In this document: piece by piece, positions 1 through 64,000 of the stretch | How positions within the stretch are numbered: position 1 is the stretch's first letter | Layout of the letters: every line of letters starts with the position of its first letter | Origin: Deltaproteobacteria bacterium | GTDB taxonomy: Bacteria > UBA10199 > SPLOWO2-01-44-7 | Reading direction: 5' to 3' | Length of the DNA stretch: 64,000 nt | Assembly: GCA_016203765.1 (NCBI GenBank) | Contig: JACQMB010000145.1 | Coordinates: forward strand, 72,964-136,963 | Position numbers and translations under genes: made by a program | The notes under the pieces: generated by a model | The model's database searches: none | Told to the model about the DNA's origin: nothing | Seen by the model: the letters and a program-made list of their open reading frames with translations, nothing else

Positions 1-2
1 TC

Positions 3-344
3 CTTGCCGAGGCCCTGCGGGCCGGGGAGGAAGTGGCAGATCCAAGATGGCGGCGGTATCTGCTGGGGCCGCGCTTTATGGATTTCAGTCTCAGTCCCTC
101 GTTGCAGAGAAAATTCAAGGGGTTTGAAATGGTCGACGCCAAGGGGAGGCGGATCTTGGACCATCGCTCCATGTGGGTTGCTTTCATGAAGCTGGCCGGC
201 ATCTGGGAAGAATTCAAGAAAAGGGGGGATGTGGACCCGAAACTCATTCAATACTTTGAATCGGACTGTGCAAACGAGATTCGGTTTTTTGAGGCGGCGA
301 TTCGCGCCGCCAGGGATTATTTTCCGACCTTGGAACCACGTTGA
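3..344 (+). CDS. Hypothetical protein, C-terminal part of a gene starting upstream of the window
   Basis: Open frame from the window edge to the stop at 344. No recognisable motif. Confidence 0.3.
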   Translation, partial: LAEALRAGEEVADPRWRRYLLGPRFMDFSLSPSLQRKFKGFEMVDAKGRRILDHRSMWVAFMKLAGIWEEFKKRGDVDPKLIQYFESDCANEIRFFEAAIRAARDYFPTLEPR

Positions 345-359
345 AATTTAAAGTTGTTG

Positions 360-375
360 TTTTTTTTTTTTTTTT
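360..375. repeat. Homopolymeric poly-T tract (16 T) between two genes, just upstream of the 390 start
   Basis: Read directly: gttgttg followed by 16 T then gataaaATG. Confidence 0.9.
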
Positions 376-389
376 GATAAAATGCGGCT

Positions 390-2444
390 ATGCCTCGGAA
401 ACGGCTTTTCGCTGTTTTTATCCTTCTTCCCCTCGTTTTCGCCGCCGGCTCCGCCCTCGGTTTGGGTGACAGGGGCCAACCCGCGCCGAAAAAGCCTGAT
501 AAAAGGGTGATCCAGCGGATCGATGAGAAACCCCGGGAGAAGGGCTTTTTTGAAAAATTCACCATCCGGCTGAAGGCCCTGGTTTTCACGGTCCGGCGTT
601 GCGGGAACGATCGTGTAGAGGAGGGGGAGGAGTGCGATGACGGCAACCGGCTCAACGGCGACGGATGCACCTGCTCTTGCAAATGGGAGCCGGTTCCTCG
701 TGATCACTGCGGAAACAACGTTTGTGAGACAGGGGAAGCCAACGTCCGTGTCAACGGAGAGGTTCCCCTGGAAGGATGGCCGACCATTTGTTCTGGAGAT
801 TGCACCGGTTCCGTAAAGGCCGAATCTCCTCCTCATGTTTATAATGTTGTCTGCGGGAATTGTTTAATCGACGGGACGGGGGAAGAATGCGACGACGGCA
901 ATACCGTCTCCGGTGACGGCTGTAATTCCATCTGCCGCAGGGAGCCGGTTTGCGGGAACGGAGTCGTGGACGAGGAACTGGACGAGGTCTGCGACGACGG
1001 CAACACCAACGACCTGGACGGATGCCGCAACGACTGCCAGGCCTCCCGGTGCGGTGACGGGTTGGTAACCGTTTGGGAATCGTGTGATGACGGCAATCTT
1101 GCCAACGGCGACGGTTGCAACGCCCTCTGCCTCAACGAACCGGACGGGCCGCCTGATATTCCCGAATGCCCCACGGATCTTCCCTTTGTGGATGAGGAAG
1201 ATTGCGAGTGTGATGAAGATACGCCTCCCGCCTCCTGCAACCACAACGGCATCGTGGAGACCGGAGAAGAATGTGACGACGGCAACGACGACGACTCGGA
1301 TGGCTGCTCCTCGGATTGCCGGGAAGCCTGCCGCCTGATCGCCTGCGGGTGCGAGACGCGGTTTTGGACGCGAGAATTCGAGACGGAGCGCGCCGAACCA
1401 TATGGATTAGTAAAAACAGATGATTGGGGGAGTACCTATGCCTTTACTGGCGGGAAGATTTTAAAGCTTGACGCTTGCGGTTTTCGGCGTTGGGAGCGAG
1501 ACAATGCGGCTACACAGTCATTTGTTGGCGAAACAGGGGTCGTTGACTCCAGCGGTTACAGTTATGTTGCTTTCCAGTTCTCGTCGTCACCGGGCGGAGT
1601 TCAGGACAGTTTTCGCGTCAAGAAAATCTCGCCGTGTGGAACGTTTTTGTGGGATCGGCTCCAAACAGGAATTACACCCGGCTATCGCATAGGCGTTGTA
1701 GGCGATCTCCGCCTGGATGAGGCAGGAAACCTTTTTGCACTTTTTATCGAAGAAACAGGTGAATTGGATTTTAAATGGCGGATTCATAAATATTCGGCGG
1801 CCACGGGAAGCCCCGCCGGCCCGCCTTGGCCCTTGGAACTTCCTGATGAAACTGGAAGTTATCTTATGGACGTTGGGCCGGATGGCAACCTTGCCTTGGT
1901 TTTTCGAGATGATGCGGATGCCACCCTTACGATCAGGAAGATTTCTCCGATGGGCGCGGCGATTGCCGGCTTTGGCACATCCTTGGGTGAAACTTCTTTC
2001 TCACTTCCGGCCGGAGGCGAACTGCGTCAGCTAAAAACAGATGCCGCCGGGAATATTTATCTCTTTGCATACTGGGTTATTGGCCGGGTGGCGGCCATCA
2101 AAAAATTTAACCCCTTCGGTATCCCCCTTGCCGAGATTCCAATTGGGGAATATAATATGGATGAAAGGTATGCCATCGACCGAGACGGGTTTATCTATTC
2201 CGCTGAACACATCTTAAATCCTTTGGGAGACGGAGTGGATCTGCAGGCCGTGGTTTCCAAGTGGACCCCTGCGGGTGAGCTGGTCTGGACCAACTCCGAT
2301 CGATTTTCATCTTCTATTCGGACGACGAGTAGAGGTATTGGTGTTGGTCCGGATGGCTCTATTCATATGGGTGCATACGATTACGGGTCAGGAGGAAGAT
2401 CCTTCATCCGCAAACTGACTCCCGACGGGGTCACCGGGCCCTAA
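390..2444 (+). CDS. Secreted cysteine-rich repeat protein (Myxococcus-type CDDGN..DGC repeats) with a C-terminal beta-propeller-like region
   Basis: N-terminal signal peptide MPRKRLFAVFILLPLVFAAGSALG. Six or more repeats of the form C..DDGN...GDGC..C (for example ECDDGNRLNGDGCTCSC, VCDDGNTNDLDGCRNDCQ). The C-terminal 350 aa has a repetitive beta-strand pattern (SGYSYVAF, DEAGNLFALF, GPDGNLALVF, DAAGNIYLFAY). Confidence 0.7.
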   Translation: MPRKRLFAVFILLPLVFAAGSALGLGDRGQPAPKKPDKRVIQRIDEKPREKGFFEKFTIRLKALVFTVRRCGNDRVEEGEECDDGNRLNGDGCTCSCKWEPVPRDHCGNNVCETGEANVRVNGEVPLEGWPTICSGDCTGSVKAESPPHVYNVVCGNCLIDGTGEECDDGNTVSGDGCNSICRREPVCGNGVVDEELDEVCDDGNTNDLDGCRNDCQASRCGDGLVTVWESCDDGNLANGDGCNALCLNEPDGPPDIPECPTDLPFVDEEDCECDEDTPPASCNHNGIVETGEECDDGNDDDSDGCSSDCREACRLIACGCETRFWTREFETERAEPYGLVKTDDWGSTYAFTGGKILKLDACGFRRWERDNAATQSFVGETGVVDSSGYSYVAFQFSSSPGGVQDSFRVKKISPCGTFLWDRLQTGITPGYRIGVVGDLRLDEAGNLFALFIEETGELDFKWRIHKYSAATGSPAGPPWPLELPDETGSYLMDVGPDGNLALVFRDDADATLTIRKISPMGAAIAGFGTSLGETSFSLPAGGELRQLKTDAAGNIYLFAYWVIGRVAAIKKFNPFGIPLAEIPIGEYNMDERYAIDRDGFIYSAEHILNPLGDGVDLQAVVSKWTPAGELVWTNSDRFSSSIRTTSRGIGVGPDGSIHMGAYDYGSGGRSFIRKLTPDGVTGP
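2403..2444. repeat. Direct repeat copy A (42 nt) covering the last 13 codons plus stop of the 390..2444 gene
   Basis: ttcatccgcaaactgacTcccgacggggtcaccgggccctaa recurs at 3732..3773 with one mismatch. Confidence 0.85.
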
Positions 2445-2530
2445 ACTTCCAAAAGTGTAATTTTTCATTGGGGATCGAGGGATTCAAAAAATAATTGACT
2501 TTTCTGTAGTTCTTATACAGAATAGTCAAT

Positions 2531-3724
2531 ATGGAGATAAAGCGGAGTGTTTTTAATAAGTTATACAATGACCTTTCCGTACGTCAGATAACAATCCTTG
2601 TCGGCCCGAGGCAAGTCGGTAAAACTTTTTTACTAAGGGAATTGGATCGACGATTTCAAAAAAAAGGGTTGAAGACCGCCTTTTTTGATTTGGAACAGCC
2701 CTCCGATTTGGCCCGTTTTAACGAGCCGGACGCACAAATTATTGAGTGGTTGAGCAAGGCAGGCGATGTCATTTTTATCGATGAATTTCATTATTTGAAA
2801 AACGCGTCAAAGATTTTCAAAGCCTTGTATGACCGGGAGGCAAGGGTTAAGATTTATGCTTCGGGCTCCTCAGCGCTGGAGATTCACACCCACCTCAAGG
2901 AATCCTTGGCAGGCAGAAAATTTGTCTACCACATTTTTCCCTGCAGTCTTGAAGAGATGGAACAGGCCGTGCCGAAGGAGACTTTTTGTTATTATTGCAT
3001 ATACGGCGGCATGCCGGGGACCATTCATTTTTCTTCGGAAGAGATGAAAAAACAGCTTTTAGCCGATATTTTGCAATCGTATCTCCTAAAAGATATCAAG
3101 GCGTTGATCCGGGAGGAAAATTTACGCGCCTTTAATCATCTTCTCTACCTATTGGCCCAATTTCAGGGAAATATTGTCTCCGTGGAAAGTCTTGGTAAAG
3201 AAGTGGGGCTTACGGCCCATACGATCAGTTCTTATTTGGATATTATGGGGCAGACCTATGTCAATTTTCCGATCTATAGTTACAGCCGCAATTATGGAAA
3301 TGAGTTGAAAAAATCAAAAAAATATTACCTCTTTGACATTGGAATTAGAAATACCCTATTGAAAAATTTTGCTCCCCTTGAAGAGCGGGAGGATGCGGGG
3401 CCGATTGTGGAATCCTATGTTTTTAGTCAATTGCAAAGGCAGTTATCTCCCGAAACAGAGATACGATTTTGGCGTTTGAAGGGAGGAGAGGAAGTCGATT
3501 TTGTTTGGATAAAAAACAGGCAAGCCTATCCCATCGAGGTAAAACTGAAATGGAAAGGAGGCGAAATTCCAAGCGGATTGAAATCTTATTTGCGCAGATA
3601 TCCCAAGACAAAGAAGGCGTTTGTCGTAAGCGGGCAGAGCGGGGAGCAAATCACTTTTGAGGCGATACCGGTTCAGTTTAAAAGTTTTCAGGAGGCGGGC
3701 TCCATTCCGAAAGAAATAGGCTGA
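2531..3724 (+). CDS. AAA+ ATPase of the DUF4143 family
   Basis: Walker A LVGPRQVGKTFLL. Walker B-like VIFIDEFHYL. The overall layout matches AAA14 plus DUF4143 proteins. The gene is flanked by the 42-nt direct repeat. Confidence 0.75.
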   Translation: MEIKRSVFNKLYNDLSVRQITILVGPRQVGKTFLLRELDRRFQKKGLKTAFFDLEQPSDLARFNEPDAQIIEWLSKAGDVIFIDEFHYLKNASKIFKALYDREARVKIYASGSSALEIHTHLKESLAGRKFVYHIFPCSLEEMEQAVPKETFCYYCIYGGMPGTIHFSSEEMKKQLLADILQSYLLKDIKALIREENLRAFNHLLYLLAQFQGNIVSVESLGKEVGLTAHTISSYLDIMGQTYVNFPIYSYSRNYGNELKKSKKYYLFDIGIRNTLLKNFAPLEEREDAGPIVESYVFSQLQRQLSPETEIRFWRLKGGEEVDFVWIKNRQAYPIEVKLKWKGGEIPSGLKSYLRRYPKTKKAFVVSGQSGEQITFEAIPVQFKSFQEAGSIPKEIG

Positions 3725-3731
3725 AGGAATT

Positions 3732-3773
3732 TTCATCCGCAAACTGACCCCCGACGGGGTCACCGGGCCCTAA
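3732..3773. repeat. Direct repeat copy B (42 nt, duplicated 3' end of the 390..2444 gene)
   Basis: ttcatccgcaaactgacCcccgacggggtcaccgggccctaa. It retains the reading frame ...FIRKLTPDGVTGP stop. Confidence 0.85.
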
Positions 3774-3781
3774 GCTTAAAA

Positions 3782-4483
3782 CTAAACAATCTTCCTGACC
3801 AGCTGAAAGGCCTCCACTTTGGGAAGGCCCACCGCCATGCCGCGAAACTGGCTTAAGGTTTCCAAACCGGTGTCGGAACGGGGGAAGGGGAACCGTTTGT
3901 TTTCGCCCTTGTAGTGATGCCAGGCGTTCAATTTTTTTTCCCAGGTGTCCGAGATATCGACAAAGGTATTCGGCTGAAAAGTCGATTGAAAGCCCCAATG
4001 ACTGCTACAGACGATTTCAAACGTGTAGATTTCTTTGGGATTGTATTTTCCCGTCGCGCGGCAGGCGGTCTCCACCGCCTTATAGGTAATGCCGTGATCC
4101 ACATTCACGTCGCAGAGGTGATGGGTGAAAAGGATCGTGGGACGAAGGCGCTCGATGTGGCTTTCGATCTCCTTGACGAGGGTAATCAACGGGATCGTGT
4201 CGAATTGACACGCCTTCCGCTCGAAATTGAAAGTGATGTCCGACACCCCCAGATAATTAAGCGCCATTTTGGCCCCCTCAATCCGCGTGGCGCTTTGCTT
4301 GCGAAACTCCTCGGAATCGTATTCGCCGAAGGGAAAGCGGGCCGAAATTCCCTCGCCCAAAAAACAAACGGCGACTTTTGCCCCCCGGTCTATCGCCTTG
4401 GCCATCGTTCCGCCGCAACCCAGGACTTCATCGTCGGGATGGGCGGCAACGACCAAAAGACGGGCCTCTCGATCGAACTGCAT
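3782..4483 (-). CDS. PIG-L / LmbE family N-acetylglucosaminyl deacetylase
   Basis: AAHPDDEVLGCGGT motif near the N-terminus and a HxxH-containing core. Size is 233 aa. Confidence 0.8.
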   Translation of the reverse strand: MQFDREARLLVVAAHPDDEVLGCGGTMAKAIDRGAKVAVCFLGEGISARFPFGEYDSEEFRKQSATRIEGAKMALNYLGVSDITFNFERKACQFDTIPLITLVKEIESHIERLRPTILFTHHLCDVNVDHGITYKAVETACRATGKYNPKEIYTFEIVCSSHWGFQSTFQPNTFVDISDTWEKKLNAWHHYKGENKRFPFPRSDTGLETLSQFRGMAVGLPKVEAFQLVRKIV

Positions 4484-4580
4484 CGGCCCTGTCTAATCAC
4501 TTTTGGGGGGGTTGTCAATCGCCGATACGTTGACTTGCGGCGAGGATTGAGTATATAAAACCGTTCTTCTAGGGGTTTTC

Positions 4581-5225
4581 ATGGCAACCGAAAATGTCAT
4601 TTGGGTGACGTGGGACAGACCTTCCGTCCTGCTCAGGATCAAGCGTCTTTTCGATTTTCTTTTTGCCCTTGTTTTATTGATGCTCCTGTTCCCCTTGCTG
4701 ATGGTGCTCGGCCTCTTCGTCAAACTCACCTCTCGCGGCCCCGTTTTTTATTGTGATGAGCGGGTCGGCCAGAACGGGCGCCTGTTCAGGATGTATAAAT
4801 TTAGAACCATGTACCGGGACGCGGACCGGATCAAACATCAGTTGCTGGACCAAAATGAGATGTCCGGCCCGGTTTTTAAGATGCGGAGGGATCCGCGGGT
4901 GACCCCGCTCGGTTTTTTTCTGCGAAAGCACAGTCTGGATGAGCTTCCCCAGCTTTGGAATATTCTCAGGGGGGATATGAGCATGGTGGGCCCAAGGCCG
5001 CCGCTTCCCAAAGAGGTGGAGCAATATGAGCCGTGGCACCGGCAACGCCTGTTGGTCAAACCGGGGGCCACCTGCCTCTGGCAAATTCTGGGAAGAAACG
5101 ACATCGCGGAATTCGATGAGTGGGTTCGCCTCGATTTGCACTATATTCAAAACTGGTCTCTCCGGCTTGATTTCAAAATTGTCTGTCGGACCGTCTGGGC
5201 CGTGATCCGGGGGACCGGCTGTTGA
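4581..5225 (+). CDS. Polyprenyl-phosphate sugar-1-phosphate transferase (bacterial sugar transferase, small PglC/WbaP C-terminal type)
   Basis: Single N-terminal TM segment, then [20 protein letters not shown] and [22 protein letters not shown], the hallmark of the Bac_transf family. Confidence 0.85.
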
Positions 5226-6142
5226 ACATGGAAAACCGGCTCTGTCTGATTATCCCCACCAAGGATCATCCCGAAATTTTGGGGCGCTTTTTGGAAAGTG
5301 TGCGGCGGCAAACGGTCAAGCCGGGGCTCTTGCTCCTGGTGGACGGGGGAGACCGGACGATCGAACATCTCCTGGGGCGTTTTCCCGACTTGAGTTTTCA
5401 ATACCTCCGCGTCTACCCGCCGGGCCTGTGCAAACAGCGTAACGCGGGGATCCGGGCGGTGCCGCCCGAATACAACCTGGTCGGATTTTTTGACGACGAC
5501 TATGTCTTGTTTGATGACGCGATCGAAAAAATGATGGGCTTTTGGAGCCGTCAGAACGGCAGGGTCGGGGGGGCCTCTTTCAATACCATGGATTCCGGCT
5601 GTATGCCGCACGACCGCCGGCTTTTTTTGCGCCGCCTCTTCGGCTTAAGCCGCGGGCGGGGAGGGGACATTTTGCCCTCCGGGATCGGGACGGCCCAATA
5701 CCCTTGTGAAAAAACCTATCGCTCCCAATGGTTGAGCGGCGGTTCCACCGTTTGGCGCAGGCCGGTGCTGGCAAAATTTTCTTTTGATGAATGGTTTGCC
5801 AAACACGGCGTGTTGGATGATCTGGATTTTTGCTGGCGGGCCAACAAGGAATACGAACTCTATGTGGTGGCTCAGGCCAGGGTCTTTCACCGCCAGCTTT
5901 CCAAAAGGGAGTTTGCCGCCGGCAAAATCACCGTCGTCAATAATTTTTATTTTGTCTCCAAACATCCGGGTTTTTCCAAACCCAAGTTGATTTGGGCCTA
6001 CCTGGGCAAAATTTTGTTTCAACTTTTTTCTTTTTTGAAAACGGGAAGGACGGATCCTCTCAAGAGGGCGGCGGGCTATCTGGCCGGATTCCGCTGCGGG
6101 ATGGGGCGAAAGATCGCCAAATTCGATCAGCATGTCAGTTAA
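5222..6142 (+). CDS. Glycosyltransferase family 2
   Basis: CLIIPTKDHPEIL...VDGG and a FFDDDY (DxD) motif. Start overlaps the upstream stop. Confidence 0.6.
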   Translation: MNMENRLCLIIPTKDHPEILGRFLESVRRQTVKPGLLLLVDGGDRTIEHLLGRFPDLSFQYLRVYPPGLCKQRNAGIRAVPPEYNLVGFFDDDYVLFDDAIEKMMGFWSRQNGRVGGASFNTMDSGCMPHDRRLFLRRLFGLSRGRGGDILPSGIGTAQYPCEKTYRSQWLSGGSTVWRRPVLAKFSFDEWFAKHGVLDDLDFCWRANKEYELYVVAQARVFHRQLSKREFAAGKITVVNNFYFVSKHPGFSKPKLIWAYLGKILFQLFSFLKTGRTDPLKRAAGYLAGFRCGMGRKIAKFDQHVS

Positions 6143-7013
6143 ATCGATTCAATCTTTTTGGGGGACGGAGGCGTGCGGGTCCCATTTTGTCGCGGCCCGG
6201 CCCGGCACCAGGGAGTTTTACGGGCAATACCGCGCCTTTCGCTATCGGACCGAGTGGCATATTCCGGAATGGGTTCCCTTCGCGGAGGCGAAGGGAAAAA
6301 AAGTGCTGGAGATCGGCTGCGGCAACGGGGCCGACGGGGTTTTGTTCGCCCGGGCGGGGGCGGAATACACGGGGGTCGATTTGACGGGGACGGCGGTCGA
6401 GGCGATCCGGAAACATTTTGAGGTTGAGGGTCTTCCCGGAACGTTTCAAATTGACAACGCCGAGGCCCTCTCTTTTCCCGACGCCTCTTTTGACTGGGTC
6501 TATTCCTACGGGGTTTTGCACCACACGGACCGTCCGGAAAAAGCCTTTGCGGAAGTTTTTCGGGTGCTGAAACCGGGCGGCCGCGCCTATCTGATGCTCT
6601 ATCATAAAAACAGTTTTAATTATTATGTCCGGATCATGGGATATATGCGCCTCCGTCTGTTATTAAAAATTTTGAAAGGGCAAAACGGCGGGGTCGCGCC
6701 GGAAAATGTTCGCGGCAACCAAGGCAAGGCGGTCTGGGACATTCACCGTCAAAATTTTTTGAAAGAGGGATGGCGTTATTTAAAGGCCGAAAACTTTGTT
6801 CACCACGCCACCGACGGCCCCGATTGTCCCACGGCCTTCGTATTCACCAAGGCTCAGGCCAAAAAATTTTTTTCCCCTTTTCAATCCGTTCAATGCCGTG
6901 TTTATCATTTTCCGATCCGAAAATACCCGGCGGGCCGTTGGGTGCCGAGGCCGGTGGAGGCTTTTTTGGCCAGGCATCTGGGATGGTATCTTTGTCTAAC
7001 CCTTGAAAAATGA
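6132..7013 (+). CDS. Class I SAM-dependent methyltransferase
   Basis: Motif I VLEIGCGNGADG and post-I VLKPGGRAYL. Confidence 0.75.
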   Translation: MSVKSIQSFWGTEACGSHFVAARPGTREFYGQYRAFRYRTEWHIPEWVPFAEAKGKKVLEIGCGNGADGVLFARAGAEYTGVDLTGTAVEAIRKHFEVEGLPGTFQIDNAEALSFPDASFDWVYSYGVLHHTDRPEKAFAEVFRVLKPGGRAYLMLYHKNSFNYYVRIMGYMRLRLLLKILKGQNGGVAPENVRGNQGKAVWDIHRQNFLKEGWRYLKAENFVHHATDGPDCPTAFVFTKAQAKKFFSPFQSVQCRVYHFPIRKYPAGRWVPRPVEAFLARHLGWYLCLTLEK

Positions 7014-9016
7014 ATCCCGTCGACGCCTTTCCCGAATATTTGACCCGTCAGAGTTTGTGGCTGTTTGCTCTTCATTTTACCTTCGTCGCGCTGGTTTTTT
7101 CCGGTCAGTATTTTTTGTGCCTGCGGATCCAAGAAAGAAAAAAAATATTCGGATGCGTTCTCGTTGAATCTTTTTTCTTTATCCCCTTTTTTCTCTCTCC
7201 CCTGAGTTGTTTGTTCGCCTGGCTTGAGTGGGGCAATGCCTTTTACGGCGTCGTCCAGGCCCTCTTCGTTCTCTTAGGCCTCGCCGGTCTTTACCGCGCC
7301 CGCCGCCGATGGAACCCGCGGGGGTTGAAGGCCGTCGGGCTGACCGAATGGATTCTCTACGGGCTCATTTTCACGGTCGGCGTTTTTGGCTGGCTGGTTC
7401 CCATCCCGGACAACTGGAACGGCCACGGCCACGTCCTTTGGAATGTCTTGACCCGGATGCTCCACACGGGAGGCTACGATTTTTTGCCGCGCTCGGCCCT
7501 TTCCGCCGATGATATCATCCAGCTCTTCTTCCCGCCCCATTTCACCTTTTTTTTAAGATGGTATTGCTTGAATCATCCCCTGTTTTTTTACCGGTCGGCC
7601 TTTTTGGTTACCATGATCGTGGGATGCCTGCTGGTTCGAGTCGCGGTCAACATCTGTAAAATTTTCAACCTCCCCAAGGAGGCCGGTCTGCTGGGGCTGT
7701 TGGCCGTCTTCGGAACCTATTTTAACGCCATGATTCTTTATGAAGTTCAGTATGATCTCCTCTCCCTCCTGATGCTCCTGTATGCGATTTATCTTTTCGG
7801 CAAAATGGCGGCGGCAAGGGAAGCGGTTTGGAGCAATTTCGCGGTCTTGCTGGTTTTTGCGTTTTTAATCCGGGCCCAAATTTTCGTCATTCTCTTGGCC
7901 GCGGCCTGCCTGTTTTTTTTGGTCTATTGCCGGCGCCTGAAAGGTTTAGGGAGGGTCCGCCCCGTTTTCTTGTCGCTGGCGTTTTTGCCCCTATTGCTTT
8001 GGCTGGGGATCGCTTGGGTCCGATACGATCACCCCCTGTGGCCCCTGTCACGCGGGGTTGTGGAGAGGATCTATCAGAAGATTGGCCCCGGATATCCGCG
8101 AAAGCTGATGATCGCACCGGAAGAAATTCCCGTCGTTGCCCAGGCCCAGGGAGAAAAAGACCGCTATGGGGCAAGGACCGGATATTTCATGAATTTATTG
8201 CAACCCATCCGGCCTTTTATTGAAAAAGTGATTCCCGGAATTCTATTTTTCATCCGTGCCGGGCCTCTGGCCTTGTCGCTGGCGTGCCTATTTTTTATTT
8301 TGTTGTTCCTGCGGAAGATCAAGCGGCCCGAAAACGCGTTTCTGGTCGTCGAGGGCCTTTTGATTTTGGGATGGCTGGTGGAGTACGTCGTTTTGTATTG
8401 GGGGCACAATAAGTTTCCCCAATATCTCGCCGCCATGACTTTTTTGCCGGCCGGCCTGATGTTGTTTCGCCTTCAGCAGAAGTTTTTCAGGGCCCTTCCC
8501 GTTCTGCTGGCCGGTCTTTTTTTGTTTGAGTTTAACGTCTTTTTGTTTGGCCACGGCAACATCGGCTTTACCCTGGAACCGGCCCGGATTCTTCTTGGGC
8601 GGAGGACCTTTATTGAAAAATTGGCCTACAAAAGCAACCGGGGCGTGGAAGAGACCGAAACAATGGCGATGGAATTGGATCGCGCCTATCGGTCGGGAAG
8701 AAAGATCCTGCATATGGATGTGGAGCCGGGCGGCCTGCTCCCCTCGTTGATGGGAAAGGAATTTTTCTGGGAGATGCTCTATTTTAATCCGATCGATTAT
8801 CCCCTGCGGGATTTGCTGACGGCAAAAAACAAGGGAGACTTTGCCGAGGCGTTACGGAAAAGAAATATCGGATTTATTTTTTTCCCCCAAAGAAGCCGGG
8901 AGATGCTCGACCGGCACCCCTTGTTTCAAGCCCTGGCAAAAATTAAACGGGATTCCCGGCACCTTTTGATCGTGCCGGTGGAGGAAGTTCTGGCGGTTAT
9001 CCGATTTTCCGGATGA
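7010..9016 (+). CDS. Polytopic integral membrane protein, possibly a GT-C-like glycosyltransferase or polymerase
   Basis: At least 12 hydrophobic segments followed by a ~150 aa soluble C-terminal domain. Located in the glycan locus. No diagnostic motif recognised. Confidence 0.45.
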   Translation: MNPVDAFPEYLTRQSLWLFALHFTFVALVFSGQYFLCLRIQERKKIFGCVLVESFFFIPFFLSPLSCLFAWLEWGNAFYGVVQALFVLLGLAGLYRARRRWNPRGLKAVGLTEWILYGLIFTVGVFGWLVPIPDNWNGHGHVLWNVLTRMLHTGGYDFLPRSALSADDIIQLFFPPHFTFFLRWYCLNHPLFFYRSAFLVTMIVGCLLVRVAVNICKIFNLPKEAGLLGLLAVFGTYFNAMILYEVQYDLLSLLMLLYAIYLFGKMAAAREAVWSNFAVLLVFAFLIRAQIFVILLAAACLFFLVYCRRLKGLGRVRPVFLSLAFLPLLLWLGIAWVRYDHPLWPLSRGVVERIYQKIGPGYPRKLMIAPEEIPVVAQAQGEKDRYGARTGYFMNLLQPIRPFIEKVIPGILFFIRAGPLALSLACLFFILLFLRKIKRPENAFLVVEGLLILGWLVEYVVLYWGHNKFPQYLAAMTFLPAGLMLFRLQQKFFRALPVLLAGLFLFEFNVFLFGHGNIGFTLEPARILLGRRTFIEKLAYKSNRGVEETETMAMELDRAYRSGRKILHMDVEPGGLLPSLMGKEFFWEMLYFNPIDYPLRDLLTAKNKGDFAEALRKRNIGFIFFPQRSREMLDRHPLFQALAKIKRDSRHLLIVPVEEVLAVIRFSG

Positions 9017-9951
9017 TGAAACAAAAAGCCATTCTATTGACGGTCTCCGTGCTTGTTTGCCTTTTCGTGGGGGAGGTCTTCTGCCGGATAATGATCGGCC
9101 GGCGGCTTATTCCCCATCAGGAGGAAAACGGGCTCTATTACTTTAAGCCCGGTCAACGGGGATGGTATCTGCTCGGATTCCCCCCGGCGAAAATCAATAA
9201 TCTCGGCGCCCGCGGCGAAAATGTCGATGTCCCAGCCGCCGCCCGGAGAAAAAAATTTTTGTTTTTCGGGGATTCCTTCACCTTCGGCTGGATGGTGGCC
9301 GATGATGAGACGATCCCGCATATTTTCATGAAAGAGATGGGGCTGACGCCGGAGGAGGTTCTCAATTTCGGCAATGGGGGGTTCGGCATCGATCATATGA
9401 AGGCCCTCTACCTTAGGCAACGGGAGCTGTGGAACCGGCGGGATACGATCATTGCCATCCTCATCGCGCAGGATTTGAACCGGCCCATGAGGCCCCCGAC
9501 TCCCAGCCGGCTGAAAGAAGCCTTTTGGCGGGTTAGAAGTAAATCCTCTTTTATATCATGGGGTTACGTTGTTTCGCGGAATGCGTGGCTTCGGTGGAGA
9601 CCGTCGCCGGCCGATGAGCCTTCTTCTCCTCCACCCCCTCCCTTGACATCGGCTCTTCTGGAGAGGCAACTTCTGCCTTTTGCCCGTTTGGTTGGGGGCA
9701 GCGGCCAGGAACTTATTTTTATTTTTTATGAGTTTAAAAAATCGGCCTATTCGGATAGGGGTGGGGCGTTCTGCGCGAAATACGGCCTGGTCTGTATGAC
9801 CGACGTTTGGCGTCACACGGACAAGGTTCGAAAAGAGGGAAACGGGCTTTATGCCTGGGATGAAGCCCATCCCTCCGCTGTTTTAAACCAGGAGGTGGGC
9901 AAGGCGATCGCCCGGTTCATCGATGAAAACAGTCATTCTATGCGGCGGTGA
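9013..9951 (+). CDS. SGNH/GDSL-like hydrolase (possible glycan acyl-esterase or transferase)
   Basis: N-terminal TM or signal segment, then FLFFGDSFTFGW (GDS block I) and a C-terminal WDEAHPS (DxxH-like). Confidence 0.55.
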   Translation: MMKQKAILLTVSVLVCLFVGEVFCRIMIGRRLIPHQEENGLYYFKPGQRGWYLLGFPPAKINNLGARGENVDVPAAARRKKFLFFGDSFTFGWMVADDETIPHIFMKEMGLTPEEVLNFGNGGFGIDHMKALYLRQRELWNRRDTIIAILIAQDLNRPMRPPTPSRLKEAFWRVRSKSSFISWGYVVSRNAWLRWRPSPADEPSSPPPPPLTSALLERQLLPFARLVGGSGQELIFIFYEFKKSAYSDRGGAFCAKYGLVCMTDVWRHTDKVRKEGNGLYAWDEAHPSAVLNQEVGKAIARFIDENSHSMRR

Positions 9952-10627
9952 GGGGACGCGGCTCAATGAGCTGACGGAGAGCATCCCCAAGCCCTTGGTG
10001 GAAATAGGGGGGAAACCGATCTTGTGGCATGTCATGAAGATCTACGCCCGCCACGGCTTTAACCGGTTTGTCTTGTGCCTGGGGTATAAGGGGAATTTGA
10101 TCGAGGACTATTTCGGCAAAAACCGGGAGCCCGGATGGGAAATCGTTTTCGCGGATACCGGCCTAAAAACCAATACCGGCGGGCGAATCAAAAAAATCGA
10201 AAAGCATATCGATGACGACTTGTTTTTCGCCACCTACGGGGACGGCCTGGCCGATATTGATTTAAAAAAACTTCTCGATTACCACAAACAAAAAGGGATG
10301 ACCACCACCGTCACTTGCGTCAATCCCGTTTCTCAATTTGGCGTCATCGATACGGATGAAAATGATTTGATCGTCCGGTTCAGGGAAAAACCGAGGGTCC
10401 ATCAATGGATCAATGGCGGTTTTTTTGTTTTCAACAAGGCGATTTTTAACGTCTTAACGGAGGAGGATGTTTTGGAGAGAAGGCCGTTTGAGCTTTTGGC
10501 GGAGAAGAAAGAAATTGCCGCGTACAAATTCAAGGGTTTTTGGGACTGCATGGACACTTTCAAAGATATGCAGTTATTGAATAATTTGTGGAATGAGAAC
10601 AAGGCCCCCTGGAAGGTTTGGTCATGA
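9923..10627 (+). CDS. rfbF: Glucose-1-phosphate cytidylyltransferase
   Basis: MKTVILCGGEGTRL...PKPLVEIGGKPILWHVMKIY. Closely matches the RfbF/DdhA N-terminus and length (234 aa). Confidence 0.85.
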   Translation: MKTVILCGGEGTRLNELTESIPKPLVEIGGKPILWHVMKIYARHGFNRFVLCLGYKGNLIEDYFGKNREPGWEIVFADTGLKTNTGGRIKKIEKHIDDDLFFATYGDGLADIDLKKLLDYHKQKGMTTTVTCVNPVSQFGVIDTDENDLIVRFREKPRVHQWINGGFFVFNKAIFNVLTEEDVLERRPFELLAEKKEIAAYKFKGFWDCMDTFKDMQLLNNLWNENKAPWKVWS

Positions 10628-11685
10628 CGCGTTTTTGGGAAAAGAAAAGGGTTTTGATAACCGGTCACACGGGCTTTAAAGGTTCTTGGCTCTCCATCCG
10701 ACTGCGGGAGGAGGGGGCCGATCTTTTGGGAGTCGGCCTGAAATCAAGGCATGCATTGGATAATTTTTCCGTCTCCGGTCTGGAATCAAAGGTCACAACC
10801 GCCTATCAGGACATCAGGGATTTTGAAGGGCTCAGTCGTATTTTCCGGGACTTCAAGCCTGAAATCGTCTTTCACCTCGCCGCGCAGTCTTTGGTGGCGA
10901 CAAGCTATGACCGGCCCAAGGAGACTTTTGAAACCAACACCATGGGGACTCTGCATGTTCTGGAGGCGATCCGCCGGTGTCCCGCCGTGAAAAGCGCGGT
11001 GCTGATTACCAGTGATAAATGCTATCAAAACGTTGAGCGGGTTTTGGGTTACCGGGAAGAGGATCGGCTGGGCGGCGACGACCCCTACAGCGCCAGCAAG
11101 GCCGCGGCGGAACTGGTCATCCAAAGCTACCGGCAATGTTATTTCAACGACGGCCGGCCCCTGATCGCCTCCTGCCGGGCCGGCAATGTGGTCGGGGGAG
11201 GGGACTGGTCCGAACATCGCATCGTCCCCGATTGTTTTCGCTCTCTCTTTGCCGGAAATCCGGTTGTGATTCGCAATCCCAAGGCCACCCGGCCCTGGCA
11301 GTTTGTTTTGGAGCCGTTGCGCGGTTACATGATGCTGGCGGAGAAATTGTTTGATGGGCAAAGGAAATTTTCCGCCGCTTGGAACTTCGGCCCTTCCCTG
11401 GAAAAAGCGTACACCGTTCAGGAAGTGACCGATGCCATCCTCAAAGATTGGGGCGGGGGAAAAGTCATGATCGAGCCGAATCCGTTGTTTCACGAATCGA
11501 ATCTGCTCCAGCTGGATTGCGCGAAGGCCGGCAGGGAACTGGGATGGAAACCCCGGCTGACCTTTGAGGAATCAATCCGTTGGACCACGCAATGGTACAA
11601 GGCGCTCCGCGCCGACCCCAAAAAAGAGATGTATGATTTTTGCGTGCGGCAGATCCGGGACTACCGGGGGACCGAAACAGAATGA
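10618..11685 (+). CDS. rfbG: CDP-glucose 4,6-dehydratase
   Basis: WEKKRVLITGHTGFKGSWLS Rossmann motif, the YSASKAAAE catalytic YxxxK, and length 355 aa. Confidence 0.85.
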   Translation: MVMTRFWEKKRVLITGHTGFKGSWLSIRLREEGADLLGVGLKSRHALDNFSVSGLESKVTTAYQDIRDFEGLSRIFRDFKPEIVFHLAAQSLVATSYDRPKETFETNTMGTLHVLEAIRRCPAVKSAVLITSDKCYQNVERVLGYREEDRLGGDDPYSASKAAAELVIQSYRQCYFNDGRPLIASCRAGNVVGGGDWSEHRIVPDCFRSLFAGNPVVIRNPKATRPWQFVLEPLRGYMMLAEKLFDGQRKFSAAWNFGPSLEKAYTVQEVTDAILKDWGGGKVMIEPNPLFHESNLLQLDCAKAGRELGWKPRLTFEESIRWTTQWYKALRADPKKEMYDFCVRQIRDYRGTETE

Positions 11686-12923
11686 AAGCGGTGCATTGCA
11701 GAATCTGCCTGGCAACGGGGCTGACGCCGGTTCTGGATTACGGCCGCGTCGCCCTTTCGGACAGTTTTTTGGCCGGGCGGGAAGAGGCCCGAAAGGAGAA
11801 AAAATTTCCCTTAAAATTGTGCATTTGCCCCCACTGCCGGCATTTGCAAATTGATGAGATCGTCGATCCCCGTCTGCTGTTCGCGCACTATCCCTGGGAA
11901 ACGGGCATTTCCAAGTCGGTCCTTTGTTTCGCGCAAGAGTTATATCAAACGGCGATCCGTTTTTATCGCCTCCTCCCCGCGGAACAGGCGCCGAAGGTTT
12001 TGGAGATCGCCAGCAATGACGGGTCTGTTTTGTCCGTGTTTCAAAAGAACGGCTGTGAAGTATTGGGGATAGATCCGGCGGAAAATATCGTTCAAATTGC
12101 CAACGGGCGGGGAATACGCTCGCTCCCCGAGTTTTTTGATTTGAATTGCGCGAAGGCCGTCGTGTCGGAATACGGGCAATGGGACATCGGTTTGGCCCGC
12201 AATGTCCTGGCCCATGTCAAGGATTTGCATGGGCTCGCGGAAGGGATCAGAACAATTCTTAACCGGGAAGGTTTTGTCATTATTGAAGTGCCCCATCTCA
12301 AGACCATGTTCCGGGAGCTTCAGTATGATCAGGTCTTTCATGAGCATTTAGGCTACCATTCGTTGGACAGCGTCCAAAAACTTTTTTTTGGCCACGGGAT
12401 GGAGATTTTTGACGTGGAGGAGGTATGGATCCACGGCGGTTCCATTCGGGTGTTTTTGCAGCATGAGGGAGGTCCAAGACCGGTCGGCGAAAACGTGCGA
12501 AGGGTTTTGGAGGAAGAAAAAAAACTTGGGCTTTATCGGGAGGAGGCCTGGGGCCGGTTTGCCCGGCGGGCCGCGGCCCACCGGGACGCCTTGCGGGGGG
12601 AGCTGAAAAAATTAAAGGGAGACCAGCGCAAGATAGCCGTCTATGGGGCCTCCGGAAAGGGGCAGTCTCTTCTCCAGTTTTGCGGGTTGGATGGGCGCCT
12701 GATCGATTATGTGGTTGATAAGAGCGCGATGAAACAAAACAAATGGACCCCCGGCACCCATCTCCCTATTTTCTCCCCCGCCCGTCTCTATGAAGAGAGG
12801 CCGGATGTCGTTTTGTTGTGCGCCTGGAATTTCGCCAAGGAAATCGTCGAACAGGAAAAAAGGTTTGTGGAAGAGGGGGGACGGTTTCTTCACCCCTTCC
12901 CCATGCCCCATTACTTGCCATGA
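11682..12923 (+). CDS. SAM-dependent NDP-hexose C-methyltransferase (TylCIII-like family, Zn-ribbon N-terminus)
   Basis: N-terminal CRIC...CPHC zinc-binding pattern, methyltransferase motif VLEIASNDGS, and a C-terminal C-methyltransferase-type domain. ATG overlaps the rfbG stop (ATGA). Confidence 0.65.
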   Translation: MKAVHCRICLATGLTPVLDYGRVALSDSFLAGREEARKEKKFPLKLCICPHCRHLQIDEIVDPRLLFAHYPWETGISKSVLCFAQELYQTAIRFYRLLPAEQAPKVLEIASNDGSVLSVFQKNGCEVLGIDPAENIVQIANGRGIRSLPEFFDLNCAKAVVSEYGQWDIGLARNVLAHVKDLHGLAEGIRTILNREGFVIIEVPHLKTMFRELQYDQVFHEHLGYHSLDSVQKLFFGHGMEIFDVEEVWIHGGSIRVFLQHEGGPRPVGENVRRVLEEEKKLGLYREEAWGRFARRAAAHRDALRGELKKLKGDQRKIAVYGASGKGQSLLQFCGLDGRLIDYVVDKSAMKQNKWTPGTHLPIFSPARLYEERPDVVLLCAWNFAKEIVEQEKRFVEEGGRFLHPFPMPHYLP

Positions 12924-13576
12924 AAATGAAAACGGTCGTCTGTCTGCCTACTTATAACGAGGAAGAAAGCCTGCAGGAGATGATCGATCAAATCCGGGGA
13001 CTGGGGTTCGACCTGTTTGTCGTGGATGCCGGTTCCGGAGATCAAACCGTTGCCATTGCCCAACAAAACAGGGTCCCTGTTTATCAGCGGGACGGGAAGG
13101 GAAAGGGATGGGGGGTCCGCAAGGCGATCGCGGTGGCCAAACAACAGGGTTTCGACAATCTGGTCCTGATTGATTGCGACTGCACCTATCCGCCGCAATC
13201 GATTCCGGACTTGTTGACGCATCTTCCGGCCTATGACATGGCGGTAGGCCAAAGAAGGATAACCGATATTCCCAAAAGGAATCGTCTCCCCAACAAGTTT
13301 TTTACCGCCTTCGTGAATTTGCTGTTCGGCTCCCGTTTGCGCGACGTCAATTCGGGAATGAGGGTTTTTAAAGTGGAAGGAATGCCGCCGTTGGACGCCG
13401 AAGAATTTGAAGTGGAAGCGCAGATGACGATTCGGGCCTTGAAAAAAAAGTTGAAGATCAAGGAGGTCCCCATTGAGTACCGCGTTCGCAAAGGAGAGAC
13501 CAAGGTCAGGGTCCGGGACGGGTTCGTTATCTTGTGGGGGATTCTCAAGGAAAAATTCGGGGGATGCGACGGGTGA
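12920..13576 (+). CDS. Glycosyltransferase family 2, polyprenyl-phosphate sugar synthase-like (DPM1/GtrB-like)
   Basis: MKTVVCLPTYNEEESL, DAGSGDQT and a DCD motif. Size is 218 aa. Confidence 0.75.
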   Translation: MKMKTVVCLPTYNEEESLQEMIDQIRGLGFDLFVVDAGSGDQTVAIAQQNRVPVYQRDGKGKGWGVRKAIAVAKQQGFDNLVLIDCDCTYPPQSIPDLLTHLPAYDMAVGQRRITDIPKRNRLPNKFFTAFVNLLFGSRLRDVNSGMRVFKVEGMPPLDAEEFEVEAQMTIRALKKKLKIKEVPIEYRVRKGETKVRVRDGFVILWGILKEKFGGCDG

Positions 13577-13700
13577 TGCTGTCGGCGTGTTACATCCTGG
13601 GCGTGGGGGGGATTTTTTTGCTGGCCCATGCCCTTTGCGCCCGGCGGTTCGACATCGGAAAACTTTTCACCGTTTCGATGGCCTGGACCCTGGGGGCGGG

Positions 13701-13804
13701 TCAGATTTCCTTGGCGAGCTCGCCGATATCGGCCGCCTCCACCCGACTGAGAATTTCCCGAATGGTCTTTTGTTCGTTATAAACGGGGATCACCACGGAA
13801 AGCT

Positions 13805-13808
<4 letters not shown>
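13701..13808 (-). pseudogene. Remnant of a GT2 glycosyltransferase N-terminus (35 codons then stop)
   Basis: [35 protein letters not shown] followed by a stop. Its ATG overlaps the UXS stop (ATGA). Confidence 0.35.
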
Positions 13809-14729
<921 letters not shown>

Positions 14730-14755
<26 letters not shown>

Positions 14756-16046
14756 AGCTCGCGTAAAAAAACCCGGATGCTTTTAATTTTTGCGGGTTGT
14801 AGAGATTCCGTCCGTCAAAAATCACCGGCCGGCGCATCCGCCGCTTCATTTTTTCGAAATCCGGGCTTCGAAACTCATTCCATTCCGTGCAGATCACCAG
14901 GGCATCGGCCTCCTCCAGGCAGGCGTAGTTGTTGGAGACCCATTCGACCTTTTTTCCGATGGGCGTCTCCCGCGCTTTGGGACCGGCCACCGGATCAAAG
15001 GCGCGGATCATGGCCCCCCCCTCGCTCAATTTTTCCATCAAATAGAGGGCCGGGGCCTCGCGAACGTCATCGGTCTCCGGTTTGAAGCTGATTCCCCAAA
15101 AGGCGATCCTTTTGCCCCGCAAGTTTTTTGATGAGCCGAAATGGCCGATGATTTTTTCAAAAAAGATTTTCCTCTGCTTTTTGTTGACGGTATCAACGGC
15201 TTGAAGCAGGGAAAGCGGATAGTCTTTGTCCGCCCCCAGCTGCAAGAGGGCGGCCACGTCCTTGGGGAGGCACGATCCCCCGTACCCCAGCCCCGGAAAC
15301 AAAAAATGGGGGCCGACGCGATGATCCCATCCGAGGGCCTCGCGGACCTTGTCGATGTCCGCCCCCGCGCGTTCGCACAAATTGGCCATTTCATTCATGA
15401 AGGAAATGCGGCAGGCCAGCATGGCGTTGGCGACGTATTTGGTCAGTTCCGCCGAAGGGATGTCCATCACCAAAAAACGCTCCCGTTTGCGCATGAAAGG
15501 GGCGTAGAGCTCCCGAAGGACCTCGGCGTCTTCCGGCCGTTCCACTCCCACCACGATCCGATCGGGGTGGCTGAAATCCTGAACCGACGTTCCTTCTTTC
15601 AAAAATTCCGGGTTGGAGGCGACGGGCACTTCCCATTTTTTTTTAAGCCGTTCTTTTATTTTTAAAGTGGTTCCGACCGGCACCGTGCTTTTGGTGACAA
15701 CGAGGGTGGAAGGTTCCAATGCCGCGCTCAAGGCCTCCGCGGCGGCAAAGACATTGGTTAAATCGGTTGTGCCGTCATGGTTGGACGGCGTGTCGACGGT
15801 GAGAAAACAGATGTCCGCTTTCTCCATGGCCGGCGCGAGGGCGGTTGTAAAAAAAAGACGTTCCTCCGTGATCCCGCGTTTGACCAATGAATCCAGCCCC
15901 GGCTCATAAATGGGGATAATCCCATCCGACAGCTTCCTTATCTTTTCCTCGTTTTTATCCGAACACCAGACTTCGTTGCCGGCATCCGCCAAACAAGCGC
16001 CGGTCACCAAGCCGACATATCCCGTTCCGATAATCGAGATTTTCAT
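14730..16046 (-). CDS. ugd: UDP-glucose 6-dehydrogenase
   Basis: [20 protein letters not shown] and the catalytic GGSCLPKD motif. The ORF-track start at 16289 is read-through. The true ATG at 16044..16046 overlaps the MIPS stop. Confidence 0.85.
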
Positions 16047-17359
16047 TCGTAATATTCGGTTCCCAAATGCGTGATCGGCTCCTCGCCCATCATATGCCGG
16101 AGCGTGTTTTTGAGCTTCATCTGCTGGATGAAAAGATTGTGCTCGGGGTAGAGCCCCTCCGCCACCATGGGGGATTTGTAATAAAAAGAGAGCCACTCCT
16201 GAACCCCTTTCATGCCGGCGCGCTTGGCCAAATCCATCAACAAGACCAAATCCAAAACAATGGGGGCGGCCAAAATAGAATCGCGGCATAAAAAATTGAT
16301 TTTGAGTTGCATGGGATAACCCAGCCAGCCGAAGAGATCGATATTATCCCAACTCTCCTTGTTGTCGCCGCGGGGGGGATAGTAGTTGATCCGCACCTTG
16401 TGGTAGAGATTGCCGTAGAGTTCCGGTTGAAGTTCCGGCTGTAAAATCGTGTCCAAAACGGAGAGCTTGCTCTCTTCTTTCGTCTTGAAATTTTCCGGAT
16501 CGTCCAGGACTTCGCCGTCGCGATTCCCCAAAATATTGGATGAAAACCAGCCGTTGATCCCCAGCAGACGGGCCCTTAGGCCGGGGGCGATAATTGTTTT
16601 CATCAATGTTTGGCCGGTCTTAAAATCTTTGCCGGAGATCGGCGCGGCCGTTTCGATGGCCAGCGTTTGCAAGGCCGGTGTGTCGACCGTCAAATTGGGG
16701 GCGCCGTTGGCAAAAGGTATCCCCAGCTTCAAGGCCGCGTAGGCATAAATCATGCTGGGGGCGATATTCGGGTCGTTTTCTTTCAGCCCCTTTTCGAAAC
16801 TTTCCAGGGAGGCGTGGACGGCGGCCGGCTGGCGATAAGCCTCCGTGGAGGCGCACCAGATCATGTTCAACCGGTCGCATTTTTTTTCGTCTTTGAATCG
16901 AAGGATATCTTCGGTCAGTTGCTGGGCCAGATCCCATTTGGTTTTGGCCTGTTTGGCGTGCGTTCCATCCAGCCGGCGCACGTAATTTTTGTCGAAGACC
17001 GCCTTCCAGGGGCGCAAGACTTGCAGATCCTCTTTCAAATCCTCGATCTGGTTTTTTTCCAAAACGCCGGCATTAACCGCCGAGGTGTAGGCGTCATCGG
17101 CAAAAATATCCCACGCCCCAAAAACCAAATCCTCCATGTTCGCCAAGGGGACAAAGTCTTTGACCAGGGGGCTCTTATGCTCGGTTCGTTTGCCCAGCCG
17201 GATGGTCCCCATCTGGGTCAAGGAACCAAAAGGCCGGGCCAGGCCCCTCAGGCTTGCCAAAACACCGGCCACAAAGGTGGTGGAGACCGCCCCGAGGCCT
17301 ACTATCATAACCCCCAGTTTTCCTTGAGGTTTTTGGATTTTTGTTCGGATCTCAGTCAT
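16043..17359 (-). CDS. ino1: myo-Inositol-1-phosphate synthase
   Basis: Hallmark MIPS blocks GLGAVSTTFVAG, NGAPNLT, SKLSVLD and NYYPPRGDN. Confidence 0.85.
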   Translation of the reverse strand: MTEIRTKIQKPQGKLGVMIVGLGAVSTTFVAGVLASLRGLARPFGSLTQMGTIRLGKRTEHKSPLVKDFVPLANMEDLVFGAWDIFADDAYTSAVNAGVLEKNQIEDLKEDLQVLRPWKAVFDKNYVRRLDGTHAKQAKTKWDLAQQLTEDILRFKDEKKCDRLNMIWCASTEAYRQPAAVHASLESFEKGLKENDPNIAPSMIYAYAALKLGIPFANGAPNLTVDTPALQTLAIETAAPISGKDFKTGQTLMKTIIAPGLRARLLGINGWFSSNILGNRDGEVLDDPENFKTKEESKLSVLDTILQPELQPELYGNLYHKVRINYYPPRGDNKESWDNIDLFGWLGYPMQLKINFLCRDSILAAPIVLDLVLLMDLAKRAGMKGVQEWLSFYYKSPMVAEGLYPEHNLFIQQMKLKNTLRHMMGEEPITHLGTEYYE

Positions 17360-17672
17360 GGTTTGACGTTCCTTAGCATATTGGTGTATTTTGGCCACAA
17401 AATAATTTTTCGTTTTTCGCGTTTTTTTAAGCAACTTTTTTGGGGCTCCGCCGATAAGGTAAGTGAGATGATCAAGTGGTTCCAAAATTGGGTGAAGGGG
17501 AAAGCGGCCGGGGAGTCGACCCTTTTCGATGTGGCCCACGAGGTTTTGAGGCCCTCCTTTTTCAACCGCGAACTGAAAAAACAAAAGGTCAAAACGCAGA
17601 TCAAAAAGTTTTCCTCTTTTCCCATTATGGACGACGCCTCTTTTGAAATGGTCGAAGAAATCACCGAAACCG

Positions 17673-18422
17673 TCACCGAGGCCTGCGAGGCCGACCCGAA
17701 AGTGAACCGTCTTTTTGAAGATTCCTGATTGCCTGTTCAGCCTTTTCCAAGTCCTCCGGCGTGTCAATCTCCAGCCAGCGAATCCCTGAAGTGTCGGCGA
17801 TCGTGATCGGTTCGCCCCGGGCGGCCAGGTCCCCCAAAATCATCTCCACGGAGGCCTTGGGACCAAGTTTAGCCAACGCCGTTTCCCGTGCCGAAAGATA
17901 AGTGGAGAGTTTGGAGGCAGGGCAATAAGTCATTCCAATATAACCCCCATCATAATCTTTTAATGTTTTGTGAATGGCTTGAATTGTCCCCTGCCGACCC
18001 CTTTTGATTTTCATGTCATCGGCAACCAGGGGGCGATCAAAGTCACAGGCGGCCGTGATCCCTTTGCTTTGTTTTAGCAACACGTCGAGAAGGTGCTTGG
18101 GATAGATATGATCTGCATTGCATAATAAAAAATCATCATCCAAAATGGAGAGGGTGCATTGCATGCCTAAGAGACTCCCTTTATCAAAATGGGGTGTTTG
18201 AAAAATGCGAACGGAAGGGTAGTGTTTTTTCAGAAAATCAATGCAAAGGGGGGCTTGATAGCCAACGACCACCCCGATTTCAGCAATACGGCTGTTTTGA
18301 AGAAATTCCAAGGTATAGCTGATTAACGCTCGTCCGGCAACGTTCACTAAAACCTTCGGTTGGTTCTGGGTTAGGTGATTCAAACGATCACCCTGGCCGC
18401 CTGCTAAAATGAGTGCCTTCAT
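17673..18422 (-). CDS. Sugar/alcohol-phosphate nucleotidyltransferase, candidate CTP:inositol-1-phosphate cytidylyltransferase
   Basis: MKALILAGGQGDRL...PKVLV NTP-transferase signature. Size is 249 aa. It lies between MIPS and the CDP-alcohol phosphatidyltransferase. Confidence 0.6.
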   Translation of the reverse strand: MKALILAGGQGDRLNHLTQNQPKVLVNVAGRALISYTLEFLQNSRIAEIGVVVGYQAPLCIDFLKKHYPSVRIFQTPHFDKGSLLGMQCTLSILDDDFLLCNADHIYPKHLLDVLLKQSKGITAACDFDRPLVADDMKIKRGRQGTIQAIHKTLKDYDGGYIGMTYCPASKLSTYLSARETALAKLGPKASVEMILGDLAARGEPITIADTSGIRWLEIDTPEDLEKAEQAIRNLQKDGSLSGRPRRPR

Positions 18423-18440
18423 AATAGAAAATCCTCGCTG

Positions 18441-19151
18441 TTAGAATATTACTTTCAATTCGACAAGAGTGGAAATAACCATCGCCTTGGGGAAATGGTT
18501 TTGAAAATCTTTGGCCGAAAACAACCCCACTTTGCCGATAAAATCGATCCCGTTTTCTTCGGCGCGCTCCCCGTCCTTGAGGGAATCGCCGATAAAGACC
18601 GTCTCCTCGCGGCGGACTCCCCACCGGTTTAAAACATAAAGGAAATGATCCGCCCCCTTGGCGAAATTTTTCCGCCACCCCAGGGCCAGGTCGCAGGGGA
18701 TTTCCAGTTGATGCGCCAGTTTTTCCACCAGGTCGGCGGCGCTGTTGGACGAGATCGCCACCGCGTATTTTTTTTCTTTCAGATATTGCAGGGTCGGTTT
18801 GCAGTCGTCAAAAGGGATCTGCTCAAAATAGTTTTTCCTCTTTTTGGCTTCAAAATCGGCATTGGCCCGGGCGTTTTTCGTTTTTTCTTTGGGAAAAAGA
18901 ACGGCCATCTGGTCGCAAAAGGCCAGCCCCGAAGTTTGAACGTAGAGCCGGCGCCCCTCCGCGGGGGGCAGGTCGTAATGCTCCGCCATCACGCCGGCCG
19001 CCAGGTCGGCCAGCCAATTCATCGAATCGACGAGGGTTCCGTCGAAGTCGAAGCAGAGAATTTTTTTAGAGGACCAGGGACCATGGACCAGGGACCAAGG
19101 ACCCTCATTTTGGTTTATGGCCTGATTCTTTGTTTCCATTTTAACCATAGT
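18441..19151 (-). CDS. HAD-superfamily phosphatase
   Basis: Motif I ILCFDFDGTLVDS and a C-terminal GDSLKD (motif IV). The 357-aa ORF-track frame is read-through. Start chosen at MVKMETK. Confidence 0.6.
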   Translation of the reverse strand, partial: TMVKMETKNQAINQNEGPWSLVHGPWSSKKILCFDFDGTLVDSMNWLADLAAGVMAEHYDLPPAEGRRLYVQTSGLAFCDQMAVLFPKEKTKNARANADFEAKKRKNYFEQIPFDDCKPTLQYLKEKKYAVAISSNSAADLVEKLAHQLEIPCDLALGWRKNFAKGADHFLYVLNRWGVRREETVFIGDSLKDGERAEENGIDFIGKVGLFSAKDFQNHFPKAMVISTLVELKVIF

Positions 19152-19807
19152 AATATCCCATTGGACAGCCAGATGCCGACGGCGGCGATGTAAAGCCAGG
19201 CGGGCAAAATGCCGACCAGGGCAAAGAGAAAAAACATCAGTGAAAAAACGTCTTTCCGCATGAAGACGCGCCCGTAGCGGATGAAGGTCATCAAAAAAGA
19301 ACCGCTCTGGATCGGCAGTTTGGAGAGATATTCCTTGTCGAAAGTCACCAGGCTGGCTGATTTTGTGTTTCGCTTTAAAAAAAGAATAATTTGGAAAAAT
19401 AAAACGGCCAGGCCGGAAACGAGCAAGAGGGCCAAACCCCAGCCAAAGTTTGCCGCCAGCAGACCGGCAAAAAAACTGATCAACGCCCCGTTGTCGCTGA
19501 TGGAGTCGAGCCATTCACCCAACTTGGAGGTCATCCCGCGCAGTTTGGCCACCTCGCCGTCACAGCCATCAAAGATGGAAGCCATTTGAAAAAGAAAACC
19601 GCCCAAAAGGTAAAAAGGGTAGGTTCCTTGAGCCGTGAAAAAACCGGTGCTCCAGCCGAGGGTAATGTTGAAGGCGGAGATCCAATTGGGATGCACCCCC
19701 CATTTGGCCAACTGCCAGCTGATCGGCAGGGAAATGCGTTTGTTTAGGTGTCTCGCCACCGGTCCCGGTGTGGCCAGGCGGATGGCTTCCAGGCGTTTTT
19801 TGTCCAT
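19115..19807 (-). CDS. CDP-alcohol phosphatidyltransferase family protein, candidate DIPP synthase-like
   Basis: Signature DGCDGEVAKLRGMTSKLGEWLDSISDNG, matching D-G-x2-A-R-x8-G-x3-D-x3-D. Multiple TM segments. Confidence 0.8.
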   Translation of the reverse strand: MDKKRLEAIRLATPGPVARHLNKRISLPISWQLAKWGVHPNWISAFNITLGWSTGFFTAQGTYPFYLLGGFLFQMASIFDGCDGEVAKLRGMTSKLGEWLDSISDNGALISFFAGLLAANFGWGLALLLVSGLAVLFFQIILFLKRNTKSASLVTFDKEYLSKLPIQSGSFLMTFIRYGRVFMRKDVFSLMFFLFALVGILPAWLYIAAVGIWLSNGILLWLKWKQRIRP

Positions 19808-19886
19808 CCATCTCGAATATAGGCATCCGTGTCAGGACGCAACTATTTTTTGCAATGGGCGAAAATCTTTGGTAGGGAAGGGAAAA

Positions 19887-21350
19887 ATGGTCCAGAATCT
19901 ATTTTCCATCGGTATATTGGGGGGGCAGGCGGCGGCTGGTGTTGCGGGTGCGGCGGGTGCCGCGGAGGTCATCGATGCCGCGGCCCTGGACGTGACCGTT
20001 TTGACGGCGGCGGAGGCCGATGCCTTTGTGATGGGAAACAGCCCTTTCGTTCGGCTCGCCGGTTTGGTGAGGGGCGGGGCGGCTGTCTCTCCCCACGCTG
20101 GCTATCTGGCCATCTATCTGAGGGCGCCACAGCCTATCAAAGGTCAAATTTTGCGTGGGGAGGAAAAGGCGGTCTTGCTGAAAAAGGGAGAAATGGATCG
20201 TCATTTATCAAGACTCGGCCTTTGCGCCAGAGATTTGGCCCGGGTTTTTTCTTTTTCCGAGGCGGCTGTTTCCACGTGGCGTACCGGGCAGATTTCGTTG
20301 CCGGCCGGCGTCCTGCGTCTTATCAAAGAAGCGGAAAACAAAACAGAGGCTCTGGAAAACCTGAAGACATTTGTTGCCGGGGCAATGCGGGACTATGTGG
20401 AACGAACCCCCTATTGGGAACAGGTCTTTACCCTTCACCGGATTTTGGCTGAGAAAAAATTGTCTTTAATCTCTTTATTTGGAAGAAGTATCAGTAGGTG
20501 TAGTAGAAAATTAAGAGGTCAAAGAGACATTCAAGCCGTCATCGATATTGTCAAGCGGGATATTTCGCCGGTCGAAATGAAACGAAAAATCCTGGAGGCT
20601 TTAGGGATTAGACATTATAATAGAAGAGTCCATTTTTACCGGGAGGAGAGGGCCAATCGCGCGTTGAGGATGGCCCCGGCTAAATTCCAAACAACGCGGC
20701 GCGCCTTGGCCGGTTGGCTGGGGATCAGCCAAAATAGGTATGATACGCTTGCCATGGGCGAGAATCCCGTCTCCCCCAAACGCGCCGAACAAATTCGGAC
20801 CCTGGAGGAGTCGGCGACTTTAGTCGAATTAAGGGGACGGCTCGCCCTCCTTCCCCCCGTGCGGCCGCCGGCCTCCAATGGGGAGAGACGGTTGGGACCC
20901 GCCGAGGCGGAAGGAGAGCTTAAAACCTGCATGGCCCGCTATCGTCCCCTGGTCTTCCACATGGCCGGAAAAGGCCTGCGACGGTTCGGACTCAATTCAA
21001 GGGAAAACGTCGAGGAGACAGTCCAAGATGTTTTTATCGCTCTTCATACGACGTTGCGGAGGAGAGGAGCGAAGATTGAAATAACGAAGGGGTGGTTTTA
21101 CCGCGTCGTTCGCAACAAGGTCTTCGACAAGCTCATGGCGGTTCGGGGCATCAATAAGGATGATATTAATTTCTATTTTCGGATGCGGCGGTTCGCTTTG
21201 ATAACGGTGGAGGCCCTGATGGCCCGGGATCCGATGCTGACTCTTGAAGATGCCGAAGCCAACCTCCGGCGCTACCGGGCGATTCAGCTGCGGATGCACG
21301 GGGATGTTCCCATCGAGGATCTCCCCGAGGGCCTGCGGCGTAAAATTTAG
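19887..21350 (+). CDS. Putative transcriptional regulator (HTH domain plus sigma-70 region-2-like segment)
   Basis: HTH-like LSRLGLCARDLARVFSFSEAAVSTWRTGQ. A later block VQDVFIALHTTLRRRGAKIEITKGWFYRVVRNKVFD resembles ECF sigma region 2. The ORF-track N-terminus overlaps the opposite-strand gene, so the start was moved to MVQNLF. Confidence 0.4.
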   Translation: MVQNLFSIGILGGQAAAGVAGAAGAAEVIDAAALDVTVLTAAEADAFVMGNSPFVRLAGLVRGGAAVSPHAGYLAIYLRAPQPIKGQILRGEEKAVLLKKGEMDRHLSRLGLCARDLARVFSFSEAAVSTWRTGQISLPAGVLRLIKEAENKTEALENLKTFVAGAMRDYVERTPYWEQVFTLHRILAEKKLSLISLFGRSISRCSRKLRGQRDIQAVIDIVKRDISPVEMKRKILEALGIRHYNRRVHFYREERANRALRMAPAKFQTTRRALAGWLGISQNRYDTLAMGENPVSPKRAEQIRTLEESATLVELRGRLALLPPVRPPASNGERRLGPAEAEGELKTCMARYRPLVFHMAGKGLRRFGLNSRENVEETVQDVFIALHTTLRRRGAKIEITKGWFYRVVRNKVFDKLMAVRGINKDDINFYFRMRRFALITVEALMARDPMLTLEDAEANLRRYRAIQLRMHGDVPIEDLPEGLRRKI

Positions 21351-21406
21351 TTTTTCCAACCTGCGGTTGACTCTTAAAATCGCTCCGTGATAGGCTCCCG
21401 CCGGCT

Positions 21407-22381
21407 ATGCCCACAAACGGTTCCAACGGTCACCGCCCCTCTCCCCCCCGCTGGCGCGGGTTTGTCTATTATCTGCGCTGTAAGCTCCAGCACCGGCCCT
21501 ATCTGGTCAACGTCGAGTTTACCAAGCTGTGCAACGCCAAGTGTTTTTTCTGTCACTGCTGGCAGTTGGAATCGCCCGATGAATTGCAGGACTACGGGCC
21601 GGTGATTCAACGCTTTCGGCCCGTCCTCTGTTCCGTCTCCGGGGGCGAGCCGATGTTGCGCAAAAACTATCCCGACCTGTTGAAAAAAATGCGCCCCTGG
21701 TGTCATTACATGATGATTATCACGAACGGGGCGTTATTGAACGAAGACTCGGCCGAAAAACTGCGTTGGGCCGGCGTCGATCAGATCACCATCTCGCTCG
21801 ATTATTTGAGCAAAAAACACGACGAGGTTCGAAAAATCGACGGACTCTTTGAGCATATTTCAACCGTCGCGCCAAAACTCCGCTCCCAAGGCTACAAAAT
21901 TTGTTTCAACTCGATCATCATGGAATCGAACCTCGACGAGATTTTGCCTCTGGCCCGCAAGGCCCTGGGGTGGGACTGTTTTATTTCGTTCAGCTCCTTT
22001 TGCACGCTGAAGGCCAACGAGGAGAGCGAGTGGGTGCGTGAGGAACGGATGAAACAGTTGGCTGAAATCGTGGGCGAGTTAAAAGAAATGAAACGGGAAT
22101 ACCGCCACATCAAAAATTCGAACTATTATCTGGACCATATCGTTCCTTATTTCAAAGAGGGGGGGGTGGCCGACTGCAAGGCGGGACACAATTTCATCCA
22201 AATCACGCCGGACGGCTACGTCCAGCGCTGTTCCGAAATGCCCCGGATGGCCCACTACACAAAATACTGGCCGACCCAGGTCGGCGAAACCTTGTGCACC
22301 AAATGCTGGTACGGTTGCCGCGGCGAGACCGAATCAAACCTGATCGCCCCGGGCCGCCTTAAAGACCTCCTTCGAGCCTAA
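21407..22381 (+). CDS. Radical SAM enzyme with a Cys-rich C-terminal (SPASM/twitch-like) extension
   Basis: CNAKCFFC matches CxxxCxxC. The C-terminal cysteines are CKAGHN...CSEM...CTKCWYGC. Confidence 0.7.
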   Translation: MPTNGSNGHRPSPPRWRGFVYYLRCKLQHRPYLVNVEFTKLCNAKCFFCHCWQLESPDELQDYGPVIQRFRPVLCSVSGGEPMLRKNYPDLLKKMRPWCHYMMIITNGALLNEDSAEKLRWAGVDQITISLDYLSKKHDEVRKIDGLFEHISTVAPKLRSQGYKICFNSIIMESNLDEILPLARKALGWDCFISFSSFCTLKANEESEWVREERMKQLAEIVGELKEMKREYRHIKNSNYYLDHIVPYFKEGGVADCKAGHNFIQITPDGYVQRCSEMPRMAHYTKYWPTQVGETLCTKCWYGCRGETESNLIAPGRLKDLLRA

Positions 22382-22411
22382 TGTAGTTTGGGAACATCGA
22401 ACCCGCCACGT

Positions 22412-22432
22412 CGAAATAAGTATCGTGTCCCC
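22412..22432. repeat. REP-like half element (cgaaataagtatcgtgtcccc)
   Basis: Matches one arm of the hairpins at 32437, 33995 and 63373. Confidence 0.6.
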
Positions 22433-22442
22433 AAAAGATGCA

Positions 22443-23330
22443 TCATTTTCTAGCGGTTGTGCGGCGGAGATTTTCCAGGTGTTTGGTGAGCATCTTGGCC
22501 CTGTTGTTGTTGGAGGGATGGGAGGAGTAAATACTCGATTGAAAATTGATCACGCTTTTGATCCCTTTGTTCCCCGATTTTTTGGCCGCCCTGTCCCATA
22601 CTTGAATTGCCTTTTCCGGATTGTAGCCGGCTCCCATCATTGTAATCATCCCCTCCAAATCGGCGGCGGCCTCATTTTTTCTGGAGTAGGCGGGAAGATA
22701 AATCCCCGTGCTCGCATCAAAGACTGAATCAAAAATTTTGCCGACGTCAGTACCGATCGCTCCGGTCGCCACCGAACCGATGGCCCCAATCATGCGAAGG
22801 GTCTGTCTTTTTTTGTAGCCTTTATATCCGTGTCGCAGGGTCGCATGGGCAATTTCATGGCCCATCACCGCCGCGATTTCGTCGTTGCTCTTTGCGTCAA
22901 CCAACCCGTAATGGGGATCGAACAGCCCCTTGAAAAACATAATCCCGCCGCCGGGATAGCAAACGGCATTGACGACTGACGTATCGATATAATGCACTTC
23001 ATAAGGGATGTCGGGGATGAGAGATTTTTTCTTGAGCCGGTTCATAATCGTTATGAGGCGGCCAACCATCTGAGGGTCATTATCCACTTTGATCCCTTTT
23101 TGTTTCATGATGTCGATTTGGTTGTGGTAAATCTGTCTCCCCGTTTGCAAATCCCACTGAATCCCATCTTTGTTGGTTGTTGACCGGACGGTTTCGCTCT
23201 CTCCCTTGTTGGGTTGTTTGGCGATCGAATCCGATGGGGCAAAACTCAATGCCAATGGAATGAGCAAAAATGCTAACCCCAAGAGTTTGAGTGCCAGCCT
23301 TTTATGCTTTTTGGTAGTTGGTTTTGACAT
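22443..23330 (-). CDS. M48-family zinc metallopeptidase, secreted or lipoprotein
   Basis: HEIAHATLRH matches HExxH. Signal peptide MSKPTTKKHKRLALKLLGLAFLLIPLAL. AAGGAGG RBS 6 nt upstream of the ATG at 23330. Confidence 0.8.
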   Translation of the reverse strand: MSKPTTKKHKRLALKLLGLAFLLIPLALSFAPSDSIAKQPNKGESETVRSTTNKDGIQWDLQTGRQIYHNQIDIMKQKGIKVDNDPQMVGRLITIMNRLKKKSLIPDIPYEVHYIDTSVVNAVCYPGGGIMFFKGLFDPHYGLVDAKSNDEIAAVMGHEIAHATLRHGYKGYKKRQTLRMIGAIGSVATGAIGTDVGKIFDSVFDASTGIYLPAYSRKNEAAADLEGMITMMGAGYNPEKAIQVWDRAAKKSGNKGIKSVINFQSSIYSSHPSNNNRAKMLTKHLENLRRTTARK

Positions 23331-23340
23331 GACTTCCTCC

Positions 23341-23372
23341 TTAAACGGGTTTTTTACTATGAAACACCGGTT
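23341..23372 (-). promoter_or_regulatory. Conserved ~32-nt motif TTAAACGGGYTTTTTACTATGAMAYCCCGGTT upstream of the M48 peptidase gene
   Basis: A near-identical copy sits at 31530..31561 upstream of the alpha-2-macroglobulin gene. Confidence 0.4.
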
Positions 23373-23387
23373 TGTCAATCATTGTAG

Positions 23388-25711
23388 TTATTCCGCCGCT
23401 TCTACCTCGATTTTTGCCGCATCGGAGCGTCCGTGATCGTCGACGGCGCGCAGGATGAAATTGCCGGGGTGCATTTTCCAATAGAAGGGCTCCTGACCGG
23501 GTGAGGTTCCCAAATATCCTTCATTGATAAACCAATGAATTCCCCTGACATCCGCGTCGGCAACCGCCATCAAGGAAAGGGTGGTTTCTTTTTTGGAATC
23601 GAGCCGGAGTTGATAGACAAGGTTTTTCTTTGGTGAGGTGATTTTAGGCGGGAGTCCCCGGTCCGTTTGGACGTTCAGCGGGCAAACTTTTTGGTAGGGA
23701 GGGGGGATGCGCCTCGGGATGCCTGCGACTTGAAAGATCTTCAGCAGATCGGAGGGCCAGAATTCGTAGACTTCTTTTTGGGTCGCGGTAGTTGCTTGGC
23801 AGGCCCGCAGTCCCGTATCGGCATCGATTAGAATTTCCCGGTGAATCTCACAAACTTGAATGGGGGATTTGCCTGGAATGAAAAATGTGGGGAGGGTATG
23901 CGGACAAAAAGGGCCGGGAATCTGGCCCGAAACCGAACAGACATCGACTTTTTTAATATCGAGCCTGTCGGAAATGAAGGGCTCCGTTAATTTTTTTTCT
24001 TCTCCCTTGATCGCATCAATGATTTGAAACATCAGCGGTGCCGCCGCTTCTCTTCCGAGGAAAGCGGGATTGCTCTTGCCGTCAAAATTTCCCACCCAAA
24101 CCCCCAGGACATAGGGTCCGAAAATTCCAATCGACCAGGCATCCCGGAAGGCGTAAGAAGTGCCCGTCTTCCAGGCGACCGGTAGCGGATTGTTGGTCCA
24201 TTCGGGGCGAAAACCCTCCCCCGGCCTCGGATTTTTTTTGAGCATATCCAGGATAAGGAAGCCCGCCTCCCGACTGAGAAAACGACCCGTCGTTTTTCCC
24301 TCTTCTTCTTCTAATTTTCGCAAAGGCTGAAGATTCCCCTGATTGGGAAGCATGGCATAAAGCCCGACCAGCTCCTCCATAGTAACTTCAACGCCGCCTA
24401 GGACCAGGGCCAATCCGTAGAAATCCTCTTCGCGAAGCCCGGATATTCCGGTTTTCTTCAAAAAGTCATAAAGACCTGGTTGTGCGAGTTGATTGGCGAC
24501 ATAAATGGCCGGAAGATTGCGGCTGTTGATGAGGGCCTCCGTCGCCTTTACCGGCCCGGTAAATTTGCCGTCGAAATTTTCGGGACTGTAGTCGCCGAAA
24601 TGAATTGGGGAATCCTTCAACATCGTCATCGGATGGATCACCCCCTGATCGATCCCCAGTGCGTAAATAAAGGGTTTTAGAGCTGATCCAGGGGAGCGCT
24701 TGGCCTGTGTTCCGTTCACCTGTCCTTCTATAGCATCGTTGAAAAAATCGGCGGAACCGAGCATCGCCTTGACCGACATATCCCGGTGGTCAACCAAAAG
24801 GGAGGCGGCATTTTGAATGCCGAACGGTTTTTTCTTTTTGATATAGCGGACCGCCTGTCTCTCCAAAATTTTTTGCAATTTTAGGTCGAGTGTCGTAGTC
24901 AAAGTTCCTTCGTCAGGAAATTCCTTTAAGACGGCATCGACAAAGTGGGGGGCATGAAAGGGGAGGTTTTTTCTTTGCGAGATGGCAAAGGGAAGATCCA
25001 ATTGAGATTTTTTCCCGGCATCATCGGGATATTTTTGAATCCATTGGGCAAAAAGTTCGTTGCGCGCCTCCAAAAGCCTGTTGTTTTTGTCCACCTGGTT
25101 TCCCTTTGGAGACCTTCGCAGGGGGCTTTGCGGGATGACGGCCAGGGTCAAGGCCTCCGGCAAGGTCAGTTGATCCACGTTTTTATGAAAATAGATGAGA
25201 CTTGCCGCTTTCGCTCCTTCAATATTGCCCCCATAGGAAACCAGACTGAAATAGGCGGCTAGAATCTCTTCTTTGGAATAGTGTCGTTCCAATTGAATCG
25301 ACCTTAGAATCTGTTTAAGTTTCCCAAAAATAGTGTGAGTGGGGATATCAAAACGAAGCCTGGCCACCTGCATGGTAATGGTGGAGGCGCGCCGGTGCGC
25401 CGGCTCCGGGCGAGATACGTTTGCCATGCGGCACGGAACAGAGAAAACGGATTGAATCCCGGATGCCCGTAAAAATAGCGGTCCTCTTTTAGTAGGGTGG
25501 CCTCTTTCAAATAAGGAGAGATTTCGTTGAGAGAGGTTTGAAGACGAAATTTGTCATCCGTGGAGAGGGTCAGTCTTAATAATCGGTGATTTTGGTCGTA
25601 GATTGCTTTTGAAAAAGAGTAGGGTTTCAAAAGGTCGGGTCTGGGAACAGCAAAGAGAGCGGCGCCTCCAAGAGCAGCCAATAAAAGCAAGACAAAAAAT
25701 CTTTGTTTCAT
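23388..25711 (-). pseudogene. pbpC: Penicillin-binding protein 1C (transglycosylase-transpeptidase) disrupted by a +1 frameshift
   Basis: N-terminal piece 25304..25711 has a signal peptide and the GT51 motif KEDRYFYGHPGFNP...RAAWQTY. The rest (23388..25427) continues in another frame with ASTITMQVARL, SxxK (SPGSALKPF) and a PbpC C-terminal domain. Removing one base in the GGCGCGCC run near 25388..25395 restores ...RRTGASTITMQ. Confidence 0.7.
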
Positions 25712-28700
25712 TCTCTTTCGGTAACTACCATTTGACCGCCAAGTGTTCTCGCTTTGACACTGCGGTTATACATCGCCTCGCCGAAAGTGGGGGGCACTTG
25801 ATAGGTGCCTGCGTTGGTGGCGCGGACTCGGTAGACATATTCCTGGGTGGAACTGCCCACAAAACCGTAGAGAATCACTCGGTCTCCCCGGATCTCGACA
25901 TGTTCGGGGATCCAGCCGGTCTCCGAGTTGCGCGAGGCCTCGATGTCGACTTCAAAACCTCCCGGGAGCAAATCGACGATGGCGATATTCTGGCAACCGC
26001 TTTCTTGGATAGAGCGGAATTTAAGATGAACATCGACGTTGGCTCCGACTTCTGTCTTGTCGATTTCACTCCCCTCTTCATTGCGGTACTCCCGGTAGAC
26101 CTCTAGTTTGTCCTTGATCTGATTTTCAGGCAGGTTTCGGTCAAAACCGGCCTCGGTCATCTGGTAGAAAATGGATTGTTCAGCCTTTCCCTCAAAACGA
26201 ATTTTTTCAGCCTGCTCGGAAAAGGAAGCGGCGGGAAATGTTCCTTCCGGAAGCAAAAGGAGCTTGGATTGGCCGCCGGGCAGAATTTCGCTAACGGAGA
26301 CCTTGGCCAATTCGGCCTCCGGGACGGCATCCATATAGGCATCCAGCGCCATAATCGTGTAAGCGGAAGTGATCGTATTATAATGACCCTCCATAAGGGG
26401 TTGCAGTATTTGCATGATTTGGCCGCCGGTAAATCTTTTTAAATTTTCCGGAAAATGGCGGGCCACAATATAAAGATATTGGCTGTTATGATCGAAAGGC
26501 TCGCAGGAAGCGTGATGATCGGTTGTGCTGACGGCAGTGGCGGAAACTTTTGCGATGATGTCTTGAGCCTGGCTCTCTTTTTGCAAGAGTTGATAAGTCG
26601 CCGCGACGTAGAGACCGCTCAAATCTTTTTTCCAGGTTTTTGGATATTCCTTTTCCAGGGATTCGATTAAAACCGTTAACTCGTTTGTGGTGACAATCCC
26701 GTTACGGGTTAAGATATAAATGGCGTAGGCTTGATTTCTGGCTTTTGCAAGGGATGCCGGCACTTGATTCGACAGGTTTTTAAGAAACCCCAATCCTTTT
26801 TCCAGCAAACGGATCGGAACGGGGTAGCCCGATTCCTTGGCCTCGGTCAAAAAGTGGAGAGCATAGACACTTTGGAAATTGTCGACATGGGAATTGGCCG
26901 CCCAAAAGCCGAAGGCCCCCTCTTCATTTTGTCTTGCCTGCAAGATACGGATCGTCCGCCCCAAATTTGCTTCCGCCTTTTCGGGTTCAAAGCCGAAGTC
27001 GGGGCGATTGCGAAGCAACAGGGCCGGAACGGCTTGACTGACTATTTGCTCAGTACAACCGTAGGGAAATTCCTTTAGAAAATGGATCAATCCGTGCGCC
27101 AAACCTAAGGGGACCATTGAGGCGGATGCTTCCAGCTTTCGATGATGGGGATACATTTCTCGGGTGACGGGGACATCTTTTGTCCCTTTTTTAACAAATC
27201 CGGATGTCAGCGTTGTCACATAAGGCGTGGCCGGTCGGACGCTCAGATCGATTGTATATTGACTTTTTTTATTATCCAGCAACGCGGAGAAGGTAAAGCG
27301 GCCAGAGCCCAAAATGTCATTGGCCTTCACCTTAAAACGGGCTGTTTTCTCTTTCCCCTCCGGCACGTTGATTTTTTTGTTTGCCTCCTCCAAAATTTGG
27401 ACATGCTCGGAGGTTGCAAGGGCTAAGGTCACTAGGGCCGCCTCTCCTGAATTTTTAACATTATTCGTTACGGCAACACTGACCTCGAACGTATCACCAG
27501 GGGCCACGAAGGTCGGAACATTGGGGCTCATAATAAGATCGCCCCGGATAAAAGATTTTTTCTCGTCGACACCGATAGTCGAGGGGGAGACTGCAACGGC
27601 CATTACACGGAGGGTGCCGTTGAAGTGATCGGGAATATGGTAAACCAATTCCCTTTCTTTGCTGTCGAGATCAATAATCCCAGACCAAAAGATCGCCGGT
27701 TTCAATTTTTTTCTTTTAAAGGGATTCAGGTTAGCGCCCAAAGCCTCCGCTTCTCCGCCACCGGCTGCCGACAAGAATTGTTCCGAAACAAACTCCGGCA
27801 GGATAAGATCCAAAATCTGCGCGGTTGTCATCTCCAAGGCCCGCTTGCGAAAAAAGTGGTCGAGCGGCTTGGGGGTTTGATACTTGGCCACCTGCAATAT
27901 CCCTTCATCAACGGCAAAAATAATCGCCTTGGCGGGATGGGCCCCTTTATATTTAATGGGGAAGGGTTCTCCCGGCTTGGCCGTGTCGGGTGCGCTGATC
28001 TGAATCGGATGGATTCTCCTTGCCCGGCTGACCGTAAAAGGAGCCACCCCATAGCTCAAGGGACTCATGTAGATCTCTTTGGAATCGAGCGAGCGGACGA
28101 AGCTGACATTAATATAGGCATTTCCTTCCAGGTCGTTCGGCACGCGGATCGTTTGAACGGAGCCGGTGGTTTTGGTTTGAAACCATTTGAAGGCAAAAAC
28201 ACGGTCCCGCTCAATCGTTAGGAGTCCGCTGCCGGTATAGGGGGCCTTGATACTGACTTCTATCTCTTCTGCCGGATTAAAGTCGGTCTTGTTGAGTTTG
28301 ATGGTCAGTTCGGCATGTTTTTCCAGACTGCGGCCCAGATCAGCCTCGCCCACCACGCTAAACTCGATCCGGTTGAGTTCGGTATCGTTTTCATCACGAA
28401 CAATCAAGGCAAAATCGCCGGCATCTTTTGTGGGGAGTTCGTAGAGAAGACCATCCGCGGGAATGGCAAGCGGTTTTTTGGCTCGCCTCGTTTCTTTTCT
28501 GACCGATTCGTATTTGTAAACGCCGCTTTCCTGTTTGGTTAAGACCGAAACGTATTGAAGCTCCACGAAATCAAAAGTGAGTCCGGAGCTTGCGATTTTC
28601 GACAAGGCAGGATCGACGGCAACGAGATGCACGCTTCTTTCGCTCTCTTTGCGGATATAACGAAGATCCCCGTCCGGCTTGAAGCCGACCAGGAATTCCA

Positions 28701-31452
28701 GCGGGGAGACCAGAGTAGAGCTTTGAGAAACGACCGATCTGCCGCCGGCGGCTTCATAGCCTTCGGCGGTAAAGGTGAGATGATAGGCTGCCTTGCCAAA
28801 ACGTTTCAAATCGAGATCAAATTCACACTCTCCCTCTTCATTGGTCGTTTGATCTTTAAGGCGCTCGCTGATCTTGTTTTCTTCTTTAAAGGGATCGGTA
28901 AAAATATAATCGCGGTATTCTTGAAACTCAAAGGCCATTTGGGGCCGAAGCAAGATGTATCCGGCAACGCGCCGGTTGGCCGCGGGTGTGCCGAAGAGAT
29001 TTTTTAGTGTGACCCGGCCTTTCAAATTTTCGGGCAAAACCCAGCCTTTCTCTCTTTCTAAAGAAAGGGCGGAGGTGATTTTCATTCGGTCCGGAAGAAA
29101 TTCTTCCACTCTGACGGACGTTTCTCCAAGCCAGCTGCGCTTATCGTCGTCTTTGACCACATAGGCATCGACCCGGTAAATACCCGTGGGGGAGGTCTCC
29201 TCGGTTTGATAGGCAATCTCTTCAAAGGCCTGGCCTGATAGGAAAATCTTTTCCCTTTGTACCTCCAGACCCCGGGCGTCGCTGACGACGATTTCCAATG
29301 GAATATCGGCAAGCTTTTTGCTCCAGTCGGAGGTTTTGACGATGATGCCGATATGAAAAGTTTCACCCGGCCGGTAGATGCCCCGGTCCGAAAAAAGAAA
29401 GGCATCAAGGCGTTCTTTCCCGTAGGATGAGGTGCCGATGCCGCCAATATCGAAGCGGGAGAAGTTCAAGTCCCGGTCGCGCCGGTCGTAGGTTAAAAAG
29501 GAAAGGTCCTTTCCCTTGCGGACGACATAAACCGTCGGCTCTTTGTCACGCTTGAAATCCTTGAGCGAGGGAATGAGGGCGTGTCCTTGATCGTCCGTCT
29601 TTTTGGTTGCAATCGGCAGGCCGTTTTTGCCGAGGACTTCGACGGTTGCTCCCGTGACCGGGCGCCCCTGATCGATGGATTGAACAAAAACATCGTGGGT
29701 GCCGTGAGGGGAATCCTTGACCAGAAGACCGAGGTCGGTCACCAGGATAAAACGGTGGTCTTGGGAACCGATGAATTTCTTTTCTTCGGGGCGGTAACCG
29801 GAAACGGTAACGAAAAAGAGGCCGTGGTCAGAGGCGCCTTTGAGATAATCGGTGAAATCAAAGGCGCTGTATTGGGGTTTTTTCGACGCGGAGTCGGCCA
29901 GTTCGCGTATTTCGGTATAGCGCTCCGTAATATTGTCGCGGTCGAATTTGTAATAGTGAAAGTCGGGGTGATCAAAATTCCCGGCGGTTTGACTTACCAG
30001 ATGATTGACCTGATTTGGCAAGACCCTGCCGATTTCGAAATGGAGAGCGGGCACGCCGCGGGAGACGACCGTGATCGTCCTCTTGCCGGCCAGACTCAAC
30101 ACCGCCCCCTCATGCAGGATTTTGGCCTCCTTGGGAAGCGGCGGAACTTTCAAAATTTTGTCATGTTCCTTGGCCAGGATGTAGCCGCCATGGGATGAAA
30201 TACCCTTTTTAAGTTTGAGATAAAGATAACGGTCTTCTTCGGCCTCAAATTTAAAACTGTGAAGAGTGGAATATTCTTTGTCGGTGGGGATTGCCTCCAG
30301 TTTTAAAGGTGCGGCCGCATCCAAAACTTCGGGGCCTACTTCCGATGGGCTTTGCCAGCGATAATTTTTCTCAACCTCTCCTCCTTCCAGCAGGGGAGGA
30401 CGATCCAAGGGCAAAAGATAGGCTTCCAAATTTTTTTGAAAATCCTGAGACAAAACCCCGTCCGTCATCTCAAAAACCAAAACCTGTTCAGCCTCCAACA
30501 GTTTGTTGTAGGCGTGGGTCAGCGAGGCCTTCTCAAGCCTAAAAAAATTGTAAACACCTGGAATTCCCACTTGGAAAGCAATTTCTTCTTTTGTTGGCGG
30601 GCCGCCTTTGGCTGAGCGAATCCCTTTTTGAACAGTCACGATCATCTCTGCATCTTGCAACGGGATTGTGACGGTATTGGTATGAATGTAAGCCTCGCTT
30701 TTGAATTCATTGTAGGTGACGCGATAACCGAAATCCTTTTTCTTCTTCTCCTCTTTCATTTGAACCTGGATACGTTTCTCCAGACTGGCCGGATCGACCG
30801 GATGGCTAAAGCGGAGGGTTGCGAGGATCTTTTTGTTTTTGGGATCTCTCGGGTCTTGATAAAATTCCTTCTTGGCGAGTTCGGTCTGAAATGAAGCCGA
30901 TTGGAAGCGGTGCTCATATTTTTTAAGAAGGATGTGTTCGGGAAAAAGGGTTTTCGCGAAGGCGACATCAAATTCCTGGCCCACCGGCCAATCTTCTTTG
31001 GGAGTAAAAACGAGTTGCCGGTCGGATTCCCATTTCCAGGTCCCTTCTAATCCCGGTGAGAGTTGAATGCCTTGTGATATCTCTTGTCCGACCTGTTTTA
31101 GTTGGGCCACCGAGTTGTTAAAAATAATCCTGGCCGGATAGGGCTTGGCATCTTTTTCCATCGGCGTTGCGGAAGGGTTGTTTACATAAAAGGTGTATCG
31201 GACCGGCTTGGGAAGGATTTTATACCAAATAATCCCCCCGCTACCGCAGGCAATCAGCAACACCGAGAGCATGTGAAATGTCCAAAACCTGCGCGGGTGA
31301 TGGTGTTTTAGGGAGGTATAACGTGCAACCATCCGGGAACAGGGTTGCTTGATGCCGGTTTTAATGGAGACGAGCCATTTTGGAGGCATCCAGGAAACCT
31401 CACCAAAGACGGCCTTGAAAATTTTGAGGCCCTGTTTTTGATCAGATGCCAT
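25708..31452 (-). CDS. Bacterial alpha-2-macroglobulin family lipoprotein (YfhM/ECAM-like) with a thioester
   Basis: 1914 aa. Lipobox LLIACGSG. Thioester motif GCTEQ in FPYGCTEQIV. Stop overlaps the pbpC start, the classic A2M-PbpC pairing. Confidence 0.85.
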   Translation of the reverse strand: MASDQKQGLKIFKAVFGEVSWMPPKWLVSIKTGIKQPCSRMVARYTSLKHHHPRRFWTFHMLSVLLIACGSGGIIWYKILPKPVRYTFYVNNPSATPMEKDAKPYPARIIFNNSVAQLKQVGQEISQGIQLSPGLEGTWKWESDRQLVFTPKEDWPVGQEFDVAFAKTLFPEHILLKKYEHRFQSASFQTELAKKEFYQDPRDPKNKKILATLRFSHPVDPASLEKRIQVQMKEEKKKKDFGYRVTYNEFKSEAYIHTNTVTIPLQDAEMIVTVQKGIRSAKGGPPTKEEIAFQVGIPGVYNFFRLEKASLTHAYNKLLEAEQVLVFEMTDGVLSQDFQKNLEAYLLPLDRPPLLEGGEVEKNYRWQSPSEVGPEVLDAAAPLKLEAIPTDKEYSTLHSFKFEAEEDRYLYLKLKKGISSHGGYILAKEHDKILKVPPLPKEAKILHEGAVLSLAGKRTITVVSRGVPALHFEIGRVLPNQVNHLVSQTAGNFDHPDFHYYKFDRDNITERYTEIRELADSASKKPQYSAFDFTDYLKGASDHGLFFVTVSGYRPEEKKFIGSQDHRFILVTDLGLLVKDSPHGTHDVFVQSIDQGRPVTGATVEVLGKNGLPIATKKTDDQGHALIPSLKDFKRDKEPTVYVVRKGKDLSFLTYDRRDRDLNFSRFDIGGIGTSSYGKERLDAFLFSDRGIYRPGETFHIGIIVKTSDWSKKLADIPLEIVVSDARGLEVQREKIFLSGQAFEEIAYQTEETSPTGIYRVDAYVVKDDDKRSWLGETSVRVEEFLPDRMKITSALSLEREKGWVLPENLKGRVTLKNLFGTPAANRRVAGYILLRPQMAFEFQEYRDYIFTDPFKEENKISERLKDQTTNEEGECEFDLDLKRFGKAAYHLTFTAEGYEAAGGRSVVSQSSTLVSPLEFLVGFKPDGDLRYIRKESERSVHLVAVDPALSKIASSGLTFDFVELQYVSVLTKQESGVYKYESVRKETRRAKKPLAIPADGLLYELPTKDAGDFALIVRDENDTELNRIEFSVVGEADLGRSLEKHAELTIKLNKTDFNPAEEIEVSIKAPYTGSGLLTIERDRVFAFKWFQTKTTGSVQTIRVPNDLEGNAYINVSFVRSLDSKEIYMSPLSYGVAPFTVSRARRIHPIQISAPDTAKPGEPFPIKYKGAHPAKAIIFAVDEGILQVAKYQTPKPLDHFFRKRALEMTTAQILDLILPEFVSEQFLSAAGGGEAEALGANLNPFKRKKLKPAIFWSGIIDLDSKERELVYHIPDHFNGTLRVMAVAVSPSTIGVDEKKSFIRGDLIMSPNVPTFVAPGDTFEVSVAVTNNVKNSGEAALVTLALATSEHVQILEEANKKINVPEGKEKTARFKVKANDILGSGRFTFSALLDNKKSQYTIDLSVRPATPYVTTLTSGFVKKGTKDVPVTREMYPHHRKLEASASMVPLGLAHGLIHFLKEFPYGCTEQIVSQAVPALLLRNRPDFGFEPEKAEANLGRTIRILQARQNEEGAFGFWAANSHVDNFQSVYALHFLTEAKESGYPVPIRLLEKGLGFLKNLSNQVPASLAKARNQAYAIYILTRNGIVTTNELTVLIESLEKEYPKTWKKDLSGLYVAATYQLLQKESQAQDIIAKVSATAVSTTDHHASCEPFDHNSQYLYIVARHFPENLKRFTGGQIMQILQPLMEGHYNTITSAYTIMALDAYMDAVPEAELAKVSVSEILPGGQSKLLLLPEGTFPAASFSEQAEKIRFEGKAEQSIFYQMTEAGFDRNLPENQIKDKLEVYREYRNEEGSEIDKTEVGANVDVHLKFRSIQESGCQNIAIVDLLPGGFEVDIEASRNSETGWIPEHVEIRGDRVILYGFVGSSTQEYVYRVRATNAGTYQVPPTFGEAMYNRSVKARTLGGQMVVTERE

Positions 31453-31529
31453 AAGAAACAGAAGTGCGGTTTGGCCCTCTTTTTATGCAATAAAATTCCC
31501 CTTGGCAACCAGAGAATTTGGATTGTAAC

Positions 31530-31561
31530 TTAAACGGGCTTTTTACTATGACATCCCGGTT
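31530..31561 (-). promoter_or_regulatory. Second copy of the conserved motif, upstream of the alpha-2-macroglobulin gene
   Basis: ttaaacgggctttttactatgacatcccggtt, compared with 23341..23372. Confidence 0.4.
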
Positions 31562-31657
31562 GCTATGTTTGAGTAACCGCGGATTTTAGAAAGACAATGT
31601 CTTCGTCGTGTCGTTCGACTTTGTCAGCGACACCATTCAATTTTTGTTTGATTTCCT

Positions 31658-32383
31658 TTACGTCGGTTTCAATGATCTCAACTGACCTTCCCCCGATTTA
31701 TACTTAATGATACACGCGAGGGTAGAGCCCTCCTTCACGAAGCTCTTCACATCGGCGAAAAAAATATCGGTGTCGTACTCGCAGGCGCGGGCCACGTGCG
31801 CGTAGTCCTGGCTAGCTACGAGCTTGCCTTCCTTCACTTCGAACTTGAGGTCGTTGTCGAGGAGTTGCTCATCGGTGTAGTAATCCTTGCATCCCTCCAT
31901 ATCAGGTGGAATATTGGCGAGCATCTTTTCCACAACCAAATGCTTGAAGACTTTCAGGTCACGAACCTGATCTTCAATGGCCACTTTTTCACCGCTGCGC
32001 AGGTCATAGAACGAAGTCCTAATGCCGGCATCCGGGTAAGGACCGCCACAATAGAAGTCGTAGCTACTAGTGATGGCCAGGGCTTCCTGATTGGCGAAGG
32101 TCACCTTGGGGGCGAGGTTCGATTCCATGTTCTTGCGTCGCTTGGGATCGGCGTCACAGATGTACCTCTTGGCTTCTTTCAACAGCGAGGTGTTCAGCTT
32201 ATTGCGAATCGCGCGGTTGGTGAGTTTGCGGGTGAGCTGTACGTACTGAATGCTAAATTTTCCGCGATTATCGTTTCCGCGAATCCGCTTGATTACGGTG
32301 AGTCCGGGTTGGATCTCTGCATGAGCCACGAGACCCGAGCCGAGAGCGCTAAGTGAGAGGGTGAGCAAAAAGACTTTCTTCAT
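31658..32383 (-). CDS. Secreted hypothetical protein
   Basis: Signal peptide MKKVFLLTLSLSALGSGLVAHA. No recognised domain. Confidence 0.45.
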   Translation of the reverse strand: MKKVFLLTLSLSALGSGLVAHAEIQPGLTVIKRIRGNDNRGKFSIQYVQLTRKLTNRAIRNKLNTSLLKEAKRYICDADPKRRKNMESNLAPKVTFANQEALAITSSYDFYCGGPYPDAGIRTSFYDLRSGEKVAIEDQVRDLKVFKHLVVEKMLANIPPDMEGCKDYYTDEQLLDNDLKFEVKEGKLVASQDYAHVARACEYDTDIFFADVKSFVKEGSTLACIIKYKSGEGQLRSLKPT

Positions 32384-32436
32384 AATTTCATCAATCGACT
32401 TGACCCCTTATACAAATTCGGGGGACAAAATTCGGA

Positions 32437-32484
32437 GGACACGATACTTAATTCCTCATAGGCCGAAATAAGTATCGTGTCCCC
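32437..32484. repeat. REP-like palindromic hairpin (GGACACGATACTT stem, ~21-nt loop)
   Basis: ggacacgatacttaattcctcataggccgaaataagtatcgtgtcccc. A perfect 13-bp inverted repeat. Confidence 0.8.
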
Positions 32485-32537
32485 TGATATCCACTATAGT
32501 TCGCCGCCTTGCATCCCCGCTTGCATTAAAGCACTTG

Positions 32538-33146
32538 CTACTTGCCGTTTTTTATTTTTTTGTCTCGTAAATATTTGTCAATGTTCGCAATAACTTTGTA
32601 TCCTCTGTCATAGTCGAAAATACAACTGTCCTTTTGTAAGCTGTTTCCTTTTTGGTCAATTAATTTATATTCTTTGCCAATTATCTTGAGGTCAGTGTCG
32701 TAGTACTCCGTTTTTGTCTCGTATGCAACATCGTCAGTGCAAATGCTGTTAAAAAAAATTGTCTGGCGTTCAAAAGCAAAAGTTTTTCCGTCTTTGTCAA
32801 AGTAATGAGAAAAGGTTATGTCCCAGTCCCCGCTTTCACTGTAAGGCATTTCTCTAGCAACAATAAGTTTTCCGTTGTTGCCTTTAAATAAGTTGTAAGT
32901 AGTTTCAATACTGTCTGGCCACTTTTCATTTTCTATTTGCACTAAATCATTCTTGTCAGCCAATTTTACAAAGACAATTATTTTATTTCTGTTGTTGTTG
33001 AAAAGGGTATCTACTTCTGCTTTCCGATGTTTAAGTTGCCCAATGTCTGTTTTGGAAATAAGTTGCAAAGTGTGCGTCTCAGAATTGCTAAAACTGCACA
33101 AAATCAACAGTCCGAAAAAAGTTGTCAGTATGTAAAAGTGTCTCAT
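32538..33146 (-). CDS. AT-rich small secreted hypothetical protein (possible orphan immunity or accessory gene)
   Basis: Signal peptide MRHFYILTTFFGLLILCSF. Markedly lower GC than the flanking DNA. Confidence 0.4.
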   Translation of the reverse strand: MRHFYILTTFFGLLILCSFSNSETHTLQLISKTDIGQLKHRKAEVDTLFNNNRNKIIVFVKLADKNDLVQIENEKWPDSIETTYNLFKGNNGKLIVAREMPYSESGDWDITFSHYFDKDGKTFAFERQTIFFNSICTDDVAYETKTEYYDTDLKIIGKEYKLIDQKGNSLQKDSCIFDYDRGYKVIANIDKYLRDKKIKNGK

Positions 33147-33206
33147 TTTAAAATGGCAAGTAACTGACCAGCCCCCGATATCGCGAAAGTGGCGATTCTC
33201 TTATAT

Positions 33207-33974
33207 TCAATCCGTCACCTGATAGATCAGAAGGACTATATTTTTCGGAAGAAACTCTTTTCTGAAATGGTCATAATAATGCTCACATATACCCCGCCAC
33301 CAAGGAGCATCGGCTCCCTCAGGTTGCAAAATCTTTTGATCGCTCAAGTATTTCTTAAATAAGGTTTGGAGTTTCTGAGGGGTATCCCATTGAGAGTTAT
33401 AGCTAGCTAAACTGATATGCCCACATGTGGAATAGTTTTCATCGACGAAAAGCGCAATAGCCGGTTTTTGGAGTAATGTCAGTTCTTTTTTATTCAAAAC
33501 AACTACGGGAGCAACGCCAATCACCTGACAACTGACAATATGGGCCTTTTTAACTGTGGCCAGATTTACTTTGATTCTTTCCGACTCTAATGTTGCAGTG
33601 AACGAAGTTCTTTTCTCAAGGAGATAATCGGCCCCATCACAGCAAATTTTATCCCGCTTTTCGGGAATGTAAGCAATAGAATAGATTTTCTGGAAAAGGG
33701 CCACTTCCTCGTCTGCGCCCTTTTTTATGAATCTCTTTAAAAAGGCCTCGTCGTTCAGAACAACTTTTTCAAAATTGTCACCTCTAACAACATACTGATT
33801 CCCTTTCTTAACGCAGCCACCATAACCACTGCTCTCTAAAAAGCCGGAAGTTGTTCTTCCATTCTTCATTTCCAAATCCGTTTTGATAATAAACGTTTCG
33901 GGAATATCCGCATAACACAAGGAAATCATGCCAAGCTGGGATAAAAACAATAAGAAAGCCAGTTTTTTCATCAT
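33207..33974 (-). CDS. AT-rich secreted hypothetical protein
   Basis: Signal peptide MMKKLAFLLFLSQLGMISLCYA. The ORF-track N-terminal extension runs through a REP hairpin, so the start was set at MMKK. Confidence 0.4.
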   Translation of the reverse strand: MMKKLAFLLFLSQLGMISLCYADIPETFIIKTDLEMKNGRTTSGFLESSGYGGCVKKGNQYVVRGDNFEKVVLNDEAFLKRFIKKGADEEVALFQKIYSIAYIPEKRDKICCDGADYLLEKRTSFTATLESERIKVNLATVKKAHIVSCQVIGVAPVVVLNKKELTLLQKPAIALFVDENYSTCGHISLASYNSQWDTPQKLQTLFKKYLSDQKILQPEGADAPWWRGICEHYYDHFRKEFLPKNIVLLIYQVTD

Positions 33975-33994
33975 TTGAAATCGGGGGCAATAGA

Positions 33995-34043
33995 GGGACA
34001 CGATACTTAATTCCTCATAGGCCGAAATAAATATCGTGTCCCC
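33995..34043. repeat. REP-like hairpin (same family, one mismatch)
   Basis: gggacacgatacttaattcctcataggccgaaataaatatcgtgtcccc. Confidence 0.8.
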
Positions 34044-34051
34044 TGATTTCG

Positions 34052-34097
34052 GGGGACACAATATCTATTTTTCGATGGAATTGTGTATTGTGTCCCC
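34052..34097. repeat. Variant REP-like hairpin (GGGGACACAATA stem)
   Basis: ggggacacaatatctatttttcgatggaattgtgtattgtgtcccc. 12-bp perfect inverted repeat. Confidence 0.75.
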
Positions 34098-34505
34098 GGA
34101 TTTCCTCTTTATACTGTTTTTATATTTTTTAATGGCTTGAGTAAAAGCATCGGATGAGAAGCCTGGATAATTTAACCTGTTATTTGGATGTGGGATGATT
34201 TCCCCAGGTGCCCACGGTCTAGCATCTAATAGCTGCGCAATATTTTTAATCGATAGGGAAACGTTTTTTCTGCTCTTCAATTTTTTTGTCAGTTCGAACC
34301 GCCCATCGATTCCCCTAATCCATCCACCTTTAACCAACCTGCATAGCCCGCTTTCGAATTCCTCCCGGGTGAAAATGGCATGATTAATGGCGTCCCCTGC
34401 GGCAATGATTTGCCAAAACTCAGCGGGCCCTTCCATGGCGGCAGTTCCAATGGCAACAAGTAGCCACGCATCAGACCATCGGTATCTGATTTGATCATTG
34501 TTCAT
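34065..34505 (-). CDS. Hypothetical protein, AT-rich (possible immunity or orphan module)
   Basis: 146-aa ORF in the AT-rich island downstream of RHS-1. Its 3' end overlaps the REP hairpin. Confidence 0.35.
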   Translation of the reverse strand: MNNDQIRYRWSDAWLLVAIGTAAMEGPAEFWQIIAAGDAINHAIFTREEFESGLCRLVKGGWIRGIDGRFELTKKLKSRKNVSLSIKNIAQLLDARPWAPGEIIPHPNNRLNYPGFSSDAFTQAIKKYKNSIKRKSGDTIHNSIEK

Positions 34506-34545
34506 AGTACCCGTAGTCGCTTATGACCATGTCATCAAAATTGGG

Positions 34546-34833
34546 TCAGAAGTCCAACTTGACCCCTTTTCTTTTTCTTATCTTAATTATTGGCAATCCC
34601 ATATAAGATTTGGGCAAAATGACTTTGCCTCCACCTTTTCTTAAGGTTACTACAACACTAGGAACTTCTCCGATTCCATATCTGTCAACAACAACATTAA
34701 CAACTTTTTTAAAACTAAATTCACTCAAAAAAGATTTTTGGATGTTCTTAAATAAAGCTTTATCTCCAAGAGAGTGACAAAGGTAATCAGTTTTTTCCTC
34801 ATCGCTCAGTTTTTTAAATTTCTCAAAGTTCAT
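34546..34833 (-). CDS. Putative immunity protein for the RHS-1 C-terminal toxin
   Basis: 95-aa ORF starting 1 nt after the RHS-1 stop. AT-rich like the toxin tip. Confidence 0.5.
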   Translation of the reverse strand: MNFEKFKKLSDEEKTDYLCHSLGDKALFKNIQKSFLSEFSFKKVVNVVVDRYGIGEVPSVVVTLRKGGGKVILPKSYMGLPIIKIRKRKGVKLDF

Positions 34834-34834
34834 T

Positions 34835-37800
34835 TCAATTAACTATAAAAATTTCATCAGTTTTAATTGGCCCCTCTACTTTAAACTGTGGAATTCCCTT
34901 TGGGCCCATATTTGTTTTGCCAGCAGGTTTTACCCGAACAGATGGTTTTACTTCAATCAATTCTCCCCCCTTTTCAAAGTATTTTCTAATTTTTGGATCC
35001 TTCTGAAGGTTCTTGTTATAAATTGTTTTAATAATATCATCAGGTTTGCTTAAATCAACCTTCCTAAGATCATCAAACTTTCCTACTGTCGGCCAATTCT
35101 TCTTAGGTAGTCCTCCTTCCTTTATTATTTTCTCATATGCACCTTTAGGAATAATTTTCCCATAGGCTTTGGTAACATCACTCCCCTTATCCACCGCTTT
35201 GATAAGTTTGGCGCCCTTGTTGACAAATTTCCCACCAGTGGCCACCCAGCCGGCGAAGGGGATGGCGGCGCCGGCGGAGAGGGCGGCATTTGTATAATCG
35301 CCCCTGGCAGTGTAAATGCCGGCATTAAGTAAATCCAGAGGCTCGCCAATGCCGGGGATGAGGCCACCCACATCAAGTACAAATTGGCCAACATCTAGAA
35401 GGGTCTCAACGAGTTCGTTTTTCTTCCCCTTCTCTGTTCCAAAGGAATCAATCCAATTCAACGGGTCGTTGGTAGCATACGCATACACATTGGGTCCATC
35501 GATCATGCCTAAGGGGTCCTTGGAGGTAAATTGGCCGAGGGTGGGGGAGTAGTAGCGGTTTTTGTAATAGTAGAGTCCTGTTTCAGCGTCGAAGTATTGG
35601 CCGGTGTAGGTGAGGGGGTTGGAGATGGGGGCGATGGGGGCCAGGTCGGAGGCCTTGGCGGCGGCGGTGCGGAGTTTTGGTTGCGGCTCCGGTCCCCGCG
35701 CGGTCAGCGCGCCGTATTCGCCATACTCGTAGCGCTGGGCCATCCGGCCGTGTTCATCGCTCAAGCCGGTGATGGAGCCGAGGCGGTCGCGGTGATAATA
35801 AAAAAGCCGCCCGCCCGACTTTAACGCCACCGGTTCATCGAGGGATTTGCCGTGGATGTAGACGTTGCCGAGCTGGCCGTTTTCGTATTCTTCGATGAGG
35901 TTCCAGTTGTCATAGACAAACTCGATGGAACGGATGTAGGGACCCGCGTCGGCGGCCTCATTCGAAACGGCTGTCTCGTTCGCTGCCACCGGCCCCATCC
36001 TTACGTTCTCAAAGAAGACCTGTTTTTTGACTCTCCGGTTGTGGGCGTCGTAGGTGTATTTGGCAACGAGCTTGCCGGTGGCCTTGTCCTTGACCTGGGT
36101 TAAGCGATTGAAGGGGTCATATTCGAAAAGGTATTGAGTGTTGAGGGAGGTAAGATTACCGCGTTCGTCGTAGGCTAGGGGATCGCCGTTGAAGGAGGCG
36201 TATTGAAACCCCGCGCCGGAGGCGATGTTTGTGACTTCTTCTTTCTTCTTGCCGTCTTTCTCAATAATGCTTCGCCACTGGCCCTCGGCGGCGTAGGTGT
36301 ATTCGCGTTTGGTTGCGGCCAGCGACCAGGCCTGATCCCATGAATTTTTGTTCCCTCTGGGACCTTCGGTCTTCCCTACTTTTTCCAGTTGATCCAAATT
36401 ATTGTAGCCAAAGACCTCCCAGGTCTTTTGTTTGACGTCTTCTTTTAAAATCACCCTCCCTTTGAGATCGTAGGCGTAGGCCAGTTTGGAGAGAATATTC
36501 TTTTCTTTTTGGTAGTTTTCCTCCACCAGTTGCATCAGCGAATCGTAATTCAAGTTTTTGGTAATGCCGTTGCCCAGTGTTTCTTTTTGGGTAAATCCCA
36601 ACAGGGCGTATTGATACTGGCTGACACTTTGGCCGTTCACCTGGATATTTTCCAGCCAGCCCGCGGGATCAAAACTCTGCGTTACTTCTTCGCCCGAAGG
36701 ATAGAAGAGGGCGGTCTTTTGGCCCCGAATGTCGAAACGTTTTTTTAAGGTGCGGCCGGCTAAAGTTTCTTGAACAAGATTGCCAAGATTGTCATAGCCA
36801 AATTGGGAGGTGATATCATCGGTGGGATCGGCGGGGTCGTTCAAATCAGTGCCGGCCGTCAGCCGGCCCAAGGGATCGTAGCCGTAAGTTTGCTTGTAGG
36901 CGCCGCTGGCCCTTTCAATCAAACGATTGAGGGCGTCATAGGTATAGTCATACTTCGTTTGGCCCGCGGTCAGCGAGGTAAGGTTGCCCGCCGCGTCGTA
37001 GGCGTATTCCCTGCGCACGCCGTCGGCTCCCACTTCGGTTTTTTTGCGCCCCTGGCTGTCATAAGTGTATTGGACTTTATTGCCCTGACCATCGAGGAAG
37101 GCCTCCAAGACTTCATTATTCCACAAAAGTTTTCGCTCCCTTGTCCCTTGCGCCTCTTTGAGCAAGCGTCCGATCCCGTCATAATAATAGAGCGTCTCCT
37201 GGTTTAAGGGATCGATCTCTTTAATGAGCTGGCCCAGGCTGTTATAGATTTTTTGGTAACTCGCCCCCTTGGCATCGGTTTGGGAGACAATCTGGCCCAG
37301 GGCGTCATATTGATAGCGCTCCGATAGGGAATGTAACCCCTTGGCGATCTTTCGCTCCGTGATCAGCCCTCTGGAATCGTAGCTTAATTGAATCGCGTTG
37401 CCCGAGGCGTCTTCAATGGCGGCGACTTCGCCGAAGGAATTATAGCCAAACTTTTGCGCCAGCCCCAGCGGGTCACGGATTTCCTTCAGCAGGGGACCCG
37501 CGTAGACAAATTCCTTTTTCACCCAATCTTGCGTCCCTTCCGCCGAGCCGACCAGCCTCTCTTCCTCGGAGACTTTGCGCCCCAGGGCGTCATAGGCAAA
37601 CCGGACTTCCTTTAAGATGGCGGCCTTGGCGTCTTTAAACTGATAACCGGCGATCTCCCCCAGCCCGGTGTAGTCAATCTCCAAATGACTGCCCAACGGA
37701 TCAATAAACTTGGCAACGCGCGAGAGCGAATCCCTTTGGTATTCCTTCCGGTTTCCCTTGGCATCGCTCTCGGCAATCAAAAAACCGTCCGCGTCGTATT

Positions 37801-40800
37801 CGAGCTTTCTCTGCGTCTCGCCTCCGGCCTTCTCCTCCGTCACCCGGTTGAAGGGGTCGTAGACGAATTCCCTCGCGGTCCCGTCGATCCCTTTAATCCG
37901 CGTCAGGTTTTCATTGAGATCGTAGGCGTATTCCTCCGCCACCCACTTCTCTCTGTTGACCTGGAGTTCCTTCTTAATGAGATTGTCTAAAACGTCGTAG
38001 TTGTAGCGCTCTCTTAATTGATAACCGAGGTCGGCCGCGTTTAAGGCCCCCGCCACGTCGCGAGTAACTTCCATCAAGTTATCATTGGCATCGTAGCGAT
38101 AATAGGTCTTGTTCTTTAACGCGTCCTCCTTTTGCGCCACCAGATTGTCGGCGCTGACCCAGTAGCGGGTCTGGTTCCCCATAGGGTCCGTCACCGCCTG
38201 AATGTTGCCCCGCAAATCGTAGGCCAAACGCAGGGCGCGGCTCGCCTCCCCGGCGGTCTCCGTCAGACTGACCAAATCGGCCCCCTGATAACCGTAGCGC
38301 CTTGCCTTTTGACCCTCGCTCTCCGCTATCAACTGGCCGTGTTCGTTATATTCAAACACCGTAACCAAATCCCCACGCCTGATCTCCTTGAGCAGGCCCG
38401 AAGGGGTGTAGGCGTATTCCTCGCGGCGCTTTTCGGCGCCCGAAATCATTTCCCGAAAGAGGGGCTTGTGCAATTCCTTGTCATAGCCATAACGCACCTG
38501 AATCGTTTTGCCGTCTTCCCCCTTGACCCGCTGTTCCACCAGGTCCCGCCCCTCATAGCTAAACAGCTCTTCCTTCCCGCTGGGATAAATATGTTTAGTA
38601 ACAAGCCCAACATTATTATATTCAAACTTTTCAGGCGAATTCTTCTCCGCCTGATGGCTCAAGCGCAAGCCTTGGGCGTTGTGCTCATAGGTATGTTGAA
38701 CCCCTTTTCTGTCCCAAACCGTCGTCCGGCTTAACGCCGTGTTGACCGTCGGCTTCGAAGCCTTCAACGCCTGGTACTCCACGCGCATCTGAAGGCTCTC
38801 TTTCCCGCCGAACAACTGCGCCGTGATCTTGTCCTTCTCCAATCCCTCGGCCCCGTAGACATTCTTTAAATAGACCTGGCCTTTAGGGTCCATGATCATG
38901 TTAAGATTGTGATTGAGCCTCGGCTCCAGCAGGCCGCCGCTATAGGCATAGCGGGTTGTTTTGCCTTGAGGAAATTCATCCGAAACCGGCGAGCGGACCG
39001 ACACAAGGTCTTTTTGAACGTCATGGGTATAAACCACTTCTCTTCCAAAAGAATCCGCCACCGAGGCCAGCAGACCCTCATCACTATAGCGGTACTCCAC
39101 CGCCCGCCCCAGCGTGTCCACCACGCGCACCAAAACAATCGCGCTCCCGCTCAGACCGTATTCAAATCGAAGCGCGTTTCCATGGGGGTCTTCAATCTTC
39201 GTCAGCCGCCCCTCGCTGTTGAAATAATGCCGACTCGCGTCGGCTTGTTTCAAAACATATCCCCCCTCCGTCTTGCCCAGCTCCGTGAAAAAACCGCGCG
39301 GCGAATTAAAACCCTGCCTCTTTTCGTTAAAACGATACCAGTAGCGCAAACCTTCCGCGCTCTGATGGACCACATCTTTGTTGGAAGGATTTAAGATCAG
39401 CTTCTCGTCGTAATTGTGCGTCCAGTTGTAGCCCAGCGGCCCCATCCGCTCCCATTGATTCCGGTAATAACGCTTCAACTCATAGTCGAGGCCCCGGCCT
39501 CTCAATTTTAAGTCGGCCGCCTCCAACGCGTACTCCCCGCTGTACAAAATAACAGGGTCCAAAGGCGAATCGCTGTCGGCTTGAGGTGATTCATCAGTGG
39601 CCCCGGTCTGATCCTCCTTCGAGGCTACTTTTACTTCTTCATACCCGCAGGCCTCTTCGTCCCCCTCCGCGCAGGCCTGGGATTTTTCCTCCCCTTCCTG
39701 CTCCGGCGTTTCGTAACCCTCCTCCGGAGCCTTCCCCAAGGCCACGATCTGCTCGTCCATTTGGACTTTGAAATCGCTCAAGCCGCCCATGATCTCATCC
39801 AATTTCTCCTTGGCCTTCGACGGGTCCATTTTTTCAGAGAGGCCTTCCGCCATTTTAGCCAGCTCTTCCAGCTTGGCCTTCTGTTCGGGGGTCAATCCCT
39901 TCGCCCCATGCCCCCCGAATATCCCGCGCCCAGCAAAATCCCCGCCGATCATCATAAACGACCGAGGCTTCTTTTCCAATTGCCAGATCAAATGCTTGAT
40001 TAAATTGATTCCCGACTTGACCTCTTCGATGTCGATCCAAATGCAACACTTCACAGACCTCCTAAAGTGCTCGTGCGCCGCTACCGCCCATATCCCCGCC
40101 ATCGCGGGAGAGGGTATCTCGATGTCCGGAATGCCTAGCGTCGGCACTCCCTTCAGCTTGTGAAACTGATGTCCCAGATAATCCCCCGCCGACAAATTAA
40201 AAGGATTGGGCAGCTTTGACCCCTCCAGCATATCCTTCAAATTCGCCTCAATCGCCGCCAAATCGATATTCTTAACCGAATCCATCTTGTCCTTGATCGA
40301 CTCCATCGTATCCGCCGCCCCTTGGGTCAGATCATTCAGCTTCTGTTCAAAATTCGCCCCCAGCATGTCAAACATCTCTTTATCAATAAAATCCTTCATC
40401 CCATCCTTCGTCGCCAGGCCCATTTTTTCGGATAACTGGTTTTGAAGCGGCCCCACAAAACCGGCCGGATCGTCCGTCATGTTTCCGCCAAAAGTCCCCC
40501 TCGTCCATTCATGAAACGTCTTGTCAACCATTTCCCCCAAGCCATTTGTTGCCTGGTCGGTCACCGAGCTGATCATCTGCTGAACCTTCGCCGCCCCGTC
40601 CCCGGCAATATCCGCCCCCTTTAACACGTTATTGCGCATGAACTGATCCACCATCCCGGGAAATTGGATCTGCATCTGATTCTTGAATTCCTGCTTTAAA
40701 AATTCCCGGTATTCGCCGCTCCCCTCCCAGGGTTGGGACACTCGCATCGGCATGTTAACATCTCCGGGAGTATGCTCGCCTAGCGGCTTGGTTGGAACGT

Positions 40801-41080
40801 AACGGTCCCCATATTTCGCCACCCACTTCTCCCTGGCCTGCACCGCCCAGGACCTCATCTGGTCCGTCACCGCCGGCTGACTTAAAAATTTGTTCGCCTC
40901 GCCGCGGGCATACTTTCTCAGTTTCCCCATATCCATTGCCGTCTGATAATTAAACGAACGCAGGGATTGAATGCTTTCATTGATATCCTGGCTTTGGATG
41001 GATGAGACGAACGGCGCGGAGAGAAAGATGACGGCGGTGAGAATGACAACCCTCAATGACATTGTTGCTTTATTCCACAT
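34835..41080 (-). CDS. RHS/YD-repeat polymorphic toxin 1 (signal peptide, N-terminal domain, YD-repeat shell, RHS core, variable C-terminal toxin)
   Basis: Many YD repeats (YDALGR, YDANDNL, YDPFNR and others). RHS core end motif PLTYTGQYFDAETGLYYYKNRYYSPTLGQFTSKDPLGMIDGPNVYAY. AT-rich ~210-aa C-terminal tip. Start set at MWNK with a GGAGG RBS. The ORF-track upstream 37 aa is read-through. Confidence 0.9.
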   Translation of the reverse strand: MWNKATMSLRVVILTAVIFLSAPFVSSIQSQDINESIQSLRSFNYQTAMDMGKLRKYARGEANKFLSQPAVTDQMRSWAVQAREKWVAKYGDRYVPTKPLGEHTPGDVNMPMRVSQPWEGSGEYREFLKQEFKNQMQIQFPGMVDQFMRNNVLKGADIAGDGAAKVQQMISSVTDQATNGLGEMVDKTFHEWTRGTFGGNMTDDPAGFVGPLQNQLSEKMGLATKDGMKDFIDKEMFDMLGANFEQKLNDLTQGAADTMESIKDKMDSVKNIDLAAIEANLKDMLEGSKLPNPFNLSAGDYLGHQFHKLKGVPTLGIPDIEIPSPAMAGIWAVAAHEHFRRSVKCCIWIDIEEVKSGINLIKHLIWQLEKKPRSFMMIGGDFAGRGIFGGHGAKGLTPEQKAKLEELAKMAEGLSEKMDPSKAKEKLDEIMGGLSDFKVQMDEQIVALGKAPEEGYETPEQEGEEKSQACAEGDEEACGYEEVKVASKEDQTGATDESPQADSDSPLDPVILYSGEYALEAADLKLRGRGLDYELKRYYRNQWERMGPLGYNWTHNYDEKLILNPSNKDVVHQSAEGLRYWYRFNEKRQGFNSPRGFFTELGKTEGGYVLKQADASRHYFNSEGRLTKIEDPHGNALRFEYGLSGSAIVLVRVVDTLGRAVEYRYSDEGLLASVADSFGREVVYTHDVQKDLVSVRSPVSDEFPQGKTTRYAYSGGLLEPRLNHNLNMIMDPKGQVYLKNVYGAEGLEKDKITAQLFGGKESLQMRVEYQALKASKPTVNTALSRTTVWDRKGVQHTYEHNAQGLRLSHQAEKNSPEKFEYNNVGLVTKHIYPSGKEELFSYEGRDLVEQRVKGEDGKTIQVRYGYDKELHKPLFREMISGAEKRREEYAYTPSGLLKEIRRGDLVTVFEYNEHGQLIAESEGQKARRYGYQGADLVSLTETAGEASRALRLAYDLRGNIQAVTDPMGNQTRYWVSADNLVAQKEDALKNKTYYRYDANDNLMEVTRDVAGALNAADLGYQLRERYNYDVLDNLIKKELQVNREKWVAEEYAYDLNENLTRIKGIDGTAREFVYDPFNRVTEEKAGGETQRKLEYDADGFLIAESDAKGNRKEYQRDSLSRVAKFIDPLGSHLEIDYTGLGEIAGYQFKDAKAAILKEVRFAYDALGRKVSEEERLVGSAEGTQDWVKKEFVYAGPLLKEIRDPLGLAQKFGYNSFGEVAAIEDASGNAIQLSYDSRGLITERKIAKGLHSLSERYQYDALGQIVSQTDAKGASYQKIYNSLGQLIKEIDPLNQETLYYYDGIGRLLKEAQGTRERKLLWNNEVLEAFLDGQGNKVQYTYDSQGRKKTEVGADGVRREYAYDAAGNLTSLTAGQTKYDYTYDALNRLIERASGAYKQTYGYDPLGRLTAGTDLNDPADPTDDITSQFGYDNLGNLVQETLAGRTLKKRFDIRGQKTALFYPSGEEVTQSFDPAGWLENIQVNGQSVSQYQYALLGFTQKETLGNGITKNLNYDSLMQLVEENYQKEKNILSKLAYAYDLKGRVILKEDVKQKTWEVFGYNNLDQLEKVGKTEGPRGNKNSWDQAWSLAATKREYTYAAEGQWRSIIEKDGKKKEEVTNIASGAGFQYASFNGDPLAYDERGNLTSLNTQYLFEYDPFNRLTQVKDKATGKLVAKYTYDAHNRRVKKQVFFENVRMGPVAANETAVSNEAADAGPYIRSIEFVYDNWNLIEEYENGQLGNVYIHGKSLDEPVALKSGGRLFYYHRDRLGSITGLSDEHGRMAQRYEYGEYGALTARGPEPQPKLRTAAAKASDLAPIAPISNPLTYTGQYFDAETGLYYYKNRYYSPTLGQFTSKDPLGMIDGPNVYAYATNDPLNWIDSFGTEKGKKNELVETLLDVGQFVLDVGGLIPGIGEPLDLLNAGIYTARGDYTNAALSAGAAIPFAGWVATGGKFVNKGAKLIKAVDKGSDVTKAYGKIIPKGAYEKIIKEGGLPKKNWPTVGKFDDLRKVDLSKPDDIIKTIYNKNLQKDPKIRKYFEKGGELIEVKPSVRVKPAGKTNMGPKGIPQFKVEGPIKTDEIFIVN

Positions 41081-41411
41081 ATTGACCTCCTGATCAAGTT
41101 CCAAGGCCGTTATTTTTATTCTTGGCGGAACTTGATGAAAAGTTGCTTTATTGCACGAAAGTAAAGCAAAATTCGTGCCAGAAAATAGCAATATATTTTT
41201 TATTATAAATCATATAGATAGAAAATGCGTTTGACGTTGAATCGTGGTAATGTGTCTTTGGTTGGGACACAGTGTGCTAAAAGTAGGACACTTTTTGCAT
41301 GAGGCGCCCTCTTGGGCAGGTTATTATAAGTAATTGACAGTTTTAGGCTTTTTTTAATAATCTGAGGCGCACGGCGGTTGGCATTTGGTTTGCAGTTGCA
41401 AGAGAAGGTAC

Positions 41412-42164
41412 ATGGGGACAAAGAAAAAAACAGTAATAGCCCTGACCGCCCTCCTTTTTTTGGCCCCCGCCTGGGCCGGCGAGAAAGAATCAAAAAAGAA
41501 AAGCGAAATTTGGCTTTCCAATCCCGACCAGTATGTCTTCGACAAAATCGAGTTTCAGGAATCTTTTTTCATGCCGAAGACCGACCTGGTCGCAGGGCCG
41601 CAGACGGTCTACGGCTGGTTTGACCGTCTCACGCACCATTTCAGCTATGAGCAGGGAAACAATGTCCTGCTCCATTTCGAAGGAAAACATTATTCCAAAA
41701 AGTCGGGGGGTGTTTTGCCCAATTACGCGGTCCAGCTGAACATAGAAATTCCCCGGGGCCGCTTTAAGTCATGGGAGCGGATTGAGGCAAAGGATTTGAA
41801 GGGCTATCTCTCCTGGATACACCCCGATTTTCCCAAGGGGGATCTTTACATTCCGATCGCGGGGGGGTACGTTCAAATTCAGAAGGTCAAGGAGGGAAAA
41901 CTTTACGGCCACCTGGATTTGAAATTCGGGCACGAAAAACTGAAAGAGCCGATTCACATTTATGGCGGGCGCATCCGGGCCGGACGGCTCACCCGCCAGC
42001 AATACGCCTCCCTGCAGGAGGGGATGACGGAATCTCTCTACAAGGAGGCGGAAGGACTGGAGGAGATGCCGGTGCCGAAAGATCTGTTGAAGCCGGCCCG
42101 GAAGCGTTCCCGGCGCGGAGGGCCCAAAAAAGAGGAAGAGGCCCGAGGCTCGACGGCTTGGTAA
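41412..42164 (+). CDS. Secreted hypothetical protein, first gene of the Tad-like operon
   Basis: Signal peptide MGTKKKTVIALTALLFLAPAWA. Divergent from RHS-1. Confidence 0.45.
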   Translation: MGTKKKTVIALTALLFLAPAWAGEKESKKKSEIWLSNPDQYVFDKIEFQESFFMPKTDLVAGPQTVYGWFDRLTHHFSYEQGNNVLLHFEGKHYSKKSGGVLPNYAVQLNIEIPRGRFKSWERIEAKDLKGYLSWIHPDFPKGDLYIPIAGGYVQIQKVKEGKLYGHLDLKFGHEKLKEPIHIYGGRIRAGRLTRQQYASLQEGMTESLYKEAEGLEEMPVPKDLLKPARKRSRRGGPKKEEEARGSTAW

Positions 42165-42202
42165 TAAAGTTTTTTAAAAAACAAAATAAAGGAGGTGTTA
42201 TT

Positions 42203-42406
42203 ATGAAGTTCAAAGGACTCAAAAGAGATCAGCGGGGTCAAACCGCCACCGAGTATATGCTGATTATCGCGGTGGTGGTGCTGGGAGCTGTCGCCGGAGC
42301 CTCGATATTAATTCCGGAGTTTCGGGATGGGGTGACGCAGCTCTCCGCAAAAATTAAGAATATTCTAACGAATACTTCTACCCCAACGGCTCCAATTAAT
42401 CCGTAA
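42203..42406 (+). CDS. flp: Flp-family type IVb pilin
   Basis: 67 aa. Flp motif RGQTATEYMLIIAVVVLGA. AAGGAGG RBS 9 nt upstream. Confidence 0.8.
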   Translation: MKFKGLKRDQRGQTATEYMLIIAVVVLGAVAGASILIPEFRDGVTQLSAKIKNILTNTSTPTAPINP

Positions 42407-42434
42407 GCCTAAGGCGAAAAGGAGTTTTTAATAA

Positions 42435-42893
42435 GTGAGGGACGAAACGGGTCAGACAGTTACGGAGTTCATGCTGGTCCTCCCTTTTTTTCTGATGGTG
42501 GTTTTTACCGTCATGCTGTTGGCCTTCGCGGTGATCAAGGCAGAAATGGTCACGTATGCCACATTTTGGGGGGCACGGGTGGCAGAGGTGGGAGGGGGCC
42601 GCGCGGCGGAGGTGGACGACGACTACCAACAGGCCGCCCAGGAGGTATTGCCCGGTATCGCGATGAGCAAACAAAAACTCTTTGGGGTGGTTTATCGCAT
42701 GAACGGCTCTTACCACTTCAACCCCATTTTGGGAAAGGCCGGCGGCGAAGACAGCCTCAATTCCCCGCTGGCCGACCTGAATAATTTGGAAACGTGGGTT
42801 CCGCTCCACCTTTTTCCGAAGTCCAGACCTTGCGTTATTTTGGGAAATGACAACCCGATCGGCCATGATCCCTGCTACCCAAAAGAATTTTAA
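42435..42893 (+). CDS. TadE-like pseudopilin
   Basis: N-terminus ETGQTVTEFMLVLPFFLMVVFTVMLLAF matches the TadE-like pattern. Confidence 0.6.
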   Translation: MRDETGQTVTEFMLVLPFFLMVVFTVMLLAFAVIKAEMVTYATFWGARVAEVGGGRAAEVDDDYQQAAQEVLPGIAMSKQKLFGVVYRMNGSYHFNPILGKAGGEDSLNSPLADLNNLETWVPLHLFPKSRPCVILGNDNPIGHDPCYPKEF

Positions 42894-43791
42894 CGAACGA
42901 GGCCAGTTGGCGGTGCTTCTGGCCATGATCTTCCCGATGCTGATCATGCTCTTGGCCTTTTTCGTGAATTTGAGCCTGTTGATTCACAAAAAGGTAAAAC
43001 TGCAGACCGCCGTCGATGTCGGGGTCTATTCCGGCGCGGCCTCCCTGGCCTACGACCTCAATCACATCGCCCAGCTCAACCGCGAAATCAATGAACTCTA
43101 TCAGGGTGATCCGTTCGCCAACAAGGAATGCAAGTGGAATTCCCTCTCCCTGAAAGAGTATCTCGAAAAAGACAGCCTCCACATGTACTATATCGAAAGA
43201 AAATACATGCAGTATCTCAACGAGTTTCAGTCTTGTCTCGACACGATCGACGACATCAACAAGGAAGCGGTGGACAAGGCCCTCGCCTTCGCGCAAGAGG
43301 CCGCGCGGTGGACCTACTACAACGGGAAACCGCCCGCCGAGGACCCGGCCCGCTTCGAATTTGACACCCTCTATAAAAAGAGCGGCGACCCCATGATGGA
43401 ATACCGGTTTTACGTCACCACCGAATCGGGAGAAAAAATCGTCTGTAAAAAGTACGACAAGGTCACCTGCTTCGATTTTTGGCACGATGAGGGAAAGGAG
43501 ACGTACACCAAAGACGTCAACCTTCCCATCGCCAAGACCAGCCCGGTTTTTTTCGTGGGGCAGGCCTCCGCCAATGTCGGTTTCGGCAATCTCTGGTCGG
43601 AGAATTTCCGGGTGGCCGGCCGGCATTATGACGAGACCGGGAGCGGCCAAATCCGCCTCAAGACCTACGCCGCCGGCCAGCCGTTCGGCGGCTCCGTGGC
43701 CGGTTTTGACGACAAATATCGGGCGACGCTGGTCCCGATCGAAAACACCAAAGTCAAGGTGGGGGATTATCCGAATGGTTTTTGGCACTGA
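42847..43791 (+). CDS. TadG-like Flp-pilus assembly protein
   Basis: N-terminus RGQLAVLLAMIFPMLIMLLAFFVNLSLL...AVDVGVYSGAASLA fits the TadG N-terminal domain. Confidence 0.55.
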   Translation: MTTRSAMIPATQKNFNERGQLAVLLAMIFPMLIMLLAFFVNLSLLIHKKVKLQTAVDVGVYSGAASLAYDLNHIAQLNREINELYQGDPFANKECKWNSLSLKEYLEKDSLHMYYIERKYMQYLNEFQSCLDTIDDINKEAVDKALAFAQEAARWTYYNGKPPAEDPARFEFDTLYKKSGDPMMEYRFYVTTESGEKIVCKKYDKVTCFDFWHDEGKETYTKDVNLPIAKTSPVFFVGQASANVGFGNLWSENFRVAGRHYDETGSGQIRLKTYAAGQPFGGSVAGFDDKYRATLVPIENTKVKVGDYPNGFWH

Positions 43792-44104
43792 CAAAAAAGA
43801 AAATCAAAAGGGATTTGCCTCCTTTGAGTTTGCCTGGGCGGCCTTTTTTCTGACCCTTTTGATCATTGTCTTTTTTCGGTTTTTCGATATGTTGAACAAA
43901 ACCACCCGCGCCCTGATTGTGGCGCGCCATCGGGCCTTTGAAACGGTGGGCCGGCCGGCGGGGGGCGCGGTCAGGCAGGGCGAGATACCGAGCAGTGTCC
44001 CGCTCGATTGTGAGGATGGCCGTTGCCGGTTCAGCGCGTCGCCGGTGAGCCCGTTTTTTCCGGAGGGCGGTGAGCAGAACGTTTTTTTGGTTTTAAATCC
44101 CTGA
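43775..44104 (+). CDS. Second TadE-like protein
   Basis: GFASFEFAWAAFFLTLLIIVFF N-terminal pattern. The ORF-track upstream extension overlaps tadG in another frame. Confidence 0.45.
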   Translation: MVFGTDKKENQKGFASFEFAWAAFFLTLLIIVFFRFFDMLNKTTRALIVARHRAFETVGRPAGGAVRQGEIPSSVPLDCEDGRCRFSASPVSPFFPEGGEQNVFLVLNP

Positions 44105-44114
44105 AAGGAAAACC

Positions 44115-44942
44115 ATGGACTTGAAAAAGAAATTGATCTTCTCCGGCGTGCTGGGAGTACTGGCCTTTATCGGCATTCTCTCCTACGTGCGCAACAAGGA
44201 GCAACATCTCCTCCAGCTTAGTGAAATGACCTATGTCCTGGCGGCCGCCAAGGATATTCTGGCCAACACCCAGATCGATGAGACGATGGTCGGCCGGATT
44301 CAGGTCCCCAGGAAATTTGTTCAACCGATGGCGTTAACCAGCCTGCGAGACGCGATCGGCCGGGTCGCCTTCGCCCCCATTCACGAAGGGGAGCAGATTT
44401 TGGGAACAAAACTGATCCAGCTGGGCTCGCAGACCGGCCTGGCCATGAAAATCCCGGTCGGGTTCCGGGCCGTCTCCATCGCGGTCAACGAGGTGACGGG
44501 GGTCGCCCACCTGATCCGCGCCGACGATTTTATCGATGTGTTGGGGAGTTTTGATTTCGGCGACCAGGCCCAGGCCAAAAAATATACCTACACCCTTTTT
44601 GAAAATATCCAGGTCCTGGCGGTGGAACAGAATATGGGCGAGGGTTTTACCACGGGCCTCCCCAAGGAGGAAAAGGGGGAGGGCGTGTTGAGCCGCCTGA
44701 TCGCCGAGCAGAAGGCGGGGGGGCAGGGGATGACGCTGACGCTGGCCATGTCCCCGGAGGATGCCCAGCGCCTCGTTCTGTCCCAGGAAACGGGATCGAT
44801 CTCCGTGGCCTTGCGCCCCCGCTTCGGTTCGGACAACATCTTGAAGCTGGAACCGGTCACGCCGTATGACCTGACCGGTTTGAAATCATTGATCCGGCAG
44901 TCCAAACAACCGACCTACATGGAATATAGAGGGGGGCGATAA
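44115..44942 (+). CDS. cpaB: Flp pilus assembly protein CpaB/RcpC
   Basis: N-terminal TM, a SAF-like segment, then a CpaB-type C-terminal region. Positioned before the secretin. Confidence 0.75.
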   Translation: MDLKKKLIFSGVLGVLAFIGILSYVRNKEQHLLQLSEMTYVLAAAKDILANTQIDETMVGRIQVPRKFVQPMALTSLRDAIGRVAFAPIHEGEQILGTKLIQLGSQTGLAMKIPVGFRAVSIAVNEVTGVAHLIRADDFIDVLGSFDFGDQAQAKKYTYTLFENIQVLAVEQNMGEGFTTGLPKEEKGEGVLSRLIAEQKAGGQGMTLTLAMSPEDAQRLVLSQETGSISVALRPRFGSDNILKLEPVTPYDLTGLKSLIRQSKQPTYMEYRGGR

Positions 44943-44944
44943 AC

Positions 44945-46357
44945 ATGAGCACAAGGAAAATCATCTGCACACCGCTGTTGATCCTGATGTTGTTGTTGCC
45001 GTGGAAGGGCCGGGGGCAGGTCGCCGACCAGCAGTTGGTGGTGGGCCGGGCCAAGACCCTGACCACCGCCTACGAAGTCGGCGACATCGCCATGAGCAAC
45101 GTGGAGATATGCTCTTTTGTGGTGAGGGAAAATCGGCGGGAGATTTATTTGAATCCGTTGACGGAGGGGAGTACCACCCTGACCATTTGGGACACGGAGG
45201 GTAAAAAAAGAGACAGCTCCCTGCTGACCGTGGTGGCCGTGGACGTCGATGCCGGCCTGAAAGCGGCCCAGGATTTCACCAGAAACATTCCGGGGGTGAG
45301 GGTCTATCTGGAGGGTTCGACGGTCGTCCTTGGCGGCGAGGTCCATACCCCGGCCCATCTCAAACAACTGGAGGGCTATGCCGAAACGCATCCCGAGGCC
45401 CGTTCGGAGGTGAAGCTCTCCAGCCAGGCCATGAACGTGATCGCCAAGCGGATCGAGGAGGCGATCAATACGCCGGGCATCCAGGTGCGGGCGGTGCGCG
45501 ACAAACTGATCATGGAGGGGTTGACCTACTCCGACGATATTTACAAAAAAATCGATACCATCGCCAAACTCTATGCCCCGGAAATCATCAACCTGGTGGA
45601 GGTCCGCGAGGCCAACCGCCGCCCCGGTTACGACAAAACCGTCCGCTTCGACATCTACTTTATGGAGGTCAAAAACTCGGCGCTCCGGGCGTTCGGAATC
45701 AACTGGGCCCCGGGGGCGGTCATCCAACAGCAGGCTGAAAAGGGTGGGGGGTCCGGCGGAGGCGGTTTCCTTGGGGGCGGGTTCAACGCCATGATCGGTT
45801 TTGTGATGAATCTGGTGCCGAAAATCCGGTGGATTCATCAGACCGGCCGCGGCAGGATTTTGGAAAAGCCCTCTTTTATCGTGAAGAGCGGCGAGCCGGT
45901 CAACTTCTTCAGCGGCACGCAGGTCCCCTATTACGGGGAACAGGGGGTTTCCTTCAAGGAGGTGGGGATTAAGGTGAATGCCGAGCCGATTGCCGCGGGC
46001 GACGAGATCGACTTGAAGGTCACGGTCGACGTCTCCACCCTCTCCTCGACGGTCGCCGAAGGGATCGACACCAACAACGTGACCACCTCGGTCTTCGTGA
46101 AGTCGGGCCAGGCGGTGGTGTTGGGGGGACTGGTCCGCAACGCCGATGTCAAGACCTATAACAAGGTCCCGAAGAATCTGGATACGACCTCGGCCATCTT
46201 CACCCTGTTTTTATCGAGGGATTTTCAGACCAATAAATCGCAGTTCTATGTCTTCCTCGTTCCCGAGGTGCTGGAACAGCCCCAGGCGGCCGAGATGAAG
46301 CTGAAACGCTGGCTTGAAATCAACAAGGAAATCGAGCTGTCGCGAAAATTTAAATGA
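44945..46357 (+). CDS. cpaC: Tad secretin CpaC/RcpA
   Basis: Signal peptide. C-terminal secretin blocks FFSGTQVPY, VFVKSGQAVVLGGLV and FVFLVPEVL. Confidence 0.8.
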   Translation: MSTRKIICTPLLILMLLLPWKGRGQVADQQLVVGRAKTLTTAYEVGDIAMSNVEICSFVVRENRREIYLNPLTEGSTTLTIWDTEGKKRDSSLLTVVAVDVDAGLKAAQDFTRNIPGVRVYLEGSTVVLGGEVHTPAHLKQLEGYAETHPEARSEVKLSSQAMNVIAKRIEEAINTPGIQVRAVRDKLIMEGLTYSDDIYKKIDTIAKLYAPEIINLVEVREANRRPGYDKTVRFDIYFMEVKNSALRAFGINWAPGAVIQQQAEKGGGSGGGGFLGGGFNAMIGFVMNLVPKIRWIHQTGRGRILEKPSFIVKSGEPVNFFSGTQVPYYGEQGVSFKEVGIKVNAEPIAAGDEIDLKVTVDVSTLSSTVAEGIDTNNVTTSVFVKSGQAVVLGGLVRNADVKTYNKVPKNLDTTSAIFTLFLSRDFQTNKSQFYVFLVPEVLEQPQAAEMKLKRWLEINKEIELSRKFK

Positions 46358-48498
46358 GTGCGGCGGTCATCAGCATTGTCGGCACCAAAGATGCGTGCGG
46401 GGCCTCGACCTTTGCCGCGAACCTGGGATTCCTCCTTCAAAAATTGTCCCACAAAAAAGTCCTCCTCTTTGATTACGATTTCAGCTATTGCGGCGACCTC
46501 CATCTTTCCCTCGACCAAAAGGAGTCCGCCTACGCCACCGATCTGATCGGCCTGGCCGGCAAGAAGGGGGCCCAAAAGATGCTGGAGGGTTTTATCCCCC
46601 GGCATCCGCGGGGCGTGCACCTCCTCCAGGCCTTCGATCCGCAGAAAAAGACGCACCGGTTTTCACCGGAGGATTTCGCCGGGGTCTTCTCCCTGCTGGC
46701 CGAGGCCTTCGATTATATTCTGGTGGATGGGGGGAGCAGTTGGACCCCCTATCATCTCCATCCCTTTTTGGGGTCCGGTCTTATCTTTTTGGTGGCCCAG
46801 CCGACGCGGGCTCTCCTCCGGGAGGCCTCGCATAAAACCGGCCGCCTCATGTCCGGTTTTATTCCGAAGAGCAAGCTGAACATCATTTTGAACAGGGTTG
46901 TGCAGACGGACGGGTTGAACACGCGGCAGATGGAGGAGCACTTTTCCGGATTAAACTGTTTTTATCTTCCGGACCGGCCCGGCAAAATGGAAGAGGCCTC
47001 CGGGGAACCGCTTTGCCTTCTGGACGTGCGCGACCCCTACACCCTGGGGATTGAGAAGATCGTCCGGGAGGCCCTCTTGAAGAAAAAACTGCCCTCCTTC
47101 CGTTTGGAGGAACATTCGGCGCCGGAATGGGGGGCCTTTGTCCCTTTCTGGGCGGCCTTCAACGGAGGGCCGACGGCCGCCGCGGCACCCGCGCGCGGCG
47201 CGGCTCAGGCCCCGCCGGTTGAAGAATGGGACCAATTGAAAGGCCAAATTTTAAAACAGTTGTTGAAGATGGTCGATTTTAAATCGATGGGGCTGGAACA
47301 GGCCAAGGATCAGAAAAACGAACAGGCCCTGCGGGAAAAAACCAGGGAGGCGATCCTGAAAATCCTCAACGCGATGGGGGAGGATGCCGTTGAACAAAGC
47401 AAAAAAAAACAACTGGTCGCGGAGGTTTTGGACGAGGCGCTCGGGCTGGGGCCGCTGGAGGTGCTCCTCGCCGATCCCAAACTCACCGAGATCATGATCA
47501 ACGGCAAGGACCATATCTACGTCGAAGAACGCGGAAAATTAAAGCGAACCCCGCTTCGTTTCAGTTCGGAGGATCAGCTCTCGGCGGTCATTGAAAGGAT
47601 CGTCGCCCCCATCGGCCGCCGGATCGATGAATCGACCCCCCTGGTCGACGCCCGGCTTCGGGACGGCTCCCGGGTGAATATCATCATTCCCCCCCTCTCT
47701 CTGGTCGGCCCGGTGGTGACCATCCGCCGTTTTTCCCAAACCCCGCTACAGGTGAGTGACCTGGTGGGCTTTGGCAGTCTCTCCGAGGGGATGGCCGAGT
47801 TTTTGCGCGCCGCCATTGAGGCGCGATTAAATATCGTGGTTTCCGGAGGAACCGGTTCGGGAAAAACAACCCTGCTCAACGTTTTGTCCTCTTTCATCGG
47901 GAACGATCAGCGGATTGTCACCATCGAGGACGCGGCCGAGTTGAGGCTCGGCCAGGAACACGTGATTTCTCTGGAATCGAGGCCCCCCAACATCGAGGGG
48001 AAGGGGGATATCCCGATCCGGACCCTGTTGAAGAACGCGCTCCGGATGCGGCCGGACCGGATCGTGATCGGGGAGTGCCGGGGAGGGGAGGCGCTGGATA
48101 TGCTCCAGGCGATGAACACCGGCCACGACGGCTCGCTCACCACCGTCCACGCCAACACGCCGCGCGATTGCGTCTCCCGTCTGGAAACCCTGGTGATGTA
48201 CGCGGGGGTGCAGCTCCCCTCCAAGGCCATCCGGGGCCAGATCGCCGCGGCCATCGACATGATTGTCCAGCTCAACCGGCTCTCCGACGGTAGCCGCAGG
48301 ATCACCAAGATCAGCGAGATCACCGGCATGGAGGGGGATGTGATCACCCTGCAGGATATCTTTGTCTTCAACCAGGAAAAAGTGGATGCCGACAAAAAGG
48401 TGATCGGCAAACACGCCCCGACCGGGGTGGTCCCCCGTTTTGTGGAAACGCTCCGCCAGCGGGGGATTGAGCTTTCCAGAAAGTATTTTCAGATATGA
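46354..48498 (+). CDS. Fused CpaE/TadZ-like (ParA/MinD-fold) plus CpaF/TadA secretion ATPase
   Basis: Residues 1-300 have the deviant ParA-like pattern GTKDACGAST...ILVDGG. Residues 330-714 carry the VirB11/TadA N-domain and Walker A VVSGGTGSGKTTLLN, plus Walker B and His box. Confidence 0.8.
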   Translation: MSAAVISIVGTKDACGASTFAANLGFLLQKLSHKKVLLFDYDFSYCGDLHLSLDQKESAYATDLIGLAGKKGAQKMLEGFIPRHPRGVHLLQAFDPQKKTHRFSPEDFAGVFSLLAEAFDYILVDGGSSWTPYHLHPFLGSGLIFLVAQPTRALLREASHKTGRLMSGFIPKSKLNIILNRVVQTDGLNTRQMEEHFSGLNCFYLPDRPGKMEEASGEPLCLLDVRDPYTLGIEKIVREALLKKKLPSFRLEEHSAPEWGAFVPFWAAFNGGPTAAAAPARGAAQAPPVEEWDQLKGQILKQLLKMVDFKSMGLEQAKDQKNEQALREKTREAILKILNAMGEDAVEQSKKKQLVAEVLDEALGLGPLEVLLADPKLTEIMINGKDHIYVEERGKLKRTPLRFSSEDQLSAVIERIVAPIGRRIDESTPLVDARLRDGSRVNIIIPPLSLVGPVVTIRRFSQTPLQVSDLVGFGSLSEGMAEFLRAAIEARLNIVVSGGTGSGKTTLLNVLSSFIGNDQRIVTIEDAAELRLGQEHVISLESRPPNIEGKGDIPIRTLLKNALRMRPDRIVIGECRGGEALDMLQAMNTGHDGSLTTVHANTPRDCVSRLETLVMYAGVQLPSKAIRGQIAAAIDMIVQLNRLSDGSRRITKISEITGMEGDVITLQDIFVFNQEKVDADKKVIGKHAPTGVVPRFVETLRQRGIELSRKYFQI

Positions 48499-49361
48499 GC
48501 ATCGGCGCGGTTTTGGTCAGTCTGTTTTCCGCGGGGTCGGTCGGCCTCCTCTTTTCTTTATGGCTCCAGGAGCTGGCCAAATTTTTGCGCCGGCAGATCG
48601 AGGCCGAAGAGGCCGCCTGCGAGGTTTGGCTCGCCAAATCGCTCATTGAATTGAAGGGGGCGGAAAAAAAGCTGTTTTGCCTTTGCGGGCCTCTGTTGGG
48701 CATTATCCTTTCCTTTTTGCTCCTCCCCGGCGTTTTTTGGAAGATCGCCGGGGCCTTGCTCTCCGCCCTCATCCTCAAGCGGCTGGGAAGGAGACTGGCC
48801 CGCCGTCTTTACCGGCGGCGGATCAAGGAGATTCAAAACGTTTTTGTCGACACCCTCGGGCTGGTGGGGAATGCCCTCCGCTCGGGACTCTCCCTTTATC
48901 AGGGTTTTGAGATGGCGGTCGAACAGATGCCCGGCCCGATCGCGCAGGAATTAAACCAGGTCCTGTCGGAGAACCGCCTCGGCCAGACCCTGGAGGCGGC
49001 CCTCGTCAACATGAAAAACCGGGTTCCCCTCAAAGAGGTGGCCAGCATGGTCGACTCGGTCTTGATCTTGAGGGAGACCGGAGGCAACCTGGTGGAGACC
49101 TTCGAGACGCTGATCAATACCCTGCGGGAAGAACAAAGGGTGCAGGACAAAATCAAAACATTGACCACCCAGGGCCTGGCCCAAGCGGTGGTGATTGTCC
49201 TCCTCCCGTTTGGTCTGGGAGGGGCCCTCTACTGGGTCTCCCCCGATTATATGTCGCCCTTGTGGAGCCACTGGCTGGGCTGGATCTGCATTTTGCTTAT
49301 CCTGTTTCTGCAGGGGCTGGGGGCTTTTTTGATGAAAAAAATTATTTCGATCAGGATTTAA
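48495..49361 (+). CDS. tadB: TadB-like inner-membrane platform protein (T2SS-F domain)
   Basis: Three TM segments with a T2SSF-like central domain, immediately after the ATPase. Confidence 0.7.
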   Translation: MSIGAVLVSLFSAGSVGLLFSLWLQELAKFLRRQIEAEEAACEVWLAKSLIELKGAEKKLFCLCGPLLGIILSFLLLPGVFWKIAGALLSALILKRLGRRLARRLYRRRIKEIQNVFVDTLGLVGNALRSGLSLYQGFEMAVEQMPGPIAQELNQVLSENRLGQTLEAALVNMKNRVPLKEVASMVDSVLILRETGGNLVETFETLINTLREEQRVQDKIKTLTTQGLAQAVVIVLLPFGLGGALYWVSPDYMSPLWSHWLGWICILLILFLQGLGAFLMKKIISIRI

Positions 49362-49363
49362 CG

Positions 49364-50218
49364 ATGCGAAAATTTTTAACCGTCCTTTTGATGTTAATCT
49401 CTTTTTCCCTCTTCGGCGGCGATGCGGAGGAGGTCCTGCTCCAGTTTCGTCCGACGCCGCGCCCCCTCAGTTATCTGGCCGCCTTTCATCTTCAGGAAAC
49501 CGACCTCATGAATATCGCCATGGAAACGGGGGAAAGCAAAATCCTGCAACGGGAGAAGAAACACTACATGGAAATTCGCAAGGATCTGACCCGCCGGGGC
49601 AGTCAGACCGATATCCCCTTTACGGAGACGGCGGTCCAGGCCTCCCTTTTGGACAACACCGCGAAGATTCATATCCTCAAGAACGAGTCGGGAGAGGGGC
49701 GGACCGCCAAGCCAAGGACGATGGTCACCAGCCAGTTTATCAACGGCCGGCTGGTCCAGCCCTTCGACCTCGCCGATTTGAGCGCGGCCGGTCTGCCGCT
49801 TTTGTTTTCCGATCAAAAGGTGAAACAGGGGAGCCTATGGGAACGCCCGATCGATTTCAAAAGGGAAAACCTCCCCCCGCTGGCCTTCAACACGAAATAC
49901 GAGGTCGTCGCGTTTCAACACCTGGCCGGGCACCCCGTGGCGGTAGTAACCTACACGTTCAAGGCCGCTTTGCAATCCACCCTGATCAGCCAGGATCCCC
50001 TCATCCAGCAAAAGGTGGCCGAATTAAAAAGGGAGAACGTGGAGAGCGTAGCGTATAAGGGAGAGGGAAGGTTCACGTTTGACTACCGCGAGGGTTTGTT
50101 GCTGACCCACAGCCTGACGATGAGCGAGAAAATCAGCAAATCCTATATCGAGGGGCGGCAAAGAAAATTGCAGGATATCGTTCGCATTTATGAATATTCG
50201 GAGGCGTTGATTCCGTAA
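49364..50218 (+). CDS. Secreted hypothetical protein
   Basis: Signal peptide MRKFLTVLLMLISFSLFGG. The ORF-track upstream part is read-through. Confidence 0.45.
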   Translation: MRKFLTVLLMLISFSLFGGDAEEVLLQFRPTPRPLSYLAAFHLQETDLMNIAMETGESKILQREKKHYMEIRKDLTRRGSQTDIPFTETAVQASLLDNTAKIHILKNESGEGRTAKPRTMVTSQFINGRLVQPFDLADLSAAGLPLLFSDQKVKQGSLWERPIDFKRENLPPLAFNTKYEVVAFQHLAGHPVAVVTYTFKAALQSTLISQDPLIQQKVAELKRENVESVAYKGEGRFTFDYREGLLLTHSLTMSEKISKSYIEGRQRKLQDIVRIYEYSEALIP

Positions 50219-50223
50219 CACCG

Positions 50224-51141
50224 ATGGCGCTGATTTTTTACAACCTGATCTTCTCGGCGGCGGCCGGCTTCTGGGGGCTGACCCTTTATGAAATGTCGCA
50301 ACAACGCCGCGCCCAGCGGCGGCTGACCCAGCGGGAGGAGGCGGTCGACAAAAAAAGCCTGGTCGACTACACGTTTCGCCCCATTTTTACTTCCTACAGC
50401 CATCTCTTCAAAAAAATCCACCTGGAATACTACCGCCGCTTCTTGAGGCGAAAATTCGTGCAGGGGGCGGTCGCGCGCAAATACAATGAGGAAATCTTCT
50501 GGGCCTTTCAAATTTTCATGGGGTTTTTGTTCGTCGCCCTCTACTACGGGCTGGCGGCCTATTGCCGTTTTCTTGGGTTGGCAATCCCCACCCCGTTCTG
50601 GCTGATGGTCATGGTTTTTGCCGCGGGGCTCGGTTATCCTCTCCTCTGGCTCCATTCCCTGACCAAAAAGAGGCTGGGGGAGATCGTGCGTCTTTTTCCG
50701 GAATTTGTCACCAACCTGGCCCTCGCGGTGGAGGCGGGAATGGATTTTTTCAGCGCCATGGGCCGTTACGCGAAAAATTTCGAACAGAATCCGCTGGGCC
50801 GCGAGCTCCAAACCGTCATCACCGAGGTGCAGTTGGGGGCCTCGCGCGAGGAGGCGCTCCGGCACCTGGCCGGGCGGCTTCAAATCAGGCCGGTCAGCGC
50901 CTTTGTCTCGGTGATGGTGCAGACGACCCGGCTGGGGACCTCCGTTGGCCAGGTCCTGCGGGTTCAGGCCGAACAACTGAGGCGGGAACGCTTCGAGGCG
51001 GCCGAACGGGCCGGGGTGAAGGCCTCGCAAAAGATTTTGTTTCCCCTGGTTTTTTTCATCATGCCCGCCGTCTTTTTGCTGATCTTCGGGCCCCTGATCG
51101 TCAAATTATTGACCGGCGGGATTGAAGCGTTGTTCCTGTAG
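50224..51141 (+). CDS. tadC: TadC-like inner-membrane platform protein (T2SS-F domain)
   Basis: TM topology and the T2SSF block LALAVEAGMDFFSAM...LRVQAEQL. Confidence 0.7.
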   Translation: MALIFYNLIFSAAAGFWGLTLYEMSQQRRAQRRLTQREEAVDKKSLVDYTFRPIFTSYSHLFKKIHLEYYRRFLRRKFVQGAVARKYNEEIFWAFQIFMGFLFVALYYGLAAYCRFLGLAIPTPFWLMVMVFAAGLGYPLLWLHSLTKKRLGEIVRLFPEFVTNLALAVEAGMDFFSAMGRYAKNFEQNPLGRELQTVITEVQLGASREEALRHLAGRLQIRPVSAFVSVMVQTTRLGTSVGQVLRVQAEQLRRERFEAAERAGVKASQKILFPLVFFIMPAVFLLIFGPLIVKLLTGGIEALFL

Positions 51142-51148
51142 GAGGAAA

Positions 51149-52306
51149 ATGGAAAAAGATTACGCGATGCTGTTGAGAGACAGAACGGAGGGCCTGATCA
51201 AAAAGGTCAGGGAGATGTCCTGGGTGCAGAAGGCCGTCCGGTATTTCCTGACCCTCGAGTGGTCGGAAAAGATTCTGTTCCTTTTCGGCGTGACGTTTTT
51301 TCTGCTGATGATGACTGGCCCCTACGCACTGCTCTACCGGCAGACGGGGGCGCTCCTTTCGGAGGCCCAACTGCGGGGATTGACCCTGGCCCGCTATTTG
51401 GCCGCCGGCAACCAGGCCGCCTTTACCCGGAAACAGGAGGTCCTCTATTCGGTGGAGGGGGTGATCCATGAACGGGGCGTGGAGGATGCCATGATCACCG
51501 ATCTGGAAGGGACCATCCTTTCCCCCGTGGAACGTTTTGGCCAAACTCTGCCTTTGACCCGGAAGGTTGAAAACCCCAACCAGTGCCAGCGTTTTAAAAA
51601 GGGTTTCGATCTTGAGTTTGTCTGCCCCCTGTTCCGGTGGCTTGAATCCTCGGACGGTTTTTCGAGGCAAACCATCGGCCTGGCCTATCTGAAATACAAT
51701 GCCCGGGAAAGCCTTGACCTTTTGGGTTCGCAAACTTTTCAGATGATCAAATACATATTTTTGTTCGCCTTTTTGATCGGGCTGACCGCCTACGCCTTTT
51801 TGGCTTTGACCCAAAAATCGCTCCTCGATTTTAAATTCGCCGTCCGGACGGCCGCGCGAAGCGGGAATCCGCTCGACATCCCCAGGCATTTTAAGGCCCT
51901 GCGCGAGATCGCCCTGGAAATCCAGGAACTCCAACAGCAAAAGGCCGCGGTGGGGCGCGCCGACTCCCCCGCCCCCGCCGACGCCTCCTCGCTCGCGGGA
52001 GAGATGATGGCATGGCTGGGGCCTCTTCTGAAAGAGCCGGTCCTGCTTTTGGACGAACGACAGCAGATTGTCCATTGCTCCAAGCCGCTCCGGGAAAAGT
52101 GGAAGGCCGCCCCGGAGGGCCACATCCTTCGCGCCCTAAAGGACTCCCCCTTCATGGAGCCCCTCATCGATTTTGTTGGGGCGTTGGGCGAAAATCCGGA
52201 GGAACCCCACACGCAAACCATCAAGGGCCTGGGATCCCTGCGGGGGGAATCCCTCAACCTCCAGGGAAAAAAATATTTTCTTATTCGAAAGGGGGGAACG
52301 GAATAA
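51149..52306 (+). CDS. Bitopic membrane protein with a periplasmic domain between two TM segments
   Basis: TM1 ILFLFGVTFFLLMMTGPYALLY and TM2 IFLFAFLIGLTAYAFLAL. No catalytic motif. Confidence 0.4.
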   Translation: MEKDYAMLLRDRTEGLIKKVREMSWVQKAVRYFLTLEWSEKILFLFGVTFFLLMMTGPYALLYRQTGALLSEAQLRGLTLARYLAAGNQAAFTRKQEVLYSVEGVIHERGVEDAMITDLEGTILSPVERFGQTLPLTRKVENPNQCQRFKKGFDLEFVCPLFRWLESSDGFSRQTIGLAYLKYNARESLDLLGSQTFQMIKYIFLFAFLIGLTAYAFLALTQKSLLDFKFAVRTAARSGNPLDIPRHFKALREIALEIQELQQQKAAVGRADSPAPADASSLAGEMMAWLGPLLKEPVLLLDERQQIVHCSKPLREKWKAAPEGHILRALKDSPFMEPLIDFVGALGENPEEPHTQTIKGLGSLRGESLNLQGKKYFLIRKGGTE

Positions 52307-52852
52307 ATGCTCAGCACGGAGGGTAAAAAATTATTTAAAAAGGCCCTGATCGGGATGGGCGGCTTTTTTTGCGTTCTCCTGATCCTGCGCCTTTTTATCT
52401 CCCCTAAAAAACCGTCGCCGGCCGCGGAGACTGGACGGGACGAGAGTTTTTTTCAGCTCTCTGAAATGGAAATCGAAAAACTGCCGGACACAAAGGAAGA
52501 TGCGGCAACCTACAGCGCGAATCAGAGACTGGTCCATCTCCTCCACTCCTATGCCTTCAACTATTTTCAATCCAAACGCCTGAAAAACGCGATCTCCCTT
52601 TGGGAAACCGCCGGCTACCTGGAGCCGGGCAACGCGGTGATCGGGCTTCGGCTGGAGCAGGCCCGGGAGGCCCTCAACTACCTGGTGCAGGAGAATATCG
52701 CCTTGGGGATGCGCGATTTTAAGTATCTCCGCTATGCCGAGGCGATCGAGCATTGGCGCCGGGCTTCCAATCTGGTCGCCGGCATCGATCCCGCGGCCCA
52801 TGAAAAAATCAAGCGGTGGATCACCAAGGCCGAAAGGAAACTGAGACAATGA
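52307..52852 (+). CDS. Small membrane-anchored TPR-like protein (TadD-like candidate)
   Basis: N-terminal TM followed by TPR-like helices. Confidence 0.35.
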   Translation: MLSTEGKKLFKKALIGMGGFFCVLLILRLFISPKKPSPAAETGRDESFFQLSEMEIEKLPDTKEDAATYSANQRLVHLLHSYAFNYFQSKRLKNAISLWETAGYLEPGNAVIGLRLEQAREALNYLVQENIALGMRDFKYLRYAEAIEHWRRASNLVAGIDPAAHEKIKRWITKAERKLRQ

Positions 52853-54210
52853 GTTTTACCTTTGATTATCAATTCCGGGGGAAAAGGGGGATTCTGGAGA
52901 TCGAAAAGGCCGGCGTTTTTTATTTGGACCTGTCGGAGGAGAGGCCGATCGCCTATTCCAACCCCGCCGCCGGCCCCCCTTTTCTGATTCTCTGCGGCCG
53001 GCAGGAGGTCTTTGCGGTATGGGAGGGGAAGGGACACCGCCTTGCCCCCGAACAACCCTTTTCAGCAGGGGGGCTGACCCTTTCCTGGCGGCCCGAGGAG
53101 ATTGCCTGGGGGAGGATACAACCCTATTTACAAACGGTCCTTCATTGGATACAGACCGAGAGAAAGAAGGCGCTGGGGTTGGGTTCGGCAGTACTCGTCC
53201 TGCTGGTGATCGGAGTGATTCTGGCGGGTTCCAAGGAGGGGAAATTGACGCAGGAAACCGTGGTCCAGGCCACCCAGGAGTTGAAAGGGAATGCCCTTTT
53301 TGCCGTGCGCCTTAAATTGTCTGAACAGGCTCTTGAAGAAAAAAATTATCCGTTGGCCGCGGAGTTGGCCGACAAGGTCCTCACAGCCTCGCCCGCGAAT
53401 CCCCAGGCCATGGCCCTGAAAGAAAAGGCGCTGGCCTCCTTGGAGGCCTCGCAGAAGGAATCCCAAATAGAGGTAAAAAAAGAAATCCGCTTTAAGGAAA
53501 TTTTAGACCAGGTTACCGCCCTGATGGCGGCCAAGGATTATCATGGCGCCCTCTTCCGGGTTCAGCAGGTCCTGGAGGCCGACCCGGGACATGCCGAGGC
53601 CTTCCGCATGCATGAGGCGATTCAAAAGGAACTGGCGAATCTGGAACAAAAAGAGATCCAAACCGTGGGCGCCGATGCCGAAAGTTTGGAACGAGCGGAG
53701 GAACTTTGGAAGAGCGGGAAGGGGGCCTTCGACGCCGAAAATTACGGGCGGGCCTGGCGGAATTTTATCGACGCCCTGGCTTTGCTTAAAGAAAGAAACC
53801 TGCATCCCCCGTTCCGCGTTGATCTCAATGAGCTTTTGACGCAAACCGAGGCCGCCCTGGCCGACCAGGCCCGGCCCATGGTGGATCAGGCCCGTGAATT
53901 AAGAAACCTGGGCCAGAACAGCCAGGGTCAAAAGAGGGCCGAATATTTTTCGGAGGCCCTGACCCGCTACTACGCGGCCGAAAAAATTTATCCCGAATTT
54001 GAAGGACTCCGCAATGAAATCGGAATGGTCATCGAACGCCTCAACAAGGCGGTGGAGCCCTTCTTTGTGGAGGCCCAGACCATGAAGGATCTGGAGGGGT
54101 GCTGTCCCTCCCATCCCCATTTCAAAAAGGTCATGGGTCTTGCCAAATACGAATCGGTTCCGTTATACAAACAAGCCAAGGAGATGCTGGAGATATGTCC
54201 GTGCCGGTAA
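52849..54210 (+). CDS. TPR-repeat protein with a central TM segment
   Basis: TM LGLGSAVLVLLVIGVILAGS followed by TPR-like repeats. Confidence 0.4.
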   Translation: MSFTFDYQFRGKRGILEIEKAGVFYLDLSEERPIAYSNPAAGPPFLILCGRQEVFAVWEGKGHRLAPEQPFSAGGLTLSWRPEEIAWGRIQPYLQTVLHWIQTERKKALGLGSAVLVLLVIGVILAGSKEGKLTQETVVQATQELKGNALFAVRLKLSEQALEEKNYPLAAELADKVLTASPANPQAMALKEKALASLEASQKESQIEVKKEIRFKEILDQVTALMAAKDYHGALFRVQQVLEADPGHAEAFRMHEAIQKELANLEQKEIQTVGADAESLERAEELWKSGKGAFDAENYGRAWRNFIDALALLKERNLHPPFRVDLNELLTQTEAALADQARPMVDQARELRNLGQNSQGQKRAEYFSEALTRYYAAEKIYPEFEGLRNEIGMVIERLNKAVEPFFVEAQTMKDLEGCCPSHPHFKKVMGLAKYESVPLYKQAKEMLEICPCR

Positions 54211-55757
54211 AAAAAATTTTGATTCTCCTCTGCGCGGGTCTTTTTCCCTGGAGCGGTCCCTGGGCCAAGCCGGCCGTCGAGCCGATCTATATCCCGCTCG
54301 ATCATGTCCGCGTCCCCCATCCGGGCGCCGGCTGGAATTACCGGGTCGGCTCCGACCAACTGCGCATCGAATTCAAGGAAGAGGCCTCCCTCCGCAACGG
54401 GGCCTACCCGAGCGTTGTCCTCCTCTCGCGCCGGATCGTGGATGCCTCCCCCTACGCCGCGGCCTGGCAGCGCGCGGAACTCAAGGGTCTCCCGAAACGC
54501 TACCAGGTTGAAGCCGGCGACGCGGCGGCGGCGGATGCCTTTCAGATCAACTATTCCTTCACCCAAAACCTGATGCGCGTGGAGGGGGCCCGGTTCTACA
54601 AGCCGCAGGGCCACTGGCTTTACCTGTGGGAGTGTCAGCGGGAACAGGGCGGGGGCGTTGATTTGAAAAAATGGTGCCGGGACCTGTTCGCGAACATCCA
54701 ATGGTCGGAGGATATCGCGATCGCGTCGCCCGAACAGGTGGACGATTTGGATGCACTGGTCGCGAAGATGTCCTTTGCCCCCCCTCAATTGCAAAAACAG
54801 GAAACGGATCTGATCGCGGGCCTGCAAAAAACCCCGCTGACCTTCAACGACCTGATGGCCTACGGGGCCTTTCTGATGGTCCGCTCGCTCCTCTATCCTC
54901 CCCCCGAAGGACAGCAGGGGGACCTGATCGAGAATTTCAAAAAGATGTCGCTGATTTTCAGAAAAGATCCGCGCTACCGGACGGTGAGCGAATGGTTTGC
55001 GGTGCACGCCGAGGTCCTGGGAGGCCTGTTTAATTTGAAAAAGGCCAAAGAGGTGGCGCAGTCGAACGAGCGGCCTCCCTTCTGGCTGTTGAGCTTGTGG
55101 GTGGAGCCCCTCTCCCCGGGGATCGCCGCGAGCATGATCGCCCGCGAGGATTTTGACAAGGGCCTGGAACACTACGTGCAGGGGACGCTCCTTCATAAGA
55201 CCGGTCATGGGGACGAGGCCCTCACTCCTTTGAACAAGTCGGCCGGCCAATTTGGGGCGCTGGCTTGGGAACAGATGGCGCGCATCCATCTTGAAAAACA
55301 AGACCGCGATAAGGCGAAAATTTACGTTGAAAAAATCCTGAAAAAAAGTCCGGACCATGTCGGCGCGAAACTCCTTCTGGCCCGCATTTTGGAGGCGACC
55401 GAGGAGCCCCCCCAACTGGAGGAGGCCCAGAAGATCTACGCTGACTTGACCGCAAAGAAAGACCTCTCCGGGGACGAAAAACTGAATATCTTTTTGCAAA
55501 AGGCCAAAAACAGCATCCATCCCGAAATCCAGACGGAGTATTATGAAAAGGTTTTGGAGATTGACCCGAATCATCTGGACGCCATCTACGCGCTGGGCCG
55601 CCTCTATCTTTTGGAATATAATGACAAAAAGAAGGGGGTCCAATATTTTGAAAAATTCATTGCGAAGGCCCCCAAGGAAGACGAACGCGTGCAGGAATTG
55701 ACCGCCATGGTGCGCGATCTCCGCCATGAGATCTATTCGAGTCAAATTCCGGAATAG
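54195..55757 (+). CDS. Secreted TPR-repeat protein
   Basis: Signal peptide MSVPVKKILILLCAGLFPWSGPWA and C-terminal TPR repeats. Confidence 0.45.
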   Translation: MSVPVKKILILLCAGLFPWSGPWAKPAVEPIYIPLDHVRVPHPGAGWNYRVGSDQLRIEFKEEASLRNGAYPSVVLLSRRIVDASPYAAAWQRAELKGLPKRYQVEAGDAAAADAFQINYSFTQNLMRVEGARFYKPQGHWLYLWECQREQGGGVDLKKWCRDLFANIQWSEDIAIASPEQVDDLDALVAKMSFAPPQLQKQETDLIAGLQKTPLTFNDLMAYGAFLMVRSLLYPPPEGQQGDLIENFKKMSLIFRKDPRYRTVSEWFAVHAEVLGGLFNLKKAKEVAQSNERPPFWLLSLWVEPLSPGIAASMIAREDFDKGLEHYVQGTLLHKTGHGDEALTPLNKSAGQFGALAWEQMARIHLEKQDRDKAKIYVEKILKKSPDHVGAKLLLARILEATEEPPQLEEAQKIYADLTAKKDLSGDEKLNIFLQKAKNSIHPEIQTEYYEKVLEIDPNHLDAIYALGRLYLLEYNDKKKGVQYFEKFIAKAPKEDERVQELTAMVRDLRHEIYSSQIPE

Positions 55758-55761
55758 GACG

Positions 55762-56109
55762 ATGGGGGTTGCCCTGGCCGAGGGGCGGCTGGCCAGGCTT
55801 TTGGGAATGAGTTTTCGCGGCGCGTGGAAGAAAGAAGGGATGCTGTTTGTTTTTAAAAAACAGGGCCGCTATCCTTTTTGGATGTGGGGGATGCGCCTGC
55901 CGATCGATCTGGTCTGGTTAAAGAAACGGACGGTGGTCGGTTTTGAGGAAAATCTCCAGCCCCCGGCCTCCCGTTGGCACCTGCTCTTTCCCTTTCTGCT
56001 GAGGCGCTACCGTCCGCCGGAGGCCGTGGACGGCGTGCTGGAAGTTCCGGCCGGGTTTTGCCGGCAGAACCGGCTGAAAAGGGGGGAGGTACTCGATGCG
56101 CAAAATTAA
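55762..56109 (+). CDS. DUF192 (COG1430) family protein
   Basis: GMLFVF...YPFWMWGMRLPIDLVWL matches the DUF192 core. Confidence 0.5.
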   Translation: MGVALAEGRLARLLGMSFRGAWKKEGMLFVFKKQGRYPFWMWGMRLPIDLVWLKKRTVVGFEENLQPPASRWHLLFPFLLRRYRPPEAVDGVLEVPAGFCRQNRLKRGEVLDAQN

Positions 56110-56662
56110 CAACAGACAAGGACAAGCCGCCGTGGGTTATGCCCTGGCCCTGGCCGTCGTGGCGGTCGGCATGGGTGTGGTTTTAAACAGCCCCGAGCTG
56201 AGGCAGGGGATTGCCGAATTTTACACCAACGCCGCCACCCGCGTTATTCATGGCGGAAAATTCGGCGAATCCGATTTGACCGCCGCCAAGGATGAAACAT
56301 GGGGATCAGCGCCTTCGGATGAAACGGCCGGAACGCCGACTGAAAGCGGAACTCCCTCCGGCGGGGACGGCACGGGTGCCGGAGATGGTTCCTCAGGCGG
56401 TTCTTCGGATTCCGGGCAGACCACCCAGACAGGGGGCGGCGGCTTGGGGACCGGGGGGGTGAATACCCCGGGAACGGTTCCGGGCGAGACGACTGCTTCC
56501 ACGGGTCCCTCGACGCAACCCACCGCGCCAACGGGCTCCGTCCCGCCGGAACCCGGCGCGCCGAAAGGTCCCTTTGCCGATCAAAATATGTCTTCCGCCC
56601 CGGTTGAAAATCCGCAGGAGCCGGCGCAATGCGAAGCGGCGGCGGATAGCGCCGGAATATGA
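56096..56662 (+). CDS. Pilin-like protein with a non-canonical Flp-type N-terminus and a Gly/Ser/Thr-rich tail
   Basis: NNRQGQAAVGYALALAVVAVG resembles the Flp G/xxxxEY motif with E replaced by G. The C-terminal ~120 aa is G/S/T/P-rich. Stop overlaps the RHS-2 start. Confidence 0.45.
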   Translation: MRKINNRQGQAAVGYALALAVVAVGMGVVLNSPELRQGIAEFYTNAATRVIHGGKFGESDLTAAKDETWGSAPSDETAGTPTESGTPSGGDGTGAGDGSSGGSSDSGQTTQTGGGGLGTGGVNTPGTVPGETTASTGPSTQPTAPTGSVPPEPGAPKGPFADQNMSSAPVENPQEPAQCEAAADSAGI

Positions 56663-59600
56663 TGAAAAAACAAGTGAGCGCAAAACTTGTTTCATCGGGG
56701 GCCGTGATTTTAGGCTTGGCATTTTTTGTTTTTGTTTCCGGTCCGTTCGTCTCATCCATCCAAAGCCAGGATATCGATCAAAGCATTCAATCCCTGCGGT
56801 CGTTTGACTACCAGAAGGCGACCGACCTGGGAAAACTGGAGGACTACGCCAAGAAAGAGGCGCGGAAGTTCATGGGCCAGGCGGAGGTCAAGGAGAAGAT
56901 GGAGAGTTGGGTGAATGAGGCCAAGGAGGCTTGGACGGACGCGCACGGCAAGATGTATCAATTGCCGGCTCGGGGGGCCTCTGTTCCCTGGGAGTCGAGG
57001 CCGGAATACCGCGACTATTTGAAAAAAGAATTGACCAACCAGATGCAGGTGAAATTTCCGGGCATGATGGATCAGTTCATGAAGAACAACGTCTTGCAAG
57101 GGGCGCAGGTCGCGGCGGAGGAGGCGGCGAAGGTGGAGAAGATGATCGGGGAGGTGACCGACCAGACCCTGAAGAACGTGGAGGGGATCGTGGGGGGAGC
57201 GATCGACCATTGGGGAGAGACCATACAAAGCGGCGGGGGGATGTTGACGGACAAGTTATTGGAGCCCGCCGCCTTTTTGGGCGAGATGCAGGAGAAGCTG
57301 GCCGGCAAGATGGGGGAGGCGACCAAGCTGGGGATGAAGGAATTTATCGACAAAGAGATGATCGGTCTGCTGGGGGAGAATTTTGAGCAGAAGCTGACCG
57401 ATCTGACCCAAGGGGCGGCGGAGACGTTGGAGGGGATCAAAGACAAGCTGGCGGACATCAAGCACATCGATTTAACCTCGATCGAGCAAAACCTGCAGGG
57501 GATATTGGACGCCTCCGGTCTTCCGAATCCTTTTAATTTATCGGCCGGCGATTATTTGGGACATCAGTTTCACAAGCTGAAGGGACTGCCCCCGGCGACC
57601 CTTCCGGACATCGAGATTCCCTCCCCGGCGATGGCGGGGATTTGGGCCTCTTCGGCGGCGAAGCATTTTGCCAAGGCCTTCGTGAAGTTTGATGAGCTCC
57701 GTGCCGGGATCAACCTGATCAAGCATTTGATTTGGCAGATGGAGAAGAAGCCTCGGTCGTTCATGATGTTTGGGGGTGATTTTGCGGGGCGCGGTATCTT
57801 TGGCGCGCACGGGGCGGCGGGGCTGACGCCGGAGCAGAAGGCCAAGCTGGAGGCGCTGATCGCGGAGGCGGAGGGCCTGCCGGAAGACATGGATCCGACG
57901 AAGATGAAGGAGAAGCTGGAGGGATTCAGGGATATTTTGGGCGAGTTCAAGGTGGAGATGGACAAGCAGATTTTGGCGATGGGGAAGCCCAACGAGGGTT
58001 ACGATCAACCCGATTTGGAGGGTGAGGAGAAGGAAAAAGATTGCGAGAAGGACCCGGAGCGGGAGGAGTGTCAATACGAGGAGGTAAAAGTAGCCAGCAA
58101 GGAGGATCAGACCGGGGCGACGGAGGAATCCCCTGAGGCCGACAGCGATTCGCCTTTGGACCCTGTTATTTTGTACAGCGGGGAGTACGCGTTAAAAGCG
58201 ACTGATTTGAAATTAAGGGGCCGGGGCCTCGATTTTGAACTGACCCGCCACTACCGCAACCAATGGGAGCGGATGGGGCCGCTGGGATACAACTGGACGC
58301 ACAACTACGATGAGAAACTGATTCTCGATTCCCAAAAGCGGGACATCGTGCATCAATCGCCGGAAGGCCAGCGTTATTGGTATCGCTGGGATGAGAAAAA
58401 ACAGCGCTTTGATTCTCCGCGCGGCTTTTTCACGAAGCTGACCCCAACCGAAGGGGGATTTGTTCTAAAGCAATCCGAAGGGCTTAACTATTATTTCAAC
58501 GGCGAAGGGCGGATGACCAGGATTGAAGACGCTCATCAGAACGCCCTGCGATTTGAATACGGCCTCGCGGGCGAGACAATGGTTTTGGTGCGCGTGATAG
58601 ACACGCTGGGGCGCGCGGTGGAGTACCGTTACAATGATGAGGGTTTGATTGCCTCGGTGGTGGATCCCTTTGGAAGGGAAGTGGTTTATACCCATGACGC
58701 TCAAAAAGACCTTGTGTCTGTCCGCTCGCCGGTGAGCGATCAATATCCGCAGGGGAAGACAACCCGCTACGCTTACAGCGGCGGGCTGTTGGAGCCGAGG
58801 CTCAATCACAATCTCAACATGATCATGGATCCGAAGGGGCAGATTTATTTAAAAAACGTCTACGGGGCCGAGGGATTGGAAAAGGACAAGATCACGGCGC
58901 AGTTGTTCGGGGGAAAAGAGAGCCTTCAGATGCGGGTGGAATACGAGGCGTTAAAGGCCAGCAAGCCGACGGTCAACACGGCGTTAAGCCGGACGACGGT
59001 CTGGGACCGCAAGGGGGTTCAACATAGCTATGAGCACAACGCCTGGGGCCTGCGTTTGAGTGAGCGGGCGGGAGAAAATCCGGCCGAGCAGTTTGAATAT
59101 AACCAGGACGGGCTTTTAACCAAACACGTTTATCCCGGCGGCAAGGAGGAGATTTTTACCTACGAAGGGAATCATCTCAAAGAATATCAACTGAAAGGCG
59201 AGGATGGAAAATCCCTGCTGGGCCGTTATGGCTATGACAAGCAATGGAATAAGGTTGCCTTTGAAGAAAGGATCTCCGGCACCGAGGTTCGCCGGAAAGA
59301 ATACGCGTACAATGACGCGGGGCTTTTGAGCGAGGCGCGTGAGGGGGGTGTCACCACCCGGTATGAGTACGATCCCTACGGCCGGATTGTTAAAAAGATC
59401 GAAGGGGAAAAGACGCGGACCTACGCCTATGACAAGGCCAACCCCATTGTTATTACGGACAGCACGGAGGGGGGAAGCCGCAGTATCACCATCGGTTACG
59501 ATCTTTACGGCAACATTCAGGCGGTGACCGATCCTGCGGGGAACCGGACCCGCTATTGGCTGAATGCCAACAACCTGGTGGTGCAGAAGGAAGATGCCTT

Positions 59601-62600
59601 GGGCCACAAGACCCATTACGCTTACGATGCCAATGACAATTTGGCCGAGGTGACCCGCGACGTGGCCGGAGCGCTGAACATCTCCGATCTCGGTTATCAA
59701 TTAAGAGAGCGCTACAACTACGATGTTTTGGATAACTTGGTCAAAAAAGAGTCGCAGGTCAACCGGGAGAAGTGGGTGGCGGAGGAGTATGCCTACGATC
59801 TCAATGAAAACCTGACGCGGATTAAGGGGATCGACGGGACCGCGAGGGAATTCGTCTACGACCCCTTCAACCGCGTGACGGAGGAGAAGGCCGGAGGCGA
59901 GACGCAGAGAAAGCTCGAATACGACGCGGACGGTTTTTTGATTGCCGAGAGCGACGCCAAGGGAAACCGGAAGGAATATCAAAGGGATTCGCTTTCACGG
60001 ATTGCCAAGTTTATCGATCCGTTGGGGAGTCAGCTGGCCCTGAATTACACCGGCCTGGGCGAGATTGCCGGGTATCAGTTTAAAGACGCCAAGGCCGCCA
60101 TTTTAAAGGAGGTCCGGTTTGCCTACGACGCCCTGGGGCGCAAAGTCTCCGAGGAAGAGAGGCTGGTCGGCTCGGCGGAAGGGACGCGGGATTGGGTGAA
60201 AAAGGAGTTTGTTTACGCGGGGCCCTTCTTAAAGGAAGTTAGAGATTCGCTGGGGCTGGTGCAGAAGTTTGGCTACAATTCCTTCGGCGAGGTCGCCGCC
60301 ATTGAAGATGCCTCCGGCAATGCCATTCAGCTTAGCTATGATTCGCGGGGTCTGATGACTCAAAGACAAATCACCAAAGCAACGCGTTCCTTAACCGAGC
60401 GCTATCAATACGATGCCTTGGGCCAGCTCATCAGCCAAACCGATGCCAAGGGGGCGAGTTTAAAAAGGGTTTATAACAGCTTGGGCCAGTTGATTAAAGA
60501 GATCGACCCTCTCAATCAGGAGACCCTCTATTATTATGACGGGATCGGAAGACTCCTAAAGGAAGTGCAGGGCGAAAGAGAGCGAAAACTTCTGTGGAAT
60601 GCCGACCAAATGCTGGAGGCTTTTATCGACGGCCAGGGCAATAAGGTCCAATACACTTACGACAACCAGGGGCGCAAAAAGGCCGAAGTGGGAACCGACG
60701 GCGTTCGGAGGGAATACGGCTACGACGCGGCGGGCAACCTGGCCTCTCTGACCGCCGGCGCCGCAAAGTATGACTACACCTATGACGCCCTCAATCGTTT
60801 GATCGCGAGGGCCAGCGGTGATTACAAACAAACTTACGGCTATGATCCGTTGGGGAGGCTGGTCGCCAGCACGGATCTCAATGACCCTGCCGATCCGGCA
60901 GACGACACCACCGCCCGGTTTGAATACGACCCTCTTGGCAATCTGGTCAAGGAAACTCAGGGTGAGCGGGTGTTAAGCAAGCATTTCAACATCCGGGGCC
61001 AAAAAACCGCCCTCTTCTACCCTTCGGGCGAAGAAGTAACGCAAAGTTTTGATCCCGCGGGCTGGCTGGAAAATATCCAGGTCAACGGCCAAACGATCAG
61101 CCAATATCAATACGCCCTGTTGGGTTTTACCCAAAAAGAAACCTTGGGCAACGGCATTACCAAAAACTTGAATTATGACAACTTAATGCGGCTGGTGGAG
61201 GAGAACTACCAAAAAGAAAAGAATATTCTCTCCAAACTGGCTTATGCCTACGATCTCAAAGGGAGAGTGATTTTAAAAGAGGATGTAAAGCAAAAGACCT
61301 GGGAAGTCTTTGGCTACAATAATTTGGATCAACTGGAAAAAGTAGGGAAGACCGAAGGTCCCAGAGGGAACAAAAATTCATGGGATCAGGCCTGGGCGCT
61401 GGCCGCAACCAAACGCGAATACACCTACGCCGCCGAGGGTCAGTGGCGAAGCATTATTGAGAAAGACGGAAAGAAGAAAGAAGAAGTCACAAACATCGCC
61501 TCCGGCGCGGGGTTTCAATACGCCTCCTTCAACGGCGAGTCCCTGGCCTATGATGAGCGCGGCAATCTCGCCTCCCTTAACAATAAACTTTCCTTTGAAT
61601 ACGATCCCTTCAACCGCTTAACCCAAGTCAAAGACAAGGCCACCAATAAGCTCGTCGCCAAATACACCTACGACGCCCACAATCGCAGAGTCAAAAAACA
61701 GATTTTCTTTGAAAACGTAAGGATGGGGCCGTTCGCGGCGAATGAGGCGGCGGTTTCGGATGAGGCCGCTGACGCGGGCCCCTACATCCGTTCCATCGAG
61801 TTCGTCTATGACAACTGGAACCTCATCGAAGAATACGAAAACGGCCAGCTCGGCAACGTCTACATCCACGGCAAATCGCTCGATGAACCCGTCGCGTTAA
61901 AGAGCAACGGCAAGATCTTCTATTACCACAGAGACCGCTTGGGATCGGTGACGGGCTTGAGCGATGAGCACGGCCGGATGGCCCAGCGCTATGAGTACAC
62001 AGAGTACGGCGCGCTGACCGCGCGGGGGCCCGAACCGCAACCAAAACTCCGCTACGCCGCCGCTAAGGCCTCCGATCTCGCCCCTATCGCCCCCATCGAC
62101 AACCCCCTCACCTACACCGGCCAATATTTCGACGCCGAAACAGGGCTCTACTATTATAAGAATCGCTACTACGCCCCCCAACTCGGCCAATTCACCTCGA
62201 AGGATCCTTTGGGCATGGTGGATGGGCCGAATGTGTATGCGTATGTAAATAGCGACCCGTTAAACTGGGTGGATCCGACGGGGACGTTTATTGGGTATCA
62301 TAGTAGTGGTGAAAAGGTAGGCACTCTAGCTAATGCTAGAGCAGAGATTGATCAGATTGTATGGGCATATGTTGAACAGCGTAGAATTGAAGAAAATAAA
62401 TGTCGAACGGGCGATTATAACGTAAAAGAAAATAAGAACATAAACTATAGTGAGTTGTTAGAAATTCTTACGACTCATTTTGATACAAGCAATAATCGCT
62501 TTTTTTACACATCAAAGGGTGGTTTTATGGATGTGAAGCATGTAGTTGCGGCAACTCAGAAAGCCTATGAATTGCCATGGTACATACCAGACTCTGCAGT

Positions 62601-63009
62601 ATTGGTTGGAGGTATGGAAGTTGAAAGAATTCAATCTAGAGCTGGTGATAAGAGTGCGTGGGGGGCTGAAGATTTAGTGTCAAATAAAGCAGGTGTGAGG
62701 TTTGAAAATAAATTGCCTGATAATTTGGCTGAGTTAGGAGCAACCTTTGAAAATTTTTTCGACAAAAAATATGGTGGACAGGGCGCAACCCCATCACAAT
62801 CTGATATAAGGAAAATGAATCAAGTCCTCAACTTTGGGTACAGACCATTATTATCTCCAGATGACAAAAGAATACTTACAACTGACGATGGAATAAAATA
62901 TCTATCTAGTGGGGACACATTGATTGATATAATCAATTTAAATGAATATAGGGAAGGTCAAAAAAACCCACAACCTATGCATCCTCCTTTTGAATCGTTT
63001 AATTTATAA
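56659..63009 (+). CDS. RHS/YD-repeat polymorphic toxin 2 (paralog of RHS-1 with a different C-terminal toxin domain)
   Basis: Same architecture as RHS-1, with a near-identical YD shell and core. After DPLGMVDGPNVYAYVNSDPLNWVD it diverges into an AT-rich ~240-aa tip. Confidence 0.9.
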   Translation: MMKKQVSAKLVSSGAVILGLAFFVFVSGPFVSSIQSQDIDQSIQSLRSFDYQKATDLGKLEDYAKKEARKFMGQAEVKEKMESWVNEAKEAWTDAHGKMYQLPARGASVPWESRPEYRDYLKKELTNQMQVKFPGMMDQFMKNNVLQGAQVAAEEAAKVEKMIGEVTDQTLKNVEGIVGGAIDHWGETIQSGGGMLTDKLLEPAAFLGEMQEKLAGKMGEATKLGMKEFIDKEMIGLLGENFEQKLTDLTQGAAETLEGIKDKLADIKHIDLTSIEQNLQGILDASGLPNPFNLSAGDYLGHQFHKLKGLPPATLPDIEIPSPAMAGIWASSAAKHFAKAFVKFDELRAGINLIKHLIWQMEKKPRSFMMFGGDFAGRGIFGAHGAAGLTPEQKAKLEALIAEAEGLPEDMDPTKMKEKLEGFRDILGEFKVEMDKQILAMGKPNEGYDQPDLEGEEKEKDCEKDPEREECQYEEVKVASKEDQTGATEESPEADSDSPLDPVILYSGEYALKATDLKLRGRGLDFELTRHYRNQWERMGPLGYNWTHNYDEKLILDSQKRDIVHQSPEGQRYWYRWDEKKQRFDSPRGFFTKLTPTEGGFVLKQSEGLNYYFNGEGRMTRIEDAHQNALRFEYGLAGETMVLVRVIDTLGRAVEYRYNDEGLIASVVDPFGREVVYTHDAQKDLVSVRSPVSDQYPQGKTTRYAYSGGLLEPRLNHNLNMIMDPKGQIYLKNVYGAEGLEKDKITAQLFGGKESLQMRVEYEALKASKPTVNTALSRTTVWDRKGVQHSYEHNAWGLRLSERAGENPAEQFEYNQDGLLTKHVYPGGKEEIFTYEGNHLKEYQLKGEDGKSLLGRYGYDKQWNKVAFEERISGTEVRRKEYAYNDAGLLSEAREGGVTTRYEYDPYGRIVKKIEGEKTRTYAYDKANPIVITDSTEGGSRSITIGYDLYGNIQAVTDPAGNRTRYWLNANNLVVQKEDALGHKTHYAYDANDNLAEVTRDVAGALNISDLGYQLRERYNYDVLDNLVKKESQVNREKWVAEEYAYDLNENLTRIKGIDGTAREFVYDPFNRVTEEKAGGETQRKLEYDADGFLIAESDAKGNRKEYQRDSLSRIAKFIDPLGSQLALNYTGLGEIAGYQFKDAKAAILKEVRFAYDALGRKVSEEERLVGSAEGTRDWVKKEFVYAGPFLKEVRDSLGLVQKFGYNSFGEVAAIEDASGNAIQLSYDSRGLMTQRQITKATRSLTERYQYDALGQLISQTDAKGASLKRVYNSLGQLIKEIDPLNQETLYYYDGIGRLLKEVQGERERKLLWNADQMLEAFIDGQGNKVQYTYDNQGRKKAEVGTDGVRREYGYDAAGNLASLTAGAAKYDYTYDALNRLIARASGDYKQTYGYDPLGRLVASTDLNDPADPADDTTARFEYDPLGNLVKETQGERVLSKHFNIRGQKTALFYPSGEEVTQSFDPAGWLENIQVNGQTISQYQYALLGFTQKETLGNGITKNLNYDNLMRLVEENYQKEKNILSKLAYAYDLKGRVILKEDVKQKTWEVFGYNNLDQLEKVGKTEGPRGNKNSWDQAWALAATKREYTYAAEGQWRSIIEKDGKKKEEVTNIASGAGFQYASFNGESLAYDERGNLASLNNKLSFEYDPFNRLTQVKDKATNKLVAKYTYDAHNRRVKKQIFFENVRMGPFAANEAAVSDEAADAGPYIRSIEFVYDNWNLIEEYENGQLGNVYIHGKSLDEPVALKSNGKIFYYHRDRLGSVTGLSDEHGRMAQRYEYTEYGALTARGPEPQPKLRYAAAKASDLAPIAPIDNPLTYTGQYFDAETGLYYYKNRYYAPQLGQFTSKDPLGMVDGPNVYAYVNSDPLNWVDPTGTFIGYHSSGEKVGTLANARAEIDQIVWAYVEQRRIEENKCRTGDYNVKENKNINYSELLEILTTHFDTSNNRFFYTSKGGFMDVKHVVAATQKAYELPWYIPDSAVLVGGMEVERIQSRAGDKSAWGAEDLVSNKAGVRFENKLPDNLAELGATFENFFDKKYGGQGATPSQSDIRKMNQVLNFGYRPLLSPDDKRILTTDDGIKYLSSGDTLIDIINLNEYREGQKNPQPMHPPFESFNL

Positions 63010-63014
63010 TTTGC

Positions 63015-63365
63015 ATGGCTAGATGGCTAAATTTTTACATCATTTTGGTTCTAATCTGTATTTCCACGTGCACTCAGAACAAGACTGATCATATTACCCA
63101 AAAAGATCCTTTTGAGATTTGGCGTTCAAAAAATTTAGGAGATCGGGGCAAAGTTGCTTATAAGGTGAGTCAGGAAATTTTAAAAAGAAAGCCGAGTAAA
63201 GATGAGATGCTTCAGTTATTAGGCGACCCCGACTTTAATGAGGGGGAATGTTTTTTGTATAAATATACGGCTTACTATAATTCTATGTATAATGACTGGC
63301 CCGAAACTCTAAGTGTTTGCTATAACCAGAATGGACAACTTCAAAAAGTTTTTCGAATGGATTAA
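63015..63365 (+). CDS. Putative immunity protein for the RHS-2 C-terminal toxin
   Basis: 116-aa AT-rich ORF 6 nt after the RHS-2 stop, with an N-terminal hydrophobic or lipobox-like segment. Confidence 0.5.
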   Translation: MARWLNFYIILVLICISTCTQNKTDHITQKDPFEIWRSKNLGDRGKVAYKVSQEILKRKPSKDEMLQLLGDPDFNEGECFLYKYTAYYNSMYNDWPETLSVCYNQNGQLQKVFRMD

Positions 63366-63372
63366 ATATTCT

Positions 63373-63386
63373 GGGGACACGATACT
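63373..63386. repeat. REP-like half element (ggggacacgatact)
   Basis: Same family as 32437, 33995 and 22412. Lies between the immunity gene and the transposase. Confidence 0.6.
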
Positions 63387-63480
63387 AGAGTGCAGTTTGA
63401 CCGCCCCTTTCCTTTTCGAAATCGGGCCCAGTAAAGGGGTCAAGTCTTGACATTTGCAAGGAGGGTGTTAGGAGGGGGAT

Positions 63481-64000
63481 ATGGCGAGGCCGTTACGGAT
63501 TCAATATAAGGGCGCTTGGTATCATGTGATGAACCGGGGAGGGGGTCGTCAGCGAATTTTTTGTGCGGGCAAGGATTATGAGATTTTCGTGAAACTTTTG
63601 GAGGAGTCGGTTGGACTTTGGGGCATTCGGATTCATGCCTTCAGTTTGTTGCCGAATCATTATCATTTATTGGTGGAGACCCCTCGGGGGAATTTATCGC
63701 GAGCCATGCGGCATATCGATGGAGTTTATACGCAACGGTTTAACAGGAATCACAAACGAGATGGGCATTTGTTTCGAGGGCGATATAGATCGATATTAGT
63801 GGAAGAGGAAGGCTATTTGGTGGAGTTGCTCCGCTACATTCATTTGAATCCGGTACGGGCGGGTTTAGTGAGGAAGCCGCAGGAGCATTGTTGGACGAGC
63901 CATCATGTTTACTTGGGAGGGGCCAAGGATCGCGGGTGGTTAACGACGGAGCGATTGCTTTGGTATTTTGCGAAGAGGTTATCGAAAGCCCGCAGGAAGT
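63481..64000 (+). mobile_element. REP-associated tyrosine transposase (RAYT, IS200/IS605 TnpA-like Y1 HUH), 3' end beyond the window
   Basis: WYHVMNRGGGRQRIF, HUH motif LPNHYHLL, and the catalytic-Tyr region RYIHLNPV. The frame is open to the window edge. Confidence 0.75.

Follow-up and report, generated by a model that had tools for sequence, protein, structure and literature searches.

[quoted passage not shown] According to PMC9246714 (Heaver 2022), which also reports a crystal structure of the Bacteroides thetaiotaomicron MIP synthase, Bacteroides and Prevotella equipped only with a nucleotidyltransferase (NTP), a CDP-alcohol phosphotransferase (CDP-OH), a HAD phosphatase and MIPS still make inositol sphingolipid. 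Among the enzymes that transfer such head groups, AF2299 and AfDIPPS have the soluble CDP-glycerol and CDP-inositol as donors, and Clarke et al. associate the six-TM architecture with soluble acceptors, the lipid-acceptor CPT/CEPT enzymes having 3-4 extra helices (PMC4634129). In PIP synthases, inositol phosphate is bound by R153 and R191 (RsPIPS; R155 and R195 in MtPIPS), S132 and K135, and mutation of these residues cripples activity (PMC4634129). In the di-myo-inositol-phosphate (DIP) pathway, the DIPP phosphatase was labelled 'IMP', that is, inositol-monophosphatase type, in a 2021 paper (PMC8397731).

We examined a cluster of related genes in the window, a stretch of 64,000 nucleotides from the MAG of an uncultured 'Deltaproteobacteria' bacterium, probably from a non-thermophilic setting, and conclude that it probably makes inositol phosphate, converts it to CDP-inositol and uses this to modify a membrane lipid, with DIP a less likely product. 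A sequence-only reading had described four minus-strand genes as a CDP-inositol cluster; all four are present with intact ORFs, as judged from ORF coordinates and Pfam, but the row is interrupted by a plus-strand gene for an 86-aa protein between the NTP transferase and MIPS (Table 1). The small gene and the NTP-transferase gene are convergent, with an overlap at the 3' end of the latter, and the HAD and transferase genes share 34 nt. The proposed ATGA coupling of MIPS to ugd is borne out at 16043-16046, where the stop codon of MIPS overlaps the start of ugd. The MIPS-ugd unit ends with the SDR gene, whose position after ugd makes a UDP-glucuronate decarboxylase its probable product; the NCBIfam hits of this protein are all below cut-off, the best being to dTDP-glucose 4,6-dehydratase and LegB-like families, with UDP-4-keto-pentose/UDP-xylose synthase at 1e-27.

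Table 1. Genes of the cluster and its surroundings in the window
Feature	Coordinates	Strand	Remarks
NAD-dependent epimerase/dehydratase-family (SDR) enzyme	13805..14755	-	Pfam GDP_Man_Dehyd/Epimerase
ugd, UDP-glucose 6-dehydrogenase	14730..16046	-	three UDPG_MGDP_dh Pfam domains; NCBIfam TuaD-like 5.5e-139
MIPS (myo-inositol-1-phosphate synthase)	16043..17359	-	438 aa; PF07994 3.9e-99, PF01658 3.9e-32
Small gene, 86 aa	17468..17728	+	homologues at the same position in relatives
IPCT-like cytidylyltransferase	17673..18422	-	249 aa; PF12804 3e-13, PF00483 3e-11
Soluble HAD-superfamily phosphatase	18441..19148	-	235 aa; FDFDGTL; PF13419/PF00702 about 1e-10
CDP-alcohol phosphotransferase, AF2299/DIPPS-like	19115..19807	-	230 aa; Pfam PF01066 1.5e-11
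Sigma-70 region-2-like protein with HTH-like region	19887..21350	+	Pfam Sigma70_r2 2.6e-5 (weak)
Radical-SAM enzyme, CxxxCxxC, Cys-rich C-terminal region	21407..22381	+	Pfam PF04055

The identity of MIPS holds: beyond its Pfam domains, this protein of the long Bacteroides/eukaryote-like type has as its best PDB match 7nwr (E 1.6e-167), which we take to be the B. thetaiotaomicron MIP synthase structure. For the nucleotidyltransferase, the top NCBIfam hit is the IPCT/DIPPS family NF041135 (79 bits, under its cut-off). The close-family profile finds in the PDB the A. fulgidus IPCT (83 bits), IPCT/DIPPS (81), PntC (80) and LicC (76, a match covering the N-terminal part only), with the others at no more than 53, so that the apparent lead of IPCT over PntC and LicC is a narrow one of a few bits in this profile; the profile that includes fused relatives places the solved IPCTs first, at 135 and 134 bits. 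The protein does not group with the glucose-1-phosphate transferases. In L085, a 626-aa protein encoded beside a family transferase joins such a domain to MIPS, and loci of Nitrospira, Latescibacterota, Saprospiraceae and others have it fused to the transferase itself; the C-terminal 15-aa tail is found in this genome only. These resemblances suggest a CTP:inositol-1-phosphate cytidylyltransferase. The claim of a CDP-inositol pathway is supported, at the level of sequence, by the MIPS match, the IPCT-like profile, the MIPS and transferase fusions and the DIPPS-like transferase. The HAD phosphatase has sub-threshold phosphoglycolate-phosphatase-like hits in NCBIfam and a generic HAD, 3d6j, as the best PDB hit (33.7 bits).

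The transferase, with six TM helices, carries the signature first described as DG..AR..G...D...D in the form D80-G-C-D83-G84-E-V-A87-K88...G97...D101...D105; the motif is thus present, but with 'AK' instead of 'AR', a lysine shared by 72 of the 328 family sequences, these 72 being the whole clade. A PDB sequence search recovers AF2299 (1.1e-16) and AfIPCT/DIPPS (4.5e-10), and the family profile ranks AF2299 (3.4e-44) and AfDIPPS (9.5e-35) ahead of PIP synthases (4e-15). Foldseek with the AF2 model (pLDDT 94) returns the same order, with AF2299 as the first match (TM 0.65) and CEPT1 and CPT1 as weak structural matches. On the alternatives posed by the sequence-only reading, DIPPS or PIP synthase, the protein falls with AF2299 and AfDIPPS rather than with PgsA/PssA or PIP synthases, in profile preference and in Foldseek alike.

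At the acceptor site, a spacing check identifies R153 as the second arginine of the RxxR motif, the equivalent of which is present in AF2299 (TRDFR), AfDIPPS (KRDER) and the Nitrosopumilaceae IPCT/DIPPS (GRDVR); the TM6 'RR' is retained by AF2299 and the Nitrosopumilaceae enzyme, and the 'YT..K' motif at the end of TM4 by all three. The window transferase has RKDVF, 'SNGILL' and 'QIILFL' at the same places. Across the 328 family sequences, the R153 column comprises F 271, Y 12, S 10, L 10, M 6 and R 11, and the acceptor-site positions are hydrophobic in the window (F188, 'F-type') and in about 95% of the family. The missing arginines by themselves would show only that the acceptor is not phosphorylated, with which free inositol is compatible.

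At least 11 independent MAG/metagenome contigs (L001-L011, L084) have the same gene order, a recurrence far beyond chance. No more than about 5 kb separates MIPS from the transferase in the window, L001-L005, L084 and L085/L086; 14 of 89 loci have the HAD gene next to the transferase; ugd adjoins MIPS in L002 and L004 too; and homologues of the 86-aa gene occupy the same spot in L001-L005 and L008, the L002 homologue giving no match in an NCBIfam search. The radical-SAM gene, a conserved divergent neighbour with 93% identity to the L001 copy, is no farther than 3 kb from the transferase in 17 of the 89 loci, including a Nitrospira MAG (2e-86), and its product has weak, generic matches in NCBIfam and the PDB. 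Between it and the transferase gene lies that of the sigma-70-like protein, which has a clear counterpart in the window and L001 only (3e-127) and the start of which, 19887, was deduced from the L001 gene length. Other neighbours vary within the clade, with polysaccharide genes close by in L003 and L084, oxidoreductases in L001, and an aldolase and a LysR regulator in L084. The sequence-only description 'uncommon in bacteria' was an overstatement, given that, for the transferase, at least 596 stretches from many phyla encode its relatives in a scan of species-representative genomes.

A flippase-like gene, LPG_synthase_TM, belongs to the operon in clade relatives, where it stands in the interval that holds the 86-aa gene in the window; it is fused to the transferase or within 3 kb of it in 40 of the 89 loci (fused in 11), and triple fusions of NTP, CDP-OH and LPG_synthase_TM exist. 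Beside more distant relatives are MlaC, MMPL and OEP, the OEP / IPCT-CDPOH / MlaC / MMPL arrangement appearing in full or in part in 21 of the 89. The window contains no flippase-like, MlaC or MMPL gene, and LPG_synthase_TM has been lost from the cluster in this genome. Despite this loss, the remaining genes are still under purifying selection (dN/dS between the window and L001 of 0.07 for the transferase, 0.25 for HAD, 0.08 for MIPS and 0.055 for radical-SAM).

We propose a Kennedy-type inositol head-group pathway. MIPS, in the well supported first step, converts glucose-6-phosphate to L-myo-inositol-1-phosphate, from which, with CTP, the IPCT-like enzyme would form CDP-inositol. The transferase would then pass inositol phosphate to a non-phosphorylated hydrophobic membrane alcohol, conceivably diacylglycerol, dialkylglycerol or ceramide, yielding CMP and a phosphatidylinositol-like or inositol-phosphoceramide-like lipid. 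The transfer calls for no phosphatase step afterwards; most economically, and speculatively, HAD would produce the lipid alcohol acceptor, for instance, diacylglycerol from phosphatidic acid. Modification of the lipid or of the head group, or regulation, is the probable role of both the radical-SAM enzyme and the small protein. In most relatives, the transferase has the flippase-like protein as a companion or as a fusion partner. Lipid attachment, an option already raised in the sequence-only reading, appears to be the best explanation, with the proven R. marinus BEPIS operon and the still putative Bacteroides vulgatus-type cluster as precedents; the pathway type is already known and is carried here by an uncultured groundwater-type bacterium. 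Against it, lipids are not processed by AF2299 or AfDIPPS, the solved proteins most closely related to the transferase, the six-TM form is linked to soluble acceptors, the window lacks the flippase-like and transport genes, HAD has no required role in the model, and there are the polysaccharide genes next to the cluster and the capsule locus in which an F-type homologue resides.

A soluble phosphodiester of inositol, whether DIP or a solute of the glycerophosphoinositol type, seems an unlikely product. The transferase could join CDP-inositol to inositol-1-phosphate, with HAD then stripping the remaining phosphate, or HAD could first yield free inositol for coupling to CDP-inositol, an order that the loss of the phosphate-binding arginines would fit. 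Either version gives all four genes a role and accords with the overlap of the transferase and HAD genes and with the soluble products of AF2299 and AfDIPPS, which share the six-TM fold (PMC4634129); DIP genes have, furthermore, been proposed in non-thermophilic Thaumarchaeota (PMC8397731). However, where AF2299, AfDIPPS and the Nitrosopumilaceae enzyme retain the residues for inositol-phosphate binding, the window transferase has Phe, Leu and Ile, hydrophobic rather than polar; the DIPP phosphatase is labelled 'IMP', not HAD, and before the thaumarchaeal clades were described, DIP genes were known only from organisms growing above 55 degrees C (PMC8397731). With the flippase-like protein in the clade operons, MlaC, MMPL and OEP by the distant relatives, and inositol lipids made by Bacteroidetes with the same gene set (PMC9246714), the analogy to four-step DIP synthesis is not supported.

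It is similarly doubtful that inositol phosphate goes onto a glycan, a polyprenol-linked molecule or a lipid-anchored glycoconjugate, with the neighbouring polysaccharide genes and the MIPS-ugd unit serving the same product, either by decoration of a capsule or O-antigen-like polymer or with an inositol lipid as the polymer anchor. The cluster does adjoin a polysaccharide locus (Bac_transf, GT2s, a CDP-hexose pathway, ugd and the probable UDP-glucuronate decarboxylase), the translational coupling of MIPS and ugd and their adjacency in L002 and L004 are suggestive, L003 and L084 have such genes nearby, an F-type homologue of Sphingomonas taxi sits in an ABC-type capsule locus, and, according to PMC9246714, inositol lipid loss changes the capsule in B. 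thetaiotaomicron. The polysaccharide neighbours are not, however, kept across the clade, as L001 and L084 illustrate, and the anchor variant overlaps the lipid explanation without contradicting it. Among CDP-alcohol phosphotransferases of this class, none that uses a glycan as acceptor is known to us.

Another head group (phosphocholine, aminoethylphosphonate or glycerol phosphate), with MIPS a mere neighbour, is highly improbable: the 'phosphocholine cytidylyltransferase family protein' annotation of MBI4125657.1 (100% identical to the nucleotidyltransferase), the near-equal LicC and PntC scores on the close-family profile and an analogous CT and CDP-OH pair beside PEP mutase in Agrobacterium vitis favour it, but MIPS stays close to the transferase across loci, a MIPS-CT fusion exists, the A. 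vitis transferase belongs to the other, Arg-containing type, and a Pfam scan of the roughly 45 window ORFs found no choline kinase or PEP mutase.

Compared with known systems, the lipid pathway proposed here would share with the PIP synthase/PgsA1 route of Actinobacteria and B. thetaiotaomicron (BT_1523 and BT_1525) an inositol phospholipid product, the enzyme superfamily and a phosphatase in the cluster; in that route, however, the lipid is activated (CDP-DAG) and inositol phosphate is the acceptor, whereas the window transferase, far from PIP synthases in profile score, lacks the inositol-phosphate arginines and comes with a head-group cytidylyltransferase. With the archaeal/thermophile DIP pathway the window has in common MIPS, an IPCT-like enzyme and a transferase nearest to AF2299/AfDIPPS in sequence and structure, down to the juxtamembrane 'NRxIS' helix and the DGxDGE signature; it differs in that its genes are unfused, the transferase lacking an N-terminal cytidylyltransferase-like domain, in the replacement of the acceptor-site Arg, Ser and Lys by hydrophobic residues, and in a HAD rather than IMPase-type phosphatase, with relatives in lipid-transport contexts. 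R. marinus, also a bacterium, has a cluster encoding MIPS, an IPCT-type cytidylyltransferase and a CDP-alcohol phosphotransferase, with CDP-inositol as head-group donor to a lipid alcohol; the likeness is by gene set, the acceptor there is dialkylether glycerol, and PMC4587543 mentions for that operon no HAD, radical-SAM or small-protein partner. The putative 'alternative inositol lipid cluster' of B. vulgatus (BVU_RS13095, 13105, 13115), as presented in PMC9246714, has the same gene set as the window, on which alone the likeness is drawn; it belongs to another phylum, and the window has the conserved radical-SAM partner and lacks LPG_synthase_TM. Relatives of the window, nevertheless, carry a BT_1521-like LPG_synthase_TM gene, and the tight link of transferase and HAD, fused in P. 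veroralis according to the same paper, recurs in the window as overlapping genes.

The coordinates that the sequence-only reading had assigned to the four genes proved correct on checking, and MIPS is indeed coupled to ugd by an ATGA overlap (see the table). The motifs named in that reading are also present, except that the transferase signature is DGCDGEVAK...G...D...D, with Lys, common to the whole clade (72 of the 328 family sequences), in place of the canonical Arg. Two genes had been missed, namely, a conserved small gene on the plus strand inside the cluster, so that the four genes must belong to at least two transcription units, and a divergent radical-SAM gene. A protein with a weak match to sigma-70 region 2 is encoded between the radical-SAM and transferase genes; a scan of positions 13400-22500 for promoters and terminators gave counts no better than those obtained with shuffled sequences. 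Farther along the window lie a Tad/Flp pilus cluster and two proteins with RHS repeats that are probably polymorphic toxins, and GC content is lower around 32-34 kb and past 62 kb. The PBP1C-like gene directly downstream of an alpha-2-macroglobulin gene (A2M-PbpC is a classic gene pair) looks split, owing to a frameshift, to pseudogene formation or to an assembly error.

Positions of the inositol cluster genes and of other features in the window
Feature	Position	Strand	Length	Remarks
CDP-alcohol phosphotransferase (transferase)	19807..19115	minus	230 aa	PF01066
HAD phosphatase	19148..18441	minus	235 aa	FDFDGTL; 34-nt overlap with transferase gene
N-terminal extension of HAD	19030-19110			near-repeat GPWSLVHGPWSS directly before catalytic DFDGT
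NTP transferase (nucleotidyltransferase)	18422..17673	minus	249 aa	PF12804, PF00483
Conserved small gene	17468..17728	plus	86 aa	convergent with nucleotidyltransferase gene
MIPS	17359..16043	minus	438 aa	PF07994
UDP-glucose 6-dehydrogenase (ugd)	16046..14730	minus	438 aa	ATGA overlap with MIPS
Epimerase/dehydratase-family SDR enzyme	14755..13805	minus	316 aa	probable UDP-glucuronate decarboxylase
Radical-SAM gene	21407..22381	plus		divergent from cluster
Polysaccharide locus facing the cluster	4581-13576	plus		Bac_transf, GT2, methyltransferase, two proteins without Pfam match; glucose-1-P cytidylyltransferase-like and CDP-glucose dehydratase-like proteins; C-methyltransferase with zinc-binding domain, further GT2
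PBP1C-like gene	23388-25711	minus		apparently split in two ORFs
PBP1C-like, first ORF	25304..25711	minus	135 aa	N-terminal part
PBP1C-like, second ORF	23388..25427	minus	679 aa	from Transgly profile position 66
Bacterial alpha-2-macroglobulin	25708..31452		1914 aa	
RHS protein	34835-41191	minus	~2117 aa	RHS repeats, DUF6531
RHS protein	56659-63009	plus	~2117 aa	RHS repeats, DUF6531
Tad/Flp pilus cluster	42847-52306	plus		TadE/G-like, RcpC/CpaB, secretin, T2SSE ATPase with ParA/CbiA-like N-terminus, two T2SSF

It is highly probable that CDP-inositol is an intermediate of the pathway encoded in this cluster, as the sequence-only reading had proposed; the MIPS match, the nucleotidyltransferase profiles and gene fusions in relatives all support it. 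The L-myo-inositol-1-phosphate required for DIP would come from MIPS (PF07994, 3.9e-99), which matches PDB entry 7nwr (E 1.6e-167); we take this entry to be the structure of the Bacteroides thetaiotaomicron MIP synthase. A crystal structure of that enzyme is reported in Heaver 2022 (PMC9246714). The top NCBIfam match of the nucleotidyltransferase, full length and below the cut-off, is the Thermococcales IPCT/DIPPS model (79 bits). Compared with PDB, a profile of the close unfused family scores 83 bits with AfIPCT, 81 with IPCT/DIPPS, 80 with PntC, 76 with LicC (N-terminal part only) and 46 with TmIMPCT (next best, 53), and with fused relatives added, the scores become 135, 134, 95, 80 and 106, respectively (next best, 66). 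The enzyme therefore falls among the cytidylyltransferases for small phospho-alcohols, not the sugar-1-phosphate enzymes, and its identification as a glucose-1-phosphate or sugar-phosphate nucleotidyltransferase is ruled out by these scores. A grouping with glucose-1-phosphate or choline-phosphate enzymes, which would have spoken against the proposed route, is not what we find: the solved IPCTs score best, albeit narrowly, so that the sequence by itself favours an IPCT, not decisively.

Gene context supports the same identity. A 2.26-Mb metagenome contig (L085/L086), on which genes for APS reductase and ATP sulfurylase are likewise present, carries at 9114-10994 on the minus strand a gene for a 626-aa protein in which a short-type MIPS is joined to an IPCT-like nucleotidyltransferase, the latter domain being 28% identical to that of the window over its full length (E 2e-17); this gene is convergent with an adjoining gene for a 362-aa transferase of the family. 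In Nitrospira, Latescibacterota, Saprospiraceae and other loci, it is the transferase itself that carries a fused domain homologous to the nucleotidyltransferase. MBI4125657.1, a protein from a 'Deltaproteobacteria bacterium' MAG that shares 100% identity with the nucleotidyltransferase of the window, is annotated as a 'phosphocholine cytidylyltransferase family protein'.

The cluster is conserved beyond the window. Among the matches listed, the closest species-representative genome is that of Deltaproteobacteria bacterium RIFCSPHIGHO2_01_FULL_43_49 (transferase, 62% identity); the loci taken from the scan of such genomes are the best 80 of at least 596 stretches encoding transferase relatives. 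In L001-L011 and L084, contigs with related clusters, the order is divergent radical-SAM, CDP-OH transferase, HAD, NTP transferase, LPG_synthase_TM, antisense small gene and MIPS, sometimes followed by ugd, and the operon-like clustering of MIPS, the IPCT-like gene and the CDP-alcohol phosphotransferase seen in the window is kept in L001-L005 and L084. The LPG_synthase_TM gene (flippase-like, BT_1521-like), present in L002-L009 and L084, between the nucleotidyltransferase and small genes, is absent from the whole 64-kb window. It is cleanly gone at positions 17673-17728, where the coding sequence for a unique C-terminal tail of 15 aa on the nucleotidyltransferase runs into the 3' end of the antisense small gene; this pattern would fit the deletion of roughly 1 kb. 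The window's closest relative, L001 (transferase, 84% identity), likewise lacks LPG_synthase_TM and has in its place a GFO_IDH_MocA (IolG-like) oxidoreductase and a GMC oxidoreductase. Despite this loss, dN/dS between the window and L001 is low (transferase 0.07, HAD 0.25, MIPS 0.08, radical-SAM 0.055), so that the remaining genes must be functional. The nucleotidyltransferase genes of the two loci (17673-18422 in the window, 4531-5238 in L001) are only 56% identical, with saturated synonymous sites, whereas the flanking genes are 76-93% identical, suggesting that this gene was replaced or recombined inside an otherwise conserved cluster.

The transferase is AF2299/DIPPS-like by single-sequence search (AF2299, 1.1e-16; AfDIPPS, 4.5e-10), by family profile (AF2299, 3.4e-44; AfDIPPS, 9.5e-35; PIP synthase, 4e-15) and by structure, the best Foldseek match of its AlphaFold model (pLDDT 94) being AF2299 (TM 0.65). 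It does not group with PgsA or the PIP synthases, a grouping that would have undermined the sequence-only reading; the NCBIfam PIPSynth and pgsA matches are far below their cut-offs, and with the profile margin and the absence of the acceptor arginines, both identities are ruled out. In PIP synthases, the inositol phosphate acceptor is held by R153 and R191 (RsPIPS; R155 and R195 in MtPIPS) with S132 and K135, and mutation of the residues that bind it cripples activity (Clarke et al. 2015, PMC4634129). By residue spacing, in transmembrane-domain sequences of AF2299, AfDIPPS, RsPIPS and MkPIPS taken from PDB alignments, R153 is the second Arg of an RxxR motif. The RxxR region reads TRDFR in AF2299, KRDER in AfDIPPS and GRDVR in the Nitrosopumilaceae IPCT/DIPPS (L062), and the TM4 end reads AYTGDK, SYTSEK and SYTSDK, respectively; AF2299 and the Nitrosopumilaceae protein share E-A-L-R-R in TM6. 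The corresponding stretches of the window transferase are RKDVF, QIILFL and SNGILL, that is, F188 replaces the phosphate-binding Arg, G/I the TM6 Arg pair, and I/L the TM4-end motif. Across 328 family sequences, the R153 column holds F in 271, Y in 12, S and L in 10 each, M in 6 and R in only 11, these being the four references and seven DIPPS-like sequences. With hydrophobic residues in place of Arg, the predicted acceptor site would not be suited to a phosphorylated inositol.

We consider a lipid the somewhat better supported product. In the scheme that we propose, MIPS would, by homology, make inositol-1-phosphate, the IPCT-like enzyme would convert it to CDP-inositol, and the transferase would pass the inositol phosphate to a lipid alcohol of the membrane; the most economical role for the HAD, speculatively, would be to provide this alcohol by dephosphorylation of phosphatidic acid or an analogue. 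The gene context of the relatives, not that of the window itself, points the same way, independently of the acceptor site. LPG_synthase_TM is adjacent or fused to the transferase in 40 of the 89 loci listed (fused in 11), and there are LPG_synthase_TM-CDP-OH fusions in Acidobacteriota and NTP-CDP-OH-LPG_synthase_TM triple fusions in Saprospiraceae and a delta-proteobacterial MAG. In 21 of these loci (L015, L018, L019, L021, L023, L025-L035, L040, L052, L058, L079 and L084), from Latescibacterota, Gemmatimonadota and unclassified MAGs, the transferase is accompanied by one or more of three proteins: an outer-membrane efflux protein, MlaC and an MMPL transporter. LPG_synthase_TM is upstream in several Latescibacterota loci, and the arrangement has the look of a locus dedicated to making and exporting a lipid.

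The sequence-only reading had also entertained transfer of inositol phosphate to a lipid or a glycan; of these, the lipid is favoured and has precedent, and a glycoconjugate or anchor role is possible, given that an F-type homologue lies inside a Sphingomonas taxi capsule locus, that the window cluster abuts polysaccharide genes and that MIPS is coupled to ugd. The plasmid tblastn search behind the first observation yielded only distant homologues, which serve as contrasts, not orthologues: the Phe-type protein in the ABC-type capsule locus of S. taxi plasmid STP1 (L089, 6551-7759), and a set on Agrobacterium vitis plasmid pAvCG412 (L090, 1453-6657) consisting of PEP mutase, an aminotransferase, a LicC/PntC-like cytidylyltransferase, an oxidoreductase and an Arg-type AF2299-like transferase. 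The A. vitis set is a phosphonate version of the cytidylyltransferase-transferase pair. This pair therefore seems to be a module of general use for head groups, with its neighbours deciding which one. Free inositol as the transferase acceptor, with the HAD as an inositol-1-phosphate phosphatase and DIP made directly, would also fit: it is compatible with the loss of the arginines, and a soluble product agrees with the six-TM fold, which has been associated with soluble acceptors, enzymes with lipid acceptors (CEPT/CPT, for example) having additional helices; the donors of AF2299 and AfDIPPS are soluble, and neither enzyme processes lipids (PMC4634129). The original analogy with the DIP pathway is disfavoured. 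The transferase has the signature motif and is closest to AF2299/DIPPS, but its acceptor motifs for inositol-1-phosphate are replaced; the HAD is the only phosphatase of the cluster, whereas the DIPP phosphatase is of the inositol-monophosphatase type ('IMP'; PMC8397731); and the relatives have a lipid context. Until the thaumarchaeal clades described in that paper, DIP genes were known exclusively from organisms with growth above 55 degrees C (PMC8397731).

Arg versus Phe at RxxR, together with the two other motifs, makes a simple sequence test that separates the inositol-phosphate-accepting enzymes (DIPPS and AF2299 type) from a large bacterial group and would help to keep the labels 'DIP synthase' and 'phosphocholine cytidylyltransferase' off the bacterial genes. 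This signature and the conserved radical-SAM partner are the most original leads of the present analysis. The radical-SAM proteins of the window and L001 share 93% identity, and the gene turns up near that of the transferase again in a Nitrospira MAG and further lineages; in Pfam, NCBIfam and PDB, the protein has generic weak matches only (MoaA, PTO1314 family, HpnH, SkfB, BlsE and viperin), and its single-sequence AlphaFold model (pLDDT 38.6) is unusable. The HAD has sub-threshold matches to phosphoglycolate-phosphatase-like proteins and a structural-genomics HAD, and nothing else. From the company of the radical-SAM, HAD and small proteins, it is conceivable, if rather unlikely, that this clade makes a modified inositol lipid of an undescribed class instead of plain phosphatidylinositol. 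The change could affect the ring, through oxidation, epimerisation or methylation of the cyclitol, or else the linkage. The adjacent glucuronate/xylose-containing glycan might then be anchored or decorated by this lipid, in the manner of lipoarabinomannan or plant GIPCs.

Bacterial inositol lipids are considered rare, and to our knowledge, Rhodothermus marinus is the one organism in which a CDP-inositol route to such lipids has been demonstrated. Judging from the locus and its relatives, the module for head-group activation appears to be spread over many phyla: an uncultured 'Deltaproteobacteria' groundwater lineage, Latescibacterota, Acidobacteriota, Myxococcota, Gemmatimonadota, Nitrospira and Saprospiraceae. 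A homologue search seeded with a Saprospiraceae domain returned no named Rhodothermus or Bacteroides match. The PIP synthases and PgsA differ from the window enzyme, which lacks their acceptor arginines and any close similarity to them. By gene content, the window resembles the operon-like MIPS-IPCT-BEPIS arrangement of R. marinus, where, as cited in PMC4587543, CDP-inositol leads to an ether glycerophosphoinositol (Jorge et al. 2015); both have a clustered MIPS, IPCT-like enzyme and CDP-alcohol phosphotransferase. In B. vulgatus and Prevotella, which have inositol sphingolipid without the PIP-synthase route, genes for an NTP transferase, a CDP-alcohol phosphatidyltransferase and a HAD lie next to MIPS, in an alternative pathway that is itself still unconfirmed and hypothetical (PMC9246714). 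A BT_1521-like LPG_synthase_TM gene lies near that cluster and is missing from the window. The domain set beside MIPS is, by the description in that paper, exactly the same, and the conserved HAD and radical-SAM partners offer concrete targets for dissecting the alternative pathway.

Follow-up and report, generated by a model that had tools for sequence, protein, structure and literature searches.

Behind an RHS toxin gene of this organism lies a run of small genes with long palindromes between them. The locus raises two questions: what the palindromes are, and whether the genes belong to the toxin. We analysed the whole stretch of 64,000 nucleotides around it (hereafter the window). A sequence-only reading had taken the region for an array of orphan immunity or accessory cassettes, assembled at REP-like hairpins by insertion or recombination. 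We find support for a compositionally foreign mosaic downstream of the RHS toxin gene; the view that the small genes are immunity genes is unsupported, in that no result here shows so. The hairpins are a further example of a known, little-studied kind of element: in our judgement they are probably miniature elements of the GGGGWSAS class, linked to TIRYT transposases and lodged in a mosaic island behind the toxin gene. Table 1 collects the features.

Table 1. Positions of repeats and genes in the window (a dot marks features assigned to neither strand).
Feature	Position	Strand	Details
Solo M1 arm	22411..22436	-	GAAATAAGTATCGTGTCCCC, no partner; profile E 3e-7
ORF241	31658..32383	-	241 aa; signal-peptide protein, host GC; upstream of A2M/PBP1C operon
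Candidate M2 arm remnant	32397..32411	-	AAGGGGTCAAGTC; beside H1, just upstream of ORF241 start; E 0.0098, marginal
H1	32432..32487	.	arms 32432-32454/32465-32487 (GGACACGATACTTAATTC / GAAATAAGTATCGTGTCCCC), 10-nt loop
ORF202	32538..33146	-	202 aa; lipoprotein family, all named members Bacteroidota
ORF255	33207..33974	-	255 aa; near-orphan, signal-peptide protein
H2	33995..34042	.	arms 33995-34013/34024-34042; between ORF146 and ORF255
H3 (variant)	34049..34100	.	arms 34049-34063/34086-34100 (GGGGACACAATA), 22-nt loop
ORF146	34065..34505	-	146 aa; small family, predicted winged helix, WSDAWLL..AAGDAINHAIFT
ORF95	34546..34833	-	95 aa; start 1 nt past RHS-1 stop; without signal peptide
Candidate M2 arm remnant	34557..34571	-	in last ORF95 codons (..KGVKLDF, then stop); E 0.04, marginal
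RHS-1	34835..41191	-	2118 aa; RHS repeats + DUF6531; core end DPLNWID
Solo M1 arm	63367..63386	+	GGGGACACGATACT; downstream of RHS-2/ORF116
M2 inverted repeat	63431..63457	+	AAAGGGGTCAAGTCTTGACATTTGC; ~30-50 nt upstream of Y1 start
Y1/HUH tyrosine transposase gene	63481..64000	+	TIRYT / TnpAY1 subclass 2.1 type; runs past window end

The three hairpins first read at this locus are confirmed, and their arms can be mapped to the nucleotide. H1, H2, and H3 are inverted (head-to-head) dimers of one 19-nt arm, M1 (GGGGACACGATACTTAATT). As single-stranded DNA they fold with z-scores of -5.2 to -6.0 (-5.4/-6.0 for H1), and 0 of 200 shuffles fold equally well. The arms of H1 match the arm profile at E 1e-7 and 1.5e-6. 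H1 and H2 are 96% identical over 55 nt and share loop and orientation, which places them in one subfamily; the left arm of H3 can pair alternatively with the right arm of H2 (34036-34059). H1 lies immediately 3' of ORF202 on the coding strand, where low-GC DNA meets DNA of host GC, and the final ~12 codons of ORF146, together with its stop, are part of H3. M1 is a short, imperfect, repeated palindrome that is extragenic, with H3, overlapping the ORF146 3' end, as the exception.

The palindromes do form one family, as had been proposed: an arm profile built from other organisms only retrieves all of them, along with copies beyond the locus. At E <= 0.005 this profile finds 8 arms in the window, 2 of them outside the island. 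The arm 16-mer, with up to 3 mismatches, likewise occurs 8 times against 0.28 expected, a count reached in 0 of 100 shuffles. M1 is dispersed as three dimers and two solo arms within these 64 kb, with one further arm just past the window; for this organism, the count covers the 64-kb window and two short contigs. One solo arm (22411-22436) lies where a radical-SAM and a peptidase M48 gene converge, in the 61 nt that separate them. A third copy, 30 kb off, resembles H1 and H2 as closely as they resemble each other. Independent short-read contigs from the same organism end inside H2 and inside the right outer M1 arm introduced below, as is expected of a multi-copy repeat. Rfam, at its gathering threshold, has no match in the whole window, no tRNA that could mark an integration site lies in the window, and the motif string is not found by text search of the literature.

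A check on the uniqueness of the hairpin motif shows that it is not unique: further copies occur both elsewhere in the window and across many other genomes. We scanned a genome collection of 596 Gb with a 15-nt pattern, which returned at least 120 loci, many of them chance singles; true members of the M1 family were sorted from chance matches by an AATT extension and by clustering. Among the matches listed, AATT continues the pattern in 43 of 136, against ~0.5 expected. The exact M1 19-mer is present at 31 loci or more in many phyla, with hosts among Omnitrophota, Desulfobacterales, Gamma-, Alpha- and Zetaproteobacteria, Acidobacteria, Aminicenantes, Syntrophales, and Clostridiales. Complete hairpins with the same M1 arms and different loops occur at no fewer than 10 loci. 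In one gammaproteobacterial and one Omnitrophota MAG, M1 surrounds Y1/HUH transposase genes: the Y1 gene of locus L034 lies within inverted M1 arms (93+, 122+ / 866-, 895-), as does that of L102 (4174+, 4283+ / 5094-), and at L044, L087, and L017 the arms are adjoined by Y1 fragments. At L034, the gammaproteobacterial locus, a Tae4 effector homolog and a lipoprotein also sit between M1 arms. The 19-nt arm is invariant across phyla, and the associated proteins are ~50% identical; set against these drifting proteins, the invariant arm suggests a very constrained recognition site.

The window has a Y1 gene of its own. The whole protein, completed on contig L122, has 326 aa and matches PF01797 at E 1.6e-11. 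According to Quentin et al. (2018, PMC6006769), TnpAY1 subclass 2.1 is marked by an HTH extension at the C-terminus and by two motifs, NHVH or NH[YF]H (HuH) and YIELNP or Y[IV]HLNP (Y). Read directly, the HuH and Y motifs are NHYH/YIHLNP in the window protein, NHVH/YVELNP in L034, and NHVH/YIEMNP in L102; for the C-terminal HTH, the only match is a sub-threshold one to Bac_DnaA_C (E 0.085). Against NF047646 (REP-associated tyrosine transposase, cutoff 80 bits), the window Y1 scores 74.5-76.6 in its full and cut forms, the L034 Y1 67.7, and the L102 Y1 53.5.

The window Y1 and the Y1 proteins encoded directly between M1 arms elsewhere share 30-36% identity. The conserved flank of its own subfamily is a second motif, M2 (GGGGTCAAGTCT), whose arms occur in 62 of 80 relatives, mostly on both sides of the gene; M1 among the same 80 amounts to two weak 3-mismatch matches, neither adjoining the gene. 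The partner of the M2 repeat in the window overlaps the Y1 stop codon (L122 2597-2620). Around this M2-flanked gene and a 98-aa ORF lies an outer M1 pair: the left arm is the solo arm at 63367..63386, and the right arm lies past the window end (L122 ~2905-2939). The right outer end has 34 of 35 nt in common with H1/H2, including half of their loop. Judged by sequence, two repeat families with sharply conserved arms are tied to two Y1 protein subfamilies. The candidacy of the window Y1 as the hairpins' own transposase is weakened by its relatives, which carry M2 arms and not M1. Since it belongs to the M2-flanked subfamily, at 30-36% identity to the M1-flanked proteins, the enzyme that moves M1 here may be absent. 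An M2-flanked Y1 inside an outer M1 pair that holds the H1/H2 loop implies one of two histories: H1 and H2 may be miniatures left by internal deletion of this outer unit, or the M2 unit may have inserted into an M1 hairpin.

How do these elements compare with known systems? Di Nocera et al. (2013, PMC3733652) described TIRYT genes flanked by GGGGWSAS TIRs, together with TIRtrons and TIR dimers and clusters. The locus and its relatives share with them a Y1/HUH gene whose product has the motifs NH[YF]H or NHVH and Y[IV]xLNP, inverted repeats around that gene (M1 in L034, L102, and the window/L122 outer pair; M2 in the relatives), singles, dimers, and clusters dispersed in the genome, and a patchy taxonomic distribution over many phyla. 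The start of M1, GGGGACAC, fits GGGGWSAS exactly, whereas the start of M2, GGGGTCAA, fits at 7 of 8 positions. Three further features differ: one gene has two nested repeat families around it, the 19-nt arm is identical across phyla while the proteins are only ~50% identical, and the local hairpin loop recurs as the inner sequence at the right end of the outer repeat. In the census of Quentin et al., subclass 2.1 is the second-largest TnpAY1 subclass, present in 14.9% of strains, and REP-like sequences were reported as not found near its genes (PMC6006769); here, in contrast, repeats adjoin the Y1 genes.

The description of the hairpins as REP-like stands for their connection to a REP/RAYT-type transposase, but they are not canonical GTAG REPs and are of the GGGGWSAS type instead. 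With REP/REPIN and RAYT systems of Enterobacteria and Pseudomonas they share short palindromic extragenic repeats, often at operon 3' ends and in some cases reading into gene ends, as well as a single-copy-type Y1 gene within inverted repeats. They differ in their hairpin feet (TTCGGAGGACAC, AGAGGGACAC, TTCGGGGGACAC), which have no 5' GT[AG]G, in longer stems (19-23 bp), and in three Y1 proteins that all score below the curated NF047646 REP_Tyr_transpos cutoff. REP/RAYT systems are described as lineage-specific and vertically inherited, whereas the M1 arm is common to many phyla. IS200/IS605 elements and PATEs likewise combine Y1 HUH enzymes with miniature non-autonomous derivatives, and by analogy single-strand hairpin recognition would be common to both; unlike them, the locus has no TnpB gene, no target-site signature was found in it, and its gene-flanking arms are inverted rather than same-strand subterminal hairpins.

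TIRYT, or subclass 2.1 Y1, proteins are widespread yet almost unstudied. To our knowledge, none has been biochemically tested, and neither transposition nor cleavage has been shown for the class. The locus and its relatives add two repeat families with conserved arms, GGGGACACGATACTTAATT and GGGGTCAAGTCT, and hairpin dimers that resemble miniature derivatives; the cross-phylum 19-nt arm is a concrete substrate for biochemistry.

We propose that the arms of H1-H3 are GGGGWSAS inverted repeats of the kind found around TIRYT genes; TIRYT enzymes correspond to TnpAY1 subclass 2.1, HUH single-strand-DNA transposases related to REP/RAYT. The hairpins would be non-autonomous miniature elements. As in the analogous TnpA-REP and IS200/IS605 systems, a Y1 enzyme that uses folded single strands of DNA as its substrate may copy them into non-essential intergenic DNA, and copies would be tolerated 3', where transcription units end. 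Rather than a coherent cassette array, the island would be a set of at least three separately acquired pieces: one made up of the RHS C-terminal part and the ORF95-ORF146 pair, a second with ORF255, and a third with the Bacteroidota-type lipoprotein ORF202. The repeats may have settled in the gaps between these pieces, with H3 overwriting the 3' end of ORF146. Separate acquisition of the modules fits both their composition and the distribution of their homologs. The hairpins coincide with the compositional junctions of the island; this position is uninformative on REP-mediated assembly, since junctions of separately acquired genes are always intergenic.

The gene content of the island bears on its origin. 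Five small minus-strand ORFs follow RHS-1, all as first described, between that gene and an alpha-2-macroglobulin/PBP1C operon (25708..31452, 23388..25427), with no second RHS there. The low GC ascribed to them is borne out by a computed profile for ORF95 (0.323), ORF202 (0.348), ORF255 (0.401), and ORF146 (0.44), and not for ORF241, which at 0.518 against 0.526 for the window is outside the AT-rich island; the C-terminal part of RHS-1 is at 0.434. Signal peptides had been assigned to most of the five; by eye, ORF241, ORF202, and ORF255 have a signal-like N-terminus, and the other two do not. The ORF95 family is rare (9 representative clusters), and ORF95 and ORF146 are a conserved pair, found at L205 behind a TPR gene with 57% and 69% identity. 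The model of ORF146 (pLDDT 81) has a clear fold class, a PadR/MarR-like winged helix, and the protein looks like a winged-helix DNA-binding protein; its H3-encoded tail is not kept among family members. In L214 and L215, a relative of ORF146 comes first in an array of small ORFs on one strand. The single homolog of ORF255 (47% identity) is on a low-GC contig and has no M1 arm in its flanks. Homologs of ORF202 are stand-alone lipoprotein genes on DNA of 0.29-0.38 GC, with unrelated, toxin-free neighbours; its model (pLDDT 84) is a helix with an 8-stranded sheet. The deposited gene call for ORF202 is 176 aa, against the 202-aa ORF here.

Database searches add little to these assignments. Pfam, NCBIfam, and PADLOC give nothing above threshold, even at E <= 5, for the five ORFs, ORF116, and both RHS C-termini; below threshold, ORF241 matches PdaC and the RHS-2 C-terminus DUF4056. 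In RHS-1, the last ~200 aa (34835-35440), divergent and of low GC, match no family. Sequence searches of the PDB find no match for ORF146, the RHS-1 C-terminal part, or ORF241, and Foldseek against the PDB finds none at E <= 0.001 for the ORF146 and ORF202 models, the ORF202 result being uninformative. With both RHS proteins as queries, tblastn detects no RHS core or C-terminal remnants in 31453-34834 (best E = 3). Positions 31680-31699 and 33162-33181 match at 17/20, roughly chance level.

Against this background, it is unlikely that the small ORFs serve RHS-type toxins as orphan immunity or accessory cassettes, gathered at palindromes by recombination or insertion. The arrangement itself is suggestive: the ORFs come straight after a toxin gene whose C-terminal part is divergent and low in GC, the RHS-1 stop is 1 nt from the ORF95 start, and behind RHS-2, too, lie a small lipoprotein-like ORF and, next, an M1 arm. 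A low-GC variable region with small ORFs, behind an RHS that diverges after the DPxxW core end, is also what rhs/CDI orphan toxin-immunity arrays present; unlike those arrays, the island has no orphan C-terminal fragments and no recognisable immunity families, and its first two ORFs are found together elsewhere after a gene that does not encode a toxin. Compositional junctions and hairpins coincide, but the likeness of H1 and H2 is at the background level of the family. The small same-strand ORF arrays headed by ORF146 relatives (L214, L215), and the M1 arms around a Tae4 effector homolog and lipoprotein at L034, would suit immunity cassettes; ORF146 itself resembles a winged-helix DNA-binding protein, the gene preceding the ORF95-ORF146 pair elsewhere encodes a TPR protein, and relatives of ORF202 occupy toxin-free, unrelated contexts. 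The array of orphan immunity genes seen in the sequence-only reading is left unsupported by these points and by the lack of RHS remnants (tblastn) and family matches in the island. For RHS biology the lesson is a negative one: lying behind an RHS gene, having low GC, and carrying a signal peptide are not enough to mark a gene as an immunity gene.

A bolder idea is that GGGGWSAS hairpins are recombination substrates, through which a Y1/HUH single-strand system would capture and shuffle foreign genes behind toxin loci. We regard it as a long shot; if true, such hairpins would be functionally analogous to the attC sites of integrons, served by a different enzyme class. Hints in this direction are hairpins at every compositional junction and the unrelated ORF inside the outer M1 pair around Y1, along with the Tae4 effector and lipoprotein between M1 ends in the gammaproteobacterial MAG and the invariance of the arm across phyla.

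It is very improbable that H2 and H1 are the ends of a transposase-less element (an IS200/IS605 derivative, or a PATE with cargo) that brought in ORF255 and ORF202 as one single-stranded unit. The two hairpins, 96% identical over 55 nt and co-oriented, enclose 1.56 kb with ORF255 (GC 0.40) and ORF202 (0.35), but two copies share an orientation with a chance of 50%, and the third copy 30 kb away equals the H1-H2 similarity. The subterminal hairpins used by Y1 transposases of the IS200/IS605 family are on the same strand (PMC6006769), whereas the Y1-flanking M1 arms are inverted, not direct. Cargo has a precedent in the unrelated 98-aa ORF within the outer M1 pair around Y1; against it, relatives of ORF255 and ORF202 never adjoin elsewhere, and no M1 arm surrounds the only ORF255 homolog.

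We give only slight credence to the hairpins being host regulatory structures alone, that is, terminators or stabilisers of mRNA 3' ends rather than mobile DNA. In E. coli, REP sequences stabilise the mRNA upstream of them; on the transcribed strand here, ORF146 is closely followed by H3/H2 and ORF202 by H1, and the 22411 solo arm is between convergent genes. Solo arms, however, are unable to fold, transposase genes of unrelated phyla are flanked by the identical 19-mer, and Rfam is without a match. Intrinsic terminators in particular are not supported: the stems have no following U-run on the coding strand, and a terminator scan flags the H2/H3 junction alone, on the non-coding strand, with total counts at the shuffled expectation.

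Integron attC sites with the ORFs as gene cassettes can be all but dismissed: small same-strand ORFs parted by imperfect palindromes, and RYYYAAC...GTTRRRY-like ends after ORF146 relatives in L214 and L215, recall an integron, but no RYYYAAC-N35-130-GTTRRRY core-site pair exists on either strand of 31401-35000, some ORFs have no palindrome after them, and the arms match a Y1-transposase-linked family that also occurs singly between housekeeping genes.

The hairpins also leave a trace in gene calls. As the sequence-only reading had observed, the peptide KSGDTI is read through them at two gene ends: through H3 it forms the C-terminus of ORF146 (...KRKSGDTIHNSIEK, then stop), and through H2 it forms a spurious N-terminal extension of ORF255 (MCPPKSGDTIF...), which naive calling makes 284 aa long (33207..34061) with a TTG start. 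In this manner, called genes acquire spurious peptide ends (KSGDTI...) from the M1 repeat; the deposited 146-aa protein is one case.

The best-supported reading of the island is a mosaic: separately acquired, low-GC genes stand behind an RHS toxin gene, with palindromic repeats of the TIRYT class in the intergenic gaps. The repeats would have lodged in the gaps where ORF146 and ORF202 end, one of them overwriting the end of a gene. What the sequence-only reading observed is real and accurately described: gene order bears out the five small minus-strand ORFs following RHS-1, and the three palindromes (H1-H3) lie where it placed them and, as single-stranded DNA, fold far better than shuffles (z -5.2 to -6.0; 0/200 equal). 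Low GC holds for ORF95, ORF146, ORF255 and ORF202, which together with the C-terminal part of RHS-1 range from 0.32 to 0.44 (window, 0.526); ORF241, at 0.518, falls outside the AT-rich stretch. Signal peptides had been assigned to most of the ORFs; judged by eye, signal-type N-termini are present in ORF241, ORF202 and ORF255 and absent from ORF95 and ORF146. On the far side of the island from RHS-1 lies a housekeeping-type alpha-2-macroglobulin/PBP1C operon.

Genes and repeats of the island and of related loci in the window
Feature	Position	Strand	Remarks
Solo M1 arm	22411-22436		radical-SAM and peptidase M48 genes converge on it
PBP1C gene	23388..25427	minus	after alpha-2-macroglobulin gene
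Alpha-2-macroglobulin gene	25708..31452	minus	beyond ORF241
ORF241	31658..32383	minus	after H1
H1	32432-32487		hairpin
ORF202	32538..33146	minus	followed by H1
ORF255	33207..33974	minus	between H2 and ORF202
H2	33995-34042		hairpin
H3	34049-34100		variant hairpin
ORF146	34065..34505	minus	followed by H3, H2
ORF95	34546..34833	minus	first ORF after RHS-1
RHS-1	34835..41191	minus	2118 aa; RHS repeats and DUF6531
RHS-2	56659..63009	plus	second RHS gene
Solo M1 arm	63367-63386		directly behind the 116-aa ORF that follows RHS-2
Y1/HUH gene	from 63481		cut by window end; PF01797, E 1.6e-11; motifs NHYH, YIHLNP

The hairpin arm, M1, is not unique to the island. Its 16-mer GGGGACACGATACTTA occurs 8 times in the window at up to 3 mismatches (0.28 expected), and an nhmmer profile based on arms of other organisms alone recovers exactly these eight known arms at E <= 0.005, the next-best match having E 0.32. 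H1 and H2 are 96% identical and point the same way, but a third copy, 30 kb off, is as similar as H1 is to H2. Two independent short-read contigs from this organism match the window at 100% identity; one breaks off inside H2 and the other inside a further arm just past the window end, as a de Bruijn assembler would at a multi-copy repeat. At 34036-34059, H2 contributes its right arm and H3 its left arm to a third, short hairpin (GTGTCCCCTGATTTCGGGGGACAC), so alternative folds are possible for the H2-H3 cluster; the best-energy minus-strand fold uses this pairing. A 17-of-20 match links the 3' end of ORF241 (31680-31699) with DNA just upstream of ORF202 (33162-33181; AACTGACCnnCCCCCGATnT); chance alone would give about 0.2 such pairs, and its CCCCCGAT portion resembles the outer flank of M1 arms.

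M1 is also widespread beyond this organism. A 15-nt pattern, too short for the purpose, was run against a one-genome-per-species collection and matched at least 120 loci, of which many are chance singles; among the matches listed, 43 of 136 extend with AATT (about 0.5 expected). The exact 19-mer GGGGACACGATAYTTAATT is present in at least 31 loci, from Omnitrophota (several MAGs), Desulfobacterales including Desulfonema magnum, Gamma-, Alpha- and Zetaproteobacteria, Acidobacteria, Aminicenantes, Syntrophales and Clostridiales. At least 10 loci hold complete hairpins with the same arms and unrelated loops. Two MAGs, one gammaproteobacterial (L034) and one from Omnitrophota (L102), have M1 arms on both sides of a Y1_Tnp gene, inverted and in 1-2 copies per side; their Y1 proteins share 50% identity, yet the flanking 19-mers are identical. 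Y1 gene fragments adjoin M1 arms in three further loci. L034 (1-2470, MAG N3S-Bin_1) carries a 97% direct repeat of 157 nt (116-272 / 2180-2336) made up of an M1 arm and the Y1 gene 3' end; the stretch from its complete Y1 unit to the partial copy encodes a WG-repeat lipoprotein and a homolog of Tae4, a T6SS amidase effector (PF14113, E 2.5e-22), making it a second case of M1 repeats beside toxin-type genes. In five loci (L003, L015, L104, L106, L120), from several Omnitrophota MAGs and one Clostridiales-labelled MAG, a further conserved stretch, CGGTAACGGYTA, follows the arm, which points to a longer shared unit in that lineage.

The Y1 gene of the window, complete at 326 aa on the short-read contig continuing past the window end (L122), is flanked differently. 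A metagenome scan with its protein found 80 relatives (35-66% identity). A second motif, M2 (GGGGTCAAGTCT...), has arms in 62 of these 80; on contigs that extend to both sides of the gene, they usually flank it as an inverted pair. Only two relatives match the M1 16-mer, weakly and with 3 mismatches, in neither case next to the gene. The window gene has its own M2 pair (63431-63457, with a partner overlapping the stop codon in L122); therefore its cognate flank is M2, not the hairpin motif first described. An outer M1 pair encloses the M2 pair, its left arm being the solo arm after RHS-2 and its right arm lying behind a 98-aa hydrophobic membrane ORF (L122:2595-2891), just past the window end. 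This ORF has no family match and is unrelated cargo within the outer pair. The outer right end (...TTTCAGCCTATGAGGAATTAAGTATCGTGTCCCC) differs at one position from the loop half and arm of H1/H2. H1 and H2 may be internal-deletion miniatures of the outer M1 unit. Alternatively, an M1 hairpin may have been the insertion site of the M2-flanked Y1 gene. Weak M2-like remnants adjoin H1 (32397-32411, E 0.0098) and occupy the last ORF95 codons (34557-34571, E 0.04).

RAYT-like genes flanked by terminal inverted repeats (TIRs), not GTAG REPs, are called TIRtrons or TIRYTs; many TIRs carry GGGGWSAS, and TIR copies are scattered singly, as dimers or in clusters (Di Nocera et al. 2013, PMC3733652). Most TIRYTs have been equated with TnpAY1 subclass 2.1, defined by HuH NHVH or NH[YF]H, a Y motif YIELNP or Y[IV]HLNP and a C-terminal HTH that resembles DnaA_C; the authors report finding no REP-like sequences near these genes (Quentin et al. 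2018, PMC6006769). M1 fits GGGGWSAS exactly (GGGGACAC) and M2 at 7/8 (GGGGTCAA), the HuH and Y motifs are present in all three Y1 proteins (window, L034, L102), and for the HTH there is only a sub-threshold Bac_DnaA_C match (E 0.085). M1 and M2 are best labelled TIRYT-class repeats. Membership in the canonical REP family is ruled out by the missing GT[AG]G foot and by Y1 scores of 54-77 bits, all below the cutoff of 80 for the curated REP-associated tyrosine transposase. By analogy, the repeats would work like REP/REPIN, and we infer single-stranded hairpin activity from TnpA-REP and IS200/IS605. The family is of a known kind and poorly studied; new are two sharply defined members and their nested arrangement. 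A role of the repeats in building the island is conjectural.

The overwritten end is that of ORF146. Its family is small, 38 proteins that share an invariant core (WSDAWLL...AAGDAINHAIFT...); conservation stops near ...AIKKY, where the closest relative (69% identity) ends, and therefore the last ~12 codons are hairpin H3. KSGDTI had been read at two gene ends: at ORF146 the reading is real in that the stop codon lies within the H3 loop (...KRKSGDTIHNSIEK, then stop), and before ORF255 it is an artefact of a TTG-started upstream extension through H2. The deposited HY466_07050 keeps the hairpin-encoded tail in its 146-aa protein. An AlphaFold model (pLDDT 81) predicts a winged helix and a long C-terminal helix, with PadR/MarR-type regulators as nearest PDB folds at non-significant E-values.

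ORF95 may be the RHS-1 immunity protein: its position fits, and its GC (0.32), like that of the RHS-1 C-terminal part (0.43), is well below the window. That the ORF95-ORF146 pair also turns up behind a TPR gene weakens this. On contig L205 the pair (57% and 69% protein identity, 66% DNA) begins 1 nt past the stop of a TPR protein (L205:2-697), not a toxin, and an M2-like arm directly follows the ORF146 homolog. Among 1.84 billion clusters, just nine representatives are related to ORF95; an 801-aa relative (P0160) has 12 matched stretches of the domain, so the fold exists also as a tandem-repeat protein. More distant ORF146 relatives lie behind a peptidase M24 gene or head small-ORF arrays with attC-like spacers. 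Two such same-strand arrays (L214:484-622, L215:507-713; DUF6188, DUF4440 and others), with RYYYAAC...GTTRRRY-like spacer ends such as ACCCAAC...GTTGGGT, may be integron gene cassettes. Across the island, orphan immunity cassettes are unsupported: no small ORF matches Pfam, NCBIfam or PADLOC, and the island holds neither an RHS core or C-terminal remnant nor an attC-type core-site pair.

RHS-1 and RHS-2 share 77% identity across about 1880 residues and part after the common ...DPLNW[IV]D core end. The divergent, low-GC C-terminal part of RHS-2 (62281-63009, 0.37) and a 116-aa lipoprotein-like ORF starting 5 nt downstream (63015-63365, GC 0.36) are a more conventional candidate toxin-immunity pair. 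Directly behind this ORF is an M1 arm, and a TPR protein gene (54099-55757) lies upstream of RHS-2.

The single homolog of ORF255 (47% identity) lies on a contig with a GC of 0.33. The 117 homologs of ORF202 (35-58% identity) stand alone among unrelated neighbours in 0.29-0.38 GC DNA; those named are all Bacteroidota and all labelled lipoprotein. Its model (pLDDT 84) predicts one helix and an eight-stranded sheet, with no match among solved structures. The deposited HY466_07040 (ORF202) is 176 aa from a later start, which drops the signal/lipobox region conserved in the family.

Follow-up and report, generated by a model that had tools for sequence, protein, structure and literature searches.

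The closest described systems each share part of the make-up of the locus reported here. Enterobacterial Rhs proteins (E. coli rhsA-E, Citrobacter rodentium rhs) have a YD-repeat shell, a DPxG-type core end, unrelated tips and a small downstream gene; they carry no signal peptide and are loaded onto the T6SS via PAAR or VgrG. Their paralogous cores undergo homologous recombination and C-terminal displacement (PMC3072379; PMC2530875, with reference to Lin, Capage and Hill 1984 and to Jackson et al. 2009); rearrangement through Rhs elements is an old and familiar idea. In the hit locus of Bdellovibrio bacteriovorus (bd0108-bd0121), the RHS/YD-repeat protein Bd0109 shares a transcript with type IVb pilus genes and has been proposed as a regulator of pilus extrusion, not as a cargo toxin (PMC3818213). 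The Kil system of Myxococcus xanthus resembles Tad and has a secretin, an ATPase, Flp pilins and minor pilins of the TadE/F/G type; it mediates contact-dependent killing and has been proposed to work in a T2SS-like manner or with tip-associated toxins (PMC8460266, PMC12075869). Finally, B. subtilis WapA and M. xanthus Rhs4 and Rhs5 are very large YD-repeat proteins with a signal peptide and polymorphic C-terminal toxins that act independently of T6SS (PMC10433427).

In the window (the whole stretch of 64,000 nucleotides of DNA that was analysed), two RHS genes in opposite orientation enclose a Tad locus, an arrangement that the earlier note had claimed and that ORFs and Pfam matches bear out. 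We favor, with a probability of roughly 60%, the reading that RHS-1 and RHS-2 are paralogous Sec-exported Rhs toxins, each with a tip and a probable immunity ORF, which form one module with the Tad operon. The features of the locus are the following.

34546..34833, minus strand: putative immunity gene 1, 95 aa, without signal peptide (ORF position)
34835..41080, minus strand: RHS-1, Rhs/YD-repeat polymorphic toxin, 2,081 aa from ATG 41080 (ORF, Pfam, NCBIfam)
34838..35434, minus strand: CT1, 199-aa C-terminal predicted toxin tip of RHS-1, unrelated to CT2 (homology to RHS-2 ends at 35435)
35435..41050, minus strand: left inverted-repeat arm, RHS-1 sequence with homology to RHS-2 (tblastn and blastn, segments I1-I10)
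36216..36415, minus strand: most similar tract, 98.5% to 61306-61505, holding a 90-nt perfect match (identity along the repeat)
39641..41080, minus strand: RHS-1 N-terminal region, ~480 aa, signal peptide and all-helical uncharacterised domain
41412..42164, plus strand: conserved ~250-aa gene with Sec signal, first on the Tad side, divergent from RHS-1 (ORF)
42203..55757, plus strand: Tad/Flp (type IVc pilus) operon (Pfam, ORFs, gene calls on identical public contigs)
42203-42406, plus strand: Flp pilin, G/QTATEY motif
42435-42893, plus strand: TadE-like
42847-43791, plus strand: TadG-like
43775-44104, plus strand: pseudopilin-like, 109 aa
44115-44942, plus strand: RcpC/CpaB
44945-46357, plus strand: secretin
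46354-48498, plus strand: TadZ-TadA fusion
48495-49361, plus strand: TadB
49364-50218, plus strand: uncharacterised 284-aa protein
50224-51141, plus strand: TadC
51149-52306, plus strand: uncharacterised 385-aa protein
52307-55757, plus strand: three TPR-type proteins
55762..56109, plus strand: DUF192 gene, 115 aa (Pfam DUF192 3.9e-19; gene calls on contigs L091-L094; frame checked)
56096..56662, plus strand: Flp-like gene (tentative), 188 aa (sequence inspection, BLASTP)
56659..63009, plus strand: RHS-2, Rhs/YD-repeat polymorphic toxin, 2,116 aa, architecture as RHS-1 (ORF, Pfam, NCBIfam)
56707..62286, plus strand: right inverted-repeat arm, RHS-2 sequence with homology to RHS-1 (tblastn and blastn, repeat segments)
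62287..63006, plus strand: CT2, 240-aa predicted toxin tip of RHS-2 (homology to RHS-1 ends at 62286)
63015..63365, plus strand: putative immunity gene 2, 116 aa, N-terminus resembling a signal or lipoprotein sequence (ORF position)

Both RHS proteins have the full-length Rhs/YD-repeat polymorphic toxin architecture, carrying RHS_repeat and DUF6531 (Pfam) together with YD_repeat_2x and the Rhs-associated core TIGR03696 (NCBIfam). RHS-1 (ORF 34835..41191 on the minus strand, probable ATG at 41080) consists, in order, of a Sec-type signal peptide, the N-terminal helical domain, DUF6531, RHS repeats, the Rhs core, terminating in DPLGM...DPLNW, and CT1 (RHS_repeat 4.7e-71 and DUF6531 7.2e-13 in Pfam; YD_repeat_2x and Rhs_assc_core 1.1e-23 in NCBIfam). 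The corresponding scores for RHS-2 (ORF 56659..63009 on the plus strand) are 1.1e-76 for RHS_repeat, 1.3e-15 for DUF6531 and 2.6e-26 for Rhs_assc_core. The third large ORF of this region (25708-31452) encodes, by Pfam, an alpha-2-macroglobulin and not an RHS protein. The pair thus shares with enterobacterial Rhs the shell, the core end, the unrelated tips, the small downstream gene and paralogous cores of the kind on which homologous recombination acts, but differs from them in having a Sec-type signal-peptide-like N-terminus, no PAAR domain (Pfam search) and a novel N-terminal domain.

Although the first ~450 nt of the two genes align poorly as DNA, they encode homologous N-terminal domains, the N-terminal regions being 63% identical in amino acids. 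This domain had no Pfam or NCBIfam match, is rare (26 matches among 1.84 billion representative proteins), and its low-confidence predicted structure (pLDDT 64) gave no structural match. In other family members it is fused either to DUF6531-RHS or straight to a CHAP peptidoglycan hydrolase, alternative partners that match the expectation for a trafficking domain.

At the other end, similarity between the copies stops exactly past the DPxG...DPLNW core motif and the last 600-720 nt, encoding the predicted tips, are unrelated. Neither tip belongs to a known family: CT1 had no Pfam match at E<=1 and no PDB sequence match below E = 0.25, and CT2 had a single sub-threshold Pfam match (DUF4056, E = 0.004) and a best PDB sequence at E = 0.045. 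Because no toxin family matched, toxin and immunity functions are assigned by position only. The 95-aa ORF, a putative immunity gene, begins one base past the RHS-1 stop codon, and an identical copy adjoins the RHS-1 3' end on Logan contig L090; the 116-aa ORF after RHS-2 is putative on the same positional ground. Neither had a Pfam match.

By its gene content, the locus between the RHS genes is a genuine, complete Tad/Flp (type IVc pilus) operon; a prepilin peptidase was not found in the window. From Flp (42203) to immunity gene 2 (63365) the genes follow one another closely, overlapping or lying no more than ~30 nt apart, and RHS-1 is transcribed divergently from the operon's 5' end. The DUF192 gene occupies an apparent gap ahead of the RHS-2 module. 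RHS-2 is co-oriented and contiguous with the operon as its second-to-last gene, directly 3' of the Flp-like gene, whose stop codon overlaps the RHS-2 ATG. The 188-aa product of that gene has a prepilin-like N-terminus (MRKINNRQG/QAAVGY), then a hydrophobic helix and a tail rich in G, S, T and P, and aligns with the locus Flp at 33% identity over 39 aa (BLASTP, pairwise E = 0.009); since it had no Pfam match, the weak Flp-like assignment is tentative.

Three more uncultivated lineages (L083, L087 and L088) show the same arrangement. In L083 and L087 the order is RHS, divergent 250-aa gene, Flp, TadE, TadG, RcpC, secretin, TadZ-TadA, TadB, unknown, TadC, and L088 shows the first gene of the same order. 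Homologues of the ~250-aa gene, which in the window had no Pfam or NCBIfam match, lie in the same position beside the respective RHS genes of L083, L087 and L088 (37%, 32% and 32% identity). TadZ-TadA is 60% and 48% identical to that of the window in L083 and L087, respectively; the synteny holds with N-domains that are 26-39% identical, and what lies on the outer side of the RHS gene varies between lineages. Four other loci of the N-domain family (L084, L085, L086 and L089) had no Tad genes within the 6-10 kb available on each side. The closest full-length relatives of the window's TadZ-TadA in GTDB are in Bdellovibrionota, where five loci carry a Sec-signal DUF6531/RHS-repeat gene directly 3' of TadZ-TadA and TadB. 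These five genes resemble Bd0109 in position and domain content, the two features on which they are likened.

The main competing explanation, which we regard as rather unlikely, is that the RHS genes have no functional tie to the neighbouring Tad locus, the toxins leaving by another route such as a T6SS elsewhere or WapA- or Rhs4/5-like surface anchoring. Under it, the RHS-Tad synteny would be inherited by descent only. Half of the examined N-domain family contexts are without Tad genes within the DNA available, no experiment ties Rhs toxins to Tad systems, and the signal-peptide Rhs proteins of Myxococcus act independently of T6SS by a route not attributed to Kil (PMC10433427). WapA, Rhs4 and Rhs5 are not tied to a Tad locus and not shown with the window's N-terminal domain, WapA being anchored to the Gram-positive wall; Kil, whose host is 'deltaproteobacterial' like that of the window, has no identified toxin and no reported link of its kil genes to Rhs genes, and it works with a needleless T3SS, which was not seen in the window. 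Against mere proximity stand the synteny kept at the above N-domain and TadZ-TadA identities while outer flanks differ, the coupling of RHS-2 to the operon through overlapping start and stop codons, the lack of PAAR in the RHS proteins together with the failure to find T6SS genes in the window, and the independent RHS-repeat gene inside Bdellovibrionota Tad operons (PMC3818213).

The comparison with Bdellovibrio also suggests that the RHS proteins could be structural or regulatory pilus parts, whose YD-repeat shell would bind wall or pilus glycans and control extrusion or retraction, and not delivered toxins. As in the hit locus, the Tad-type pilus operon is accompanied by a gene for a Sec-exported RHS/YD-repeat protein, beside one for a small disordered protein whose N-terminus is signal- or pilin-like (the secreted Bd0108 there), and Bd0109 binds Bd0108, affects piliation and is lethal when deleted (PMC3818213). 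However, Bd0109-like proteins are of ~600 aa, with DUF6531 and few repeats, and have no N-domain, complete core, toxin tip or immunity gene, whereas RHS-1 and RHS-2 are of ~2,100 aa, are predicted to be toxin-armed and are present in two copies, one per operon end. Their complete Rhs core ends in an autoproteolysis-type motif, the unrelated 199- and 240-aa tips with a small ORF after each core are a polymorphic-toxin signature, and other N-domain family members carry CHAP hydrolases, so we hold a purely pilus-related role to be improbable.

A very improbable reading is that the inverted pair is a working DNA-inversion switch whose flips change the tip joined to the operon-driven RHS 5' part. 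The inverted repeat spans 5.3-5.6 kb, a repeat search links the genes by 10 segments (I1-I10), each 72-88% complementary, and blastn gives a single 5,337-nt alignment at 79.3% identity (E = 0), with 76.8% protein identity over 1,880 aa; this similarity is far above chance. Identity per 200 nt ranges from 0.53 to 0.98, the best tracts reaching 98.5% over 200 nt, 94% over 500 nt and 90% over 1 kb, with 41 perfect runs of at least 20 nt, the longest of 90 nt (36326-36415 = 61306-61395). The long near-identical stretches announced in the earlier note therefore hold as a repeat but not as near-identity, although its example (35852-36103 versus 61618-61869) is a real pair, 91% identical. Measured against the limit it had named (identity below 85% with no long identical tracts), 79% overall and perfect tracts of at most 90 nt make a borderline case leaning towards refutation.

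Past exchange between the copies is borne out by their mosaic identity. Up to 30 consecutive codons are identical, where permutation gives a longest run of 13-16 on average (p = 0.0006-0.0016), and synonymous differences, taken per 100 codons, make up a fraction that varies from 0.16 to 0.39, a clustering (p about 0.001) which indicates that the copies exchanged sequence by gene conversion; judging by identity, the tract 36216-36415 is the most likely site of crossover or conversion. The duplication is old, since ~30% of fourfold-degenerate sites differ. A crossover within the cores would keep both RHS genes intact and swap tip and immunity gene between 5' parts, so the toxin-tip shuffling that had been proposed stands in principle, while shuffling of N-terminal domains has little meaning because both are paralogous.

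The geometry that leaves both genes whole, the 200-nt tract at 98.5% with its 90-nt perfect match, the statistical evidence of exchange and the documented use of Rhs elements as recombination substrates (PMC3072379; PMC2530875, which refers to Lin, Capage and Hill 1984) all favor a switch. Yet overall identity is just 79%, whereas the Rhs cores behind documented rearrangements are almost identical, and gene conversion does not need a crossover. RecA and mismatch-repair barriers cut recombination by orders of magnitude at 10-20% divergence. No site-specific recombinase (invertase or integrase) was present among the ORFs scanned, and all retrieved public contigs from the same population (contigs 126, 160 and 201 of MAG GCA_016206415.1 plus four sequencing runs' worth of Logan contigs) run colinear to the window, with parental junctions, a comparison at contig level under which a minority inverted subpopulation may exist. 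The proposed inversion of the 15.5-kb segment thus found no support. Core recombination could still invert the Tad segment, an event that should be rare at such divergence and shows no sign of programming, and the copies appear too diverged for a likely switch.

Faulty assembly as the source of the repeat or of its orientation is extremely unlikely: short-read assemblies of this population do break within both RHS genes, several contigs ending at shared perfect tracts (35873, 56775, 36173), so that pairing of 5' and 3' halves depends on the assembler's repeat resolution, but with about one base in five different the copies are not collapsible, and independent contigs reproduce, at 99.9-100% identity, the linkage of the Tad 5' end with 4.9 kb of RHS-1, of the Tad 3' end with the initial 1.4 kb of RHS-2, and of CT2 and immunity gene 2 with 5.0 kb of RHS-2 (JACQRO010000201 equals 51071-36173 of the window at 99.93%, and contigs 126 and 160 cover RHS-2 at 100%).

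Under the favored reading of one toxin-pilus module, RHS-1 would hold the conserved position, divergent from the operon's first gene, and RHS-2 would be a lineage-specific duplicate at the operon's 3' end, co-transcribed after the Flp-like gene. Following an old duplication, gene conversion would have homogenised patches of the 3' core, and the inverted-repeat geometry would be a by-product of gene arrangement, not a purpose-built switch. Judged from gene neighbourhood, the Tad pilus machine may export or present the RHS toxins: these would cross the inner membrane via Sec, their common N-terminal helical domain would target them to the Tad secretin or pilus, type-II-like extrusion or display at the pilus tip would follow, and the Rhs cage would deliver the tip toxin into a neighbouring cell.

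Both genes that bracket the Tad operon, RHS-1 and RHS-2, encode proteins with DUF6531 and many RHS repeats (Pfam RHS_repeat, 4.7e-71 for RHS-1 and 1.1e-76 for RHS-2), which also match the YD-repeat model TIGR01643 (1.7e-49 and 5.4e-58) and the Rhs-associated core model TIGR03696 (1.1e-23 and 2.6e-26) of NCBIfam. The 5' coordinate of 41080 proposed for RHS-1 in the earlier note agrees with the probable ATG and with the start of the public protein P0002. Read from the sequence, the core ends in both proteins with SKDPLGM[IV]DGPNVYAY..DPLNW[IV]D, a toxin-boundary motif of the DPxG...DPxxW type, and exactly past it, at 35435 and 62286, the identity between the genes falls from ~80-90% to background. 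The tips that follow, CT1 and CT2, gave no Pfam match at E<=1 save a sub-threshold DUF4056 for CT2, and no sequence relatives in the PDB; an impression on reading that CT1 opens with a pre-toxin-TG-like stretch found no support in Pfam and is not claimed. Each RHS gene is followed after 1-5 nt by a small ORF, and neither of these, imm1 or imm2, matched a known Pfam family.

RHS genes, tips and putative immunity genes
34835..41191, minus strand: RHS-1 ORF, probable start ATG at 41080 (MWNK...)
CT1, 199 aa: tip of RHS-1, unrelated to CT2
34546-34833, minus strand: imm1, putative immunity gene, 95 aa, without signal peptide
56659..63009, plus strand: RHS-2 ORF
CT2, 240 aa: tip of RHS-2, unrelated to CT1
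63015-63365, plus strand: imm2, putative immunity gene, 116 aa, with a signal or lipoprotein-like start

An RHS gene with an unrelated tip and a small ORF behind it is the standard layout of polymorphic Rhs toxins and their immunity genes, and from position CT1 and CT2 would be toxic and the downstream ORFs protective. Both N-termini resemble signal peptides, with a basic start, a hydrophobic stretch and ...PFVSS/IQSQD. The two proteins do not have the make-up of effectors delivered by a type VI secretion system (T6SS), given these signal-peptide-like starts, the absence of PAAR or another T6SS-loading domain from both (Pfam) and the absence of T6SS genes among the window ORFs scanned. No further rhs fragments were found in the window with tblastn; a large ORF at 25708-31452, considered as a third RHS gene, encodes an alpha-2-macroglobulin.

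The interval between the RHS genes is, by predicted gene content, a complete Tad/Flp system, in the order Flp, TadE, TadG, pseudopilin-like, RcpC, secretin, TadZ-TadA, TadB, 284-aa, TadC, 385-aa and TPR. Besides the Flp pilin it holds TadE-like (TadE 1e-4) and TadG-like (Tad 1e-6) pseudopilins and one further pseudopilin-like ORF, RcpC (Pfam 3.3e-24), a secretin (Secretin 1.1e-21), a TadZ-TadA fusion with T2SSE (2.3e-62) and an N-terminal CbiA/ParA-like domain, and two T2SSF matches that correspond to TadB and TadC; the 284-aa and 385-aa proteins have no assigned function, and TPR proteins lie at the 3' side. No peptidase A24 match was obtained among the locus ORFs, and the prepilin peptidase (TadV/CpaA) may be encoded outside the window.

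Genes at the two ends of the Tad operon
41412-42164, divergent from RHS-1: ~250-aa gene with a Sec signal and no assigned function
42203-42406, plus strand: Flp pilin (...RG/QTATEY...; Flp_Fap E = 1e-4, under the gathering cut-off)
55762-56109, plus strand: DUF192 gene, 115 aa, between the last TPR gene and the Flp-like gene
56096-56662, plus strand: tentatively Flp-like gene, the last before RHS-2, whose start codon it overlaps

The DUF192 gene, left out of a window ORF listing restricted to products of at least 150 aa, was revealed by gene calls on identical public contigs and fills an apparent operon gap of 339 nt; with it counted, no gap wider than ~30 nt separates neighbouring genes anywhere from Flp to imm2, and some overlap. 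The product of 56096-56662 has no Pfam match, and we call it Flp-like tentatively, from a prepilin-resembling MRKINNRQG/QAAVGY followed by a hydrophobic helix and a G/S/T/P-rich tail, and from 33% identity to the Flp of the locus over 39 aa (pairwise E = 0.009). Scans for promoters and terminators gave nothing informative, and alignment of the four divergent RHS/Tad intergenic regions gave no conserved motif. A contig of the public MAG GCA_016206415.1 (L082, JACQRO010000201) differs from window 36173-51071 by 2 mismatches and one 9-nt indel; its TadZ-TadA is called at just 409 aa, with ~900 nt upstream unannotated, which may reflect a strain difference or a difference in gene calling.

The N-terminal domains of RHS-1 and RHS-2, ~450 residues past the signal peptide, matched no Pfam or NCBIfam family and are previously undescribed. 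An exhaustive HMMER search with both found only 26 proteins in 1.84 billion representatives, one of them a repetitive artefact. In this family the N-domain precedes either DUF6531-RHS or a CHAP peptidoglycan hydrolase, to which it is joined directly, with no RHS cage, in P0028 (L085, 10001-11824) and P0031. Such a distribution suggests a modular unit that could deliver or anchor different antibacterial effectors, the behaviour that would be expected of a polymorphic-toxin trafficking domain. A YkuD-like ending of a distant clade (P0035-P0045) was likewise a reading impression that Pfam did not support, and is not claimed. AlphaFold2 models of the N-domain reached a pLDDT of 43.5 with 2 sequences and 63.8 with 11, and Foldseek comparison with the PDB returned generic helical bundles only (E > 0.1). 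Close relatives of the RHS proteins came from MAG GCA_016206415.1 only, the next being generic Rhs proteins at ~24% identity; neither an exact look-up of full-length RHS-2 nor a scan of metagenome contigs with the N-domain alignment gave a match, and a metagenome scan with a protein specific to L087 recovered no more of that contig.

RHS-repeat proteins linked to Tad genes have a precedent in predatory bacteria. Bd0109, from the hit locus of Bdellovibrio bacteriovorus, has RHS/YD repeats, shares a transcript with type IVb pilus genes and binds the small disordered protein Bd0108, and its deletion was unobtainable (PMC3818213). Among GTDB species representatives, the nearest full-length relatives of the window TadZ-TadA are from Bdellovibrionota and Oligoflexia (40-44% identity), and in five Tad loci of these groups a ~600-aa Sec-signal DUF6531/RHS-repeat protein comes directly after TadZ-TadA and TadB (L001 8756-10501; L002 13068-14888; L004 3963-5684; L005 13069-14712; L007 13072-14742). 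In L002 the next gene after the RHS-repeat gene encodes a small protein that has a signal peptide and a disordered tail; the same locus encodes, at 1930-4299, a 789-aa protein with FHA/YscD-cytoplasmic domains and TPR repeats, of which no equivalent was seen in the window Tad locus. In position and domain content the five genes resemble Bd0109, and the L002 pair Bd0109/Bd0108 (PMC3818213), which makes them putative orthologues of Bd0109. RHS-1 and RHS-2 themselves were not retained as Bd0109-type proteins: the slot after TadB in the window is occupied by an unrelated 284-aa gene, and the Bd0109-like proteins are like RHS-1 and RHS-2 only in generic repeats, at 21-29% identity. The resemblance is one of genomic theme and not of family membership. 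A rival reading would give the RHS proteins a purely structural or regulatory role, as proposed for Bd0109; the binding of Bd0108 by Bd0109 and the failure to delete Bd0109 are on its side, and set against it are the toxin-like layout of unrelated tips and adjoining small ORFs and the CHAP hydrolases of other family members. The TadZ-TadA matches to Bdellovibrionota are the sole pointer to a possible Kil-like predation apparatus, a kind that cooperates with a needleless T3SS; no T3SS genes were found in the window.

A further rival is that RHS and Tad genes are coincidental neighbours. To its side belong four N-domain proteins (P0037, P0028, P0022 and P0033) around which the available DNA holds no Tad genes. 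On the other side, the N-domain proteins P0024 (L083) and P0026 (L087) divergently adjoin orthologous Tad loci whose gene order is the same as in the window, at 60% and 48% identity to the window TadZ-TadA and 58% and 55% identity to the window secretin, respectively, and at a contig end a homologue of the 250-aa gene lies divergent to P0023 (L088). Beyond the RHS gene, on the side away from Tad, gene content varies between lineages. None of 80 GTDB loci fetched by TadZ-TadA has an N-domain RHS gene; the RHS genes that these loci did yield were Bd0109-like only.

The earlier note had described RHS-1 and RHS-2 as a large inverted repeat with long stretches of near-identical sequence in common. 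The repeat exists, and since a repeat search found ten inverted segments, each 72-88% complementary, and a single blastn alignment spans 5,337 nt, it is real and far beyond chance; the pair of antisense ORFs that the note had seen mirrored in the two genes also exists (91% identical). Near-identity is confined to a few hundred bases, and the overall figure is 79.3% in nucleotides, or 76.8% in protein across 1,880 residues. In a global alignment the identity is mosaic, from 0.53 to 0.98 per 200-nt window, with 41 perfect runs of at least 20 nt, the longest of 90 nt (36326-36415 = 61306-61395); the best tracts (98.5% over 200 nt, 94% over 500 nt and 90% over 1 kb) are all located in the 3' third of the core.

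This clustering was examined at 1,398 aligned core codons, 844 of them identical, 321 with synonymous differences and 233 with amino-acid differences. The longest run of identical codons was 30, against permutation means of 13 when all codon states were shuffled (p=0.0006) and 16 when synonymous states were shuffled within same-amino-acid codons (p=0.0016), and a sum-of-squares clustering statistic was reached in none of 5,000 permutations. In stretches of 100 codons the share of synonymous differences ranged from 0.16 to 0.39, and identity at fourfold-degenerate sites from ~0.3 to 1.0 across 50-codon windows. The pattern fits an old duplication later patched by gene conversion.

The rhs genes were named after the rearrangements that they cause, and recombination depends on homology, mismatch-repair barriers restraining diverged substrates. 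An RHS repeat is as such ordinary, and the divergence of this pair is too great for efficient recombination. With a crossover in the cores, both RHS genes would survive intact and the Tad segment would be inverted; the operon-linked 5' part would then carry CT1-imm1, and the divergently transcribed 5' part CT2-imm2. Such an event should be rare because overall identity is only 79%. Recombination between rhs elements is documented (PMC3072379; PMC2530875, citing Lin, Capage and Hill 1984).

The suggestion that the ~15.5-kb interval may invert is only weakly supported, and the rival reading of a DNA-inversion switch proper is unlikely. Contigs of one MAG (GCA_016206415.1) and of four Logan sequencing runs carried parental junctions only, all colinear with the window, and cover some, not all, of the crossover points: contig 201 runs from the Tad locus through RHS-1 to 36173 (99.93% to the window), contigs 126 and 160 match window 58017-63283 and 54570-58035 at 100%, and the Logan contigs match at 100%. 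The window ORFs that were scanned include neither a serine nor a tyrosine recombinase, and the sole transposase-like gene among them is a Y1/RAYT fragment (63481-64000). A Hin/Gin, Fim or shufflon-type switch does not fit, with no recombinase among these ORFs and with repeats that are diverged 5-kb genes, not short sites. Shuffling of N-terminal domains and tips had also been proposed; the tips are indeed unrelated, and the N-terminal domains, being 63% identical, are paralogous and not distinct modules. In practice the repeat interrupts short-read assemblies within the RHS genes, and several contig ends fall on shared perfect tracts: L090 starts at 35873, within a 74-nt perfect run; L091, L093 and L095 all stop at 56775, where a 33-nt perfect run finishes; and contig 201 ends 10 nt beyond a 68-nt perfect run. 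Such breaks could be taken as a sign that the repeat is an assembly artefact, a reading that sits poorly with arms of 79.3% identity and with the matching contigs of the MAG and the four runs.

Several further features of the window were recorded.

Features outside the RHS-Tad locus
390-2444: DUF4215 repeat protein
32437-32491 and 33996-34050: 55-nt hairpin element (GGACACGATACTTA...TAAGTATCGTGTCC), two copies, 0 expected by chance
22420-22430, 34085-34095 and 63375-63385: partial hairpin copies (half-sites)

One half-site lies just downstream of imm2, and the right window end (63481-64000) holds the beginning of a gene for an IS200-like Y1 transposase (Pfam Y1_Tnp 1.6e-11); taken together, the hairpins and the transposase look like REP/REPIN elements with a RAYT transposase. 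Downstream of imm1, a low-GC (~41%) stretch at 31658-34505 (minus strand) contains four ORFs of 146-284 aa, none with a family match and three with signal-peptide-like starts, interspersed with hairpin repeats; it could be an orphan immunity gene array or other cargo. At 23388-31452 (minus strand) the alpha-2-macroglobulin (1,914 aa; 25708-31452) adjoins a PBP1c-type penicillin-binding protein (Transgly, Transpeptidase, BiPBP_C), and the two make up the A2M/PbpC pair, a classic of periplasmic defence. The left third of the window (390-22381) is a polysaccharide and sugar-nucleotide gene cluster with a sugar transferase, glycosyltransferases, methyltransferases, a GDP-mannose dehydratase-like enzyme, UDP-glucose dehydrogenase and myo-inositol-1-phosphate synthase.

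On the reading with the best support, RHS-1 and RHS-2 are paralogous Sec-dependent Rhs toxins that probably form one module with the Tad operon. RHS-1 would hold the conserved divergent position and RHS-2 would have arisen later, as a duplicate placed at the operon's 3' end, which would account for the inverted repeat. Given the conserved linkage, the coupling within the operon and the precedent of Bd0109, the RHS toxins may be exported or displayed with the help of Tad. Rhs polymorphic toxins and the RHS-Tad association of Bdellovibrio are already known and are here combined; in the literature searched, no paper was found that joins Rhs toxins to Tad export. A bolder proposal, which we regard as doubtful at roughly three chances in ten, is that a Tad/Kil-like machine would serve as the outer-membrane route of export or presentation for Sec-dependent polymorphic toxins, recognised through the ~480-aa helical N-domain, with Bd0109 as a disarmed relic of such cargo.

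We know of no route by which Rhs toxins with signal peptides cross the outer membrane of diderms, and, if true, this proposal would describe a new secretion pathway for them. No toxin is known to have been assigned to the Tad-like Kil apparatus that predatory bacteria use (PMC8460266, PMC12075869), and the proposal, if true, would also supply concrete candidates for the toxins of Kil-type contact-dependent killing. The locus brings together full-length Rhs toxins with a family-specific N-domain, one of them located behind a tentatively Flp-like gene where the Tad operon ends, and the recurrence of the RHS-Tad arrangement in several uncultivated lineages turns it into a testable export hypothesis with specific proteins.
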